Shown here one piece after another: positions 1-64,000 of a DNA stretch of 64,000 bases. This DNA comes from a bacterium (GTDB taxonomy: Bacteria > Zhuqueibacterota > Zhuqueibacteria > Residuimicrobiales > Krinioviventaceae). Position 1 is the stretch's first letter. Every line of letters begins with the position of its first letter. The position numbers and the translations under genes are program-made. The notes below the pieces were generated by a model, which saw only the letters and a program-made list of their open reading frames with translations, was not told the origin of the DNA and did not search any database. Location of the stretch: contig CAXXFV010000015.1 in assembly GCA_963674595.2 (NCBI GenBank), forward strand, positions 32,001 to 96,000, in the 5' to 3' direction.

Positions 1-853
1 CGGCAAACAATTTTAAAAATATCGGATAAAAAATACCGAAAATTAAGGATAACAGTGAAACGAGTATAAATGCCGGCGGTGTTAAATGAATGATTTTTGA
101 GGCATCAAAATGTTTTTTAATAACATTGGCCCTTAAAATTCCATAATTTAAAAATTGTTTGGCCAGGCTTTTTAAACAAGGCCGTGGATAGTAATAAGAT
201 ACAATTTCGGGTGTAAAATATATTTTATGCCCTGCTTTACGAATTCTCCAGTTTAACTCAGCGTCTTCTGAAATATGCAGTTCTTCGTCAAAATAGCCGA
301 TTTCATCAAATAACTTTTTATTATAAGCGGCATAAACTACCGTATCAACAAATCTGGCTTTGTTCGCAAAACGATATGGTGCGCTGGGAATGCCAAAGAT
401 GGAGCCCATAGCATCTCCAATTGCCTGCTGAATAAACGTTTCACCAATGTTAACCTGAGTACCGCCGGTACATAGAACATCCATTTTTTGCATATAAAGG
501 ATGTTTAATTTAATAAAGTCAGATTTTATTTTTGTATGTGCACCTAAAATTATAACGACAGATCCTGTAGATTTTTTAATGCCGATGTTTAATGCGGCAG
601 GTGTTCGTTTAATCGGATTGTCTTCCAATTTAACATTTGAACTGTTCTTTGAAAAGTTTTGAACAATTTCCCTGGATCCGTCAGTTGAAAAGCCATCGAC
701 AACAACTATTTCGATTTTATCCGTTGGATAGTCCTGTGATAAAATTGAAGTAATACATCGTTCGATGGCTTTTACTTCATTCAACATGGGAATGACAATA
801 GATACAAGTGGTAGATTATTTTCTCTTTGTTCGGTCAAGAGTTCTCCGTTCAT
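1..853 (-). CDS. Glycosyltransferase family 2 (ExoA-like), 3' end runs off the window
   Basis: Not in the ORF track. Manual translation from ATG 853 gives MNGELLTEQRENNLPLVSIVIPMLNE...IVVVDGFSTDGS...ALNIGI...GYFDEEL..SEDAELNWRIRKAG, followed by C-terminal hydrophobic helices. The frame is open to position 1. Confidence 0.9.
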   Translation of the reverse strand, partial: MNGELLTEQRENNLPLVSIVIPMLNEVKAIERCITSILSQDYPTDKIEIVVVDGFSTDGSREIVQNFSKNSSNVKLEDNPIKRTPAALNIGIKKSTGSVVIILGAHTKIKSDFIKLNILYMQKMDVLCTGGTQVNIGETFIQQAIGDAMGSIFGIPSAPYRFANKARFVDTVVYAAYNKKLFDEIGYFDEELHISEDAELNWRIRKAGHKIYFTPEIVSYYYPRPCLKSLAKQFLNYGILRANVIKKHFDASKIIHLTPPAFILVSLLSLIFGIFYPIFLKLFA

Positions 854-866
854 AAATCTATTGATA

Positions 867-1871
867 TTATGTTATATTAATAACTTTACTGCCCTGTCGT
901 AAAGAGGATTCGGCTGCTTCAAGAGTTTTGACGACTCGAAGTCCGTTATAACCATCTGTAACAGGTTTTTTACCATTTGTGCAGCAATCTACAAATGTTG
1001 TCATTTCACGGTTGAGCGGTTCAAACGTATCAAGTCTTGGACTGACAACATCACCGGCCCTGTAACTGAGTTGATATTCTCCAAAAGTTTCCGGGTCTTT
1101 ATAATCGACACCTTTGTCATAAATTTTTACTTTTTCAAAAACTTCCGTGTCATCATAAACAAGCATCTTTTCGCTGCCGATAATAGTTGTTCGTCTTAAT
1201 TTGCTGGGTGAAAGCCAACTTACCTGAACATGGGCAACCACACCGGATTTAAATTCCATATTTATAAATGCAACGTCCGGAATATTTTTCTGTACATAAT
1301 CTTTTCCCATTGCAGAAACTTTGATAGGTTGTTCGTCCAGCCAATGAAAAAGAATTGAAAAATCGTGTGGTGCCAGGTCCCAAATGACGCTGATGTCTTT
1401 TTGATGCAGGCCTAAATTTACTCGGGATGAACTAATATAATAAATTTCTCCCAATTCACCACTATTAATAATTTCTTTTATTTTTAAAACCGGAGGACTG
1501 AATTCAAAGGTGTGCCCGACCATGATAACTTTGTTTTTAGCTTCAGCGAGTTTGATCAAACTTTCAGCTTCCTGAGGAGAGGTTGTAAAAGGTTTTTCTA
1601 CAAAAATGTGTTTACCTTCTTTGAGAGCTGCTTCAGCTAACGGATAATGTGATGATACATGTGTAGCGATTACCACACCGTCAATCGAACCATTAGATAA
1701 AATATTCTTGTAATCCTTTTCAGTTGTTATAGTAGGGTAACGGTTTTTGATCTTGTCCAGTTTTTTTCCGTCCAGGTCACAACAGTAAAGTTGGTCGCAT
1801 AGACGTGCTTCATAAAGGTTCCGAACCAAATTTGGACCCCAGTAACCTAAGCCAACAACAGCGATGTTCAT
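867..1871 (-). CDS. Gfo/Idh/MocA family NAD-dependent oxidoreductase (nucleotide-sugar dehydrogenase, WbpB-like)
   Basis: GLGYWG Rossmann motif, HIFVEKP and WDLAPHD motifs; GGAGG RBS; polysaccharide cluster context. Confidence 0.9.
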   Translation of the reverse strand: MNIAVVGLGYWGPNLVRNLYEARLCDQLYCCDLDGKKLDKIKNRYPTITTEKDYKNILSNGSIDGVVIATHVSSHYPLAEAALKEGKHIFVEKPFTTSPQEAESLIKLAEAKNKVIMVGHTFEFSPPVLKIKEIINSGELGEIYYISSSRVNLGLHQKDISVIWDLAPHDFSILFHWLDEQPIKVSAMGKDYVQKNIPDVAFINMEFKSGVVAHVQVSWLSPSKLRRTTIIGSEKMLVYDDTEVFEKVKIYDKGVDYKDPETFGEYQLSYRAGDVVSPRLDTFEPLNREMTTFVDCCTNGKKPVTDGYNGLRVVKTLEAAESSLRQGSKVINIT

Positions 1872-1884
1872 AAGCCCTCCGAAG

Positions 1885-3057
1885 TTAAATTGTATTGTAA
1901 AGACGAATTAATTCTTTTGAACTATTTTGCCAGTTATATTGTTCCTTAACGGCTTTTTTTCCGTTTTCTTTATAATTCGTGTTTAATGCTTTTATTTTGT
2001 AAACAGCATCTATAAAACTTTTTGTTGAATTCGATGTAAACGTCTCTCCGCACTCACATTCTTCTACAATGCGCTTTAATGGTTTTGCGTCGGAGGTTAT
2101 AATTGGTTTTCCTAATGCCATATATTGAAAAAGTTTATGCGGAATTGTCGTATCATTTGCAGGATTAGATGGCTGCGGAATAATACATATTGAACTGGCT
2201 TGCATATATGAGGGTACATCCTCAAAATCTACCCACCCCGTAAACCGGACCAGGTCTTCAACGCCATTTTCGATAGCAAGTTGTTTCAGGTCTGTTGCAT
2301 TCTTGCCGTCTCCAACAAATAATAAACAGATATTTGGTATTTGTTCTTTTAATAATTTAAGACTTTTAATTGGGGTTTCCAAACCTCGTTCACTACTAAA
2401 AGAACCTAAATATAAAATAGAAAAATAATTTTTCCAGGATTCAATAATAGCATTTTTTATTTCTATTTTACAGAAATTTTCCAGGTCAACAGTATTACTG
2501 ACAATAACAATTTTATCCTCCGGCAATCCCTGGTTCATTAAATTTTCTTTTTGTTCTTCAACCACAACAATCACTTTTGATGCGAATTTTAAACATAGAT
2601 TATTTAATACACGAGCAAATGCCGGATTTTTTATAGTATACCTTACTAGTTTATTTTGTTTCCATTCTTGCATTGCAGCCGGATAGTTTTCATGCATATC
2701 ATAAACAACAGGTTTCGAAAATATTTTTCCTATAAATACGGCCAATGGTGCAAGGGGTAAATCATGTACATGAATACTATCAATCTTGTACTGAATAATT
2801 ATTTTTATTATTTTATAAATCCATATAGGATTAAAAAACAGGGGTAAACGAATTAATTTTTGAATTTTTGCAGGTAAAAAGGAAAATTTGTATAATCTTA
2901 TTATGTTAGCGCCATCAACAAAGTCTTTTTTGTGTCTACTTTTGTTGTTATTGCAAAGAAGATATATGTTGTGATTTTGCGATGTCAGAGCTTTAATTTC
3001 CTTTGTAAGTCGAATGTCCGGCGGATATTCACTTTGAAGGACCATGAGAATGTTCAA
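1885..3057 (-). CDS. Glycosyltransferase family 4
   Basis: HVHDL, VYDMHE and PHKLFQYMALGKPIITSD GT-B motifs. Start moved to TTG 3057 behind AAGGA (track start 3084). Confidence 0.88.
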   Translation of the reverse strand: MNILMVLQSEYPPDIRLTKEIKALTSQNHNIYLLCNNNKSRHKKDFVDGANIIRLYKFSFLPAKIQKLIRLPLFFNPIWIYKIIKIIIQYKIDSIHVHDLPLAPLAVFIGKIFSKPVVYDMHENYPAAMQEWKQNKLVRYTIKNPAFARVLNNLCLKFASKVIVVVEEQKENLMNQGLPEDKIVIVSNTVDLENFCKIEIKNAIIESWKNYFSILYLGSFSSERGLETPIKSLKLLKEQIPNICLLFVGDGKNATDLKQLAIENGVEDLVRFTGWVDFEDVPSYMQASSICIIPQPSNPANDTTIPHKLFQYMALGKPIITSDAKPLKRIVEECECGETFTSNSTKSFIDAVYKIKALNTNYKENGKKAVKEQYNWQNSSKELIRLYNTI

Positions 3058-3070
3058 ATTATCTTCCTTT

Positions 3071-4141
3071 TTAATTATAAGCAAATAATTTATATTTTTG
3101 GTTAGGGATTATATTTATTGTTATATAATCATTGTCCCTTTTAATTTTACTTTTTGTATTTTCATAGTTTAATAAATAGATGTCTTTATCTTGCCAGCTA
3201 TCTGGCAGATTAAAAATAACAGTTAAAGGTACTAATTTAAAATTACAGTTACAATCAAGATATAATGTGATAATGTTTTCATCAATCGTACTAATTATTG
3301 TCGTATTCGTACGTTGGTGAATATATCTGGTGACATTACCTAAAGGTGCAATCCATAAGCTATCGCTTAACCCTGAAACGTAATCAATATGGTTGCGAAA
3401 CAGTTCTAATGACAGAGAATAGGCATCATTAAAATTTATATTGTTTACGGAATGGAAACTGTATACAATCCATCCTTTGTCCTTTATAGCCTTGTGTAAG
3501 AGTTGATTTTTTTCATCAATAAACGCAGGCCAACCTACCCCAATATTTTTCAGGCAGTAAAAATCATCAGAGGTCGGATTATAGGGATTTATTCCCCATG
3601 CACCGCGAGCAACCAGATGATATTTACTAACAACTTTTTGAACACTTTTGTCAGAAAGACCATAAGGATATGCAAAACTAAAAACATCACGACAGAAGAA
3701 AATATGAGTTTTTATATCATGAATAGCTTTAGAAATTTCATTTGTCAATTCCGCCGTTGATATCTCGGTGCATTTTGGGTGTGACCATGTATGAGAACCA
3801 ATTTCATGGCCGTCCAGGAACAATTTAAGCCAGGGAGACCAATTTGTTATTACCTTTGTATTAAGAAAAAAGGTCCCCCGTATGTTTCTTTTCTCAAGTT
3901 CAGGTGCTGTTGTCGTATAATGACTTTCTCTTACATCATCAAATGTTATAGAATAAGCAGCAGTTTTATTTCCAGCCCATAGTGCTATTTCAAAAGAGGG
4001 GCTATAGATTGTTGGTACAATTGCCAGTTTTTCTATTTCTATTTGTATCTGGTTTACATCTGTAATTTGTTTATCACATCCAAAAATAGAAAAAAGAATA
4101 ATTGTTATTATTAACAAAGATGATGTTAAAGTTTTTTCCAT
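3071..4141 (-). CDS. Polysaccharide deacetylase (NodB/CE4) lipoprotein
   Basis: Lipobox IFGC; CE4 motifs TFDD, HEIGSHTWSH, FAYPYG. Confidence 0.85.
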   Translation of the reverse strand: MEKTLTSSLLIITIILFSIFGCDKQITDVNQIQIEIEKLAIVPTIYSPSFEIALWAGNKTAAYSITFDDVRESHYTTTAPELEKRNIRGTFFLNTKVITNWSPWLKLFLDGHEIGSHTWSHPKCTEISTAELTNEISKAIHDIKTHIFFCRDVFSFAYPYGLSDKSVQKVVSKYHLVARGAWGINPYNPTSDDFYCLKNIGVGWPAFIDEKNQLLHKAIKDKGWIVYSFHSVNNINFNDAYSLSLELFRNHIDYVSGLSDSLWIAPLGNVTRYIHQRTNTTIISTIDENIITLYLDCNCNFKLVPLTVIFNLPDSWQDKDIYLLNYENTKSKIKRDNDYITINIIPNQKYKLFAYN

Positions 4142-4154
4142 ATTTTTAGATTAT

Positions 4155-5258
4155 TTAATTATAATACTCTAAAATTTTTCCTGAAACATAGTTTATTTGT
4201 TCTTCTGTTAGTTGTTCTGACATTGGTAAAGATAGAATTTGGTCTGCATATTTTTCTGCAACAGGAAAACTGTCTTTTGGGTAATTTAAAAATTTATAAG
4301 CTTTTTGTAAATGACAAGGAATTGGATAATGTATTCCGGTAAAAATACCATTATCCTTTAAGAAATTTATTAAATCTTCTCTGTCTTGACAACGAATGAC
4401 ATATACGTGATAAACGTGTTCTGCTCCATTAATAACTTTAGGGGTTACGATCTTTTCGCATTGGCTTAACAATTTATTATAAAGCTGAGCGTTCTTTTGG
4501 CGGGTTTTTGTCCATCCACTCAAGTATTTAAGTTTAACATCTAGTATCGCTCCCTGTAACCCCTCCAGACGATAATTATGACCGATTATATCATGATGAT
4601 ATTTTTCCGGCATTCCATGATCACGAATCATCATGATTTTTGTGTATAAATCTTTATTGTTTGTGATAACAGCCCCACCTTCTCCATAGGCCCCAAGATT
4701 TTTCCCGGGATAAAAACTAAAGCAACCGCAATCCCCAAAGGTACCGATTTTTTGACCTTTATATTCGGCGATATGTGCCTGAGCACAGTCTTCAATAAGA
4801 AGTAAATTATGTTTTTTGCAAATAGCCTGAATTTTGTCCATTTGTGCTGGCTGTCCGTATAAATGAACTGCTAAAACCGCTTTTGTTTTTGGTGTGATTT
4901 TTTCTTCAATTTTTTCAGGGTCTATATTATAATAGTCAGGTTCACAATCGACAAATACCGGAACAGCGCCGGCCAAGCTAACAGACTCTGGAGATGCAAA
5001 AAATGTATTTGCAGGAACAATTACTTCATCACCTGTTTTAATATCCAGTGCCATCATTGCGGCATGCAAAGCGGCTGTACCGGAATTAACACCAACACAA
5101 AAATCGGCATTATGACTTTTGGCAAAATTTTCCTCAAAAGACTTGACAAAGGGACCGGCAGCAAAAGCGCTTGACATAAGAACATTTTGGATTGCCTCAT
5201 CTATTTCTTCCTTAATAGAGAGATATTGAGCTTTTAGATCTAAAAAATTTACTTTCAT
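4155..5258 (-). CDS. DegT/DnrJ/EryC1/StrS PLP-dependent nucleotide-sugar aminotransferase
   Basis: NSGTAAL, IEDCAQAH and SFYPGKNLGAYGEGG motifs; ATG 5258 behind GGAGG. Confidence 0.93.
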   Translation of the reverse strand: MKVNFLDLKAQYLSIKEEIDEAIQNVLMSSAFAAGPFVKSFEENFAKSHNADFCVGVNSGTAALHAAMMALDIKTGDEVIVPANTFFASPESVSLAGAVPVFVDCEPDYYNIDPEKIEEKITPKTKAVLAVHLYGQPAQMDKIQAICKKHNLLLIEDCAQAHIAEYKGQKIGTFGDCGCFSFYPGKNLGAYGEGGAVITNNKDLYTKIMMIRDHGMPEKYHHDIIGHNYRLEGLQGAILDVKLKYLSGWTKTRQKNAQLYNKLLSQCEKIVTPKVINGAEHVYHVYVIRCQDREDLINFLKDNGIFTGIHYPIPCHLQKAYKFLNYPKDSFPVAEKYADQILSLPMSEQLTEEQINYVSGKILEYYN

Positions 5259-5273
5259 AATGGCCTCCAAAAG

Positions 5274-6644
5274 TTAAATAGCCTTAGTATTGTTTGGTTT
5301 AATTTCTGAAATAAAATATCGTAATTTTCCCGATTTTTCAAGCGGGATATGGTCTACAAATGTAAAATGGACCTTAGTTTTTTCTCCTAGTAACTGTTTT
5401 ATTTTTGATTCAATAAACTGAAATCCATTTTTTGTAATATTAGTATTTTGGACAATTTTAAATTCAAAATCAAATTTTGATTTTTGAGTTACCTGGAAAT
5501 GATCTATTTTCCCTTCATTTATTTTTTTAAAATCACGTGCTAAATAGTCAAATATTTCTGCATGAAAAAGAGAACCATTGTTGCTGACAACAGTATCACA
5601 AGAACGCCCTTGAATTTTATCGATTAATTTTAATGTGCGTCCACATTTGCATGGTTCGGATAAAGGAGATACGTAATCTCCAACATCATAGCGTATAAAT
5701 GGCATTGCGTAATTATTCAAATTAGTAATGATGATTTTTTTAAGGTTCTCGTCAGAACTAGAATTCTCATATTCAATGTATAAATTTTCTTCCATCAGGT
5801 GCATATTCCCTTCAGGACATTGATATGCGATAATGCCACATTCACCAGCGCCATATTCATTAATTACCGGACAATTAAATGCTTTTTCAATTATTTCTTT
5901 TTGATATGGATATAAAATCTCGGATGTTGTTACAATACCCTTTAGTTTTAATTTCGAAACATCTGTTTTTTTATCGAGTATATGTTGGGCGATATTATAA
6001 ACACCAGACACATAACCGTAAAAAAACACAGGTTTGTAAAATAAAATTTTTTTTAAATATTTATCAATAACTTGAGGAGATAAATTGAAAACATTAATCC
6101 ATAATTTGTTTGTTATAAAATAATCGTGGAATTTAACAATGCTATGTTTTAAGCTAAATTTTAATGGTTCTCCCCAAATACGAGCTTGTTTATCTAATGG
6201 TAAAATATCCCACCATAATAATCCCCTGTATTGTGTAGCATAAGAGAATGATTGACTTGTTTTGTCCATATAAAAATTTAATTGTCGCCCTGTTGAACCG
6301 CTTGTAACGTTATATATAGCTGTTTTGTCATAGGGTTGGTTTTTTAGTTCATTAAAAAGAACATTAATTTCTGATTTTGATAAAACAGGTAATTGTTCAA
6401 GATCATTAAGAGACGAAAATTTTGTAGGATTAATATTTAATTCATCCCACAATTTTTTATAATAGGATATATTTTTATAAGCATGTGTTAATAGTTTTTT
6501 TGCTTTAATCCATTGAAATTCTGATAATTTTGACTTTTCATAATATTGAGTTTCTTCAAGCAATTTTATCAATGGGACTGTCTGCCTGTTACGCATTTTT
6601 TCATGTAATGAGAAAGGAATATTGTCTTGGAGTTTAAATTTCAT
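5274..6644 (-). CDS. CapK / phenylacetate-CoA ligase-like adenylate-forming enzyme
   Basis: TSGSTG P-loop, NEYGAGE, IRYDVGD and SGKLR motifs; lies in a polysaccharide cluster. Confidence 0.85.
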   Translation of the reverse strand: MKFKLQDNIPFSLHEKMRNRQTVPLIKLLEETQYYEKSKLSEFQWIKAKKLLTHAYKNISYYKKLWDELNINPTKFSSLNDLEQLPVLSKSEINVLFNELKNQPYDKTAIYNVTSGSTGRQLNFYMDKTSQSFSYATQYRGLLWWDILPLDKQARIWGEPLKFSLKHSIVKFHDYFITNKLWINVFNLSPQVIDKYLKKILFYKPVFFYGYVSGVYNIAQHILDKKTDVSKLKLKGIVTTSEILYPYQKEIIEKAFNCPVINEYGAGECGIIAYQCPEGNMHLMEENLYIEYENSSSDENLKKIIITNLNNYAMPFIRYDVGDYVSPLSEPCKCGRTLKLIDKIQGRSCDTVVSNNGSLFHAEIFDYLARDFKKINEGKIDHFQVTQKSKFDFEFKIVQNTNITKNGFQFIESKIKQLLGEKTKVHFTFVDHIPLEKSGKLRYFISEIKPNNTKAI

Positions 6645-6660
6645 GATACCTTGTATCTAT

Positions 6661-7584
6661 CTAATTATTTTGAAGCATTATCTTTATGCCTTTTAAAAAC
6701 ATTATGTTATTTTTATAATGTTTCGATCTGAAAAAAGTTGAACGTATTATATATCTTGACACCATTCCCAAAATATATATAGAGGTGATTATAATATAAG
6801 AAAAATAGCGAAAATGTTTTTTGAATAATATTTTTCTGCTTTTTACTAAATTTAAATATGATGTAACAGGTATTTCTTTACTGCTGGCCCCACCATAATG
6901 AATAATCTGGAATTTTGGAACAAAGTAAACCTTAAGACCATGGTCTCTGATTCGAAGACACCAGTCGACTTCTTCTCCATAAAAGAAAAAGTTTTCGTCT
7001 AATAAACCTACCTGATCTATAACTTTTTTACTCAAAAGCATAAAAGCACCTAAAACAGTGGGCACAGATCGCGTTTTATTATGAGCCCAATTTCGCAGGT
7101 AATTATAAGAAAAAAGATTTAATTTTTGTAGTAATAAATAAAGTCCAAAATTTTCTATAATTGCGTTAATTATAGAAGGTTTGTTCCTGCATGAGGATTG
7201 AAGAGATTTATCCGGATTTAAAATTTTACAGCTTACTAATCCTGCGTCGGGAGTATCCTTAAAAAAAGTTAAACAACCATTGATTGTATTATCAAAAACT
7301 ATTGTATCCGGATTTAAAAAAAGTAAATATTCTCCACAGCATATTTTTATTGCCTGGTTGTTTGCTGCCGCAAAACCTACATTTTTATTATTTGAAATAA
7401 TCTTTAAATCATTAAATACTGATTTTAATGCTTGAACACTATCATCCGAAGAATTATTGTCAACAACTATTATTTCGTATGTTGTGTTTAGGATTGTTTT
7501 TTTAATTGATTTTATACAGTTAATTAATAAATCTTTAACATTATAGCTAACAATTATTATTGACAAGGTTACTTGATGAGACAT
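6661..7584 (-). CDS. Glycosyltransferase family 2 (WbbL/rhamnosyltransferase-like)
   Basis: SIIIVSYN, VVDNNSSD, GFAAANN, LNPD and FFYGEEVDWC motifs. Confidence 0.9.
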   Translation of the reverse strand: MSHQVTLSIIIVSYNVKDLLINCIKSIKKTILNTTYEIIVVDNNSSDDSVQALKSVFNDLKIISNNKNVGFAAANNQAIKICCGEYLLFLNPDTIVFDNTINGCLTFFKDTPDAGLVSCKILNPDKSLQSSCRNKPSIINAIIENFGLYLLLQKLNLFSYNYLRNWAHNKTRSVPTVLGAFMLLSKKVIDQVGLLDENFFFYGEEVDWCLRIRDHGLKVYFVPKFQIIHYGGASSKEIPVTSYLNLVKSRKILFKKHFRYFSYIIITSIYILGMVSRYIIRSTFFRSKHYKNNIMFLKGIKIMLQNN

Positions 7585-9032
7585 TAACCGGAAAACCTGT
7601 GCTTAAAATTTTTTATTGTTTGATTGATTAGATTATATTCGCGCTTATTATAAAGTTTTGTAACAGGGATTAATAATATAAATAAAAAAGGTGACATAAT
7701 TAAAGTAAAAATTAGGTTTAGTGGCTTAAAATAATAAATAAATAATGAACATACAACACCAATTATTGTTAATTTGACCATGATTTTGTTTAAATTAAGA
7801 TTTATTGTTTTATGAATAGAAAACGTCAGTATAAGAAAGCCGGAAAAAGATGTTACAAATTTTGCAAGGCCTGCGCCAATAATTCCATATTTGGGAATGA
7901 GTATAATACTTGTTAGAATATTCGAAATAATCATAATCAGGGCTGCTAATGTGTTTAGTTTTTGTCGGTCAATTGCTGTATGAAGGTCTACAAGGAAAAA
8001 ATTCAAAAAAACAAATAATTCAGCCCAGGATAGTATCATTAATGGGATTGCTGCCGGTGCATAATTCGCAGTATATAAAAGAGTAATAATTTCTTTGTTA
8101 AAAAAAGTTAAAATTATGGCAAATGCAAGACCAATTAATCCTAATAATTTTATGCAAAAATATGAAGAGAAATTTAATCGATCTTTATCATTTGTGAAAT
8201 AGACAGAAATTAGAGGAAACGTGGACATTACGATAGCATTTGGAATAAAATTCATAGGATATATTAAGCGAAATGCTGCTGAATAGTATCCAACAGATGC
8301 ATTATTTGTATAAAATTTAAGAAAAAAGACGTCGGCAAAAGAATACAAGTTGGAAAATAAAATATACACAGCTAATGGCCACGCTTCGCTTATAAGCATT
8401 TTAATGATTTTTGTATCAATTTTTAAAGCCAGTGGCGCTTTTTTATGGGACAGATAAGCAGTAAGTATAAAACCGGGAATAGAGCTTACTGTATAAATGA
8501 TAAGAATGGTATGGAAACCAGACTTGAAAAAGAAAGCAATATTAAGAAAAACTAATAATAAAACGGCATCTAATAGTTTAAAAAGTATCGGAAAAAACAT
8601 TTCCAGTCTTGATTCGAAAATATGTTCGAAAGAATTTCGAAGAGCAATTGTCTTTGACGACCATAGCAAGTTGAAAGAAAGTATAATGATTGCAAAAATT
8701 TGTTTTGAGTCAAAACTCATTTTTGCAAAAAAACAGCCAATTATAATAGCCATAATGGTCAAAACGGTGCGTAAAATAACACTATTGCCTAAAAGAATAA
8801 AGGCTTTTTCTTTATTTCGAGATATCTCTCTAACAATTATTGGTTTTAAGCCCATATTGGGTAAAATTGAAAGATAATTCAGCACTACAAGTGAAAATGA
8901 AAAAATACCAAAATTTTCTTCCAGTAAATATCTTGAAATTTGTATTGTAGCAACCAGGTTCAGCAAAAGACCTGCAATTTGCCCCAGGAGGATTATTCCA
9001 GAGTTTTTAAAGATTTTATTAATTGAGGGCAT
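7584..9032 (-). CDS. wzx: Wzx-type oligosaccharide flippase
   Basis: Many transmembrane segments; MOP-family motifs (FGIFS..., VGYYSAAFRL, IPKYGIIGA). Confidence 0.85.
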   Translation of the reverse strand: MPSINKIFKNSGIILLGQIAGLLLNLVATIQISRYLLEENFGIFSFSLVVLNYLSILPNMGLKPIIVREISRNKEKAFILLGNSVILRTVLTIMAIIIGCFFAKMSFDSKQIFAIIILSFNLLWSSKTIALRNSFEHIFESRLEMFFPILFKLLDAVLLLVFLNIAFFFKSGFHTILIIYTVSSIPGFILTAYLSHKKAPLALKIDTKIIKMLISEAWPLAVYILFSNLYSFADVFFLKFYTNNASVGYYSAAFRLIYPMNFIPNAIVMSTFPLISVYFTNDKDRLNFSSYFCIKLLGLIGLAFAIILTFFNKEIITLLYTANYAPAAIPLMILSWAELFVFLNFFLVDLHTAIDRQKLNTLAALIMIISNILTSIILIPKYGIIGAGLAKFVTSFSGFLILTFSIHKTINLNLNKIMVKLTIIGVVCSLFIYYFKPLNLIFTLIMSPFLFILLIPVTKLYNKREYNLINQTIKNFKHRFSG

Positions 9033-9036
9033 ATAT

Positions 9037-10392
9037 TTATTTTTGTTCTAAATTTCTTTGATAAAAGAATTCGATGATTGCGGCGAAAAGGGTGATGATT
9101 AACATTGAATCTTTTTGAATAAATTGTGGAGAGGTAATTGATACAAGTAACATGGATATTAGGCAGGCATTCATTGAATTTATGATTATTGTAAAATTAT
9201 TTGTTTTATTTTTTATGGATAAATGAAATCCATGTATTAAAATTGTAAAATAAAATATTAAAAAACTTGCAAGACCCAAAAATCCCAGTTTGAACCACAA
9301 GAATAAATAAGCATTATGAACATACCATGTGGGCATTTCCCGTGGGATAATAGGATTAAAAATATATGTTTTCCCGAGACCATATCCCATAATTGGATTG
9401 TTTTTAACCAATTCCAAAACGGCTTTTGATTCAACAATACGATTTTGGAAAGAAACATCCGTTAGCGCCGTTCCAACGGATGTAAACCGGCTTACAATTG
9501 TTTCAACTAAAATTTCTCCAATGTTACTAAAAAAGAATTGTAGCGAGAAAACTGCAATAAAGCCAATTATAGCAAATTGTAAAAGCAGCTTTTTTTTAAT
9601 GTTTTTATTGGATAGAATATAAATCACAGATAATGCCAAAATTGTAGCAATCCAGTAACCTCTGGTAAATGTTAAAAATAATGAAATTCCAAATAATAAT
9701 ATCGATGCGATTGATAGAATTTTTAAGCTCTTTTTATTAAAATAATTAAAAAAACCAACCGATAAGATGACGGAAACAAATAAAAGAGGTTCATTTGCCG
9801 TTTCCCTGCTGGATAAAACTTCCCATGCAAATTTAATGTCAGACATTGCTGTTTTATATAAATAGATATTTTGTATCGAAACAACAAAGCTGATAATAAA
9901 CAATGGTATTAGCAGGAATTGGATGTGTTTTGGTTTGCTGTATGCTTGTAATGGAAAAAATAAAAATAACGTTAGAAATGGGATTAATTCTCTGGTCCAT
10001 TTTAAGAGACTTGATGAATAAATAACGGCTGGAATCACGGAAAAGAAACATGTTGATAAAAAAAACATTAACCAAAATTCTGTTTTGGTCTTGAATAAAA
10101 TTTTATTGTCGGCAAATTTTGTTTGATAAATCCAATTTACTATAATATATATTAAAAGCAGGCCTGTAAAAACTTCAAAAACACTTAATTCTTTTGTTGA
10201 TTTTATAATAAAAACATGACATAAAATTAACAAGTTTATTGCATATAGGATGTTATTTTTAAGAAAAATAAACGTGAGTATGAAAATGGCAAATGCAATT
10301 ATTAAAAAGGGAATTTTGTGTGTTATTACAACAAGTAGTATGTCCAGGAACAGAATTAGTAAAATTTTGTACGCGTTTGTTTTTGTTTCCAA
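9037..10392 (-). CDS. O-antigen ligase / Wzy polymerase family membrane protein
   Basis: Polytopic membrane protein with LTFTRG, NPIMGYGLG and HNAYL Wzy_C motifs. Confidence 0.85.
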   Translation of the reverse strand: METKTNAYKILLILFLDILLVVITHKIPFLIIAFAIFILTFIFLKNNILYAINLLILCHVFIIKSTKELSVFEVFTGLLLIYIIVNWIYQTKFADNKILFKTKTEFWLMFFLSTCFFSVIPAVIYSSSLLKWTRELIPFLTLFLFFPLQAYSKPKHIQFLLIPLFIISFVVSIQNIYLYKTAMSDIKFAWEVLSSRETANEPLLFVSVILSVGFFNYFNKKSLKILSIASILLFGISLFLTFTRGYWIATILALSVIYILSNKNIKKKLLLQFAIIGFIAVFSLQFFFSNIGEILVETIVSRFTSVGTALTDVSFQNRIVESKAVLELVKNNPIMGYGLGKTYIFNPIIPREMPTWYVHNAYLFLWFKLGFLGLASFLIFYFTILIHGFHLSIKNKTNNFTIIINSMNACLISMLLVSITSPQFIQKDSMLIITLFAAIIEFFYQRNLEQK

Positions 10393-10411
10393 TAGAGCGC
10401 TCTAATGTTTT

Positions 10412-11626
10412 TTAATTATGGTGAGGTCTTTTAATTTCTCTTAAAATTTTATCAAGTTTAATTTTATAAGAGTTGTTTGTGTTATAGTTGACAAGATATT
10501 CGTAAAAAAGTGCTATTACAAAAAATACTAATAAATATGACATCATACATACAATTACAAATATAGAACGCCTTGGTTTTGATTTTTTAAGAGGTACTTT
10601 AGCTTCATCCAAAATTTGCACTGTTGGGCTGTCTTTTGCTTCCTGAAGTTTAGCTTGTTCAAATTGCGGCAGGATGAACTCCATGATTTTTTCCTGGATT
10701 TTAACTTCTCTATAGAGCCGCAGGTAATTTAATCCCAAATCCGGTAAATCATTTAAAGGCAAGAGAAGTTGTTCTTTATCGGATGATTTTTCGCTTCCTG
10801 ATTTGAGCATAGTCAGTTTGTTTTTCAGTTCTTTAATTTCATAATCAAGTTTTTTTACTTCGTTGTGGGTACGGTCTGTATAGTTTAACAAAACACCGAG
10901 TTCGATTTCTTTGGCAATAATTTGTGCTTTTAATTCGGATATGACTTCAATTGTCGCTTGTGTTTGTTCCGGTACGGCGATAACACTATGCTCTTGTTGA
11001 TATTGTTTAAGTTTATCTTCAGCATCTTTTAAAGATGCCAGGTTTTCATTATATCTTTTTTCAATAAAAATTCGTGTATTTTTTGCTTTGCTTGTTTTAA
11101 TGCTTTTATGTGTTTCATCCAACTGCAAGAGTACATAGTCACAAATTTCTTTTGAGAGCAATTTGGTGCTGTTTTTTTCTTCTTTTGAAGGCAGGAATTT
11201 TGTTTTAACGTCAATAGTAATGGTCAAGGTTCCTTCTTCATTTACAATCACATTAATACGTTTTGCTAAAATTGCAATTGTAGATTCTATGTCGCCTGTT
11301 TGGTATCTTTCCTGCAAGTTAAATTTTATTGCTACCTTTTCAAGCAGGTTTCTGCTTTTTAAAATGGCAAGAAAAAGGTTTGCTTCCTCGGAAATGTCGG
11401 ATGATATTAATCCACCAACATTCAAATCACTTAAAAATGATGATAGACCTAATCCACCTTCCTCTTTTGGAGATAATATAGTTGCTTTTGAAGTATACCA
11501 AACCGGAATTATCAGAGAAAAGGCTGCGGATAATAACATAATAATAATGAGATTTATTATTAAAAGTTTACGCCATTTTACTATTCTGTAAATAATATCC
11601 AAAAAATCCATTTTACTTGTTTGCAT
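10412..11626 (-). CDS. Polysaccharide co-polymerase / chain-length determinant (Wzz/GumC-like)
   Basis: Two TM helices flanking a coiled-coil periplasmic region; proline-rich ILDEAKVPLKKSKPRR before TM2; no kinase domain. Confidence 0.88.
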   Translation of the reverse strand: MQTSKMDFLDIIYRIVKWRKLLIINLIIIMLLSAAFSLIIPVWYTSKATILSPKEEGGLGLSSFLSDLNVGGLISSDISEEANLFLAILKSRNLLEKVAIKFNLQERYQTGDIESTIAILAKRINVIVNEEGTLTITIDVKTKFLPSKEEKNSTKLLSKEICDYVLLQLDETHKSIKTSKAKNTRIFIEKRYNENLASLKDAEDKLKQYQQEHSVIAVPEQTQATIEVISELKAQIIAKEIELGVLLNYTDRTHNEVKKLDYEIKELKNKLTMLKSGSEKSSDKEQLLLPLNDLPDLGLNYLRLYREVKIQEKIMEFILPQFEQAKLQEAKDSPTVQILDEAKVPLKKSKPRRSIFVIVCMMSYLLVFFVIALFYEYLVNYNTNNSYKIKLDKILREIKRPHHN

Positions 11627-11647
11627 GATTTACCTGTAAATTTTTAT

Positions 11648-13552
11648 TTATTTTTTTGTCATTTTAACTAAATAGTAACCCAAGCCTGCGAAAACAGCAA
11701 GTGATAAAAGCTGGTCGGCAGGGTGCGGCAGGTGAAAGCCAATGCCTTCAGGTAACCGACCTGCTATAAATGCAAATCCGGCGATTAATACGCCCATCAG
11801 GCCTTCTCCGGCAATCAGGCCGGAACCAAGCAGCATGCCCTGTTCTTTGCGCTTTTCAAGTTGTTCTGTATTATTTTTAGCGCCTTTTTCTACAAAATAT
11901 CGAATACAACCGCCGACAAAGACGGGAGTCATTGTAGAAAGGGGCAGATAAATTCCTACGGCAAATGGAAGCGATGGTGTTCCGAGCAGTTCGGCAACTC
12001 CGGCAAATGCAGCACCAATGAGTACGAGGCCCCACGGCAGATCAGCCTGTAAAACACCTTCTATAACTGTTTTCATCAATGTTGCCTGCGGTGCTGCCAG
12101 ATTGGCTGAGCCAAAGGTAAAGGCTTTTCCCAATAACAGCACAGCCGCTGCGATAAAAAAGGATGATGTTACGGCGCCTATAATTTCAGCGATTTGTTGT
12201 TTTCTGGGCGTTGTTCCAATAATATATCCGGATTTAAGATCCTGGGAAATATCGCCGGCAATTGAGGCCGCAACACAAACAACAGTTCCTACCGTCAAAG
12301 CTGCTGCTTTGCCGAAATCATCTGTCCAGCCGAGTGCATAAAAAACAAGACTGGTACCGATTAGTGTAACGATTGTCATACCCGATGTCGGGTTAGATGA
12401 AACACCAACCATACCAACGATTCGTGAAGAAACAGTAACAAACATAAAAGCAAAAATTGTTATACAAACAGCCCCGATCAGGCGTGTTAGAAAACCTGAT
12501 GATACTCCTAAAACGTGGGGTGTTAAAATGATAATCAGAGAAACAAGCAGAACACCGGCAAAAACGATAGACATTGGCAAGTCTCTGTCTGTCCGAATAT
12601 CCTCTTTAACAGCCGTACTTGACTTTGCACGTAGTTCCTGTAAACCGATTTTAAGTGAATTGTACATGGTTGGAATGGATTTTATAACGGTAATAATACC
12701 GGCAAAAGCAACCGCACCAGCTCCAATAAATTTGACATATTGTCTCCATATTTCATGGGCTGTCATTTCGGAAATTGGAATGGTGGTTTCGGGTAATAAC
12801 GGCATTGTTAAACCTCTGCCGAACAGATCAATAAGAGGAATGATTCCCAACCAGGATAGTATTCCTCCGGCAACCATTATTGCTGATATTCGATAACCCA
12901 AAATATATCCGACACCCAACAGTGCCGGGCCGGCTTCCAGGCCGACTTCTGCTTTTCGTAAAACCGGAATTTTAAGGCTGATGTTTTCCGGCCACAGATG
13001 TAAAAAACCGGTCATGGCTTTATAGGCTGCGCCTATACCCAGTCCCAGAAATACGTTTTTTGCCTTGCTGCCTCCTGCGTCTGATGCAATGAGTACCTGG
13101 GCGGCGGCAGTCCCTTCCGGATATGGAAGTGTTTGATGCTCTTTTACAATTAAAAAACGCCTTAATGGGATCATAAACAAAACACCCAAAACACCGCCAA
13201 GCATGGCAAGAACACCTATTTGTATAAGAGAAGGGCTGTAACCCCATAAAAATAAGGCGGGAATTGTGAATATTATACCGGATGCCAATGAGGAACTGGC
13301 GGAGCCGGTTGTTTGAGCTATGTTGTGTTCCACAATGGTTGAATGACCTAATAATGGCTTTAATAGTTTGAAAAAGGCGACGGAAACAACAGCTAATGGG
13401 ATGGCCGTGCTTATGGTGAGCCCAACACGTAAGCCGAGGTATGCATTGGCAGAGCCAAAAATAATTCCGAATAAAATACCGGCCAAAACGGCTTTTAAAG
13501 TAAAATCATTTAAATTTTTTTCTGCAGGAATGTAAGGTTTATGTACAGACAT
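11648..13552 (-). CDS. OPT family oligopeptide transporter
   Basis: YLGLRVGLTISTAIP, EHNIAQT, LPYPEGTA, DISQDLKSG and APQATLM motifs. Start set at ATG 13552 (MSVHK); the track's N-terminal extension overlaps yggS. Confidence 0.92.
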   Translation of the reverse strand: MSVHKPYIPAEKNLNDFTLKAVLAGILFGIIFGSANAYLGLRVGLTISTAIPLAVVSVAFFKLLKPLLGHSTIVEHNIAQTTGSASSSLASGIIFTIPALFLWGYSPSLIQIGVLAMLGGVLGVLFMIPLRRFLIVKEHQTLPYPEGTAAAQVLIASDAGGSKAKNVFLGLGIGAAYKAMTGFLHLWPENISLKIPVLRKAEVGLEAGPALLGVGYILGYRISAIMVAGGILSWLGIIPLIDLFGRGLTMPLLPETTIPISEMTAHEIWRQYVKFIGAGAVAFAGIITVIKSIPTMYNSLKIGLQELRAKSSTAVKEDIRTDRDLPMSIVFAGVLLVSLIIILTPHVLGVSSGFLTRLIGAVCITIFAFMFVTVSSRIVGMVGVSSNPTSGMTIVTLIGTSLVFYALGWTDDFGKAAALTVGTVVCVAASIAGDISQDLKSGYIIGTTPRKQQIAEIIGAVTSSFFIAAAVLLLGKAFTFGSANLAAPQATLMKTVIEGVLQADLPWGLVLIGAAFAGVAELLGTPSLPFAVGIYLPLSTMTPVFVGGCIRYFVEKGAKNNTEQLEKRKEQGMLLGSGLIAGEGLMGVLIAGFAFIAGRLPEGIGFHLPHPADQLLSLAVFAGLGYYLVKMTKK

Positions 13553-13604
13553 ATAAAACTGCCTTTCATTTTTTCCCGTGTGTCTTTTTATACAAAAGCG
13601 GATC

Positions 13605-13633
13605 AATTTAAGGATTTTAGGTGCACTAATCAA
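13605..13633 (-). promoter_or_regulatory. Putative sigma70 promoter of the OPT gene and polysaccharide cluster
   Basis: TTGATT-N17-TAAATT on the minus strand. Confidence 0.5.
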
Positions 13634-13678
13634 GTAACTTTTATACGTTTGGCGGTGAATTGGAATTGGATATTTTAA

Positions 13679-13707
13679 TTGCTTTTTATAGAATTTAAGG
13701 CTATATT
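13679..13707 (+). promoter_or_regulatory. Putative sigma70 promoter of the yggS-ileS operon
   Basis: TTGCTT-N17-TATATT, 22 nt upstream of ATG 13730. Confidence 0.55.
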
Positions 13708-13729
13708 TTATGTTCAAAATATTCAAGAT

Positions 13730-14416
13730 ATGCATATAAAAGATAATTTAAAATATTTGCAGGATCGGATTGAAACCACCTGTCACAAAACCGGGCGAAA
13801 CAGTTCGGATGTTGAGATAGTTGCTGTAACAAAAACTGTTGGATATGATCTTGTTCAGGAAACAATATCTTCCGGTATAAAAATTATCGGCGAAAACCGT
13901 GTTCAGGAAGCCTGGGATAAATACCAAAAAGTCGAATTGCCTGCTTCCTGGCATTTGATCGGTCATTTACAAAAGAATAAAGTGAAACGGGCTTTGGAAT
14001 TTTTTAATGTTATCCAGTCTGTTGATTCTTTGGAACTTGCTCTTGAAATAAATCGGCGTGCTGAACAAAAAGGGCAAATTGTGGAGGTATTTGTTCAGGT
14101 CAATACTTCGGATGAGGACTCAAAATTTGGAGTTACACCGGAAATTGCTGTTGATTTTTGTTGTCAGGTTGCTGAATTAAAGCAGATCAATGTAACCGGA
14201 TTAATGACCATCGGTGCATTTTTACCTGACCCTGAAGATGTTCGTCCCTGTTTTAAAAAATTATATGGAATTTTTGAAAAGGTAAATGCATTAAAACAAG
14301 AATCTTTGCACCTTGATCATTTATCTATGGGAATGACAAATGATTATCAGACAGCTATTGAGGAAGGTGCTACGCTGGTTCGAATTGGACGCGCGATTTA
14401 TGGTGAACGTTTATAA
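13730..14416 (+). CDS. yggS: PLP homeostasis protein (YggS/YlmE)
   Basis: VAVTK, GENRVQE, WHLIGHLQKNK and LSMGMTNDY...VRIGRAIYG motifs. Confidence 0.95.
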   Translation: MHIKDNLKYLQDRIETTCHKTGRNSSDVEIVAVTKTVGYDLVQETISSGIKIIGENRVQEAWDKYQKVELPASWHLIGHLQKNKVKRALEFFNVIQSVDSLELALEINRRAEQKGQIVEVFVQVNTSDEDSKFGVTPEIAVDFCCQVAELKQINVTGLMTIGAFLPDPEDVRPCFKKLYGIFEKVNALKQESLHLDHLSMGMTNDYQTAIEEGATLVRIGRAIYGERL

Positions 14417-14430
14417 ATTAGAGTTGAATT

Positions 14431-14721
14431 ATGTTTGTTTTTAAAAATTTATTTCTTGCTTTGGCTAATGTGTTGCATATTGGTTTAACACTTTATATGT
14501 ATATAGTTATTGCTCGTGCTGTCGTATCATGGTTTAATCCAAATCCTTATGGAGCGCTGATGCAGCTTCTAATTCGGGTAACTGAACCGCCATTGGCTTT
14601 TATCCGGCGCTTTATCCCTAATTTTGCTGGATTAGACTTGTCACCGGTTATTCTCATTTTTGCTATCATTTTTGTTGATAACTTTATCGTTGCAACACTG
14701 CGTCAATTGGCACTAAGTTAA
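14431..14721 (+). CDS. yggT: YggT/YlmG family membrane protein
   Basis: SWFNPNP...TEPPLAFIRRFIP..GLDLSP motif. Confidence 0.93.
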   Translation: MFVFKNLFLALANVLHIGLTLYMYIVIARAVVSWFNPNPYGALMQLLIRVTEPPLAFIRRFIPNFAGLDLSPVILIFAIIFVDNFIVATLRQLALS

Positions 14722-14755
14722 ATGTAATATGAGAAGTTAAACTTGGAGTGATATA

Positions 14756-15439
14756 GTGAAATTAACACCTTTAGACATACGGAAACAGGAATTTAAAAAA
14801 GCAATGCGCGGGTACGATCCTGATGAGGTAGAGGCTTTTTTAGGCATGATTGCCGATGAAATGGAAATGTTGATTCGGGAAAAAACGCATTTGAATGATG
14901 AAGGCATCAAACTTCGCACTCAGTTAAAGGACTATCAACAGGTTGAGCAGACATTAAGAGAAACGTTGATGAGTGCTCAGAACACGGTTGAGGAATCTCG
15001 CGTTAATTCCCGAAGAGAAGCTGAAATAATCATTCATGAAGCTGAATTACAAGCTGAAAACATTATCAAAGAAGCCCGTGAAGAACTGCTGGCGTTGAGG
15101 CATGAAGTTAGTTTGGTAAAAGCGCAAAAAGTATCTTTTGCAAAGAGATTACGGCATCTGTTACAGTCTCAAATTGATTTGTTGCAGGTTCTGGAGGAAG
15201 ATGATAATTATCCGGCGCAGGGTAATTCAAAAAATCGTCAGGCCGTTTCATCTGATGCTAAAAAATCAAGTTCGCAAATGTCAATAGAAGACCAGTTTCA
15301 ATATTCCGATTCTGAGCCGAAAATAATTCGTGGTCAGCAAACATTTGACGAACCGGCATCTCCAAATCAAAACAAGCCAAAACCTGAAACCAATCAGGAA
15401 GGTGAGGATGAAAATTTGGATGACCAGTTTATTTTTTAA
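14756..15439 (+). CDS. divIVA: DivIVA domain protein
   Basis: LTPLDIRKQEFKKAMRGYDPDEVEAFL N-terminal domain followed by a coiled coil and an acidic disordered tail. Confidence 0.92.
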   Translation: MKLTPLDIRKQEFKKAMRGYDPDEVEAFLGMIADEMEMLIREKTHLNDEGIKLRTQLKDYQQVEQTLRETLMSAQNTVEESRVNSRREAEIIIHEAELQAENIIKEAREELLALRHEVSLVKAQKVSFAKRLRHLLQSQIDLLQVLEEDDNYPAQGNSKNRQAVSSDAKKSSSQMSIEDQFQYSDSEPKIIRGQQTFDEPASPNQNKPKPETNQEGEDENLDDQFIF

Positions 15440-15515
15440 TTAGTTTAAACATCACGTTGCTCAGAGCGATGTAATCAGAAAATTACCGAGTTATGGTGGT
15501 GAGGAAGTTGTGATT

Positions 15516-16199
15516 ATGAAAAAAATTTACGTTTTATTATTGTTCTTTGTTGGTTTTGGTTGCAGTAGTCATCAGGTTGTTTTAAATAGGGATACTCTTG
15601 TTAAGGGACAAAAAGTACAGATTACTTTAAATAACGGTAATAAAGTAAACGGTACGGTAAGAAAGATTGATGATGAGAATTTGTATATTACCGACAAGAC
15701 AGATAAAACCTGGAAAGCTAATAAATCAGGTATTTCTTTGGTTAAAGGTCCCGAACCTGTTTTCGATAATCAAAAAAGGCTTGTTACTGAAGATGAAATT
15801 TCAGAAGCAAAAAAGAGCTCAAATACCAAACTCTATCTGATTAGCGGCAGTGCATTATCTTTGGGCGCTTCTTTTTTTCTAAGCAGTATGGTTTCCCGTA
15901 ACGTGGATGAAGATTCAAAAGATGCTATTATATATTCCGGATCTGCAATTGGTACCCTTTTTGGAGGTTATTTTTTCACAAAAATGGGTATGAAAAAAGA
16001 CCGGGAAAAAGCAATAAATGATATTATCTCTGCCAGAGCATCGGATCCTTCACACGGACTCAGTGAAGAAAAGCTGAAAAGACTGGAAGTGGATGAAGAG
16101 ATTAAGCGACTCAAGGAAGAGAGAATGCGACAAAACGCTGAACTTGAGGCGCTTAAAAAGCAAATTGAAGCAAAGAAAAAAAAGGAAAAACCTGAATAA
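15516..16199 (+). CDS. Hypothetical lipoprotein with two internal hydrophobic helices and a C-terminal coiled coil
   Basis: Signal peptide with lipobox (GFGC); small beta-rich domain; charged C-terminus; same strand as the operon. Confidence 0.7.
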   Translation: MKKIYVLLLFFVGFGCSSHQVVLNRDTLVKGQKVQITLNNGNKVNGTVRKIDDENLYITDKTDKTWKANKSGISLVKGPEPVFDNQKRLVTEDEISEAKKSSNTKLYLISGSALSLGASFFLSSMVSRNVDEDSKDAIIYSGSAIGTLFGGYFFTKMGMKKDREKAINDIISARASDPSHGLSEEKLKRLEVDEEIKRLKEERMRQNAELEALKKQIEAKKKKEKPE

Positions 16200-16209
16200 T
16201 AAGGATAAC

Positions 16210-17031
16210 ATGACCCTTAAAGATTGTGTCGTACAATCTGCTGATTTTATTAAGGAGAATACTCCACAGTCCGGTGATGTTGGCATTATTTTGGGAACCG
16301 GCTTGGGCTCTTTGGCCGACGATGTGGATGAACGTCATGTGCTGTCCTATGAAAATATACCGCATTTCCCCAAATCTACGGTCCGGTTTCATGCCGGTCA
16401 ACTGGTTACGGGAAAATTGAGTTCGCGGCAGGTAATGGTCATGCAGGGACGGTTTCACTATTATGAAGGTTATCCAATGCAGGATATTACCTTACCTGTT
16501 CGTGTTATGTATCAGTTAGGTATTCGAACACTCGTTATCACAAATGCAGCCGGTAGTATTCGTGAAAAATATCCGCCGGGTACATTGGCGTTAATTATGG
16601 ACCACATAAATTTAATGGGAGGTAACCCGTTAATCGGTACATACGACGAGTTTTTGGGCGAACGTTTTCCGGATATGACGGAACCTTATGATAATGGCTT
16701 GAGAGCTTTGGCGAAAAAATCAGCAAAATCTTTAAATCTCGAATTGGAAGAGACGGTTTATGCTGCCATTAGTGGTCCCTCTTTTGAAACCAATGCCGAG
16801 GTGAAAATGCTGCGAATGTTTGATGTTGATACTGTTGGTATGTCTGTTGTCCCTGAAGTTTTGGTAGCACGTCAACTCGGTATGCGTGTATTGGCGTTAT
16901 CTGTTATTACAGACCAATCGATTCCCGGACAAATGGAAGCCATTAGTCATATACAAGTCGCTCAGGTTGCAAATGAAAAGAGTGATGATTTTAAAAATTT
17001 GATCAAGGCTGTAATAAAACAAATGAATTGA
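16210..17031 (+). CDS. Purine-nucleoside phosphorylase (trimeric type)
   Basis: ILGTGLG, QGRFHYYEG, TNAAG, DHINL and GPSFET.AE motifs; ATG 16210 behind AAGGA. Confidence 0.93.
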   Translation: MTLKDCVVQSADFIKENTPQSGDVGIILGTGLGSLADDVDERHVLSYENIPHFPKSTVRFHAGQLVTGKLSSRQVMVMQGRFHYYEGYPMQDITLPVRVMYQLGIRTLVITNAAGSIREKYPPGTLALIMDHINLMGGNPLIGTYDEFLGERFPDMTEPYDNGLRALAKKSAKSLNLELEETVYAAISGPSFETNAEVKMLRMFDVDTVGMSVVPEVLVARQLGMRVLALSVITDQSIPGQMEAISHIQVAQVANEKSDDFKNLIKAVIKQMN

Positions 17032-17045
17032 GAGGTATATTGGTT

Positions 17046-17909
17046 ATGTCGCGTATTGGAGTGATTGGCGGAACCGGACTTTATCAAATTGATGGAATGA
17101 CAAATATTAAGGAAATTTCAGTTGAAACACCTTTTGGCCAACCATCAGATGTTTTTATGTCTGGTGAACTGGATGGTAGAGAAATCGTATTTTTGGCACG
17201 GCATGGTCGTGGTCACAAAATATCGCCGACCGAACTGAATCATCGTGCAAATATTTATGCGATGAAAACCTTGGGTGTTAACTGGATTATTTCAATTTCT
17301 GCCGTTGGCTCTTTACGCCCTGATTTTGAACCACTTGACATTATTTTAGTGGACCAGTTTTTTGACCGTACGAATCAGGCCCGTCCTAATACCTTTTTTG
17401 GAAATGGTATTGTTGCCCATTTAGCCTTTGCCGAACCGCTTTGTCCGAATGTGCGAAAAATTATTTTTGATGCCGGAAAAGAGATGGGACTCAAAGTAAA
17501 ATGGAACGGAACTTATCTGAATATGGAAGGCCCCCAGTTTTCTACATTGGCTGAATCTCAAACATATCGTAAATGGGGTATGGATGTGGTTGGAATGACA
17601 CAGATGAGTGAGGCCCGGTTGGCGCGTGAGGCGGAAATTTGTTACGCAACTGTTGCCATGGTTACAGACTATGATTGCTGGTATGAAGCAGAAACCGGAT
17701 CAACAGTTTCTGTTGAAATGATTATTGAGAATTTGCATAAAAATACAGACAATGCCCGGAAATTAATTCAGGAAACCATTAAAAGATTACCGGAAAAACA
17801 AAGCTGCCAATGTGAAAATGCTTTGGCCGGCGCAATTGTTACAGACAGGTCCGCTTGGCCAAATGAAACAATTGAAAAGTTGAAACCTATTATTGAAAAG
17901 TATGTGTAA
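17046..17909 (+). CDS. mtnP: S-methyl-5'-thioadenosine phosphorylase
   Basis: IGGTG, ARHGRGH, EGPQFST.AES, GMT and VTDYDCW motifs. Confidence 0.92.
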   Translation: MSRIGVIGGTGLYQIDGMTNIKEISVETPFGQPSDVFMSGELDGREIVFLARHGRGHKISPTELNHRANIYAMKTLGVNWIISISAVGSLRPDFEPLDIILVDQFFDRTNQARPNTFFGNGIVAHLAFAEPLCPNVRKIIFDAGKEMGLKVKWNGTYLNMEGPQFSTLAESQTYRKWGMDVVGMTQMSEARLAREAEICYATVAMVTDYDCWYEAETGSTVSVEMIIENLHKNTDNARKLIQETIKRLPEKQSCQCENALAGAIVTDRSAWPNETIEKLKPIIEKYV

Positions 17910-17927
17910 AACAGGATAGAAAGAGTT

Positions 17928-20900
17928 ATGTATAAGGAATTGTCAGGAAATATAAACTTACCTGCTGTTGAAAAGCAAATATTAGAATTTTGGGAAAAAC
18001 ACGACATTTTTCAGAAAAGCATTGATGAACGTGATGAAAATAAACCGTTTGTATTTTTTGAAGGCCCCCCTACGGCCAATGGAAGACCGGGCATTCATCA
18101 TGTTATCAGCCGAACGGTTAAAGATGCTGTCTGTAGGCTTAAAACCATGCAGGGATACCGTGTTGAACGTAAAGCCGGTTGGGATACACATGGATTGCCT
18201 GTAGAAATTGAAGTTGAAAAAATGCTCGGTCTTGATGGCAAAGACCAGGTTATTGATTATGGTGTTTCCGGATTTAATGAAAAATGCCGCCACAGTGTTT
18301 GGAATTACAAGCAGGAATGGGACGAGTTAACAAAACGTATCGCGTTTTGGGTTGATCTGGAACATCCTTATATTACTTATACAAATGATTATATAGAATC
18401 TGTCTGGTGGATTTTAAAAGAATTTTGGAAAAAGGGATTAATCTATCAGGGATTCAAAATTTTACCCTATTGCCCGCATTGCGAAACACCTTTGTCGAGT
18501 CACGAGGTTTCACAGGGTTACGAAGAAGTAAAAGACCCATCTGTTTATGTTAAAGCCAAAATTAAAAATAAAGAGAATACTTTTTTTCTGGTTTGGACAA
18601 CAACACCCTGGACCTTGATTTCAAACGTGGCTTTGGCCGTCCATCCGGATGTGGATTATGTTACCGTACTTTATAACGGTGAAAATCTCATTCTCGCCCG
18701 TGAACGGCTTTTGGTGCTGGACGGTGAATATGAGATTTTAGAGGAACACAAAGGTTCCGACCTCGTCAATATAGACTATGAACCTTTTTTCTCATTCATT
18801 ACTCCGGACAAAAAAGCTCATTTTACTGTTCCGGCTGATTTTGTTACCACAACAGATGGTTCCGGTATTGTTCACATAGCCCCTGCTTTTGGCGAAGACG
18901 ATTACCAGCTTGGATTAAAGAACAATCTGCCTGTTGTCCATCCTGTGGATAAAAGCGGTAAATTTATCGATGCCGTAACACAGTGGGCCGGCGTATTTGT
19001 TAAAGATGCCGATAAAAGCATTATCATTGATCTTAAAGAGCGAAATATTTTATATAAAAGTGAAAAAATAGAGCACAGTTATCCACATTGCTGGCGCTGT
19101 AAATCTCCGTTGCTCTATTATGCCCGTAAATCCTGGTATATAAAAACCACTGCCATAAAAGAAAAATTAATAGAAAATAATAAAAAGATAAACTGGTTTC
19201 CCAAAGAGGTCGGGCTTGGCCGTTTTGGTGAATGGTTGGAAAACAATATCGATTGGGCTTTATCACGTGATCGATTTTGGGGAACACCCTTACCTGTTTG
19301 GTTGTGTGAATCCTGTGAACATCAGGAATGCATAGGCAGTGTGGAAGAATTGGGAGAAAAATCCGGTCAGGATGTAAGCGAACTCGATTTGCATAAACCA
19401 CATATAGATGATATTCACTTAACATGTGAAAAGTGCGGCCAAAAAATGGTTCGTGTGCCTGAAGTGATTGACTGCTGGTTTGATTCAGGAAGTATGCCAT
19501 ATGCACAATGGCACTATCCTTTTGAAAATAAAGAAAAATTTGATAAAAGTTTCCCGGCTGATTTTATCTCTGAAGGTGTGGATCAGACACGTGGCTGGTT
19601 TTATTCCTTGCTGGTTATTGGTGCTTTTCTGTTTGATAAACCGGCCTATAAAACCTGTGTGTCCCTGGAACTGATTTTGGATAAAGACGGTCAAAAAATG
19701 TCCAAAACACGCGGCAATACGGTGGACCCCTTTGAGTTTTTAAATACACTGGGTGCGGATGCACTTCGCTGGTATTTATTAACGGTAAGTCCTCCCTGGC
19801 TGCCGACACGATTTGACTCGGAAGGTGTTAAGGAAGTGAACCGTAAATTCCTTGGTACGTTGCTAAACACCTATTCATTTTTTACCATGTATGCCAACAT
19901 TGACAAGTTTAAATATAATTCTGATGAACGTATCCCTGTTAAGGACCGTTCCGAACTGGACCGATGGATATGTTCAACACTGACTACATTAACAAAAACT
20001 GTTACAGAAAATCTTGAAAAGTTTGATCTGACAAAAGCAGCACGCAGTATCGTCTCTTTTGTTAATGATGATTTGTCAAATTGGTATGTTCGCCGGTCTC
20101 GCCGACGATTTTGGAAATCGGAAATGGGACAGGATAAATTATCTGCTTTCCAAACTATTTATGAATGTATGATAACTGTTGCAAAACTGATGGCCCCAAT
20201 GGCGCCATTTCTTTCGGAAGAGATCTATCGTAATTTGATTATGGCGGATAGTAAAAATCCGGCGAGTGTTCATCTGTGTTTTTATCCAAAAACAGGTGAA
20301 GGACTGGTAGATTTCAGTGATGAAAAACTTGAAGATCGAATGGACCTAGTAAGACGAATCGTTTTTATGGGTCGTTCCTTAAGAAATGAAACACAACTCA
20401 AAGTACGACAACCTTTAGCCAATATTATCATTGTTGCAAAAGATGAAAGACGTAAAGAATTGTTAAAAGGTATGGAAAACCTTATTAAAGAAGAATTGAA
20501 TGTTAAAGGTATAAAATTTGTCGATAATGAGAGCGAATTATTAGTAAAACGTACGGAACCTGTTTTTAAAAATCTCGGACCAAAGTTCGGTAAATCTGTA
20601 AAAAATGCGGCCGAGGCTATACGTTCATTTTCTGAAAAAGAAATTGAACGACTTTTAGATAACGGCAGTGAACATCTTGTAGTTGAAGGGCATGAAGCCC
20701 AAATTACTTTAGAAGATGTAAAAATAGTAACAGAAAATAAACCCGGACTGGTGGCTTCAACCGAGGGTGATCTTACTGTTGCCCTGGAAACCGAAATTTC
20801 CAAAGAACTGTTGTCCGAAGGACTGGCCAGAGAGTTTGTTAATCGTGTACAAAATATGCGTAAAGATGCCGGTTATGAGGTAACTGATCGAATTTTTATT

Positions 20901-21071
20901 ACAACGCAAGCGTCCACGAGTATGGCAGAAGCTATAGAAAGTTTAACTGAATATATCAAAAATGAAACACTGTGTGAAAAATTAACTGTTGGTAAAGTAG
21001 AAGGAGATTATAAAAAAGACTGGAAAATTGGGGATGAAATTGCAACTATTGGAATATCTAAAATAGACTGA
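17928..21071 (+). CDS. ileS: Isoleucine-tRNA ligase, type 2 (eukaryote-like)
   Basis: EGPPTANG, GWDTHGLP, WTTTPWTL, DWALSRDRFWGTP and KMSK motifs; 1047 aa with type-2 C-terminus (EGLAREFVNRVQNMRK) and no C-terminal Zn finger. Confidence 0.97.
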   Translation: MYKELSGNINLPAVEKQILEFWEKHDIFQKSIDERDENKPFVFFEGPPTANGRPGIHHVISRTVKDAVCRLKTMQGYRVERKAGWDTHGLPVEIEVEKMLGLDGKDQVIDYGVSGFNEKCRHSVWNYKQEWDELTKRIAFWVDLEHPYITYTNDYIESVWWILKEFWKKGLIYQGFKILPYCPHCETPLSSHEVSQGYEEVKDPSVYVKAKIKNKENTFFLVWTTTPWTLISNVALAVHPDVDYVTVLYNGENLILARERLLVLDGEYEILEEHKGSDLVNIDYEPFFSFITPDKKAHFTVPADFVTTTDGSGIVHIAPAFGEDDYQLGLKNNLPVVHPVDKSGKFIDAVTQWAGVFVKDADKSIIIDLKERNILYKSEKIEHSYPHCWRCKSPLLYYARKSWYIKTTAIKEKLIENNKKINWFPKEVGLGRFGEWLENNIDWALSRDRFWGTPLPVWLCESCEHQECIGSVEELGEKSGQDVSELDLHKPHIDDIHLTCEKCGQKMVRVPEVIDCWFDSGSMPYAQWHYPFENKEKFDKSFPADFISEGVDQTRGWFYSLLVIGAFLFDKPAYKTCVSLELILDKDGQKMSKTRGNTVDPFEFLNTLGADALRWYLLTVSPPWLPTRFDSEGVKEVNRKFLGTLLNTYSFFTMYANIDKFKYNSDERIPVKDRSELDRWICSTLTTLTKTVTENLEKFDLTKAARSIVSFVNDDLSNWYVRRSRRRFWKSEMGQDKLSAFQTIYECMITVAKLMAPMAPFLSEEIYRNLIMADSKNPASVHLCFYPKTGEGLVDFSDEKLEDRMDLVRRIVFMGRSLRNETQLKVRQPLANIIIVAKDERRKELLKGMENLIKEELNVKGIKFVDNESELLVKRTEPVFKNLGPKFGKSVKNAAEAIRSFSEKEIERLLDNGSEHLVVEGHEAQITLEDVKIVTENKPGLVASTEGDLTVALETEISKELLSEGLAREFVNRVQNMRKDAGYEVTDRIFITTQASTSMAEAIESLTEYIKNETLCEKLTVGKVEGDYKKDWKIGDEIATIGISKID

Positions 21072-21154
21072 TTGTTGTTGATTAACTAATAAAGTACAGG
21101 CAGTTATACGTAACTGGAATTGGTTTTATCCGCCTTTTACTTTTGGAGGTCTTG

Positions 21155-21532
21155 ATGACAAAAAAAGAGCTTGAACATTATAAACAAATTATCCTTAAAA
21201 AACGTGAAGAACTTTTAAAAGAGTTGGATCATTTAAAGGATAGCGGCCTTAATACTTCCGTTAAGGATGTTTCCGGTGATCATGGAGCATACGCTTTTCA
21301 TATGGCAGATCAGGGTACCGACACAATGGACCGTGAACAACAGTATATGTTTGCTTCCAGGGAAGGTAATTACCTTTATCATCTTGAAAGAGCACTGGAA
21401 CGTATTGAAGGCGGTGAATATGGTGTTTGCGTAACGTGTGGTAATGAAATTAATCCCGAGAGATTGGAAGCTGTACCACATGCTCGTTTGTGTATTAGTT
21501 GTAAATCTAAAGAGGAACTGACAAAAAGATAA
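21155..21532 (+). CDS. TraR/DksA C4-type zinc finger protein
   Basis: HMADQGTD coiled-coil tip, YGVCVTC and RLEAVPHARLCISC; GGAGG RBS. Confidence 0.92.
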   Translation: MTKKELEHYKQIILKKREELLKELDHLKDSGLNTSVKDVSGDHGAYAFHMADQGTDTMDREQQYMFASREGNYLYHLERALERIEGGEYGVCVTCGNEINPERLEAVPHARLCISCKSKEELTKR

Positions 21533-21561
21533 TTATTAAAATTTTGTGATTAGAGTTTTAT

Positions 21562-22116
21562 ATGAAACATGTTCGTATTTTGTGGGTTTCATTTTTCGTG
21601 CTGTTACTTGATCAAGTTACCAAGTATGCTATTAAGACCAATATGGCCTTACATGAATCAATTCCTGTTATTGGTGATTTTTTAAGATTAACATATGTAG
21701 AAAACTATGGTATGGCATTTGGTATCAGTTTTGGTGAAAACAAGTTTTTTACCGTGTTTGCTGTTATTGCAAGCGTTGCCATACTTGTTTATTTGTTTAA
21801 AATGAAATCTGAATTTTATCTGGCCCGTTTTTCCATGGCGCTGATTTTTGGTGGTGCGTTGGGTAATTTAATGGATCGTATTCTACGTGGAAGAGTTGTC
21901 GATTTTATTGATGGTGAATTTTTTAATATCCGAATACCATCTTTTCAATTTTTATTTTTAGATTTCCCCGGTTACAGAATGGATCGATGGCCTGTATATA
22001 ATGTTGCAGATATTGCTGTTACGGTCGGTATGGTTTTATTGATGATATTTATGTTTTTATTTGATAATTATGAACAAGAAACCGAATTAACCGAAGAGAC
22101 AGAAATGATACGATAA
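21562..22116 (+). CDS. lspA: Lipoprotein signal peptidase II
   Basis: DQVTK, NYGMAFG, GALGNLMDR, VVDFI and NVAD motifs. Confidence 0.95.
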   Translation: MKHVRILWVSFFVLLLDQVTKYAIKTNMALHESIPVIGDFLRLTYVENYGMAFGISFGENKFFTVFAVIASVAILVYLFKMKSEFYLARFSMALIFGGALGNLMDRILRGRVVDFIDGEFFNIRIPSFQFLFLDFPGYRMDRWPVYNVADIAVTVGMVLLMIFMFLFDNYEQETELTEETEMIR

Positions 22117-22147
22117 AAAAGGCCGGAGTTTTTCCGGCCTTTTTTTT
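22115..22147. terminator. Bidirectional intrinsic terminator between lspA and the DUF2961 gene
   Basis: AAAAAAGGCCGGA-GTTTT-TCCGGCCTTTTTTTT, between convergent stop codons. Confidence 0.9.
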
Positions 22148-23282
22148 ATTTAACTTCAAGATAATCACTATCTGGTAAATCAGGGAATTTTGCATGAGGT
22201 TCTTTTTGGTACCAAAATGCAACAGAAGAAATGTCATCCTGCAATGGTAAATACCGTCCTTCAGAACGCCAGCCAAGAGCCTGCATCGTCACTTTGATGT
22301 CCTTTTCAAACCGGATCGGGTCCATAACGTGCCATCGATAAAGCCCAAAACGTTGTTGTGAGTTATAAACACCATCAGGTTTAATGACCTGCGGCATACC
22401 GGCATAGAGGGTTGTATAGTCCTGGTATTGGTTGGTTTCACTGTTGATAAATCCATAGGAACCACAAAAATAATCTTCAGTTCCTGTACCGCATATTGTA
22501 GGAAATTTTTTATCTCCATCCATAAAAAATTTGATTTCACCTTCGCCCCACCATCCGGTGTTGTTTACTCCCCATGCCATATAGGTTCCCACATATTGGC
22601 CCCAGCCTTTTACACCATCCAGAATTGTATAGACTGATTTATAAGGTAATGGATTTTGTCGTCTGAACTGTGCATGAAAATAAGCGGCATCATCAGGAAT
22701 GTCTGTTAGAGTATAATTAATTTGGTAATAGAGCCTCATCTCTTTTTCACCGATATTTTCCATGGTGATTTTACATGATTTTTTAAAGGGCATGACCCAA
22801 TAACAGTTGAAAGCACTGCCTGGATTTACACATACGGTAGCTGAAGAAACCTGGCAATATTTATTCCAACCACAAGCGAAAAAATCTCCTACAGGAACTT
22901 CAACAGAGGGGTTTTCCTCTCCGTCCCAATAGAATCGTAATATGGAATATCTCCAATGTCCGGTTGGCGTCATCCAAATTTGTTGAATAGCGCCGGAACC
23001 TTCAATTTCTGCAAGTACAAAAGTTTGGTGTGATTCTATTTTTACGGAAGGTGATACTTTCCAGCCCTGCCCCAGTTCCCGGGCGGCGTGGGCACCGGTA
23101 CCCTCTGTTGCCATTCCGGCTTTGCCTTTTTCACCGGTAAAGTTTTCAGGACTTATGGAGCGTGTTTTAGCATGGGATAACCTTGATAAATTTCCAAGGT
23201 TTAAATAGAGCCCATTAAAATCTGCTTGTTGTGAAAATGCGAGTGTTGACACAAAAAGAATAATTGAACATATAACTTTCAT
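22146..23282 (-). CDS. Secreted DUF2961 / glycoside hydrolase family 172 protein
   Basis: TRSISPENFTGEKG, PSVEVPVGDFF, WWGEGEIKF, GTGTEDYF and YRWHVMDPIRF motifs; signal peptide; GGAGG RBS. Confidence 0.9.
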   Translation of the reverse strand: MKVICSIILFVSTLAFSQQADFNGLYLNLGNLSRLSHAKTRSISPENFTGEKGKAGMATEGTGAHAARELGQGWKVSPSVKIESHQTFVLAEIEGSGAIQQIWMTPTGHWRYSILRFYWDGEENPSVEVPVGDFFACGWNKYCQVSSATVCVNPGSAFNCYWVMPFKKSCKITMENIGEKEMRLYYQINYTLTDIPDDAAYFHAQFRRQNPLPYKSVYTILDGVKGWGQYVGTYMAWGVNNTGWWGEGEIKFFMDGDKKFPTICGTGTEDYFCGSYGFINSETNQYQDYTTLYAGMPQVIKPDGVYNSQQRFGLYRWHVMDPIRFEKDIKVTMQALGWRSEGRYLPLQDDISSVAFWYQKEPHAKFPDLPDSDYLEVK

Positions 23283-23323
23283 GCTGGCTTCCTCCGATTT
23301 AAATTATATTTAATTAGTGATTA

Positions 23324-23352
23324 AATATGATTATTTTGAGGAATTAGTGCAA
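23324..23352 (-). promoter_or_regulatory. Putative sigma70 promoter of the GH172 gene
   Basis: TTGCAC-N17-CATATT on the minus strand. Confidence 0.45.
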
Positions 23353-23370
23353 GCAGTTTTTAAAAAAAGA

Positions 23371-26300
23371 TTAACGCGCTATAACAAGTTTTCCTGTGGC
23401 TGATGTAGACTTGCCATTCATTAATGACTTGGCATGTACTTTATAGAGGTAAACACCGTTAGACAGTTGATCTCCATCCTGATCTGTTCCATACCATGTT
23501 TCCGGTATTGAATTGTAACCGGTTTCTGCTATAAAGGAATCGAATTGTTTAATTAAACGACCTGCAATTGAATAGAGTTTTAGTGTTATTTCTGCCGGTT
23601 GGCTCACTTGAAAACTAAACAAGGTCGATTTTTGCATTGGATTGGGATAATTAAGGACATTAGACAATTCTATATCTTTATCGGATACAACTGTAAAATC
23701 ACTTTCTATTGTGGAAGAATTGTTTGAATTGTCCCATGCTTTAATTTGAATTTTGTGTGATCCCTCTTCAAGGTTATAGAAAGGATATTTAACTGTTCCG
23801 GCCGTATAACTTCCTTCATGATATTCAAAATAATCTGTAATATCTTTTTGGTTTGAGGTATTATCATCAAGAGTCATAGTAATTTGATGCCCAATATCTC
23901 CGGCTGTATTGATGCCGCTTGATGAGTCAGCCAGTTCGACATATAATGTTGCGTTTGGCGAAATATAATCTCCCGGATTAAAGTTTTCGCCAAAATTTAT
24001 TTGCATCGACGGACCTTCATGGTCTACAAGGTTTACGGCTGTTCCGCCGACACTTAGGCTTTTTCTCAGGCCGCTTCCGTCTTGTGAGTCGCCCCAAAAG
24101 TAGAGGCTTATTCTGCCGTCATCGCCGCCATAGGAGATGTCTTTGGGAACAATAAAACTTAGATTAAACCAGCCGCCATTAATTTGAGTTTTGCCTTTAA
24201 AAACAGTATTTCCCGGCAAATAATAACTGATTTGCGAATTATTGGCAAGTTTGTATAGAGTCTTTTTTCTTGAATCGTAAACGCGAACCAAAACATCCCC
24301 TGAAAGGTCCTGCCATAATTGATTATTTTTTTCAATATGGCCTTTAATTGTCATTTTACTCAATGCCTGAAGGCTGTCAGGAGAAATTTCATCGATAAAC
24401 GCTTTGTAATGCGGCGCGCCTAAACGCATGGCCGGATCACCAATCACGATATATTTTTCATTATTTGTTCTACTGTTAAGATATTTTTTAGTCAGCATGA
24501 CCGCGTTACCGATTCGTAAAGTGGTACCTGTAGTTGAAAAATTTATAAACAGGTTGTCATACAATTTATTGTTAAATTGAGCATTGGGGCTTGAATAGGC
24601 AATCCGCGAAGAAGAAATCATACCTACAGCAGCCCGATTGGCTGTTGCCATAATCCGTTCGGCAAGGCTCTGTCTATCAGGTTGGTCCCAAAATGCAAAT
24701 TCACAGGTCGCAGCAATCCACAGGGGCAGTTTGTTTTGGTTTTGTATTCTGTCAACATCGGGATCACCGTCTAAAACACGTTCATGGGACCAAAGTTCAT
24801 CATTTCCATGTCCAATATAATTAATAACAAGTGTACCTTTGTTTAGCCGGTCGATAATAGCATCTGTTGCTAGGGGTTTGGTAACGCCTGATACGCTGGC
24901 TGTTCGAACAGCCGGATATTCAACCAAATATATTTTATCAACATTTAACAAACCCGGCACATGATTTTCTGCCAAAGTTTCTGCCTGCGTTGTGTGATAG
25001 GTTTCTGAGCCGACACCACCTTCAGCCAATTCATCATCTGCAACGATGGTTATTGTTTTTCGCCAGTCCCCATAATCCGGATTCGTTTCATACTCTTTAA
25101 TTTTTTTTATCATATTATGAGCTTGCTCAACGTTTTGGGCTGTTATTCGGCCAATGCTCATTTGCATTCCACTGGCAGTTCCTTTGGTGTATGTATACCA
25201 GTCGTCGGTCGTTCGGGAACCGTCTAAAGTACGAGAGTCTACTTCATATGGAATGATAAAATTTGGGGTATTATGGCCCAGGATATTTTTGTAATCATAA
25301 TGACCATCACCCAGTAACAAAACATATTGAGGATTTCCCCAATTGTCTTCTGCGTAGCATAAAAAGTCACGGATTCCGGATGGGTCGCTTATTCCCCAGG
25401 AAAACTGGTTGATGACATCAGAAATTTTAACGGTTTCGGTTTCCAGTCTGTCACTCATGTCCCAGTTTTCACGAAGGCTTTCCAGTTCTTTTGCCGATTC
25501 GTAAAAATCATCATAGGTAATTATAATATAATCAACGTTTTTAGTTTGACGCAGATTTGTAATATCAACGGCGGTAATTTCATCAACACTTTTGTATGCA
25601 GCCGGTGTTACGGCTATATATTGTTTATATTGGTTGCCGGAAACAGCGTCTGCAAAGCGTATTTTTGAGTTTTGAATTTCCGCATCTGTAATCAGCATAA
25701 TATTATATATATCTGTTATATCATAAGCGGTAATATCGTTACTGTTTAAGTTTGTCACTTCGTATAAAGCCGTTCCACTCCACGATGGTGACGTGAAAAT
25801 AAGCTGATCGTTGACAGCTTTGAATGCCCGTTCGTATTCCACTTCGAGCCAGTTTATATAGGCGAATTGTATTTCACTGGAAGTATTATACTTGACTTCA
25901 ATGGTATTAATACCGTCAACCAGAACACCTGCTGTGGTAAAGTCTGTTTCCTTAAGCAAATAACTCTTAGTGGCCCCGTCCTGGCTAATTTCTCCGATAA
26001 AGTTACCATTAACTGAACATGAGAACTTTTGCGCACCTGCTGAAGCCGATGCCATAGAAAAACGAAACGTTGTTGTTTCTGCAGGAATAGCACCGTTTAA
26101 ATTAAATGTTTGGGTAAATGTGTTTTTATCTACTGCCAGCTCATATCCAAGCCATTCAATACCTGATTTGAAAAAATTATGTTTTTCTTCTTCTACAAAC
26201 GCCATATCTTTAAAATGTGTTTCAGGCAGCAATCCGGCTGTTGATTGTGAAGATTTATTACTAATACGTTTTCCGGTTTGTTTGCCAAAGGTAAGCCAAT

Positions 26301-27384
26301 AAACATTTTCATAACTATAGTGGTGTATATAGTGATGGATTTCACGGGTTGAGTTATTTAGTTCTTTCCCTTCCAAAGAACGACCGTAGAATAATATATA
26401 ATCATTTGCATCCAGTTTATTATCATCACCGCCAAAAACTGAAATCGCGTTTTCGATAAGAGTGTCTGATCTAAAAGTATATGGGTTTTGCGGTAATTCT
26501 CTTCCACCATTATTAAAAATTTGTATTGTAGATGGATTTACAGATGCTATCGGAACACCGGCATCTGAAAGTGCTTGTCCGGTAATTTTATAAATTCCTT
26601 CTTTGCCGCCTTGTCCGTCTCCACGAATGATAATTTTGTACCAGTTTTCTCCTGCAAAGGTTTGAACAGATGGTTTGCGCAGCACAGATTTTCGTGAAGG
26701 AATACGCCATTGTTTTGCCTGTTCATAGTTTAAAAGCATATATTGGTACAACTCTTCATCTTTGGCGGGTTTGTAATTATTTTCGGATTTTACAGAGCTG
26801 CTAAAGGTAATTTGCACGGTCATGCTTGTATATTTTCGCAGGGTTTTAGTCTCTGAATTATATTCCAAAGGCTGAAATAACAGGGATATTGTTTGTTGAG
26901 AACGGAAAAACTGTGGTTCACTTGCTTCTACAATATCATGGTTTGTAGTTATAGGCACGTTTTGTGTAGAATATTGTTCAACATACATATTTTCATTTTT
27001 GACCATTTCCGGCTGGACCGCCAGATTGATGTTTTTTAATATTTCCACTTTACTATCGACCAGTTGGGTTGAAATTGTGGCACCTTGCGGAATTCCTATT
27101 GTCACCTGGCGTTGTGGAATATCATATTGCCCGGCAATCCCTGATGAGGACGAGTGTAAAAAAGCAAACCGCTGCATTGTTGTATTATTTGTTTGAATTG
27201 AATCAATTTTCCAATTTGTTGGTTCAAAGGAAATGGTTAATTGATTGTCGGAACTGGAGAGAATTTTAAAATTTTTAAAAGCGTCCTGACTAAATGCCGG
27301 TAATGAAATAAGTAGAACTGAAAAAATTAGAAAGGAATTAAATTTTTTCCAAATCATAGCGAATCCATTTTTTATAGTTTTCAA
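23371..27384 (-). CDS. porU: Peptidase C25 family, PorU-like type IX secretion sortase with C-terminal FlgD/T9SS-type domain
   Basis: Signal peptide; C25 motifs YVLLLGDG, TDDWY, IGRI, YIGHG (catalytic His), ATCE (catalytic Cys) and GDPAM; C-terminal NYPNP...GRLIK...W.G.D...NGVYLY. Confidence 0.85.
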   Translation of the reverse strand: MKTIKNGFAMIWKKFNSFLIFSVLLISLPAFSQDAFKNFKILSSSDNQLTISFEPTNWKIDSIQTNNTTMQRFAFLHSSSSGIAGQYDIPQRQVTIGIPQGATISTQLVDSKVEILKNINLAVQPEMVKNENMYVEQYSTQNVPITTNHDIVEASEPQFFRSQQTISLLFQPLEYNSETKTLRKYTSMTVQITFSSSVKSENNYKPAKDEELYQYMLLNYEQAKQWRIPSRKSVLRKPSVQTFAGENWYKIIIRGDGQGGKEGIYKITGQALSDAGVPIASVNPSTIQIFNNGGRELPQNPYTFRSDTLIENAISVFGGDDNKLDANDYILFYGRSLEGKELNNSTREIHHYIHHYSYENVYWLTFGKQTGKRISNKSSQSTAGLLPETHFKDMAFVEEEKHNFFKSGIEWLGYELAVDKNTFTQTFNLNGAIPAETTTFRFSMASASAGAQKFSCSVNGNFIGEISQDGATKSYLLKETDFTTAGVLVDGINTIEVKYNTSSEIQFAYINWLEVEYERAFKAVNDQLIFTSPSWSGTALYEVTNLNSNDITAYDITDIYNIMLITDAEIQNSKIRFADAVSGNQYKQYIAVTPAAYKSVDEITAVDITNLRQTKNVDYIIITYDDFYESAKELESLRENWDMSDRLETETVKISDVINQFSWGISDPSGIRDFLCYAEDNWGNPQYVLLLGDGHYDYKNILGHNTPNFIIPYEVDSRTLDGSRTTDDWYTYTKGTASGMQMSIGRITAQNVEQAHNMIKKIKEYETNPDYGDWRKTITIVADDELAEGGVGSETYHTTQAETLAENHVPGLLNVDKIYLVEYPAVRTASVSGVTKPLATDAIIDRLNKGTLVINYIGHGNDELWSHERVLDGDPDVDRIQNQNKLPLWIAATCEFAFWDQPDRQSLAERIMATANRAAVGMISSSRIAYSSPNAQFNNKLYDNLFINFSTTGTTLRIGNAVMLTKKYLNSRTNNEKYIVIGDPAMRLGAPHYKAFIDEISPDSLQALSKMTIKGHIEKNNQLWQDLSGDVLVRVYDSRKKTLYKLANNSQISYYLPGNTVFKGKTQINGGWFNLSFIVPKDISYGGDDGRISLYFWGDSQDGSGLRKSLSVGGTAVNLVDHEGPSMQINFGENFNPGDYISPNATLYVELADSSSGINTAGDIGHQITMTLDDNTSNQKDITDYFEYHEGSYTAGTVKYPFYNLEEGSHKIQIKAWDNSNNSSTIESDFTVVSDKDIELSNVLNYPNPMQKSTLFSFQVSQPAEITLKLYSIAGRLIKQFDSFIAETGYNSIPETWYGTDQDGDQLSNGVYLYKVHAKSLMNGKSTSATGKLVIAR

Positions 27385-27803
27385 GCCTGGTCTTCAATAT
27401 TTATAATTTCTGCAAGATATCTATGTTTTTTATTCCAATATGTATCATAAGTTTTTATAATGATAAAGGACAAGCCTAATCCTATTAGGCCGCCTATAAT
27501 CCCGGGGCCCTCACTTTCCGGTTTTGTTGGTAAAAGATGGTTTCCCAGAATATAACCGATGATTAATGCTATTAAGGGAAAAATAAATATTAAAAACGAA
27601 TGGCCCATTATTTTTGATGGTTTGATTTCAATATTTACATGATCACCAATTTGCGCATCTTTGTCGTTAAAAGCGTCGATCTCCATAACACCACCTTCAG
27701 CCATTCGGCAGGCGGTACAACCGTCACATTTTGCACCCCGTTGCATTTTAATAACAGCAATATCACCCTCTATTGATTTCACAATACCTGCTTCTTGCAT
27801 CAT
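27381..27803 (-). CDS. SoxR-reducing system RseC/MucC family protein
   Basis: CDGCTAC motif, AQIGDHV and two C-terminal TM helices; AGGAG RBS before ATG 27803. Confidence 0.85.
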   Translation of the reverse strand: MMQEAGIVKSIEGDIAVIKMQRGAKCDGCTACRMAEGGVMEIDAFNDKDAQIGDHVNIEIKPSKIMGHSFLIFIFPLIALIIGYILGNHLLPTKPESEGPGIIGGLIGLGLSFIIIKTYDTYWNKKHRYLAEIINIEDQA

Positions 27804-27941
27804 TACTCCTTTAAAAAGAAAAAGATACATTATTCAGGAAAAAGAAGCAATTGAATTATTATCAATACTCTGTTAACATTAAAAGAGACTCGTTTGTTCC
27901 ATTCCGGGATTTTGTATTGTGTTGATTGTTAGAAATATGAG

Positions 27942-28745
27942 TTAATTCGCCATTTTTTGCAGCCGGTCCAAACGAAGTCGTTGACGTTCATCAAAAAGAC
28001 GTTTGGAACCGATCCATACGGCTGTTATTGTGCCGAAACCGGTCCCTGCCGCAATCATAAACATGATTAGTATTTGATATTTTACAGCTTCCATTGGAGG
28101 ATTTCCGGCAAGAATTTGTCCGGTCATCATACCCGGTAAACTGACAAGACCGGCAATTGCCATCGTGTTGATTATTGGTATCAAACCGCTCCGAATGCTG
28201 TCGTTACGTATATCATAGATGGCTTCGTTCCAGTCACTTCCCAGCAAAAGTTTGCCTTCAATGATGGATTTTTGTTGCCAGGCGCCTGAGGTTAATCTGT
28301 CTAAACCCAGGGCAATGCCGTTCATTGTATTTCCCAACATCATTCCCAAAAGAGGAATGGCATATTGGGGCAAATACCAGGGTGAATTGTTTATGATGAC
28401 AAAAAGTGCAAAAATTGTGATGGAAAATGAAGATAAAAACATGGATGCTGTTCCCAGTCCAAATCCCCACAATCCACGAAACCGGAGTTTCTGGCGCCGG
28501 GTTGTTTCACGACCGGCTGCCAGCAACATAATAAGTGCCATTACTACAAGCCACACAGGCTGTATGTTTTCAAATATAACTTTAAGAATAATTCCGATTA
28601 ATGTCAGTTGCAGTGCTGTTCGTGCGGCGGCAATTAAAAGCTGTTTACCGATTTTTAAGTGTAAAAGGAAAGATAAAATCCCTAATAAAATGACCAGGAC
28701 AGAGGCAATAGCCAGGTCCCATATTGATAATGTAATGATTGTCAT
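27942..28745 (-). CDS. fetB: ABC transporter permease FetB/YbbM (UPF0014)
   Basis: RTALQL, IPLLGMMLGNTMN and GLVSLPGMMTGQILAG..P.EAVKYQI motifs. Confidence 0.9.
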   Translation of the reverse strand: MTIITLSIWDLAIASVLVILLGILSFLLHLKIGKQLLIAAARTALQLTLIGIILKVIFENIQPVWLVVMALIMLLAAGRETTRRQKLRFRGLWGFGLGTASMFLSSFSITIFALFVIINNSPWYLPQYAIPLLGMMLGNTMNGIALGLDRLTSGAWQQKSIIEGKLLLGSDWNEAIYDIRNDSIRSGLIPIINTMAIAGLVSLPGMMTGQILAGNPPMEAVKYQILIMFMIAAGTGFGTITAVWIGSKRLFDERQRLRLDRLQKMAN

Positions 28746-29338
28746 GAGACGTGCTCAAGTGTATTGTTTTGTAGCCTGAATAATTTAGTTGCTATTCGAT
28801 CCAGTTGATTGTGGTCATGACTTGTCCAGACAAGAATTGTTTTGTTTTTGTTTTGATAATCTAGAATAAATTTTTCAAAATTTATTTTGCTGTTTGGATC
28901 AAGGTTCGCTGTCGGTTCGTCGAGTAAAATGACCTGAGGTTTATTTTTTAATAATCTTAATAAACCAAGGCGTTGTTTTTCTCCGCTTGAAAGGTGGGAT
29001 GTTTGCTTTTCAGGAATTGTATTGTCGAGCCCCAGAGCTTCGAATGTTACTTTGTCATATTTTATGTGGTCTTTAACAAGGTCATGCCACCATGCTGTTT
29101 CCGTTGGTAACAGTGCAACCAAACTTCGCCATTTTACGGGATGTATCTCTTTTTGTTCCGTGCCCGTAAATTTAACAGAGCCTGTATGTGGAATGAGGTC
29201 GGCAATGGCCCGAAGCAGGAGACTTTTCCCGGAACCGGAAGCACCTGTTATGCCAATGCATTGGGACTGTTTGGCGCTAAATGAAAATGGGCCAAAATGA
29301 AGAAAGCTCAGGTTTTCTATAATCAAAGACATTTGCAT
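28742..29338 (-). CDS. ABC transporter ATP-binding protein, FetA/YbbL-like
   Basis: Walker A GASGSGKS, signature LSSGEKQ, Walker B LLDEPT and SHD; overlaps the fetB start. Confidence 0.88.
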   Translation of the reverse strand: MQMSLIIENLSFLHFGPFSFSAKQSQCIGITGASGSGKSLLLRAIADLIPHTGSVKFTGTEQKEIHPVKWRSLVALLPTETAWWHDLVKDHIKYDKVTFEALGLDNTIPEKQTSHLSSGEKQRLGLLRLLKNKPQVILLDEPTANLDPNSKINFEKFILDYQNKNKTILVWTSHDHNQLDRIATKLFRLQNNTLEHVS

Positions 29339-30465
29339 TAAAAGTCAATCTCAAATACACATTCTGCAACTGTATTATCTGATAATTTATTGTCATTATC
29401 TTTTAAAACATCTATATCAATTATGATTTTGCTGCCGTTAACGAGATGTCGGGCAATACCTAAAATCAGCCTTTTTGTATTATTTGTTTGAAAATTCTGT
29501 TTAAAATAGTCATATCGTGCGATAATGCTGTACTGCCGGTTGAATAGCCTGTAATCACCAAAAAGTGAATAACCGTTGTGAGAAAAGGCATGTTTATAAT
29601 TATCCAGCATTTTTCCTGAAAAGTCACCTTTACCAAAGTAATAAAGGGCTGTTAATACGGCTCTATAATTTTCCCAGGATAAAAAGAAACTATTTATTTT
29701 CCATTCCGGTTCAGATTCTATGTTTCCTTTTCCTATGACACCATTATAACTAATTTGTAGACCGGGAATTATGTATGGTAACGGACGAATTGTTAAACGT
29801 CCTTCAACGGATTTGTTTAAATTTTCTTCCACTGCGTGATAACCGCCGCCATTATATACACCAACAGCCAGGCTGCCATATTTTCCCGCATAGTTTTTAT
29901 TAATCTGTTTTTTGTAAGAGTCATCCATTTCTCCTCCCAGAAGAGTCATGAATGTGACGCCAAAGTCGGCAGAATTAATCAGATCAATTTTTTCCAGGAA
30001 AAGTTTGTCCTGCGCCCGGTATAAATTTATATGCTGTTCAAAGTCAAGCCAGGGACGGTGGGCCAGACCTATTTCGAAAAACGGCTTGGTGAAAAAGGAA
30101 CTGTTTTTTAAATTATATTTTACATAACAATATTTTAGCCGTAATTCAATGTCCCCGTAACCATCTCCTTCATGATCTACAGATATATCCGGGGTGATTC
30201 TTCCTGCAAAGCTTTCTGAAAACTGGTGTTTAAAGTTGATGTAACCACGTTTTATTAAAAAGTAATTAAAAGCTTTTCCTGATTTGTTTCCGTTTTGGTA
30301 GGATAAAAACCATTGACCTGAAATGGACGTTTTTTCGGAAAATTCTTTTAAAGAGTTGTTATTAGTTTGGGGACTGGTATTTATGTTCTGCCCCAAAGCA
30401 AATGTTGATATTAAGAGTAGTGTAAAGTGAAAAACGTATGTTGCTTTGATTAAATGAAATTGCAT
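29338..30465 (-). CDS. Putative outer-membrane beta-barrel porin
   Basis: Signal peptide, amphipathic beta-strand pattern, VYNGGGY...EGRLTIRP motif and C-terminal Phe (EIDF). Confidence 0.65.
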   Translation of the reverse strand: MQFHLIKATYVFHFTLLLISTFALGQNINTSPQTNNNSLKEFSEKTSISGQWFLSYQNGNKSGKAFNYFLIKRGYINFKHQFSESFAGRITPDISVDHEGDGYGDIELRLKYCYVKYNLKNSSFFTKPFFEIGLAHRPWLDFEQHINLYRAQDKLFLEKIDLINSADFGVTFMTLLGGEMDDSYKKQINKNYAGKYGSLAVGVYNGGGYHAVEENLNKSVEGRLTIRPLPYIIPGLQISYNGVIGKGNIESEPEWKINSFFLSWENYRAVLTALYYFGKGDFSGKMLDNYKHAFSHNGYSLFGDYRLFNRQYSIIARYDYFKQNFQTNNTKRLILGIARHLVNGSKIIIDIDVLKDNDNKLSDNTVAECVFEIDF

Positions 30466-30569
30466 GTAATAGTCCGGCTTTTAATTTGTAAAAAATTAAA
30501 TGTACAAATTATTTCCATAAAATTAAAGGATAATAAGAAATGGGTTTATATTTAGGAGAGTTTTTTTCT

Positions 30570-30598
30570 TTGCATTTAGTTGGAAAAAGAATTATATT
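30570..30598 (+). promoter_or_regulatory. Putative sigma70 promoter of tRNA-Arg
   Basis: TTGCAT-N17-TATATT, 15 nt before the tRNA. Confidence 0.55.
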
Positions 30599-30613
30599 AT
30601 AATCTTACATATT

Positions 30614-30687
30614 GCGCTCGTAGCTCAATTGGATAGAGCTTCTGACTTCGGATCAGAAGGTTGGGGATTCGAGTTCCTCCGGGCGCG
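30614..30687 (+). tRNA. tRNA-Arg (anticodon UCG); CCA not encoded
   Basis: Cloverleaf with acceptor stem GCGCTCG/CGGGCGC, D-arm GCTC-AATTGGATA-GAGC (includes A20, the Arg identity base), anticodon arm TCTGA-CTTCGGA-TCAGA and T-arm GGGGA-TTCGAGT-TCCTC. Confidence 0.93.
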
Positions 30688-30691
30688 CAAT

Positions 30692-30729
30692 AAAAAAAGC
30701 CTGCAGAAAATATCTGCAGGCTTTTTTTT
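30692..30729. terminator. Bidirectional intrinsic terminator shared by tRNA-Arg and the fusA operon
   Basis: A7-GCCTGCAGA-AAATA-TCTGCAGGC-T8. Confidence 0.92.
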
Positions 30730-31438
30730 ATACTCTGTGGTTTGCTATCAGCATTGTTTTGGGATCGAGTTTTAACCTCAATTTTTCAAGGTCGGTATCG
30801 TTGTGGGCTTTAAGCAGGTGAAAATCAACGTGATTAGGTTGTGGGACCAGCATAATAATTACCGAAAATAAATCGGGAAATTTATTAACCGGTGCCGGAA
30901 TACCATTTTCATCTAATTGAAGATTTTCCCGGTGTAATGTTGAAGAAAACCAAATTTCCTGATTTTTTTCATTTGCCAGTTCTTTCCAGTTTTCCACATC
31001 ACTTTTATTTGCATCTTCAAGTGAATATCCATCAACGATTATTGTATCGGCATGAAAAGGAACATTTTTTGAAATTTGGTTAATGTCTTCTTTAATTTGA
31101 GAAAACTCTATTTCTTTTTGTTTGAAATGAAGAATAAGTCTTTGTTGAAGTAATTGCTCATAAATTTCATGAGCGTTTTCCAGCTTGAAAAACGATGCAA
31201 CTTCATTAAAAACCTGTTTATACCAACTTTCAATATGATTTGGATCATCTGCATAGGAAATGTGCAGAACTTTTTCACCGCGCAACATTTTATCTGTTGC
31301 TACATGAACAAGACTGGCAGTTTTGCCTACACCTTTGCGAGCTGTAAAGGCTCCAAGGTTTCCGGCACCCAGCCCTCCGTGAATTGTTTTATCCAGGACG
31401 CGAATAGGGCTTTTTTTTATGAGTTGAGATTTTAGCAT
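30728..31438 (-). CDS. Uncharacterised RecA/KaiC-fold P-loop protein
   Basis: LDKTIHGGLGAG, Walker A ARKGVGKT, KVLHIS and Walker B-like TIIVDG; AGAGG RBS. Confidence 0.75.
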   Translation of the reverse strand: MLKSQLIKKSPIRVLDKTIHGGLGAGNLGAFTARKGVGKTASLVHVATDKMLRGEKVLHISYADDPNHIESWYKQVFNEVASFFKLENAHEIYEQLLQQRLILHFKQKEIEFSQIKEDINQISKNVPFHADTIIVDGYSLEDANKSDVENWKELANEKNQEIWFSSTLHRENLQLDENGIPAPVNKFPDLFSVIIMLVPQPNHVDFHLLKAHNDTDLEKLRLKLDPKTMLIANHRV

Positions 31439-31511
31439 AATGGCGGCCTCTTTTTATACTCTATTATTCAAAAATTCATTTATAACTTGAAAAACACATG
31501 TGTGTTTGATT

Positions 31512-33593
<2,082 letters not shown>

Positions 33594-33641
33594 TTGTTCT
33601 CTCAATTTATTTATGTTATAAAGTGTTGCAAAACAGCCTTA

Positions 33642-33670
33642 AATATACAAATATATTTTGTGAAAAGCAA
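33642..33670 (-). promoter_or_regulatory. Putative sigma70 promoter of fusA
   Basis: TTGCTT-N17-TATATT on the minus strand. Confidence 0.55.
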
Positions 33671-33842
33671 ATTGAAAATATGTCCTTTTTGTGCCACATT
33701 CCTTTTTCTATATATAGTTAATTTCCGTGAAAAAGTAAATACAAATATTTATTTAAAAAGACAAGTTGTTGTATTATAATACGATATGGCAAAAATTTTT
33801 GATGACAATTCGGTTAAGCTATGCTGTTGTTCATTAAAATAA

Positions 33843-33858
33843 TGGCATGTTTTATGCT
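33843..33858 (+). promoter_or_regulatory. Putative sigma54 (-24/-12) promoter of the signalling cluster
   Basis: TGGCATGTTTTATGCT matches TGGCAC-N5-TTGCW with exact GG-N10-GC spacing, about 100 nt upstream of ATG 33958. Confidence 0.55.
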
Positions 33859-33957
33859 ATTTGGGCGATGAGCGTCTAATTTTTTATTGTATTGAATGTT
33901 ATGATTAGGAGGAATCATTTGCATATGACCAGGGTATGATTTTGGAATATTGATTAT

Positions 33958-36900
33958 ATGAAATACAAATACAGCTATTTATTGATTTTTATATTATTAT
34001 TTCAGTTTTTTGATACACAAAAAAGTTTTTCTATTGAAGAATATACTCCTCAATTTTCAGATCCTTTATTTGAAAAATGGCGTTGGCGTTCTTATCCTTT
34101 TTTAACAGGAAAAGGATTAAAAGATTTGGCCGAAACCGGGGATGGCAGGATATGGTTTGCGGTTAATGATGGAATATATGCTTATAACGGTTACGACTGG
34201 ACTTTGTTTACAACGGATAATGGTCTGGTTGACGGAAGTGTTTCATGTTTATATTCTTCCAGGAATTTTGGGCTTTTTGTTGGAACTGATAGAGGTGTAA
34301 GTCGATTTTTTAATGAAAAATGGGAAAAGGTTTTTAATCCTCAGTTAGAAGCTGAATGGGACGTCTATGATATAACGGTAGACGAAACTGGCGCAATATG
34401 GCTTGCAACGCGATATGGACTCGTACGTATTAATGGGCAAAAAATACATTTTTTCAGCAATGAAAGACGAATCAGAATAATTCTCGATAAAGTAAATCGT
34501 TTTTATGGGCAAAATATGTCAAAGGCAAAAAAAATAGAATACAGGAGTGCCCCTTTTAAAATTCCTGTAAATTTGTCAGGTGACTCGTTAACGGTTACAA
34601 CCATTTCTCAACCAGATTTAGATAATTTGAATTTTGATGTATATAATATTTTATTGGACTATTCAAACTATTTATGGTTTGGTTTAAAAGATGGTGCAAT
34701 TTTAAGGGGAGATTTTCGATCTTTTAATGAAGATAGTTTATATTCGATACGAGTTTATGGCCAAAAAGACGGTCTTTCAACAGGCAACAAACCCAGAATA
34801 TATGTAACTTCTGACAGCACAATATGGACTGTTTCTGAAGGTCTTGAAGGTGGTGTTAATAAATTTATTGATAACAAATGGATCAGCTTTTTTTTATCAA
34901 ATAATGGCGGATCAAACAGGAATTTAAAAGTAGCTGAAACTGATGACGGTGTTGTTTGGATATCCGGGAGCTATGCTTTACAACGTTATAAGGATAACCA
35001 TTGGAGTGTTTATACCTATGCCAGTCGTGAATTACCGATTCCTTCACAAAGGACTCGTATGCATATATCATCAGATGGTGCTATTTGGTTTTGGGGGTTT
35101 GCCCAGGAGCCTGTTCGGTTTGAATATAATTTAGATCAATGGAAAACACTTTTAAATCTCAATTATCAATGTGATACCTCGGATGGAACGCAATGGTTTT
35201 TATCCTTTGACGGAAAAGCCATCCGTAAAAGCGGCAATGAATGGAAGGCTTTTGGTGTTGAAGATGGTTTGATTAAAGATCCTGTGGCACTTTATAGTAC
35301 AAAAAAAGGGGTAATATGGGCTATAGGAAGCCATAAAAATGTTGCTGCCACAGCGTATTTTAAAGACGGAAAGTGGAAAAGAGAAAAACATCCCACTTTA
35401 AGCTGGGGAATTGACCGCAGAGCATTCCTTGAAGACAATCAAGGCCGATTATGGTTTGGAGCGGCTGCGGATACGATAACGAAAACGGGGCAAATGGGCG
35501 GATTGCTTGTTTATGAAAAAAATAAATGGCACCACTATTTTAGTAGTGAAATTCCCAGTGCTATATACGGTTTCGTTCAGACACATGATGGAAATATTTG
35601 GGCATGTGGTTATTTTGGACTGATGGTATTTGACGGGAAGGTATGGAAAAAACAGAAATTTGAGGGGATAAGCAAATATCGAAGTGATGTTATAACGACC
35701 GATTCAGACGGATTTCTTTGGGCCGGTACAAGGGGTTATGGCGTTTTTCATTATAATGGTCATAAATGGATAAATTATCAAATTAAAGATGGATTGGATG
35801 ATACACGTATTATTGATCTTTTCCATAGTTCGGATGATAATTTTTGGGCTGTCAGTTCTACTGGATTTAACAGGCATGATAATTCTATTAATGAACTGCC
35901 TTTTTGGAAAAGTGATGCCCTTCCGGTAGCAATTCATAATCCGGATTGGACAAAAATAAACGAATCTTCTGATGGTGTTTTATGGATAAATTCTTTTTCT
36001 GATGCCTGGTGTCAGCGGACAAAAAGCCAACTTGATTTTGAAATGGCAAAAGAAACAAAGTTTATGACAACGACCTTTAAACCGGATAAATTTGCCCCGA
36101 AAACAAAAATTTCTATATACTTGGATAAAGTTCCTCAACCTGGCAATGCCATTATTTCCTGGGAATCTGTTGACAAGTGGAACAGGACAAGTCAAGATGA
36201 TTTGGAATATTCATACCGGCTCGATGGGGGAATATGGTCGCATTATTCAAAAGTAAACGAAAAAGTGTTTTTTGATTTAAAAGATGGAGCTCACAAGTTT
36301 GAGGTAAAGGCCAGGGATCAGGATTTTAATGTTGAAGCTCAACCTGCTGTTTTAACTTTTAAAGTTCTCCCTCCGGTTTGGAAAGAGTCCTGGTTTCTTT
36401 ATCTTGTTTCCGTATTTACATTTATTGTTCTTTATCAATCAATACACATTATTAAAAAGAACAAAGAACTTTTAAATTCAAACAGTTCTTTAAAAGAAGC
36501 GAATAAAGATATAAAACTGAGTCAGCAAAAACTTGAAAAGGTTAACTATCAATTGGAACTAGAACTTGCTCAGCGTAAAAAAACAGAACTGGCTTTACAA
36601 CAGTCAGAATTACAATATAGTGTAACGATAAATTCGTTAAGTGAAGCCATTCATGTTATTGATAAAGACTTTAATCTGATTCTTTATAATAAAAAGTTTA
36701 AAGATCAAGTAAAAGAGGTGGGCGTTGAGGTTAACGCGACTCATGTAAATTTATTTACTCTTTTACCATTTTTAACAAAAGAACATAAAAACGAATACGA
36801 ACAAGTTTTTAAAGATAAAAAGCCTGTTGTTACAATTGAAGATATGAGAACAGTTGATAATAAAATTATAGTTGGTGAAACTTTCAAGATCCCGGTTTTA

Positions 36901-37608
36901 AAGGATGATATTGTTGAGCAGGTTATAACCGTTGTACGTGATATTACAGCTCAAAAACGACATGAACTGGAAATAAAAAATTCTTTGGAAGAAAAAAAAT
37001 TATTATTAAAAGAGATTCATCATCGTGTAAAAAATAACTTACAGATTATTTCCAGTTTGCTTTATTTACAATCCAAAAATTTGGAAAGTGAACAGGACGC
37101 CCGCTATTTTGAAGAGAGCCGAAATCGTGTTCAATCCATGGCTATCATCCATGAAAAATTGTATCAATCTGCTGACTTTTTAAAGATTAATTTTTCAGAT
37201 TATCTAAAACAGTTGACGCAAACAGTTTTACAAACCTATAGTCAAGATGATAAGAATATTAAGATAAATATAAATGTGGAAGATGTTTTTCTAAAAATTG
37301 ACCAGGCCATACCATGCGGACTTTTAGTCAATGAGTTGATTTCTAATGCACTAAAACATGCGTTTAGTGATGTGGATAAAGGTGAAATAACCGTTTATTT
37401 GGGTAAAAAAATGACAGATGAATCCGGAATGGTTTATATTTTACAAGTCCAGGATAATGGAAAAGGCGGGAATTTTGAAAATAAAATTAAAGAAAGCAAA
37501 TCGTTAGGACTACAGCTAGTTCAAAGTCTCACAAGACAGCTTGATGGTGAATTGAATTTTTATCACGATCATGGTACGAATGTGCAAATTATTTTTCCAT
37601 TTGAGTAA
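33958..37608 (+). CDS. Membrane sensor histidine kinase: beta-propeller repeats, Y_Y_Y, TM, PAS, HisKA_2, HATPase
   Basis: Repeated DG.(I/L)W(F/A) propeller blades, YSYRLDGG...[32 protein letters not shown]-box, [12 protein letters not shown] and DNG. Confidence 0.92.
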
Positions 37609-37633
37609 ATAATAATTAAATAGTGGAAGGAAA

Positions 37634-37963
37634 ATGGCAGTTATTCAATTAGAATATATCAAAACGGGAATGGTCCTCAAACAAGATGTTAAAAATACCA
37701 ATGGAGTTGTTCTATTGGGAGCGGGTGGAGTTATTAGCGAGAAAACAATACGTTTTTTTAAAATGTGGGGAATAGCAGAGATAGATATTGTTGACGATAA
37801 TAAAAAGGATAAAATTATTGTCAGTGAACCATTTTTAAAAAAAGCTGAAAAAAAATGCAAAATTTTATTTCAACATACCAATACTTCTCATCCGGTTATG
37901 AAGAGAATTTATAAATATTGTGCTGTTCGTTTTGCGGAAAAAATGGCACAGGAGAAACAATGA
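37634..37963 (+). CDS. Small conserved hypothetical protein coupled to the HDOD gene
   Basis: IKTGMVLKQDV...GVVLLGAG..ISEK.I..FKMWGI resembles the N-terminal module of HD-GYP proteins; AAGGA RBS; ATGA overlap with the next gene. Confidence 0.7.
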   Translation: MAVIQLEYIKTGMVLKQDVKNTNGVVLLGAGGVISEKTIRFFKMWGIAEIDIVDDNKKDKIIVSEPFLKKAEKKCKILFQHTNTSHPVMKRIYKYCAVRFAEKMAQEKQ

Positions 37964-38808
37964 TTGCTATTGATATTAAAAGTGAAATCTCTGAAAAAAT
38001 AAATCTTCCATCTTTACCTGTTGTTTATGTTAGATTAAGTGAAGCCATTCAGAGCCCCAACACTTCTGTTTCAGATATATGCAAAATAATAAATACGGAT
38101 GCTGGTTTGGCAACACGGTTGTTAAAGATAGCAAACAGCACAATGTATTCTTTTACTTCAAAAGTAGAAACCGTAAAAAAAGCTGTACTCGTTGTTGGAA
38201 CACGTGAACTACATGATCTGGCACTTGCCTTATATGTTTTGAAAATGTTTAAAAATATATCACCAAATTTAATTGATATAAAAGAATTTTGGAAACATAA
38301 TATTGCCTGTGGATTGGCAGCGCGTGCCATTGCATCGTTAAGAAAAGAAGTCAATGTGGAACGTTTTTTTGTAGCCGGTCTTTTACATGATTTAGGAAGG
38401 ATTTTTTTATATATTGCTTTCCCGGAAGAAAGTTATGAAACGTTAACTATTGCAAAAAGGGAAAATAGAATATTATTCAAGGTAGAAGAACAGTTTTTTG
38501 GATATGATCACGCACAGATTGGTGGTTTTTTATTAGATAACTGGGCCATACCTCAAAATTTGGTGGAAATGATTGCCTGGCACCATGCTCCCAGAAAAGC
38601 TCCAAAAAAGTATTTTTTGGATGCTGCAACCATTCATTTGGCCGACATTTTAGCTCATGCTTTATGTTATGGGTATTCGGGCGAACAATTTGTACCACCG
38701 TTAGATGAAAAAACATGGCAACAAATAGGAATTGAACCATCTGAAATAATAAATGTGATGAAAAAAGTTGATGAACAATTCCCAATTGTTGCATCTTCTG
38801 TTCTTTAA
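37960..38808 (+). CDS. HDOD domain protein
   Basis: LPSLP, DAGLATRLLKIANS, FWKHN, AGLLHDLG, DHAQIG..L...W.IP and HHAP motifs; ATG 37960 behind AGGAG. Confidence 0.93.
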   Translation: MIAIDIKSEISEKINLPSLPVVYVRLSEAIQSPNTSVSDICKIINTDAGLATRLLKIANSTMYSFTSKVETVKKAVLVVGTRELHDLALALYVLKMFKNISPNLIDIKEFWKHNIACGLAARAIASLRKEVNVERFFVAGLLHDLGRIFLYIAFPEESYETLTIAKRENRILFKVEEQFFGYDHAQIGGFLLDNWAIPQNLVEMIAWHHAPRKAPKKYFLDAATIHLADILAHALCYGYSGEQFVPPLDEKTWQQIGIEPSEIINVMKKVDEQFPIVASSVL

Positions 38809-38819
38809 AGGTAATATAA

Positions 38820-40169
38820 ATGACAAATAATATTGAATATTTAATAAACAGAGTCCGTTATTTAGAAAAAGAAAACTATGCAACCTTATACATTTTAGAT
38901 GTATTATCCAAATTTAATTTGACTATATTGAGTTTGGAAGCAAGTAAGGGCCCTGATGATATTTTTGCTATTATGCGAAAATCTCTTGGTGATTTAAATA
39001 TTTTTAAACTTTTTGCGTTTATGTTGCCAGGTAAAAAAGAGTATGATTTTGATTATATTTTATGTGAACCGGAGCAAGAAAAAAGTTATTTAAAGAAGGA
39101 AGTGGAATGGGCAATAAAAGAAGATTTTTTTGCCTGGGCATTAAAGCAAAATTGTCCCTCTTTTCGAAAAGCAAAAAAGATTAAAGATCAGTTGTTTATG
39201 CAGCCACTGATAGTTGAAGAAAAAGTTTTTGGAATGTTTGTCTGTATTGTAGATGATTTGAGCTTTAGTAAAAATGAAATTTTAATTACGGATGTTGTTT
39301 CCAATATTACCAACACTTGTTCGCGGGCTGTTGAAAGATACAGGCTTGAAGGCAAAATAATAGCAAGGACAAAAGAACTTGAAAAGGTAAATGAAGATTT
39401 AAAAAATGAAATAAAAGAAAAGGAAAAAATTTCCTCACTCCTTGATGCTGAAAGAATAAATATTGAAAATACCATAGAATCAAAAACAGAATATTTACAG
39501 GAAATGAATGCTCAACTTGAGTTTAAAGTAAAATCCAGTAAAAAAACCGAAATAAAGCTTAAAGAATCTTTATCTGAAAAAGATTTATTATTAAGAGAAA
39601 TTCATCATCGCGTAAAAAATAATTTACAGATAATTTCGAGCCTTTTATACCTTCAATCCAATAAAGTAAGGCAATCGGAATGTGTAAAGTTGTTTCATGA
39701 AAGTCAAAATCGTATTCGATCTATGGCTTTAATACATGAGAAATTGTACCAATCCAAAGACATTTCAAGAATTAATTTACGCGATTACCTGAATAGTTTA
39801 ACGGCAGAATTGGTTCAATCTTGTCAATCCGGTAATTTAATATCTCTCGAGTTGGACCTTGAAAATTTATTGTTATCTGTTGAAAAAGCTTTACCGATAG
39901 GCCTTATTGTAAATGAATTGTTTTCCAATTCGTTAAAATATGCATTTCCTGAATTTAAAAAAGGAATTATTTCTATTAGTATGAAAAGGTTTGACACCGA
40001 TAAATATATATTAAATTATAATGATAACGGAATTGGATTGCCGGACGGATTTGATTTAAACATGCACAGCTCGTTAGGATTAAGATTGGTTAGTAATTTG
40101 GTCAAACAATTGGATGGAGAGCTCGAAATATCAAGTAATAATGGGGCACACTTTGGCATTCTGTTTTGA
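38820..40169 (+). CDS. Cytoplasmic HisKA_2 histidine kinase with GAF-like N-terminal domain
   Basis: No TM helix; coiled coil; [28 protein letters not shown] and SLGL motifs. Confidence 0.9.
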
Positions 40170-40183
40170 GAGAGGGAAATGTT

Positions 40184-43100
40184 ATGGCGCGTGTATGGGT
40201 GTGCGTAATTTTTTTTATCGGGGGAGTTTGTAATGTTGTATATGGGCAAAGTTATTTTGTGCAAAAATATACTGAAAATGACGGATTGGCAAATACCACA
40301 GTTTCTGATATAGCTCAGGATAGCACAGGTAGAATGTGGTTTGCAACGAGAAGTGGTATTTCCGTGTATAACGGTTATACCTGGAAGCATCCTGCAATAG
40401 AAAAAGATCTTCCCAAAGTTGCCTTTTCCAAGCTTTACATTGATGAAAAAGGTATAGTTTGGGCTTTGTCATCATTGGGAATGACAATTTACTATTTTAA
40501 AGATAATCATTGGTATATTCTGCCTAAAACAAATACCAATGTTAGTGGTTACGAAGTGTCTTCTTTTATTGTTGATTATATGTCAGATTCTCCAATAGTA
40601 TATGTTGCAGCAAAAGAGGATGGAATATTTCAATTTTATGAAAATAGCTGGATTCATATTACCACTGATGATGGACTTTTAAGTAATGATGTAAAAAATC
40701 TGTGCAAGTTTCAGGGTGATATCCTGGTCACTTTATCGAATGGAATATGTATTATTAAAAACCACAAAGATGTAAGGGATATTACAGGCAGTTTACCTTT
40801 ACCGGATTTGCCTTTAATGGGTTTCGGCACAAGTTATAATAACAACAATGAAGATGAACCTATTTTTTATGTTGCCGGTGAAAATTGGTTGGGTATGATC
40901 AAAGATAGTACTTTTTCTTTTTTAACAAGAGATTTGGCGTTTGTAAATAAGAGTGTTAGTTATTACTGGATCGTGAAACCGGACGAATTTGGCGGTGTTA
41001 TATTGGCTAATCAGACTCAGATAAATTATATAAATAAGCAACAGCATATTATGAAACGTCTCAATGCAAAGAATGGTTTGCTTTCTACTGGGGCAACATC
41101 GGTTTTTGTGGATCGAGAAAAAAATATTTGGATTTCCAGTCCTCGTGGCGTTAGCAAAATTGTCAGTATGCGGTTTTCTAATTACACAAAGGTTATTGGA
41201 GCCTTGGCAGATGAGGTTAGTGCTATTGCGCAAATTTCTCCGAATAAATATATATGGGGGCATAATGAAGGTTTGTCATTGTTTGATGGGACTTTTTTTC
41301 AGTTGGTTCCTTTTAAGAAAAAACTGATGGATAAATACCCTGATATTCGGGTGATGGATATTAAAGTGGATAAGAATAAAACAGTTTGGTTTGCAGGATC
41401 GAGAATTGGTGTTGGATATTTAGACAAAAAAAATGAAATAAAATTGTTGAATACCACTACTGGTTCGGTATTTTCACTTAATTTTAATGAAAACAATAAT
41501 TTATATATTGCTGCAACCGAAGGATTATATATCTATAAAGATAAAAGTTTTCACTTTTTGGGCCCAAAAGGAATTAAAAACAATATTTTACGTAAAATCA
41601 CGGTTGATAAAAATGGTGTTTTGTATATTGCATCTGATCTTTATGGCGTTTGTAAATATGCTGATAAAAAATGGACTTTTTTCAAAAGTGACAATAATTC
41701 ATTAATGGATAATGTATATACGGTATATATTGATAGTAAAAACAGAATATTTGCCGGAACATTGGGAGGTCTTTGTTATGTGAATAATAATCGTTTGGAA
41801 AAATTTCAGGAAAAATCGTTTAAAATAAATCGGCCCGTTTATTTGATTTTTGAGGATGACAAAAATCGATTATGGTGTGGGACAGATAACGGTATTGTTC
41901 GCTGGGACGGTAATGAAGTGAAAGCGTTTACACAAGAAAATGGTTTTGTCGGGAGAGAGACCAATAGAAGTGCCGGGTTGGTTGATTCGGATGGAAAAGT
42001 TTGGATAGGCAGTGATTTGGGAGTTTCCTGTTACAACGAGCATTTTGATCTTGATGCTTCAGATATTGTCGCTCCTTTAACAGAAATACTTTCAATTAAT
42101 GTAGATGATGATACACTTGATCCGAATATTGTCAATAAGCTGAATTATAATCAGAACAATTTAATGTTTAGTTTTAGTTGCCTCTCTTTTATTGATGAAA
42201 AGGCTGTCCGGTTTAAAATCAAGCTGGAGGGATTTGATCCTGACTGGTATGATCTTCATACTTATTTTGAACATCATGTTCGTTACACAAATTTACCGCC
42301 GGGCCAATATCAGTTTAAGGTAAAAGCATGTAATGCTTTGGGACGCTGGAGCGATGTGAAAAAATCTGAAATTATTATTATTCAAATGCCCTTTTGGCAG
42401 CAATGGTGGTTTTATTTAATAAATTTTTGTCTGCTTTTTGGAGCTTTTTATTTGGTTTATGACCTTTTAACTAAAAATAAATATGCAACATATCTTGAGC
42501 TCGAGATTAAAAAAAGGACGCATCAGCTTCAGGTTTCGGAAAAAAAATACCGACAATTGTTTGAGGAAAATCAGGCTATTATGCTTTTTGTTGATCCCAA
42601 AAACGAACGCATTATAGATGCGAATCCTGCTGCTTGTCAATATTACGGCTATTCAATTTTTACAATACGGTTATTAAGGTTTAGTGATTTTTTAGTTGAG
42701 CCAAAAGACTTTAATACATTGAAAAATTTTAATTCACCATCATACTTTGTTATAAAACAGCAAAAGGCAACAAAAGATATTCGGGATGTTGAGGTTTATA
42801 GTTGTCCTATAATTGATGATGAAAAAACAATACTATTTTTAATAATTTATGATACAACCGAACGAACAAGCGCAGAAAATATGCTGCGATCATCTGAAGC
42901 CAGATATCGATCCGTTATTGAATATTCTCATGAAGGACACATGATTTTCAACGAACAGTTGTGTTTTGTTTTTTTAAATACTAAAGCATGTCAGATTTTG
43001 GGTTATCATCTTGAAGAGTTAATGGGGAGAGATTTTCGCAGTTATTTAAATCCAAAAAGTCAAAAAATAATTTCTAATTATTTTTCAAAAGATGATAAAG

Positions 43101-43888
43101 ATTTGTTTTTTAATAAAGTCCATGAAATTGAAATAACAAGGAAAAATGGTGAAAAACGAATTCTGGAGTTACGTTCTTCATATTATGATGATTTGAAAGG
43201 TAAAATGCAGATTGCTGCTCAGATACTCGATATTACAGAACGCAAGGAAGCGGAAGACAAAATTCGATCTTCTTTAAAGGAAAAAGAAGTTTTATTAAAA
43301 GAAATTCATCATCGTGTTAAAAATAATTTACAAATTGTCTCCAGTTTGTTATACCTTCAGTCTAAAGGCGTTAAGAATGATGAAGCTTTAAACTTGCTGA
43401 GAGACAGTCAGAACCGGATAAAGTCAATGGCTATGATTCATGAACGTCTTTATCAAACAAACAATTTATCATCAATACAGGTAGAAAAATATATTCATAG
43501 CTTGATGGATAACCTTTTTCATACATTTAATGCAGAAAGTAAAAATATTCGTTTAAAGATGGATGTGCAAAATACATTTTTATCTATTGAAAGGGCAATC
43601 CCTTGTGGTTTGATAATAAATGAATTGGTCTCTAATTCTTTAAAATATGCCTTTCCTGATAAAAATAATGGTTTAATTACCATAACATTGCATGTTGTTG
43701 GAACTGATAATAGTTATATTAAACTCCAGGTATCAGATAATGGTATTGGAATGCCTGAAAGTATCGACCATGAAAAAATATCTTCAATTGGACTTCAACT
43801 TGTTCATAATTTGATTATGCAGCTGGATGGTAAAATAGAACGCTTGCCTGATGATGGAACTTGTTTTGAAATAATTTTTAAGGCCTGA
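40184..43888 (+). CDS. Membrane sensor histidine kinase: beta-propeller repeats, Y_Y_Y, TM, 2xPAS, HisKA_2, HATPase
   Basis: DGL...V..IAQDSTGRMWFAT blades, YTNLPPGQYQFKVKA, PFWQQWWF TM, two PAS domains (DANPAAC, DITERK) and [11 protein letters not shown]. Confidence 0.93.
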   Translation: MARVWVCVIFFIGGVCNVVYGQSYFVQKYTENDGLANTTVSDIAQDSTGRMWFATRSGISVYNGYTWKHPAIEKDLPKVAFSKLYIDEKGIVWALSSLGMTIYYFKDNHWYILPKTNTNVSGYEVSSFIVDYMSDSPIVYVAAKEDGIFQFYENSWIHITTDDGLLSNDVKNLCKFQGDILVTLSNGICIIKNHKDVRDITGSLPLPDLPLMGFGTSYNNNNEDEPIFYVAGENWLGMIKDSTFSFLTRDLAFVNKSVSYYWIVKPDEFGGVILANQTQINYINKQQHIMKRLNAKNGLLSTGATSVFVDREKNIWISSPRGVSKIVSMRFSNYTKVIGALADEVSAIAQISPNKYIWGHNEGLSLFDGTFFQLVPFKKKLMDKYPDIRVMDIKVDKNKTVWFAGSRIGVGYLDKKNEIKLLNTTTGSVFSLNFNENNNLYIAATEGLYIYKDKSFHFLGPKGIKNNILRKITVDKNGVLYIASDLYGVCKYADKKWTFFKSDNNSLMDNVYTVYIDSKNRIFAGTLGGLCYVNNNRLEKFQEKSFKINRPVYLIFEDDKNRLWCGTDNGIVRWDGNEVKAFTQENGFVGRETNRSAGLVDSDGKVWIGSDLGVSCYNEHFDLDASDIVAPLTEILSINVDDDTLDPNIVNKLNYNQNNLMFSFSCLSFIDEKAVRFKIKLEGFDPDWYDLHTYFEHHVRYTNLPPGQYQFKVKACNALGRWSDVKKSEIIIIQMPFWQQWWFYLINFCLLFGAFYLVYDLLTKNKYATYLELEIKKRTHQLQVSEKKYRQLFEENQAIMLFVDPKNERIIDANPAACQYYGYSIFTIRLLRFSDFLVEPKDFNTLKNFNSPSYFVIKQQKATKDIRDVEVYSCPIIDDEKTILFLIIYDTTERTSAENMLRSSEARYRSVIEYSHEGHMIFNEQLCFVFLNTKACQILGYHLEELMGRDFRSYLNPKSQKIISNYFSKDDKDLFFNKVHEIEITRKNGEKRILELRSSYYDDLKGKMQIAAQILDITERKEAEDKIRSSLKEKEVLLKEIHHRVKNNLQIVSSLLYLQSKGVKNDEALNLLRDSQNRIKSMAMIHERLYQTNNLSSIQVEKYIHSLMDNLFHTFNAESKNIRLKMDVQNTFLSIERAIPCGLIINELVSNSLKYAFPDKNNGLITITLHVVGTDNSYIKLQVSDNGIGMPESIDHEKISSIGLQLVHNLIMQLDGKIERLPDDGTCFEIIFKA

Positions 43889-43933
43889 AAAATTTAATAC
43901 GGTTGATATAGCATAATGTGCTGAGGAAATAGA

Positions 43934-46810
43934 ATGGATTATATCACTGGCGAAGATCGCTTGTCAGATAAACAAAAATATTTTAATAAATTTATTGAAA
44001 ATTGGACAAAGACAGATAAAGTTAATTTGTTAAAATCAATTTGGCCGGGATGTGCTATTACAACATTAATTTTTGGGCTTGCGGCATTTATTATAGCAAC
44101 TTTTAGCTTTCCGATTTGGCAATTATACACTGTTGCATGTTTGTTTGTGGGAGAATCCGTTCTTTTTATTATTTCATACCCTTTTATATCACCATCCAGA
44201 GTTACTTTTTGGAGTTGGTTGATTATCGTATTGATGTTTTTACCGACTTTACTCGTTTCAATTTTATTGGAAGAGTTAATTGTCATAGCGATGATAATGG
44301 GGCTTTTTGTTTCTCTTTTAACAAGTATCCTCTTTACTGTTAAAAAAGGTTTTCGTGTTGCTTTTTATTTATTATGTCTGGGATTGTTGGTTTTTTTACT
44401 TCAGGAAGCCAACATATATAATTTTTATTACTGCTTACCTGCATTATATATTCAATTGACGGATATTATAGTTTTTATATTAACAATTTTTGGAGGTATT
44501 TATCTTCTTTCTTTTTATCAAAAAGCAATTAATCGATCCTTACATTCTTTACTAGTAAAAACAGATGAAATTTATAAACTAAAGTTAAATTTGGATGAGG
44601 AAATTGAAGAACGTAAAAAAATTGAAATAGAAAAAAAGGCAATTCATCATTTTTCTGAAGATAATCCTCATCCGGTATTTTCTATTTCATATTTTGGCGA
44701 AATATTATATGCAAACAGTGCTGCCGAAAGGATGTTAAAGTTATTAAAAAGATCTGTGGGGCAAATTATTCCGCTGGAATGGATTGAGGTATTAAAAAAA
44801 GTAAAAGCAACAGCAAGCCCTCAAAAAAGTAAAATTACTTTTAATGGAAAACACTATGTAATTTACTGGACACCCATCCATAATATTGAAAAAGTATATC
44901 TTTACGTTTTTGATATTTCTGACAGAATAAAAATTAAAAAAGAACTTTTAAATACACTTAATGAAACAAAGCTGAGGTCGAGAGAGCTCGATTTCATCAA
45001 AAGTGCTTCTGATGATTTGATTGCATGGCAATGGCAAAATGTAGATCAATTATACCATCAAATACTGGTACGTGCAAATGATTTTGTTGAAGGTATTGGT
45101 GGTGTTTTATATATATATGACCCGGAACATGATTATTTGACTTTTAATGTTGCTGTCGGTTCAGGATATGAAAACTCGAAGGTTATTTTACGTCGGGGAA
45201 TTGAAGCTCCCGGGCGTGCCTGGGAATGTGGAGATGCAATTATTTCAACGAAAGAAGATGACGAGAAAAAGTATCAACTTACAATACCAATAAAGTGGCG
45301 GGAAGAACTGTTAGGCGTTTTTTCTTTAAATAGAGAAAAGGTGTTTGTTGAAAGAGATAGAGAGCTAATGGTTAAATTTGTTTCGCATGCTGCGCAGGCA
45401 ATTCAAAATGCCCGTCTTGTACAAATCACTCAGGATGAAATTAATTATCGTAAAACAACTGAATTAGCCATGTTGGAAAGTGAAAGACGGTTTAAAAGTT
45501 TATTTGATAATGCTCCGGTTGGTATTTATCGCGTTAATTCAGATGGTTTTTTTCAGCAGGCAAATACAAAGTTTGCAGAAATTTTGGAACTGAATGCGCC
45601 ATTGGATTTAATAGAGAAAAATATTTCTATTAAAGATTTAATGACTCCTGCCGATTTTGAGGCCAGAAATAAACAACTGAAAACCTATGGCGAAGTAAAA
45701 AAGATGCAATCCGTGTGGGTAACCAATAAGAATAAAAAAATATGGGTTGAAGAAAATATTGTTACTATAAAAAAGGCTGATGACACTATTATAAGTTATG
45801 AAGGTACTGTTGAAAATATTGATGAAAGAAAAAAAGCCGAAGAAAAATTGAATTTGGCTGATCAAATTTTATCGCATATTGGTAATATTGTTTTGGTAGT
45901 AGATAAAAAAGCACATGTTATTTATGGAACCCTGGCTATTGAAAAAACATTGGGTTTCCCGTTATTGGAAATTTTTAAAGACGGTTGGTATAATTTTATT
46001 TACGATAATCAAAATGATATTGTAAACGAAAAACTATATTTAAAAAATGCAGCACTTGGAAAAACCGCTTTAAAGGAAAAACCCTACGAACAGTATATTG
46101 TCGACCAGTCCGGCAAAGGTCATTGGATTTTATGGCAAGACACTTTTGGCCCCCGTGGTTTTATTGTTAGAATTGGTTCGGAAATAACAGATCGGAAAAT
46201 TGCTGAACAACAAATTTTTGATTCGCTAAAAGAAAAAGAAGAGTTGTTAAAAGAGATACACCATCGTGTTAAAAACAATATGCAAATTATTTCAAGCCTT
46301 TTATACTTGCAGTCAAAAGATATAAAAGACGAAAAGATAAACGAAATGTTGTTAAACAGCCAAAATCGAATTAAAACAATGGCTTTAATTCATGAAAAGC
46401 TATATCAATCAAAAGATCTTACAAATATTGATTTTGCAGATTACATAAAATCTCTTTTAATATCTTTTATAAAATATCCAAATATAAAGATAACTTCACA
46501 GGTTGATTCAATAAGGCTGCCCATAACCAAAGCAATTCCATGTGGTTTGATTGTGAATGAGCTTGTTACCAATGCTATTAAATACGCTTTCCCTGATGAT
46601 AAGAAGGGAAATATTATAATCTCTTTAATTGAAGGTGAAGAACATTTTACTTTAACCGTCCGGGATGATGGTATAGGAATGTCAAAAATTGACTTTTCTA
46701 ACATTAAAACTTTGGGCCTGACTCTTGTGGATAGTTTGACAAAGCAATTAAATGGTCATATTGAAACGAATAGTGAGAATGGAACCAGTTTTCAAATTAA
46801 TTTTAATTGA
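43934..46810 (+). CDS. Multi-TM sensor histidine kinase with PAS and GAF domains and HisKA_2
   Basis: About 6 N-terminal TM helices, PAS (NPHPV..YANSAA), GAF (QAIQNARL), further PAS domains and [11 protein letters not shown]. Confidence 0.92.
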   Translation: MDYITGEDRLSDKQKYFNKFIENWTKTDKVNLLKSIWPGCAITTLIFGLAAFIIATFSFPIWQLYTVACLFVGESVLFIISYPFISPSRVTFWSWLIIVLMFLPTLLVSILLEELIVIAMIMGLFVSLLTSILFTVKKGFRVAFYLLCLGLLVFLLQEANIYNFYYCLPALYIQLTDIIVFILTIFGGIYLLSFYQKAINRSLHSLLVKTDEIYKLKLNLDEEIEERKKIEIEKKAIHHFSEDNPHPVFSISYFGEILYANSAAERMLKLLKRSVGQIIPLEWIEVLKKVKATASPQKSKITFNGKHYVIYWTPIHNIEKVYLYVFDISDRIKIKKELLNTLNETKLRSRELDFIKSASDDLIAWQWQNVDQLYHQILVRANDFVEGIGGVLYIYDPEHDYLTFNVAVGSGYENSKVILRRGIEAPGRAWECGDAIISTKEDDEKKYQLTIPIKWREELLGVFSLNREKVFVERDRELMVKFVSHAAQAIQNARLVQITQDEINYRKTTELAMLESERRFKSLFDNAPVGIYRVNSDGFFQQANTKFAEILELNAPLDLIEKNISIKDLMTPADFEARNKQLKTYGEVKKMQSVWVTNKNKKIWVEENIVTIKKADDTIISYEGTVENIDERKKAEEKLNLADQILSHIGNIVLVVDKKAHVIYGTLAIEKTLGFPLLEIFKDGWYNFIYDNQNDIVNEKLYLKNAALGKTALKEKPYEQYIVDQSGKGHWILWQDTFGPRGFIVRIGSEITDRKIAEQQIFDSLKEKEELLKEIHHRVKNNMQIISSLLYLQSKDIKDEKINEMLLNSQNRIKTMALIHEKLYQSKDLTNIDFADYIKSLLISFIKYPNIKITSQVDSIRLPITKAIPCGLIVNELVTNAIKYAFPDDKKGNIIISLIEGEEHFTLTVRDDGIGMSKIDFSNIKTLGLTLVDSLTKQLNGHIETNSENGTSFQINFN

Positions 46811-46871
46811 TAATAGCAGATGATTTGTTATATTGTGCCGATATCGTTAACTATAGAGGTTTTGTTAAATT

Positions 46872-48341
46872 ATGCAGGAAAAGATCAACGTACTCGTTGT
46901 TGAAGATGAAATGATCGTTTCATTGGAATTGCAGGATCGATTAAAATCTTTAGGATATAATGTTTGCGGAGATGCTTCTTCAGGTGAAGATGCTCTTTTA
47001 CGTATAGAAAAGTTTCGTCCGGATGTGGTATTGATGGATATTATGCTAAAGGGACCCATTGATGGTGTAATGGCGGCGGAAAAAATTAAATTAAAATATA
47101 CCATTCCGGTTATTTTTCTGACGGCCTATTCAGACAATGCAACACTTGAACGTGCAAAAATTACGGAACCTTATGGTTATCTGTTGAAACCATTTGATGA
47201 GCGAATGTTAAGCACAACTATTGAAATGGCTTTGCTGCGTCACAAGCTCGAAATTAAATTGAAATCCAGTGAGAGTTGGCTGACAACTATATTAAAAAGT
47301 ATTGGTGATGCTGTTATTGCCACTGATGCAAATGGTGTCATAAAATTTATGAATCCTATTGCTGAAAAATTAACAGGATGGTCTGAAGAAGAGGCCCTTA
47401 ATCACACTTTAAATCAGGTATATCGTTTGGTTATTCCCGGGCAAAATGGTGATAAGGTTAAAGATTCTAACCTTCAAAAAGATGGGAATATTCAATATCG
47501 AATTTTGCTTTCAAAGAATAACAGGCAAATTTTTATTGAAGAGACATATTCCTTTATAAAAACGGACCAAAAGAAGGTGATTGGTTCTGTTTTAGCATTT
47601 CGTGATGTTTCCGAACGAATACAGGCTCAGGAACGTAAAAATATACTTGTAAATGAGCTTGAGAATATCAATAAAGAACTTCAGGACTTTGCTTATATCG
47701 TTTCACACGATTTAAAAGCGCCATTGCGCGCTGTGGGTTCCCTTGCTGAATGGATTTTAACCGACTATGTTGGGAATTTTGATGACAAAGGCAAGGAGAT
47801 GATGAATTTGTTGATGGGGCGTGTAAACAGAATGCATGAATTGATTGAAGGTGTATTACAGTATTCTCGTCTTGGGCGTTTTCGTGAAGACAAGATGCCG
47901 GTAGATTTGAATAGTATATTGAAAAAAGTAATTGAAAATAGTGATGTAACGAAAAATATTGTAATAAAAGTTGAAAATGAATTACCTGAAATAGAAATTG
48001 AGCCTGTGCGAATTGAACAGGTATTTCAAAATTTAATTGGAAATGCAATTAAATATAATGACAAACAAGAAGGTTTGGTAAAAATCGGTTGTTTGGAATT
48101 AGAAAATAGCTGGAAATTTTGGGTAGCAGATAACGGCCCCGGAATTGATAAAAAGTATTTTGATAAAATATTTCAAATATTTCAAACATTAAATGCCCGC
48201 GATGATGTTGAAAGTACGGGCATAGGGCTGACACTTGTTAAAAAGATTGTGGAAATGTATCAGGGAAAAGTTTGGCTGGAATCTGAAATTGGAAAAGGGT
48301 GTACCTTTTATTTTACTTTACCAAAGCTGATTGGCGAATAG
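46872..48341 (+). CDS. Hybrid kinase REC-PAS-HisKA-HATPase with phytochrome-type transmitter
   Basis: VVEDE..DVVLMD..FLTA..KPF receiver; PAS; FAYIVSHDLKAPLR; QNLIGNAIKY; STGIGL. Confidence 0.93.
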   Translation: MQEKINVLVVEDEMIVSLELQDRLKSLGYNVCGDASSGEDALLRIEKFRPDVVLMDIMLKGPIDGVMAAEKIKLKYTIPVIFLTAYSDNATLERAKITEPYGYLLKPFDERMLSTTIEMALLRHKLEIKLKSSESWLTTILKSIGDAVIATDANGVIKFMNPIAEKLTGWSEEEALNHTLNQVYRLVIPGQNGDKVKDSNLQKDGNIQYRILLSKNNRQIFIEETYSFIKTDQKKVIGSVLAFRDVSERIQAQERKNILVNELENINKELQDFAYIVSHDLKAPLRAVGSLAEWILTDYVGNFDDKGKEMMNLLMGRVNRMHELIEGVLQYSRLGRFREDKMPVDLNSILKKVIENSDVTKNIVIKVENELPEIEIEPVRIEQVFQNLIGNAIKYNDKQEGLVKIGCLELENSWKFWVADNGPGIDKKYFDKIFQIFQTLNARDDVESTGIGLTLVKKIVEMYQGKVWLESEIGKGCTFYFTLPKLIGE

Positions 48342-48357
48342 TAAGCCGGAGTGAAAA

Positions 48358-48768
48358 ATGAAAACTCTACGATCAATACTTTTAATTGAAGATGATCAGG
48401 TAGATGCTTTAACTGTTAAGCGGGCATTTAAAGAATTAAATATAGAGAACAACTTGGTGGTTGTTTCAAATGGTGAACAAGCATTTGACTATTTAAAAAG
48501 TAATAAAAACAATCCGGGATATATTTTACTGGATCTAAATATGCCGCGACAAAATGGAATAGAGTTTTTAAAACTTATAAAAAAGGACATTCGGTTAAAA
48601 AAAATACCAATTATTGTTTTAACAACTTCCACAGAGGAAAGTGACTTGATGGAATGCTATAATCTGAGTGTAGCAGGATATATGATTAAACCGGTAAATT
48701 ACAAAAAATTTGTTGAAATAATTAATGCAATAAATACTTATTGGAATTTGAGTGAATTGCCTGCATAA
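48358..48768 (+). CDS. Single-domain response regulator, Rcp1-like
   Basis: LIEDD, LLDLNMP, LTTS, KPV and the YW C-terminal motif of Rcp-type receivers. Confidence 0.92.
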   Translation: MKTLRSILLIEDDQVDALTVKRAFKELNIENNLVVVSNGEQAFDYLKSNKNNPGYILLDLNMPRQNGIEFLKLIKKDIRLKKIPIIVLTTSTEESDLMECYNLSVAGYMIKPVNYKKFVEIINAINTYWNLSELPA

Positions 48769-48791
48769 ATTTAAAAACGATTAGGTTGACT

Positions 48792-49757
48792 ATGAAAAAG
48801 GCTAAATGTAAATTATTACTTGTTGAAGATGACTTTATAGATCAATTGGCGTTCAAACGCATTGTTGATCAACAAATGATTGATTATGAATATGTGATTG
48901 CTGATTCAGTAAGCTCTGCAAAAAATATATTCCAAAATCATAAATTTGATATTGTCATTACAGATTATCAGCTCGGAGATGGAACAGCTTTTGATATTTT
49001 CAAGTTTGTAGAGAAAACACCTGTCATTTTTACAACAGGTGCCGGTAATGAAGAGATTGCCATAAAAGCAATGAAGGCAGGAGCCTATGATTATTTGATA
49101 AAGGATAAAGAGCGGAATTATTTGAAAATTTTACCATTAACAGTGGAAAACACCATAAAATATCATAGTGCCGAAATACAATCTCAAATGCTGTCTCAGG
49201 CAATTACAAGTACACGTGACAGTGTCTTTATTACAAATCTTGAGAATGACATTATTTTTGTGAATCGTGCCTTTTGTGAAACCTATCAATATACTGAAGA
49301 AGAAATAATTGGTAAAAGTGCCTCTCAGATTTCAAATGATGAGAATTTTGAATCAGTGTTTCATGATAAAAATTTGCAGAATCAGAAAGAAACTTATCAT
49401 GTTAGAAAAAGTGGTACCAAATTTCCGGTTTCTGTTACAGAATCTCTAATTAAAGATGAGAATGGAAAAAATATATCTGTTGTAAGGGCTGTTCGTGATA
49501 TTACGGAGAGGAAAAAAGCGGAAAATGAGCGCGAAAAATTAATAACAAAATTAAAAAAGGCATTAGAAGAAGTCAATACTTTGAGCGGCCTTTTGCCGAT
49601 GTGTGCTTCCTGTAAAAAAATTAGAGATGATGACGGTTATTGGAAGCAAGTGGAAGCATATATTCAGGATCATGTTGATGTGGAAATTAGCCACGGAATT
49701 TGTCCTGATTGTATGAAAAAACTTTACCCATCTGTTATTGAAAAGCTTAAAAAATAA
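48792..49757 (+). CDS. Response regulator REC-PAS with C-terminal Cys4 domain
   Basis: Receiver (VEDD, ITDY, K), PAS (VNRAFC...RDITERK) and the tail LLPMCASCKKIRD..GYW...SHGICPDC. Confidence 0.88.
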   Translation: MKKAKCKLLLVEDDFIDQLAFKRIVDQQMIDYEYVIADSVSSAKNIFQNHKFDIVITDYQLGDGTAFDIFKFVEKTPVIFTTGAGNEEIAIKAMKAGAYDYLIKDKERNYLKILPLTVENTIKYHSAEIQSQMLSQAITSTRDSVFITNLENDIIFVNRAFCETYQYTEEEIIGKSASQISNDENFESVFHDKNLQNQKETYHVRKSGTKFPVSVTESLIKDENGKNISVVRAVRDITERKKAENEREKLITKLKKALEEVNTLSGLLPMCASCKKIRDDDGYWKQVEAYIQDHVDVEISHGICPDCMKKLYPSVIEKLKK

Positions 49758-49810
49758 TGCTGGTACATTTGGTTTTTTTGCTTAAATTTTAAATATTTTA
49801 GAGTTATTTC

Positions 49811-49840
49811 TTGATTTTTAATTGTGTAAATCTTTATATT
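49811..49840 (+). promoter_or_regulatory. Putative internal sigma70 promoter
   Basis: TTGATT-N18-TATATT in the 140-nt AT-rich gap before the pseudo-receiver gene. Confidence 0.4.
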
Positions 49841-49897
49841 AAATAAATGTTTTTTCTTAAAATATTCTTATACAACTTTGACTATTAATAATATAGC

Positions 49898-50305
49898 TTG
49901 ATGATAAAACAAAAAATAAAAATACTTGTTGCAGAATATGAAGCCATTGTTGGTATGGAAATTGAATATCGGTTACGGCAATTGGGTTTAGACGTTGCCG
50001 CTATAGTGCCCACCGGTGAAAAAGCTATTCAATTTGTAGAAAAAAATGCACCTGATCTGGCGTTATTAAGTGTTATTTTGCGTGGTAATCTGGACGGAGT
50101 GGATACCGCACTACAATTGAAAAATTTTAAAGACATGCCAATTATCTTTTTAACTTCTGTAACGGATAAAAAAAGCCTCAAGCGAATGCGAGATTTAGAA
50201 CCGTTTGATATAATAAAAATTCCTTTTGAAGGATTTGAACTTGATCAAGCTGTAGAAAATGCTGTCAAATTTTTGGAAGAAAAAAATAGCTTACCATTAT
50301 CGTAA
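49898..50305 (+). CDS. Atypical (pseudo-)receiver protein
   Basis: Receiver fold, paralogous to the 46872 and 50350 receivers, but with AEYE and DLALLSVILRG (phosphoacceptor Asp replaced by Ser). Confidence 0.82.
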   Translation: MMIKQKIKILVAEYEAIVGMEIEYRLRQLGLDVAAIVPTGEKAIQFVEKNAPDLALLSVILRGNLDGVDTALQLKNFKDMPIIFLTSVTDKKSLKRMRDLEPFDIIKIPFEGFELDQAVENAVKFLEEKNSLPLS

Positions 50306-50349
50306 AGTAATTCAAATTTTTTAAAATATTCTTAAGGTATAACTACTAG

Positions 50350-52275
50350 ATGGCCAATAAATATAAAATTCTAGTTGTTGAAGATGAAACAATCGTATCC
50401 ATGGAAATTCAGGATCGATTGAAAGAAATGAACTATCTTGTTTGCGGTGCTGCTTCATCCGGAGAGGAAGCTATACGCAAAAGTGCTGAATCGGAACCTG
50501 ATCTTGTCCTGATGGATATCATGTTAAAAGGAAAAATGGACGGTATTGAGGCGGCTGATGTAGTAATTAAAGAACATGGTATACCGGTAATATTTTTAAC
50601 AGCTCATTCAGATGAAGCAACTTTACAACGTGCAAAATTAACCGCCCCGTTTGGTTATTTATTAAAACCATTTAATGATCGTGCATTACATACGACTATT
50701 GAAATGGCTTTATACCGGCACGAGATGGAGAAAAAAGTACGAGACAGTGAAAAATGGCTCAGTACCACCCTGACAAGCCTGAACGAAGGTGTCATTACTA
50801 CGGATAAAAGCGGCAAAATAAAATTTATAAATCCGATAGCTGAAAAAATGACCGGGTGGTCTGCTACAGACGCTGTTTCTTTAAAGGTTTCAGAGGTTTT
50901 CAAGATTTTTTCTGAAAAAGACCATGAAAAACTGGATTGCCCTGTACACTCTATTCTTAATGATTCTCAAAATAACAAAAGTAACTATTCATCTTTATTG
51001 ACCAACAAAAACGGCAAAGAATTTTTAATTGATCATTTTGAATCATTGATAAAAAACCATAAAGATAAAACGATTGGTGCTATTCTTGTTTTTAGAGATA
51101 TTTCTGAACGAAGGCGTTTGGAAGACCAGTTTCATCAGGCCCAAAAGATGGAAAGTATTGGGCTGCTGGCAGGTGGTGTTGCCCATGATTTTAATAATAT
51201 TTTGAGCGCTATACTCGGCTATGCTTCTTTTATGAAGATGAAAATGAACGAGGATCATCCGTTTTTTAATTATGTGGATACAATTGAAAAAAGTGCCATT
51301 CGTGGTGCGGATTTAACAGCACAATTGTTGTCTTTTGCCCGTAAGGGGCAGTTAAACATTAAATCTCTTGATCTTAATGCGGTTGTTTCAGAGGCATTAA
51401 AAGTTGTCAAGAGCACTTTTGATCGGTCCATCGAGATAGAAACAACTTTTTTCCCTGCATTACCGACTATAGATATCGATGAGATAAAAATGCAGCAAAT
51501 TTTAATGAATTTGTTCGTTAACGCGCGCGATGCTATGCCAAAGGGGGGAAAATTAACAATTGAAACAAATATTGCACGTTTTACGGGAAAACGAAATGAT
51601 TTGACACTGGACCTTGAACCCGGCGTGTATGCTGTGCTTTCCGTCGCTGATACAGGAACAGGTATTGACGAAAAAATATTAAAAAGTATTTTTGAGCCGT
51701 TCTTTACTACCAAGGAAAAAGGAAAAGGCACAGGACTTGGATTATCTATGGTATATGGCGTTGTTAAAAATTTAAAAGGAGATATCCAGGTTGACAGTAA
51801 AATAGGAAAAGGAACTCGTTTTAATATTTATCTGCCTATTAGTGGAAAACCGGAACAAAAAGATCATCTGGAATTGGATGCACCACTGGGAAAAGGCGAA
51901 ACTATCCTTGTTGTTGATGACGAAGAAACGATACGAGATTTTGTTGATCTTTCTTTTAAGAAAAACGGATATAAAGTTATTTTAGCAGAAAATGGTTTGG
52001 AAGGGGTCAAGGTATTTAAAAAGAACAAGGATAATATTGACCTGGTGATTCTTGACCTGGTTATGCCGAAAATGGGCGGATTTGAGGCCTATGAAGAGAT
52101 GCGTAAAATTTCACCCAAAACGAAATTTATTTATACGACAGGCTATACGGAAGATATCAAGATGAAGGAAATTACAAAAAGCGGTATAGATGGATTTTTA
52201 CGAAAGCCTTGTCAGATAAAGGAACTGTTGTCGGAAACCCGACGTGTTTTAGATATGAAAAAACCTGAGAAATAA
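50350..52275 (+). CDS. Hybrid kinase REC-PAS-HisKA-HATPase-REC (CckA/NtrB-type transmitter)
   Basis: QAQKMESIGLLAGGVAHDFNN, NLFVNARDAM, FEPFFTTK..GKGTGLGL and two intact receiver domains. Confidence 0.94.
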   Translation: MANKYKILVVEDETIVSMEIQDRLKEMNYLVCGAASSGEEAIRKSAESEPDLVLMDIMLKGKMDGIEAADVVIKEHGIPVIFLTAHSDEATLQRAKLTAPFGYLLKPFNDRALHTTIEMALYRHEMEKKVRDSEKWLSTTLTSLNEGVITTDKSGKIKFINPIAEKMTGWSATDAVSLKVSEVFKIFSEKDHEKLDCPVHSILNDSQNNKSNYSSLLTNKNGKEFLIDHFESLIKNHKDKTIGAILVFRDISERRRLEDQFHQAQKMESIGLLAGGVAHDFNNILSAILGYASFMKMKMNEDHPFFNYVDTIEKSAIRGADLTAQLLSFARKGQLNIKSLDLNAVVSEALKVVKSTFDRSIEIETTFFPALPTIDIDEIKMQQILMNLFVNARDAMPKGGKLTIETNIARFTGKRNDLTLDLEPGVYAVLSVADTGTGIDEKILKSIFEPFFTTKEKGKGTGLGLSMVYGVVKNLKGDIQVDSKIGKGTRFNIYLPISGKPEQKDHLELDAPLGKGETILVVDDEETIRDFVDLSFKKNGYKVILAENGLEGVKVFKKNKDNIDLVILDLVMPKMGGFEAYEEMRKISPKTKFIYTTGYTEDIKMKEITKSGIDGFLRKPCQIKELLSETRRVLDMKKPEK

Positions 52276-52289
52276 TCCTCAGGTTTTTT
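52258..52289. terminator. Bidirectional intrinsic terminator between the last kinase and ssrA
   Basis: AAAAAACCTGAG-AAATAATC-CTCAGGTTTTTT. Confidence 0.85.
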
Positions 52290-52295
52290 TGTTAG

Positions 52296-52655
52296 TGGAG
52301 ACGGTGGGAGTCGAACCCACGTCCGAAAAACCGGTTGTAGCAGCGTCTACATGTTTAGTCCTCTGCTTAAATCTCGATCACTCCTGCTGCAGTAGACCCG
52401 GCCAGAATGATCCAACCTTGTAAAGTTTCATTCACATTGCCAAGGTATCAATGTAAACTATTTCACAGTAATCGGCGTCCTTTTCTCATCCCTGCGAACA
52501 CAAATCAGAAAGGACGTAGCAAGCTTATTAAGCTGCTAATGCATACGCATAATTGTCTGCGTTTAATTTTTGTCCCAGTTGTTTAACGAGGAGACCAGGA
52601 ACCTCGACATGCAACCACTACGGCCACGAATCCCGTCGAAACCAAATTCGTCCCC
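52296..52655 (-). ncRNA. ssrA: tmRNA; tag peptide (A)ADNYAYALAA
   Basis: 5' end GGGGACG...TTCGAC; 3' T-arm GTGGG-TTCGACT-CCCAC followed by CGTCTCCA; G3-U alanine identity pair; tag reading frame 52560-52531 followed by TAA TAA. Confidence 0.95.
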
Positions 52656-52664
52656 GTACACCTT

Positions 52665-52694
52665 AAGATATTAATTTCCTGCACCAAAAGTCAA
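52665..52694 (-). promoter_or_regulatory. Putative sigma70 promoter of ssrA
   Basis: TTGACT-N18-TATCTT, 9 nt before the tmRNA 5' end. Confidence 0.55.
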
Positions 52695-52733
52695 GAGTTT
52701 TGTTTGTTGGTGTATTAATGTACACGTAAATTG

Positions 52734-53669
52734 CTATTTGATGTTTAAAAGCAATTTAATTTCGGGATTGCTTAAATCCTCTTTCATAACAACCTTAACG
52801 CCTGTATCAATCCTTTTTTCAACGGGTTCGCCTTTAAGGGCCGCTACGGCTGCTTTTACACCTTCATATCCCATTTTAAACGGATTTTGTACGACAAGTG
52901 CGTGGATAGTTCCATCCTCAAGTGCCTGTATTTCATTGGGAGCTGCGTCAAAAGCCACCAGTTTAACTTTTCCTTTCAAGCCTCGGCCAATTAATGCCTG
53001 AGCACATCCGATAGCACCGGCTTCATTTGCGGCAAAAATACCTTTCAGATTTGGATGGGCTGTTAGAATATTTTCGGTTACAGCCATTCCGGTTGCAACA
53101 TCACTTTGAGAATATTGGACCGCAACCAGATTGAGTCCCGGGTGGTTTTCCAAACCTTTTTTAAAGCCATCTTCGCGCATAATAGATGTTGCTGCTCCGG
53201 GAACAAAAGGTATACAGGCCACCTCTCCTTCAGAACCTAACAATTCGGCAAGAACATCTGCTGCTTTGGCTGCTGCTGCCATGTTGTCTGTTGCAACAAA
53301 GGAAACAGGAATATCAGAATTTACACCGGAATCTATGGTGATGACCGGAATGCCGGCAGCCTGGGCTTTTTTTATTGTTGAGACCAACCCCGTGGCGTCG
53401 CAGGCGGCCAAAACTATGGCATCCACTTTTTTATTTATATAGTCTTCGATGATGGATATTTGTCCGGCTATATCTGTTTCAAGTGACGGACCTTTCCAAA
53501 TAATGTCCACGCCATTCTCACTCCCGGCTTTTTCAGCGCCGGCTTTTACCGATAACCAAAAATTATGAACCAATCCTTTTGGTGAAACCAGAATTTGAAG
53601 ATTGTCGGATTTGGGTTTTGCACAGAACAAAAAACAGGTGCTTAGTAATAAAAGTACAAGTTTTTTCAT
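52734..53669 (-). CDS. Sugar ABC transporter substrate-binding lipoprotein (RbsB-like)
   Basis: Lipobox-like FLFC; FWLSVKAGA, IPVITIDS, VATDN, R..GF, FAANE, FD and VQNPFKMGY motifs. Confidence 0.9.
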   Translation of the reverse strand: MKKLVLLLLSTCFLFCAKPKSDNLQILVSPKGLVHNFWLSVKAGAEKAGSENGVDIIWKGPSLETDIAGQISIIEDYINKKVDAIVLAACDATGLVSTIKKAQAAGIPVITIDSGVNSDIPVSFVATDNMAAAAKAADVLAELLGSEGEVACIPFVPGAATSIMREDGFKKGLENHPGLNLVAVQYSQSDVATGMAVTENILTAHPNLKGIFAANEAGAIGCAQALIGRGLKGKVKLVAFDAAPNEIQALEDGTIHALVVQNPFKMGYEGVKAAVAALKGEPVEKRIDTGVKVVMKEDLSNPEIKLLLNIK

Positions 53670-53704
53670 GGCTGGTTCCTTTTTGTTAAAATAAGAATTT
53701 TTTC

Positions 53705-53733
53705 AAGGTAGTAGATTTTTTAATTTTTGTCAA
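53705..53733 (-). promoter_or_regulatory. Putative sigma70 promoter of the sugar-binding protein gene
   Basis: TTGACA-N17-TACCTT on the minus strand. Confidence 0.55.
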
Positions 53734-53927
53734 ATTATTTGTTGGAAATTACTTGAAGAGAATAAAAATTTTGCATCTATGCATGGATTTTTTTATAATA
53801 GGTTATATGAATGATGGTAAAATTAGGATTTATGTTTAAAAAATAACTTTGGATTTCACAATAAATAATATAATATTATACGCTTTGAATTTTGTACATA
53901 ATTATTAAACCTAATCACGAGGGATTT

Positions 53928-55742
53928 ATGGCAAATGTCGAAAAAATTAAAATGAATGAACCAGTAAAAAGATTACGAGGTTCTCTCCCCAAAATTGGTA
54001 TCCGGCCTGTTATTGACGGGCGCCGTAAAGGTGTGCGTGAGTCTATAGAAGATCAAACTATGAACATGGCAAAATCTGCGGCTGCTTTTTTAACAGAAAA
54101 TCTATGTCACCCAAATGGTTTGCCGGTAGAATGTGTTATATCCGATACCTGCATTGGCGGTGTAGCCGAAGCTGCTGATTGTGCTGAAAAGTTTTCCCGC
54201 GAAGGCGTTGGTGTCTCTCTCACGGTAACGCCATGCTGGTGTTATGGGACCGAGGTTATGGATACGGACCCGTTAATCCCGAAAGCGATTTGGGGATTTA
54301 ATGGTACGGAAAGACCGGGCGCTGTGTATCTGGCTGCTGCGGCTGCCGGTTATGATCAAAAAGGATTACCGGTTTTTAAGATTTATGGCAAGGACGTTCA
54401 GGATGCCGCCGATACAACGATTCCTGATGATGTGAAAGAAAAGCTCTTGCTGTTTGCAAAAGCAGGACTGGTTGTTGCCGAGATTAAAGGCAAGTCGTAC
54501 CTGGCTTTGGGCGGCGTGTCTATGGGTATTGCCGGTTCCATTGTTGATCAGGATTTTTTACAGGATTTTTTGGGAATGCGTACGGAAACGGTTGATATGG
54601 TTGAATTTGTCCGCCGCATAAACGAAGAGATTTATGATAAAGACGAGTATGAATTGGCAATGCAGTGGGTTAAAGAAAATTGTCAAGAGGGCAAAGATCT
54701 GAACTCTGCTGATATGCAGTTGTCACGCGAGAAAAAAGATGCCGACTGGGAAACCGTTGTAAAAATGACATTAATTGCCCGTGATTTGATGATCGGAAAT
54801 CCGCGTTTGGATGAGATAGGTTTTGGCGAGGAAGCCTTGGGGCATAATGCCATTGTCTCCGGTTTTCAGGGACAACGTCAGTGGACAGATCATTTGCCGA
54901 ATGGTGATTTTTTAGAAGCAGTTTTGAATTCCTCATTTGACTGGAACGGAATTCGTGAAGCCTTTGTCGTTGCAACGGAAAATGATTGTCTTAACGGCAT
55001 CGCCATGCTGTTCGGACATTTGTTGACGGATACGGCCCAGATTTTTTCTGATGTCAGGACCTTTTGGAGCCCTGAAGCTGTAAAACGTGTTACAGGCAAA
55101 GAGTTGACCGGTATGGCAAAAAGCGGTATTATTCACCTTATTAATTCCGGTTCAACAACACTGGATGCAACCGGGCAACAAAGTGAAAATGGTCAGGCTG
55201 TTATGAAACCGTTTTGGAACATTACACCGGAAGAAGCGGGAAAATGTCTGGATGCGACAAAATGGTGCCCGGCAAGTCTGGGATATTTTCGTGGAGGCGG
55301 TTATTCTTCACAATTTATTACCGACGCAGAAATGCCGGTGACCATGTCACGTGTTAATCTGATAAAAGGTTTGGGCCCGGTTTTGCAAATTGCAGAAGGT
55401 TATACTATAAAATTGCCCAAAGACATTCATACGGTTTTGGACAAACGTACGGACCCGACCTGGCCGACCACATGGTTTGTGCCTAATTTGAACGACATTG
55501 CCGCGTTTAGCGATGTCTATTCTGTTATGAACAATTGGGGCGCAAATCATGGCGCCATCAGTTATGGTCATATTGGAGACAAACTGATTACACTGGCGGC
55601 TATGCTGCGAATTCCGGTCAGTATGCACAATGTTGCAGATGAACGAATTTTCCGTCCAAGTGCATGGACTGCTTTTGGCGCTATGGATATGCAGGGAGCT
55701 GATTACAGGGCCTGTGAGAATTTTGGTCCTCTTTATCGTTAG
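53928..55742 (+). CDS. fucI: L-fucose (D-arabinose) isomerase
   Basis: [44 protein letters not shown] and WGANH motifs. Confidence 0.96.
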
Positions 55743-55757
55743 TTATAGGAGTTATTT

Positions 55758-56942
55758 TTGAAAAAAATACGTGTTGGAGTTGTATTCGGCGGTAGATCGA
55801 CTGAACATGAAGTGTCATTGGTGTCAGCCGGGTCGGTAATGAAAGCCCTGGATCCATCGAAATATGATATTATTCCCATTGGAATCGGGAAAACAGGCCA
55901 ATGGATTACCGGGCATAAGGCATTAAAGATGTTGCAGGAAAATTTGAGTGATAAAGAGAACCGGGTTTGTTTACTGCCGGACCCAACCGTTCAGCATTTG
56001 GTACGTATGGAATCCTTGCCGGAACTTTCAGGCTCTGATCAATTTACAGCAAGTCTGGATGTAATTTTCCCGGTATTACATGGAACTTATGGTGAGGATG
56101 GTATTATTCAGGGTGTTTTTGAATGTGCCGGTTTACCCTATGTCGGCGCCGGAGTTTTAGGCTCTGCTGTCAGTATGGACAAGATTATCCAAAAACTGGT
56201 GTGCAAACAACTTGGCATTCCGGTTCCCAAATTTTTATGGTTTAAAAGTATAGACTGGTCAAACCCTTCTCTTATCTCTTCCGGTTTTGAGCTGGAATAT
56301 CAATTGGCAAATAAAACCAAAATTCAGATAATGGATGAAATTGAAGAGAAAATCGGGTATCCGTTGTTTATTAAACCACCGAATCTCGGTTCCAGCGTTG
56401 GTATTTCCAAGGCCCATAACCGTAAAGAACTTGAACAAGGTATTGATCTGGCCATTCAATATGACAGAAAAGTGTTGATTGAAGATGCCGTGGATAACGT
56501 CCGTGAAATAGAAGTGAGTGTTTTGGGAAATGACAAACCCCGTGCATCTGTTGTTGGGGAAATTTTCCCTTCAAACGAATTTTATGATTATGATGCAAAA
56601 TATATAGATGGAATGAGCGGTTTAAAAATACCGGCGGATTTACCTGAAACGTTGGCCGCTGAAATTCGTCAAACAGCAATTAAAAGTGTACTGGCTGTTG
56701 AAGCGGAAGGTATGGCCAGAGTTGATTTTCTGTTAAACGGTAAAACCAATGAATTTTTTCTTAATGAAGTGAATACGTTGCCCGGTTTTACGAGCATCAG
56801 TATGTACCCGAAATTATGGGAAGCATCCGGAATATCCTATTCCCAATTGTGCGATGAATTGATTAAACTGGCTATTGACCGGTATGAACAACGCCGTAAA
56901 TTGGCCACAACATATCAACCAAAAAATGACTGGTATCGATAA
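55758..56942 (+). CDS. ddl: D-alanine--D-alanine ligase
   Basis: FGGRSTEHEVS, LHGTYGEDG, GSSVGI, FYDYDAKY and NEVNTLPGFT motifs; AGGAG RBS with TTG start. Confidence 0.95.
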   Translation: MKKIRVGVVFGGRSTEHEVSLVSAGSVMKALDPSKYDIIPIGIGKTGQWITGHKALKMLQENLSDKENRVCLLPDPTVQHLVRMESLPELSGSDQFTASLDVIFPVLHGTYGEDGIIQGVFECAGLPYVGAGVLGSAVSMDKIIQKLVCKQLGIPVPKFLWFKSIDWSNPSLISSGFELEYQLANKTKIQIMDEIEEKIGYPLFIKPPNLGSSVGISKAHNRKELEQGIDLAIQYDRKVLIEDAVDNVREIEVSVLGNDKPRASVVGEIFPSNEFYDYDAKYIDGMSGLKIPADLPETLAAEIRQTAIKSVLAVEAEGMARVDFLLNGKTNEFFLNEVNTLPGFTSISMYPKLWEASGISYSQLCDELIKLAIDRYEQRRKLATTYQPKNDWYR

Positions 56943-57740
56943 GTGAAAAGTAAAATTGAGTTTTGGAAAATATCTGCAACCGGAAATGATTTTATTGTTA
57001 TTGATAATCGTGATGGTTTGTTGAATGCTGAAACTGATAAAAATTTTATTCGGACAATTTGTGAGCGCCGAACATCGATCGGTGCCGATGGCGTTATTTT
57101 ACTTGAAAACAGCGAACAGGCGGATTACAGGTATGTTCATATAAACGCTGACGGCAGTATTGCAGAAATGTGCGGGAACGGATCGCGGGCTATTGCTTAC
57201 TTTGCGGTTGAAAATAAAATATCGGGTAATACGGCCGATTTTGAAATCAATAATAAAATGTATAAAGTAAATGTCCGGGAAAAGTTTGTCCAGACGGATT
57301 TTTCCCCGCCGGATTCTCCTCAATTCAACTTGAATATTGTTGAGGACAGTGAACTTGAAGAAGGCGGATTTATTGATACCGGTGTGCCTCATTTTGTCCT
57401 TTTTGTTAAGGATGTATCAACTGTCAACGTTGCTGAACTGGGCAAAAAATATCGACACCACTCTTTTTTTGAAAAGGGAAGTAATGTCAATTTTGTAGAG
57501 ATTGTTGATCAGGACATCATTAAGATGAGGACCTTTGAAAGAGGTGTGGAAGGTGAAACCCTGGCCTGTGGGACGGGTGCTGTGGCATCTGCAATTATCA
57601 GTCATTTAAAAAAAGCGACAAGCTCACCCACAAAAGTTCATTTTCCCGGAGGTGAACTTTTCATTCGGTTTGATGCGGGACTGAAAAACGTTTCACTTGC
57701 CGGACCAGTATCCCCAATCTATAAAGGAATATTATTATAA
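56943..57740 (+). CDS. dapF: Diaminopimelate epimerase
   Basis: GNDF, NADGS.AEMCGNG, GVPH and ERGVEGETLACGTG motifs; both catalytic Cys present. Confidence 0.94.
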   Translation: MKSKIEFWKISATGNDFIVIDNRDGLLNAETDKNFIRTICERRTSIGADGVILLENSEQADYRYVHINADGSIAEMCGNGSRAIAYFAVENKISGNTADFEINNKMYKVNVREKFVQTDFSPPDSPQFNLNIVEDSELEEGGFIDTGVPHFVLFVKDVSTVNVAELGKKYRHHSFFEKGSNVNFVEIVDQDIIKMRTFERGVEGETLACGTGAVASAIISHLKKATSSPTKVHFPGGELFIRFDAGLKNVSLAGPVSPIYKGILL

Positions 57741-57817
57741 ATCGGGACCGATATACATGTCAATCTCAATTCTTTCCCCTTATACTGAACTAATCGTTTC
57801 ATGGCAAAGGAATTAGG

Positions 57818-59992
57818 ATGAATAAGACATTAAGGTTAAAATTTTTAACCGGTATTCTGCTGGCTGTTGCTGCTGTTGTTATGGTTGTGATTTTTACAAT
57901 GTTATTGCTCCCGGACCTGTTTCAGGTTTTTGAAGCCAAAACTTTGGATTGGCGTTATGTTGAGCGTCTGGAAAAATTATATTCAGACAGGCAGGGCGCT
58001 CAAATCGAGGATATCATTATTATCGATATTGATAATCGGAGCCTTGATAAACTTGGGCCTTTTCAGCAATGGCCGCGTTCTTACCATGCTCAAATTGTCG
58101 ATTTTATATCTTCCGGCGGGGCCTTGGCCGTTGGTTTTGATGTTCTTTTTATGGAACCGGACAAAAAATCTGAAATTGATGAGGATTTTGTTCGTGCAAC
58201 ATCGAATGCGAGTATTGTTTATCATGCTATGGCCTTTTCATCAGCCAATCCGGATGCGTTTTTATATCCAATGACCGAACCGCCTGAAGGTTTTAAAGTT
58301 GAAAAGTTTACACTGAACCATCCGCAATTAAACCAAAATTTTAATACTGTTGACCGAATGGACGGCAAAATTGTAGATTTATATAATGCATCGGCCGGTA
58401 TCGGGTTTGCTAATTTTTCGCCTGACAATGACAGTGTTATTCGAACCATGCCGTTATTTTTAAATTTTGCCGACAGGCAGTACATGTCTCTATCATTGGC
58501 TATGGTTTTGGGGATTTTGGGTGTTAATCCTCAGGATGTTGAGATAATTCCGGGAGATAAAATAAATATTTACTCTCCGGACAATCAAAATGAAGCGTTG
58601 GTCCAAATTCCAATAGATGAAAACGGACGAATGCTGATCAATTATCAGGGTACGTTTCAAACATTTCGATATATTTCCTATTATGATGTTTTGATGCAGC
58701 GGGTTCCGGCCGAGTTTTTTGAAAACCGGATTGTTCTTGTAGGAACATCCGCCGCCGGTTTATCGGACATTCGTCCTGTACCTTTTCAGGATGTTTTCCC
58801 CGGAGTGGAAATTCACGCAAACATTATTTATAATATGCTGATGCAGGAATATGTCCGTCGTCAAAATCAGACTTTTCTGTTCATTAATTTGATATTATTG
58901 GCGCTGGCAACAGCCTTGGTAGCTATTGTTTTAAAACCCTGGTTAAGCGCTCTTTGTTCTATTTTAATTGCTGCCGGATATTCTTTCAGTACCGCCTGGA
59001 TTTTTGCTCATGATGCCTATTGGCTTGAGATGGTTCGTCCGGTTTTAACGGTATTTTTTGCTTATTTATTTGTATTCATTTACAGATATATAGATGAAGA
59101 AAAAAATAAACGTTATATAAAAAATATTTTTCAATATTATTCTTCTGCCACGGTTGTTAATGAAATATTAAAAAGACCTGAAATGTTAAAACTTGGGGGT
59201 GAGCGTCGAATAGCTACGGCCTTTTTTTCGGACATAAAAAGTTTTACAACTGTTTCGGAAATGCTGTCGCCGGAAGATTTGGTGGCGCAATTAAATGAAT
59301 ATTTGTCGGCCATGACCAAAGTTGTTTTAAAATACAACGGTTATTTGGACAAATATGAAGGTGACGCTATAATGGCCATCTTTGGTATTCCGGTGCACCA
59401 GGATGATCACGCGGAAAGAGCGTGTTTGGCGGCGTTGGAAATGCAGGAGATACTGGTTGAGTTGCGTAAAAAATGGGATCGTGAAAACAAACCTCAGTTT
59501 TATGTGCGAATCGGTATCAATTCCGGGCCGATGATTGCCGGAAATATCGGCGGTGATGAACGTGGTGATTATACCGTTATTGGTGATTCCGTAAATCTGG
59601 CGTCCCGACTGGAAGGCGCGAATAAATCATATTATACCGATATCATGATCAGTGAGTTTACCAGAGAGCTGCTGCCGGAAAAAATAATTGTACGGGAGCT
59701 CGACTATATTCGTGTAAAGGGTAAAACAAAACCTGTACAAATTTTTGAACTAATTGACAAAGACAGAAAAAGTCTTTCCACTCAGGAACTGGTCATGTTG
59801 GATGAGTTTGCCAAAGGGCTTGCCGCCTATCGTAAAAAAAACTGGGATAACGCGATGTCTTTTTTTCAAAAAGCACAATTGGGTGACAAAGAGGACGGGC
59901 CGTCCAAAGTGTTTGCAGAACGTTGTTCTTATTATAAAAACAATCCGGTTCCATTTGATTGGGAAGGTGTATTTGAAATGAAAACAAAGTGA
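57818..59992 (+). CDS. CHASE2-domain membrane class III adenylate cyclase with TPR-like tail
   Basis: WPRS..A and PGVEIHA CHASE2 motifs; 3 TM helices; FSDIKSFT, DKYEGDAIM and DYTVIGDSVNLASRLEG (the Lys/Asp pair indicates ATP specificity). Confidence 0.92.
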   Translation: MNKTLRLKFLTGILLAVAAVVMVVIFTMLLLPDLFQVFEAKTLDWRYVERLEKLYSDRQGAQIEDIIIIDIDNRSLDKLGPFQQWPRSYHAQIVDFISSGGALAVGFDVLFMEPDKKSEIDEDFVRATSNASIVYHAMAFSSANPDAFLYPMTEPPEGFKVEKFTLNHPQLNQNFNTVDRMDGKIVDLYNASAGIGFANFSPDNDSVIRTMPLFLNFADRQYMSLSLAMVLGILGVNPQDVEIIPGDKINIYSPDNQNEALVQIPIDENGRMLINYQGTFQTFRYISYYDVLMQRVPAEFFENRIVLVGTSAAGLSDIRPVPFQDVFPGVEIHANIIYNMLMQEYVRRQNQTFLFINLILLALATALVAIVLKPWLSALCSILIAAGYSFSTAWIFAHDAYWLEMVRPVLTVFFAYLFVFIYRYIDEEKNKRYIKNIFQYYSSATVVNEILKRPEMLKLGGERRIATAFFSDIKSFTTVSEMLSPEDLVAQLNEYLSAMTKVVLKYNGYLDKYEGDAIMAIFGIPVHQDDHAERACLAALEMQEILVELRKKWDRENKPQFYVRIGINSGPMIAGNIGGDERGDYTVIGDSVNLASRLEGANKSYYTDIMISEFTRELLPEKIIVRELDYIRVKGKTKPVQIFELIDKDRKSLSTQELVMLDEFAKGLAAYRKKNWDNAMSFFQKAQLGDKEDGPSKVFAERCSYYKNNPVPFDWEGVFEMKTK

Positions 59993-59993
59993 T

Positions 59994-60722
59994 ATGAAAG
60001 AAATTATATACGGAAAAAATCCGGTCTCTGAATGGCTGGAAGCGGGACTTGAAATATCCCGGATTTTTTTAATGAAGGGAAATATTCATAATTCTGTTGT
60101 GCCGTTTGTAAAAAAGGCCGAGCAGCAGAAAATTATGATTAAATATGTCAGTCGTCAGGAACTGGCGCGATTAGCCGGAACCGAAAATCATCAGCAAATT
60201 GCTGCTGAAGTGAATGTGCCTGATTATTGGCACTTGGATGGATTACTGGCAAAGCTGAAAGATGAAAAACAAGCACCATTATTAGCTTTATTGGATGGTG
60301 TTCAGGACCCCCATAATTTGGGAGCTATTTTAAGATCTGCCGATGGTGCCGGTGTGCAGGGAATTATCATTCCCAAAGACAAAGCTGTTGGCCTGAAACC
60401 TTCGGTTGTCAAAGCTTCTGCCGGGGCAGCCGCTTATGTACCTGTTGTACAGGTCGTCAACCTTTCCAGAACAATCGATGATCTGAAAAAAGAGGGTTTT
60501 TGGTTTTTCGGCACAGACCAGGACGCAGAAATGGATTATACAACTGCTGATTATAAAGGTAAAAGTGTGATTGTTCTCGGAAGTGAAGGGAAAGGCATGC
60601 GGCGAATCGTTCGGGAAAAGTGTGATTTTTTGGTCTCCATTCCCATGGCCGGAAAAGTAAATTCGTTGAATGTTTCTGTTTCTGCCGCTCTTTTGTTTTT
60701 TGAAGCAAAAAAACAACGTTAA
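59994..60722 (+). CDS. rlmB: 23S rRNA (Gm2251) 2'-O-methyltransferase
   Basis: IYGKNPV, LDGVQDPHNLGAILRSA, VLGSEGKG and SLNVSVS SPOUT motifs. Confidence 0.92.
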   Translation: MKEIIYGKNPVSEWLEAGLEISRIFLMKGNIHNSVVPFVKKAEQQKIMIKYVSRQELARLAGTENHQQIAAEVNVPDYWHLDGLLAKLKDEKQAPLLALLDGVQDPHNLGAILRSADGAGVQGIIIPKDKAVGLKPSVVKASAGAAAYVPVVQVVNLSRTIDDLKKEGFWFFGTDQDAEMDYTTADYKGKSVIVLGSEGKGMRRIVREKCDFLVSIPMAGKVNSLNVSVSAALLFFEAKKQR

Positions 60723-60774
60723 TTTAATTAGAGATGATAACTAGTTTGAAAATTTTGAACAGGATAATATAAAT

Positions 60775-61971
60775 ATGTTGGACCCCAAAGTTTTTTATCG
60801 TGAGCTGGATTCTTTTTTAGCAGCTATACGTATAGAAGAGTCGGACCAGGATTTTTTACTAAGAATGTTGTGTGAATTGGAAGTTAAATTTGGACCCAGG
60901 CTGAATTTTGGCAACAGCCGGATATATGAACAAAGAGGTGATTTTTTTGCTTTAATTCATAATGTAGATCCAAAAGATACTCCCAAAATACCGGATAAAA
61001 TTTCCACTAATTCGGACGTGGTCCAATTGGTTTATAAAAATCGAAGTTATATTTTTGACACTCTGGAGTTATGTTCTCCGTTTTTTAAGAAAGAACCTTC
61101 TGAATATACACGGATTGCTTCAATTTGGGTGCATAACCCGGAATTGCAGTGGCTCTTTGTTTTTGAGCTTAAAAGCGGATGGATACGGGAAGAGACAAGT
61201 TTGTTTTTAAACTCTGTAAGGACTTCATTGAACTATCGCCTCTTTTCGGATTTTATGGGTGTCCGTTTGGAGCAGGCAGCTCTGATTCAAAAAAGTTTGC
61301 TGCCTCAAAAACCACCGGATATAGAAGGATATGATATTGCCGGCCGATCTTCTCCTGCCGAACTTGTCGGTGGTGATTTGTATGATTATTTTATGTTGGA
61401 TGAAGGAAGTTTTGGCGTTTGTCTTGGTGATGCCAGCGGACATGGATTACCGGCTGCCCTTTTAGTAAGGGACGTTGTTATTGGTTTGCGAATGGGTTTT
61501 GCAAATGATATGCGTTTGTTACATACGGTTAAAAAATTAAATCAGGTTATACAAAAAAGTACCTATTCAACGAATTTTGTTTCTTTGTTTATTGGTGAAA
61601 TTGAAAGTGATGGTCATTTGTTTTATGCCAACGCCGGGCATCCTGCTCCTTTTATTGTTAAAGGCAAAAATATTGTAGAGTTGGAAGCCACCGGCATCAC
61701 TCTCGGTTTTATTCCAAACATTGACATTCACCGTTCACACGCTCATTTGGAACATGGCAGTGTGTTGGTTATGTATAGTGACGGAATTATTGAACGGACT
61801 AATAAAAAAGATGAGCAGTATGAATTGGAAAGATTGCATAAACTGGTTGTCGACAATCAGCAATTAAGCGCAAAAGAGATTAACCAGTTGATTTTTAAGC
61901 AAGTTTTTGAATATGGCGGCGCAACAGCCTGGGAAGATGATGCTTCTGTTGTGGTGATAAAACGGCTCTAG
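60775..61971 (+). CDS. PP2C/SpoIIE (RsbU-like) protein phosphatase with N-terminal sensory domain
   Basis: IQKSLLP, VGGDLYD, GDASGHG, NAGHP, YSDGI and EDD motifs. Confidence 0.9.
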   Translation: MLDPKVFYRELDSFLAAIRIEESDQDFLLRMLCELEVKFGPRLNFGNSRIYEQRGDFFALIHNVDPKDTPKIPDKISTNSDVVQLVYKNRSYIFDTLELCSPFFKKEPSEYTRIASIWVHNPELQWLFVFELKSGWIREETSLFLNSVRTSLNYRLFSDFMGVRLEQAALIQKSLLPQKPPDIEGYDIAGRSSPAELVGGDLYDYFMLDEGSFGVCLGDASGHGLPAALLVRDVVIGLRMGFANDMRLLHTVKKLNQVIQKSTYSTNFVSLFIGEIESDGHLFYANAGHPAPFIVKGKNIVELEATGITLGFIPNIDIHRSHAHLEHGSVLVMYSDGIIERTNKKDEQYELERLHKLVVDNQQLSAKEINQLIFKQVFEYGGATAWEDDASVVVIKRL

Positions 61972-63434
61972 TTCTTATTTTTCGGTGATATGGTAATAAC
62001 CGAAATTTCAGGGGGACATAAAAATCTTAACGGAAATAAAACAGTACCGATACCGCGTGTTATATATAATGCTGTGTTATTAAAATAGTGCAGGCCCTGC
62101 GTATATTTTCGGCCTATTGCTATACGCACTAAAATGGGGCCGATTATTGGAAGGTTTATTTGCCCGCCGTGTGTATGACCGCTTAAAACAATATCGATAT
62201 TATGTTTTTCCGCTTCTATTACAATGTCCGGGGAATGGCCCAGCAAAATTGAGAGTTTATTGTCATCAACCTGTTCTGCAAAAAGTGCAAAGGAATGATG
62301 GCTATAATTATAATCCAGCCAGTTTTCAGGATCGGCACCATTTGGCGTATTTTCAAAATTTTCAAACGCCAGCGTGTCGCCGGTTTCAGATACAACTACA
62401 AGATCGTCAAAACAGTGGTCGCTTTCTTTTGAAGACCATAGGCCAACCGTTCCGGATTGCAACCGGTCAGGCGAGTCATCATAGGCTTTTACCATCCATG
62501 TTGCAGGTTCCGGGGTGTTTGATTCCCATATTTTTGCTTTCATAACAGTTTTGTTTATAAGGGAGTTTACGTCAATTTTAAACGAATACCATTTTTGCGG
62601 ATCAAGCTGAATTGCTATTGTCTCGCTGTTGTCATTTACCGTTGTACCATGTGGTGAGAAATAAAAATCCGAGTTTTTGGTCCGTCTTAGACGATAATAT
62701 TTATCCAGTCCGTTTAAAAATTGCGAATAAAAGGTAAAACCGATGCCGCCTTTTTGCGGCTGTGATAGCCGAAATTTTCCGAAATAGGTATAATTTTTCC
62801 AGTTTTGTAGTGTATAATAATGTGAATAGGAATTTTTTAACGAGTTTCCGGATTCAAAAAATTTGTTCCCTTTGTCATGTACAAAAAAATCGACGACATC
62901 TGTTTTTTCAAATTCGGAAAAATCTGTTCCAAGGATATAGATTTCCTGGTCCGCTACTTTGATTTTTTGTACCTGATTGGTTAAAACATGAGCACCGATG
63001 GCCCGCATTTTTTCCACAAAATAATCACTATTTTCCTTGTCGTTACTAAAGTCGTTATTTCCCCGGCAAATGAAAATCCCGTATTTGCTTTTCATTGTTG
63101 CTACAATTTCAGCCAAATCATTCAGTATCTTTTGAAATTTTTCCGCTTCCGGATTTTCAAAAAGTTCCGATTGTCTAAAAAAATCCCCTGTGATGGCTAT
63201 GATATCCGGTTTCTGATCATTGACCATTTGTACCACTTTTTTCTCATAGTCGCTGAGTGCGGCAAGATGAATGTCGGAAATTTGCACTATTTTTATTTCA
63301 GAACTGATTTTTTTTGATGGAATGGTAATCCGCTCTATTACGATATGATGACGTTCAATATAATAGGAATATAAAAAAATGCAAAAAATTAATATCGGTA
63401 TCAAGACTAAAACATAAAGTATCCGCCAGTTCAA
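61968..63434 (-). CDS. Membrane-anchored YkuE-like metallophosphoesterase with inserted beta-sandwich domain
   Basis: N-terminal TM helix; SDIH, TGD, GNND, GHSP and SGHTHGGQ motifs; about 200 extra residues between GNND and GHSP. Confidence 0.87.
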   Translation of the reverse strand: MNWRILYVLVLIPILIFCIFLYSYYIERHHIVIERITIPSKKISSEIKIVQISDIHLAALSDYEKKVVQMVNDQKPDIIAITGDFFRQSELFENPEAEKFQKILNDLAEIVATMKSKYGIFICRGNNDFSNDKENSDYFVEKMRAIGAHVLTNQVQKIKVADQEIYILGTDFSEFEKTDVVDFFVHDKGNKFFESGNSLKNSYSHYYTLQNWKNYTYFGKFRLSQPQKGGIGFTFYSQFLNGLDKYYRLRRTKNSDFYFSPHGTTVNDNSETIAIQLDPQKWYSFKIDVNSLINKTVMKAKIWESNTPEPATWMVKAYDDSPDRLQSGTVGLWSSKESDHCFDDLVVVSETGDTLAFENFENTPNGADPENWLDYNYSHHSFALFAEQVDDNKLSILLGHSPDIVIEAEKHNIDIVLSGHTHGGQINLPIIGPILVRIAIGRKYTQGLHYFNNTALYITRGIGTVLFPLRFLCPPEISVITISPKNKN

Positions 63435-63473
63435 TTCAGTCCCTTTATAAAACTTGCTGTTATTTTTGTTATT

Positions 63474-64000
63474 TTATTTTGAGTACGTTCCCTGATGTTC
63501 GTTTTTTTTAATTTCTCTGACCAGGTCACTTGTCAAATTTTTATGTGTTCCATTGTGGAAAATATAAAGATTTTCATTCAAAACATAAAGGCCAAAAATT
63601 TTTCGATCTTTGTTTAAATAAAAGTCTGAATAGTTTTTTGCGGGTATATATTTATCCTTGAAAATTTCAGAAACGACCTGTTTTTTTTGTAGAGCAATTT
63701 CAGGATTTTCATATTTTATAATAAGCAGATGGACCTGTTCTTCTTCATTTCCATATTCGGCAAAAACCCCCTGAACGTTTTTATTATTAATGTCTAATAC
63801 ATCCTGATGTGCAAGATAGAGCACTTTATTAAGCGCCAGGACCCCATTTATAATGCCGATGCTGTTTGCTCTACAATATTTTTGCGGTAACAGAGAAAGC
63901 TGAGATGGCTTTTCAGAGCTTGGTGGGATTTTATTTGAAACAGATTCTGCCAATAATTTTAGAGCATTTTGTGTTTTTTCTTCTTTGTCATATCCTGTAA
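63474..64000 (-). CDS. Hypothetical protein, 5' end outside the window
   Basis: The reading frame stays open upstream of 63953 to the window edge (..TGYDKEEKTQNALKLLAESV..), so the track's start is not the true start. Confidence 0.7.
   Translation of the reverse strand, partial: TGYDKEEKTQNALKLLAESVSNKIPPSSEKPSQLSLLPQKYCRANSIGIINGVLALNKVLYLAHQDVLDINNKNVQGVFAEYGNEEEQVHLLIIKYENPEIALQKKQVVSEIFKDKYIPAKNYSDFYLNKDRKIFGLYVLNENLYIFHNGTHKNLTSDLVREIKKNEHQGTYSK

Follow-up and report, generated by a model that had tools for sequence, protein, structure and literature searches.

A lineage-specific cluster of HisKA_2 sensor kinases and receiver-controlled kinases that may act as a multi-tier phosphorelay

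A precedent for signal flow from a histidine kinase to a receiver-bearing kinase and on to a downstream partner is provided by LvrA-LvrB-LvrC (PMC13269768), and the MrrA/SdrG/PhyR systems provide one for the convergence of many HWE/HisKA2 kinases on a single receiver (PMC5964349). A preliminary description of the DNA considered here had also taken as established that networks of HisKA_2 kinases and stand-alone receivers lacking DNA-binding outputs are typical of methanogenic archaea and some anaerobes. For archaeal stand-alone receivers, and those joined to PAS or GAF domains, PMC5847659 supports the statement; the term HisKA_2 is absent from its main text. The locus described here, located in a window of 64,000 nucleotides from an uncultured bacterium, resembles the first two systems in different parts: its kinases g7 and g11 can be likened to LvrB, a kinase switched on by its own receiver, and the receivers that we call P-type are closest to the receiver of PhyR.

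The cluster consisted of exactly 11 open reading frames on the + strand between positions 33958 and 52275 (all features below are on this strand), co-oriented and tightly spaced, with gaps from g1 to g11 of 25, -4, 11, -4, 45, 61, 16, 17, 140, and 44 bases. Four genes encoded HisKA_2 kinases and two encoded receiver-controlled HisKA kinases (g7 and g11); the remainder encoded an Rcp1-like receiver, a REC-PAS-Cys4 protein, a pseudo-receiver, and an HDOD protein with its small partner. No HTH, AraC, GGDEF, EAL, Che, or AAA+ family was matched in the 11 proteins (Pfam, E <= 0.01), nor did Pfam reveal a DNA-binding or cyclic-nucleotide domain in any of them. The ORF list and the Pfam scan thus bear out the original view of an 11-gene multi-kinase set lacking DNA-binding and second-messenger domains. 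A search of the same 11 proteins found no Hpt domain. Genes unrelated to the cluster flank it on the opposite strand, EF-G upstream and a periplasmic binding protein downstream. The intergenic region divergent from EF-G (33606..33957) is presumed, by position, to hold the cluster promoter; a sigma-70 pattern scan was uninformative (118 sites vs 85.9 expected). Transcription may be split at the 140-base gap upstream of g10.

HisKA_2 domains were matched in g1, g4, g5, and g6 at 98.8-103.5 bits (Pfam cut-off 22.3), each with HATPase_c, and the sensory portions of these proteins differed. The putative tier-1 sensor kinase g1 (33958..37608; 1216 aa) carries a periplasmic Reg_prop propeller, one TM segment, PAS, HisKA_2, and HATPase. 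Three propeller proteins of about 1350 aa encoded in the same genome share 28-30% identity with the N-terminal part of g1. The larger g5 (40166..43888; 1240 aa, start codon uncertain) has a periplasmic propeller with Y_Y_Y, a TM segment, two PAS domains, HisKA_2, and HATPase; its periplasmic part matches the Bacteroides hybrid two-component sensor structures 4A2L and 4A2M (E 2.5e-42). Reg_prop and PAS were common to g1 and g5, while Y_Y_Y was above cut-off in g5 (54.7 bits) and below it in g1 (18.7 vs 26.6). One internal TM-like segment was detected in each (residues 811-829 in g1), with an additional N-terminal hydrophobic segment in g5; the hydrophobic N-terminus of g1 was noted by reading, outside the TM-segment search. 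In g6 (43934..46810; 958 aa), five TM-like segments within residues 39-193 are followed by a weak GAF match under cut-off (25.4 vs 28.6), PAS, HisKA_2, and HATPase. The fourth kinase, g4 (38820..40169; 449 aa), is soluble, with no TM-like segments in the same search, and joins an N-terminal helix and GAF-like domain through a coiled coil to HisKA_2 and HATPase; the GAF fold was predicted with an AF2 pLDDT of 85.4 (best Foldseek match E 3.4e-5).

Upstream of g4 lie two genes with which it appears to form a unit. The first, g2 (37634..37963; 109 aa), matched no Pfam family; it belongs to a widespread unnamed family (804 representatives at E <= 1e-3) and appears to be a split-off N-terminal module of HDOD proteins, as fused g2-like forms of about 420 aa carried HDOD in 5 of 5 cases. 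The second, g3 (37960..38808), is an HDOD protein (HDOD 206.7 bits, HD 32.2 bits; Pfam). Its reading frame opens at TTG 37918; the start is most likely ATG 37960, in an ATGA overlap with the g2 stop. The closest solved structure was the di-iron HDOD protein 3HC1 (E 6.9e-27), whose full H..HD..H..HH metal-site pattern is retained in g3 as H113, H143, D144, H184, H208, and H209, all invariant across 11 sequences. Because this HD-type pattern is complete, g3 may not be assumed with certainty to be non-enzymatic. A g2 relative was followed by HDOD and kinase genes at 10 of 11 loci, and residues 3-222 of g4 were matched by a profile built from the N-terminal portions of 10 cassette kinases (106.5 bits, E 1.1e-33). 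The other cassette kinases are of the HisKA type (9 of 9) whereas g4 is HisKA_2; from these matches we take g4 to be this cassette's own kinase, in which one transmitter type has been exchanged for another. The cassette probably acts as an input, and the earlier placement of the HDOD protein and its small partner downstream gives way to a conserved three-gene cassette with g4.

A role for the HDOD protein as the output is nevertheless conceivable: phosphorylated receivers (g8 or g10-like) would bind g2-g3, and g3 would act at the protein level as a metal-dependent phosphohydrolase, for which its ligands are retained, or as a proteolysis adaptor like SadB, a YbaK and HDOD protein that serves as adaptor in AmrZ proteolysis (PMC12075610); either would supply the protein-level output originally suggested. 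REC-HDOD fusions lie directly behind P-type receiver kinases on contig C6 of the same genome and in relatives G008, G001, and G011, and therefore HDOD can serve in this family as a response-regulator output; another HDOD protein, MmoQ, was deposited as a response regulator. However, g3 has no receiver and is of a different subtype from REC-HDOD (28-34% identity, vs 36-41% to cassette HDODs), and at the 10 loci the kinase with the co-conserved N-terminal domain sits behind HDOD whatever lies downstream. We regard this output role as distinctly unlikely.

The second kinase group begins with g7 (46872..48341; 489 aa; P-type REC, PAS, HisKA, HATPase). No C-terminal receiver was found in it by Pfam, and it is therefore no classical hybrid but a receiver-controlled kinase. 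Only g11 (50350..52275; 641 aa), which has the same order of domains followed by a C-terminal REC, retains the label of the two hybrid kinases originally proposed. Its best NCBIfam match was CckA-like, below cut-off. Between them, g8 (48358..48768; 136 aa) is a stand-alone receiver consisting of REC only. Its best solved relatives were phytochrome-associated receivers (Rcp1, RcpA, RcpB, and others; E 1e-20 to 2e-27), with CheY more distant (about 1e-12), in agreement with its description as Rcp1-like. On contig C1, a g8 paralogue (38% identity) immediately follows a HisKA kinase, and the gap between g7 and g8 is 16 bases; g8 is the probable partner of g7. Next is g9 (48786..49757; 323 aa), with REC, PAS, a coiled coil, and a Cys4(His) tail that is unannotated in Pfam and belongs to a widespread family of >5000 clusters. 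A REC-Cys4 gene directly follows an Hpt gene on contig C22. The tail of g9 is a likely candidate, judged from its sequence context, for the terminal output. The P-type receiver g10 (49898..50305; 135 aa; REC 43.5 bits, Pfam) carries S where a phospho-acceptor would be expected and Y in place of one residue of the acidic pair, and so was rightly called a pseudo-receiver. Among stand-alone P-type receivers, 22 of the 23 in five relatives kept the Asp, as did all three others of the same genome.

Genomic context, in the form of phylogeny, co-occurrence, and adjacency, suggested that HisKA_2 kinases act on P-type receivers. Among the 111 receiver matches of the genome, the N-terminal receivers of g7 and g11, together with g10, fell in one 10-member clade (support 0.896), which we define as P-type (P-REC); the receiver portion of the PhyR model gave these same proteins as its ten best matches. 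Across 41 genomes, HisKA_2 was present in 15 and P-REC in 16: in all 15 HisKA_2 genomes, as compared to 1 of the 26 without HisKA_2. Copy numbers in the 15 positive genomes were correlated (Spearman 0.91). In five related genomes, picked as HisKA_2-rich, 22 of 44 P-RECs had a HisKA_2 domain no more than 5 kb away (expected 1-4%); as the genomes are kin, such co-occurrence and adjacency counts overstate independent support. Of the stand-alone P-RECs in the five, 14 of 23 were <1.5 kb from a HisKA_2 domain start, at 583-743 bases, consistent with a P-REC gene directly behind the kinase. Enrichment within the genome itself was modest (HisKA_2 within 5 kb at 4 of 7 P-REC loci vs 10 of 62 other receiver loci). 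Next to HisKA_2 kinases the usual neighbour is a P-type receiver gene, and the two are also found paired in other families and phyla. Genome G019 has a single HisKA_2 kinase and a single P-REC protein, and they are adjacent (CHASE8-HAMP-HisKA_2, then a P-REC-PAS-sigma54 activator); by coordinates, the single pairs of G029 and G035 are adjacent too. Among g11-like kinases across phyla, the N-receiver was P-type at 4 of 80 loci, and a HisKA_2 kinase lay immediately upstream at 2 of these 4 vs 0 of the other 76; the remaining two P-REC loci had no HisKA_2 kinase. More compact counterparts of the cluster occur as well: contig C6 carries a P-REC-HisKA_3 kinase, a propeller-HisKA_2 kinase, a P-REC hybrid (a g11 paralogue, 41-43% identity), and REC-HDOD; G006 has a protein of g7 architecture (35% identity) between two HisKA_2 kinases; and G020 has a HisKA_2 kinase, a P-type receiver, a REC-Cys4 gene, and a P-REC hybrid with fused Hpt. 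In a Desulfobacteraceae MAG, a g11 relative (44%) follows a HisKA_2 kinase.

The same counts bear on whether the kinases converge. They might instead belong to co-located but insulated pairs, each HisKA_2 kinase with its own partner, either one of g7 and g11 or a P-type receiver elsewhere (e.g. on C26, C16, and C28); three further stand-alone P-type receivers in the genome are candidates. The four HisKA_2 cores (PhyK the best match for each, all below cut-off) are only 44-51% identical, with their nearest paralogues elsewhere and not one another, and therefore a single shared specificity is not required; the usual unit in relatives is one kinase and one receiver, and the whole gene set is not conserved. 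Yet the cluster offers its four kinases only two P-type receivers that can be phosphorylated, making a local one-to-one arrangement impossible. The genome holds 37 HisKA_2 domains and 9-10 P-type receivers, so that, if P-RECs are the cognate class, the numbers alone demand many-to-one wiring, as in the documented HWE/HisKA2 convergence, although the same ratio implies sharing or orphan wiring genome-wide and not just here. Insulated pairs seem to us somewhat unlikely. Phosphate could also run the other way, entering via g7 and g11 or outside kinases, with the HisKA_2 proteins acting mainly as phosphatases or histidine phosphotransferases that drain or relay it from P-type receivers. Caulobacter PhyK and LovK reportedly received phosphate from MrrA and showed no autokinase activity in vitro (PMC5964349), and many HisKA_2 kinases of this genome bear their own N-terminal receiver and therefore can act downstream of receivers. 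In contrast, g1, g4, g5, and g6 combine complete HATPase_c domains with large sensor modules and no receiver, the layout of primary sensors, and the G019 pair of periplasmic-sensor kinase and sigma-54 activator is an ordinary sensor-to-regulator arrangement; we consider reversed flow very unlikely.

The whole 11-gene set was conserved in near-identical strains only, and the suggested co-conservation did not hold. No full-length g6 relative was found in 40 related genomes or two contig collections. The g11 orthologues nearest in sequence (52-54% identity, in five genomes) stood alone among housekeeping genes and had no HisKA_2 kinase in the vicinity, as did the next relatives (38-41%). The cluster thus appears, from these comparisons, to be a lineage-specific assembly of modules that also occur apart from one another in related bacteria.

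We put at about even the chance that this super-operon, built from four kinds of module, works together as a multi-tier phosphorelay. We infer its phosphotransfer steps and the convergence of the four kinases as follows. In the first tier, the HisKA_2 kinases would each read a different input: g1 and g5 through periplasmic propellers of the glycan-sensing Bacteroides type, g6 through its multi-pass membrane domain and PAS, and g4 through its GAF-like domain jointly with g2 and the metal-site-intact g3. All four would then phosphorylate the P-type N-terminal receivers of g7 and g11, switching on their HisKA cores; clade membership, co-occurrence, and adjacency favour HisKA_2 action on these receivers, which is part of the two-tier reading first proposed. 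In the third tier, g7 would pass phosphate to g8, and the g11 core to its own C-terminal receiver, from which it could reach an Hpt encoded elsewhere (contig C22 or C1) and then REC-Cys4 (g9 and/or the C22 paralogue). Having lost its phospho-acceptor, g10 would most likely dock unphosphorylated, either to the HisKA_2 kinases or to whatever the P-type receivers target, and so damp or bias the flow. Receiver-controlled kinase cascades are already known, and the cluster would be a variant of them.

The interval 33958-52275 contained exactly 11 open reading frames (g1 to g11), all on the + strand and bordered on both sides by unrelated genes on the opposite strand; with small corrections, the gene set was as the preliminary description had it. 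From g1 to g11, the distances between consecutive reading frames were 25, -4, 11, -4, 45, 61, 16, 17, 140, and 44 bases; the stop of g2 and the ATG of g3 overlapped as ATGA, and g3 probably starts at position 37960. A Pfam scan recovered the domain list drawn earlier from the sequence. Reg_prop propellers were found in g1 and g5 (with a well-defined Y_Y_Y in g5 and one scoring below threshold in g1), PAS and sub-threshold GAF matches in g6, HDOD in g3, REC-PAS-HisKA-HATPase in g7, a lone receiver in g8, REC-PAS with an unannotated Cys-rich tail in g9, a receiver in g10, and REC-PAS-HisKA-HATPase-REC in g11; g2 belonged to no Pfam family. Four genes encoded HisKA_2 kinases, in which PF07568 scored far above its gathering cut-off of 22.3 bits (g1, 98.8; g4, 103.5; g5, 99.6; g6, 99.5) and was followed by HATPase_c (each >26.4 bits). 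Hydropathy predicted one internal transmembrane-like segment each in g1 and g5, an additional N-terminal hydrophobic segment in g5, five segments within residues 39-193 of g6, and none in g4. The cluster had been credited with two hybrid kinases: g11, which ends in a receiver, is one, and g7 is a receiver-controlled kinase and not a classical hybrid. None of the four HisKA_2 kinases was another's nearest paralog, which ruled out recent tandem duplication. Promoter-like sites (118 versus 85.9 expected) and terminator-like sites (14 versus 9.6) were uninformative, the promoter set of the tool having no FCB members, and no RNA run was listed among the 18 runs holding the stretch.

At E ≤ 0.01, the Pfam scan of g1 to g11 detected no DNA-binding, GGDEF, EAL, Che, or AAA+ family. 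Genes for a CHASE2-adenylate/guanylate cyclase and a SpoIIE-type phosphatase (57818-59992 and 60775-61971) were located 5.5 kb downstream, so a second-messenger enzyme lies nearby, outside the cluster; fucose isomerase, D-Ala-D-Ala ligase, and DapF genes lie in between. Upstream of EF-G, at 29338-30465 and 30728-31438, were a 375-aa reading frame without a Pfam family and a 236-aa KaiC/AAA_25-like ATPase. The window also held a C25 peptidase gene with weak matches to T9SS tails.

The 11 genes were not conserved together, an outcome that the preliminary description had itself listed as counting against its model. A full-length relative of g6 was absent from 40 genomes sharing its family and order, where the best match (38% over residues 502-957) was confined to the C-terminal kinase part, and g6 queries of the genome_contigs and metagenome_contigs collections returned 36 and 181 pattern matches, respectively, none of them confirmed. 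HDOD proteins of the g3 type in the same 40 genomes reached identities of only 25-29%. Orthologs of g11 were present at 52-54% identity in five genomes of two genera, with a second set at 38-41%; all 10 of the orthologous loci that were fetched had housekeeping surroundings, and no other reading frame in them matched g1 to g10, except for a small downstream receiver in five. Contigs from four runs (four studies) matched extended portions of the cluster with differences of 0-3%; the full arrangement is therefore stable in near-identical strains only. What is conserved is the modules and not the whole set. Contigs of run X4 differed from the cluster by 0.5-3% but either did not cover 40784-41712, within the g5 propeller, or were far more divergent there (43 mismatches and 11 gaps over 290 bases). 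This divergence may reflect a ligand-binding propeller that is diversifying between strains.

One of these modules was the pairing of HisKA_2 kinases with one kind of receiver. The genome (6.6 Mb in 37 contigs) contained 37 HisKA_2 matches, the highest count among 41 related genomes, and 111 receiver matches. In a tree of the 111 receivers, g10 and the N-terminal receivers of g7 and g11 fell in a 10-member clade (support 0.896), hereafter the P-type receivers. Within this genome, 7/10 P-type receivers lay within 5 kb of a HisKA_2 domain, as compared to 20/101 other receivers; counted by locus, the figures were 4/7 and 10/62. The 41 genomes were surveyed with Pfam HisKA_2 and a profile of nine P-type receivers (E ≤ 1e-25). 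HisKA_2 was present in 15 of these genomes, which are kin and not independent, and P-type receivers in 16; the receivers occurred in 15/15 genomes with HisKA_2 versus 1/26 without it, a contrast whose p-values are overstated by kinship. Copy numbers of the two were also correlated. In five relatives picked for their richness in HisKA_2, 22 of 44 P-type receivers lay within 5 kb of a HisKA_2 domain (1-4% expected). For 14 of the 23 stand-alone P-type receivers in these five genomes, a HisKA_2 domain started no more than 1.5 kb away, at spacings (583-743 bases) consistent with a receiver gene directly behind the kinase gene. The cleanest case was a related genome (G019) that encoded a single HisKA_2 kinase and a single P-type receiver, and these adjoined: CHASE8-HAMP-HisKA_2, then a P-type receiver followed by PAS-PAS-sigma54 activator-HTH. 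By coordinates, the same adjacency occurred in G029 and G035.

Beyond the close relatives, a cross-phylum search with a g11 profile yielded 80 loci, with reading frames in all fetched loci called by a simple longest-ORF script. The N-terminal receiver was P-type in 4/80, and in 2/4 of these, from a Desulfobacteraceae MAG and an Ignavibacteriales MAG, a HisKA_2 kinase lay immediately upstream; it did so in 0/76 of the others. At the Desulfobacteraceae locus, a P-type receiver-HisKA_3 kinase was followed by a NarL-type regulator; at that locus, the second tier ends on DNA.

Rules for kinase partners were worked out mainly for HisKA kinases, and our literature search found no cognate receiver class named for HisKA_2 kinases outside the Alphaproteobacteria. 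The pairing of these kinases with one receiver clade outside that class is new here. The nearest parallel is the alphaproteobacterial stress network, in which HWE/HisKA2 kinases converge on PhyR and on the FATGUY receivers SdrG and MrrA (PMC5964349); there, too, several sensor kinases of the HisKA_2 family with different inputs act on one special receiver class. The four HisKA_2 cores of the cluster (g1, g4, g5, g6) all matched the PhyK model best, below its cut-off, and the ten P-type receivers were the ten best matches to the receiver half of the NCBI PhyR model (NF006623). However, the organism is apparently of the FCB group and not an alphaproteobacterium, and its receivers are fused to kinases instead of to a sigma-like domain. 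Across the whole genome, the PhyR model produced no full-length match: 20 matches covered only positions ~105 to 256, the receiver half, the best scored 106.5 bits against a cut-off of 240, and the combination of sigma-like domain and receiver was not found. The P-type receivers are thus not PhyR. Nor are they FATGUY receivers: they carry a canonical KPF, and the motif PFxFATG(G/Y), taken from PMC5964349, gave 10 loose regular-expression matches in six frames, none in a receiver. The preliminary description had also invoked the networks of methanogenic archaea; stand-alone and PAS/GAF receivers do make up most archaeal regulators (PMC5847659), and the main text of that source does not mention HisKA_2.

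Both g7 and g11 have an N-terminal receiver with an intact Asp ahead of the DHp-CA core, the Rec-HK organization of the LvrB type, with E, D, D, T, and K at the key positions of the receiver. In the Lvr pathway of Leptospira, the kinase LvrA acts on LvrB and LvrB on LvrC (PMC13269768; PMC5863495); phosphorylation of the LvrB receiver releases the catalytic domains, and this activation mechanism of receiver-controlled kinases was solved only in 2026 (PMC13269768). The genes of our cluster suggest the same order, in which an upstream kinase acts on the N-terminal receiver of a second kinase, which autophosphorylates and passes the signal to a non-DNA-binding receiver protein. Against the Lvr models of NCBIfam, g7 matched LvrA best and g9 and g11 matched LvrB, all far below cut-off. 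The differences are several: LvrB is a plain Rec-DHp-CA protein, whereas g7 and g11 have PAS between receiver and DHp; the first tier here is of the HisKA_2 type with four candidate upstream kinases; and the partners expected downstream are not an anti-sigma factor but an Rcp1-like receiver and a REC-PAS-Cys4 protein.

We infer that an upstream HisKA_2 kinase acts on the receivers of g7 and g11, a step backed by gene context, as in the pairings above and in compact versions of the cascade. Another contig of the same genome (C6) encoded a P-type receiver-PAS-HisKA_3 kinase, a propeller-HisKA_2 kinase, a hybrid kinase with a P-type receiver (41-43% identical to g11), and a REC-HDOD protein. In the related genome G006, a kinase with the architecture of g7 (35% identity) stood between two HisKA_2 kinases, and in G020 a HisKA_2 kinase, a stand-alone P-type receiver, a REC-Cys4 protein, and a P-type receiver hybrid with a fused Hpt were found together. 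The receiver g10 is set apart by S at the phospho-acceptor position and Y in place of one acidic residue; the Asp was kept in 22/23 stand-alone P-type receivers of the five related genomes, the 23rd not being alignable, probably because of a wrongly chosen reading frame, and in 3/3 others of the same genome.

Downstream of these kinases, the start of g8 lay 16 bases behind the HisKA kinase g7. The nearest solved relatives of g8 were phytochrome-associated receivers; it matched 12 of these or similar receivers at E values of 1e-19 to 2e-27, as compared to 1e-11 to 1e-12 for CheY, and is closest to Rcp1, RcpA, RcpB, and bacteriophytochrome receivers. The likeness to the Cph1/Rcp1 pair does not extend to the kinase, as g7 lacks a phytochrome (PHY/GAF chromophore) module and has a receiver and PAS as input. 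Of the parts of a classical His-Asp-His-Asp phosphorelay, g11 has the C-terminal receiver; the cluster itself contains no Hpt, and the genome encodes three Hpt domains, one of them directly preceding a REC-Cys4 gene.

The sensors g1 and g5 resemble the hybrid systems of Bacteroides (4A2L/4A2M, 3V9F, 3OTT) in their periplasmic Reg_prop propellers and Y_Y_Y domain followed by one transmembrane helix; the periplasmic part of g5 matched 4A2L at E 2.5e-42. Bacteroides hybrid two-component systems carry a fused receiver and an AraC-type HTH behind HisKA and HATPase, the AraC fusion being their defining feature, whereas the cytoplasmic parts of g1 and g5 are PAS-HisKA_2-HATPase, with neither REC nor HTH_AraC in Pfam. 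At another locus from the family (L110, G013:C43:18001-32000), two tandem units each comprised a propeller-HisKA_2 kinase (1069 and 1652 aa) with a 122-aa P-type receiver directly behind it, which suggests that propeller sensors of the Bacteroides type have repeatedly been coupled to HisKA_2 transmitters in this family.

The genes g2, g3, and g4 form a separate cassette. Proteins of the g2 family (~110 aa; 804 representatives at E ≤ 1e-3) have no Pfam model, and 5/5 of the long members scanned (~420 aa) were HDOD fusions. Homologs occurred in 12/167 genomes of the phylum, including this one, and in 0/18 other genomes of its family; a cluster of g2-like proteins in the Atlas was commonest in Ignavibacteriota, and a word search with g2 returned only g2 itself. 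In 10/11 fetched loci, an HDOD protein (36-41% identical to g3) and then a kinase came after the g2 homolog; the eleventh was unreadable because a stop interrupted its match to g2. A profile of the first 240 residues of ten cassette kinases matched residues 3-222 of g4 at 106.5 bits, and this N-terminal domain has a GAF-like predicted fold. The HD-type metal site is complete in g3, its ligands H..HD..H..HH are invariant in 11 sequences, and they align with those of 3HC1, in which two irons are bound through five His and one Asp (PMC12075610). Thus g2-g3-g4 has the order of small protein, metal-intact HDOD protein, and kinase fronted by a GAF-like domain. The transmitter, on the other hand, is different: 9/9 other cassette kinases scanned had HisKA (PF00512), mostly with C-terminal receivers, while g4 has PF07568 and no C-terminal receiver. 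Through a swap of transmitters, g4 appears to have been moved into the HisKA_2 channel, which would be new here.

These data bear on whether the HDOD protein is an output of the cluster. The trio in 10/11 loci and the shared front domain of the kinases mean that the HDOD pair travels with the sensing end of the kinase, and the cassette context moves it from output to probable input. A different HDOD subtype can take a downstream place, as seen in predicted REC-HDOD fusions behind P-type receiver kinases on C6 and in three related genomes (G008, G001, G011). HDOD function is a long-standing puzzle, to which the cluster adds an HDOD protein linked to the input side of a kinase. Residues 3-40 of g2 (37640-37753) resembled the C-terminal tail of NosR-family REC-HD-GYP regulators (E 1.1e-4), and the g2 profile had weak matches to the C-termini of two 380-396-aa proteins beside HDOD genes (L106:1288-2430, L127:8209-9399), one of them REC-HD_5; the g2 N-terminus may be a docking peptide common to HD-GYP and HDOD systems. 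No likeness was found between g2 and the N-terminus of the C6 REC-HDOD protein (E 31). One genome of the phylum (L127, G105:C4:46501-57600) encoded REC-HDOD, REC-HD_5, and then a small protein/HDOD/hybrid kinase cassette in a row.

The last ~75 residues of g9 (~250-323; 49533-49757) form the Cys4(His) tail, a module with invariant C, C, H, C, and C and the motif LPxCxxCKKIRDDxGYW...SHGICPxC. Within the range of lengths searched, 5012 protein clusters carried it, preceded by PAS, GAF, HAMP, membrane, or receiver domains; this genome has six further copies, and the module has no Pfam family. An AF2 model (pLDDT 82.5) had no solved relative in the PDB by Foldseek at E ≤ 0.001, the best Z in a wide VIA-align search was 3.3, so that no fold was assignable, and the strings CKKIRD and SHGICP were not found in our literature search. 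On contig C22 of the same genome (L135:7908-9023), a REC-Cys4 gene (219 aa) began 6 bases behind a stand-alone Hpt gene (149 aa), the two lying between unrelated flanks; this unit is likely a shared end station for the hybrid kinases of the genome. The module was thus also located at L135:8364-9023, within this unit, and another copy at L156:3801-4433. Since in G020 the REC-Cys4 gene also lies between a P-type receiver and the Hpt-bearing hybrid kinase, the tail is the foremost candidate for the domain through which hybrid-kinase relays like that of g11 give their final output. A role as the end point of a relay, likely from these gene orders, would be new, and it would concern a long-standing puzzle, a domain on >5000 protein clusters that has neither a family name nor a solved relative.

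The proposed order of events is as follows: g1, g4, g5, and g6 would transfer phosphoryl groups to the P-type receivers at the N-termini of g7 and g11, whose HisKA cores would thereby be turned on as in LvrB (PMC13269768). Next, g7 would serve g8, and g11 would serve its own receiver, from which the phosphoryl group would pass to an Hpt encoded elsewhere and on to a REC-Cys4 protein; g10 would be a non-phosphorylatable decoy or dock. The main competing explanation is that the pathways are insulated and merely lie together, as might be said of a set conserved only as modules, in which case the cluster would be no more than a sizeable, ordinary group of two-component genes. Many-to-few wiring is arithmetically needed if P-type receivers serve the HisKA_2 kinases, because there are ~10 such receivers for 37 kinases, and the convergence of HWE/HisKA2 kinases onto MrrA, SdrG, and PhyR (PMC5964349) is a precedent. 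Two lesser alternatives are that the HDOD protein is an output after all, and that the cascade runs in reverse through the HisKA_2 proteins.

Taken as a whole, the integrating scheme is a tentative one, which we think less likely than not. It holds that HisKA_2 kinases and P-type receivers are a separate phosphotransfer channel of these FCB-group bacteria, typically switching on second kinases or sigma-54 activators and not genes directly; that four sensors are integrated on g7 and g11 and tuned by g10; that a di-metal HDOD protein and its small subunit are the ligand or redox co-receptor of the transmitter-swapped g4; and that the relay has its end point in the Cys4(His) tail, which would be a metal-binding output domain both very widespread and so far undescribed. 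Propeller sensors, Rcp1-like receivers, convergence of several kinases, and cascades in which one kinase acts on a receiver-controlled kinase are already known; the proposed use of P-type receivers to drive second kinases, and the pseudo-receiver g10, are new here. On a single stretch of DNA, the cluster provides a natural system in which to test how many inputs may be integrated on a few receiver-controlled kinases. The near-perfect co-occurrence of HisKA_2 kinases and P-type receivers, together with their adjacency, amounts to a concrete and testable partner rule, which accounts for how a genome with 37 HisKA_2 kinases may be wired.
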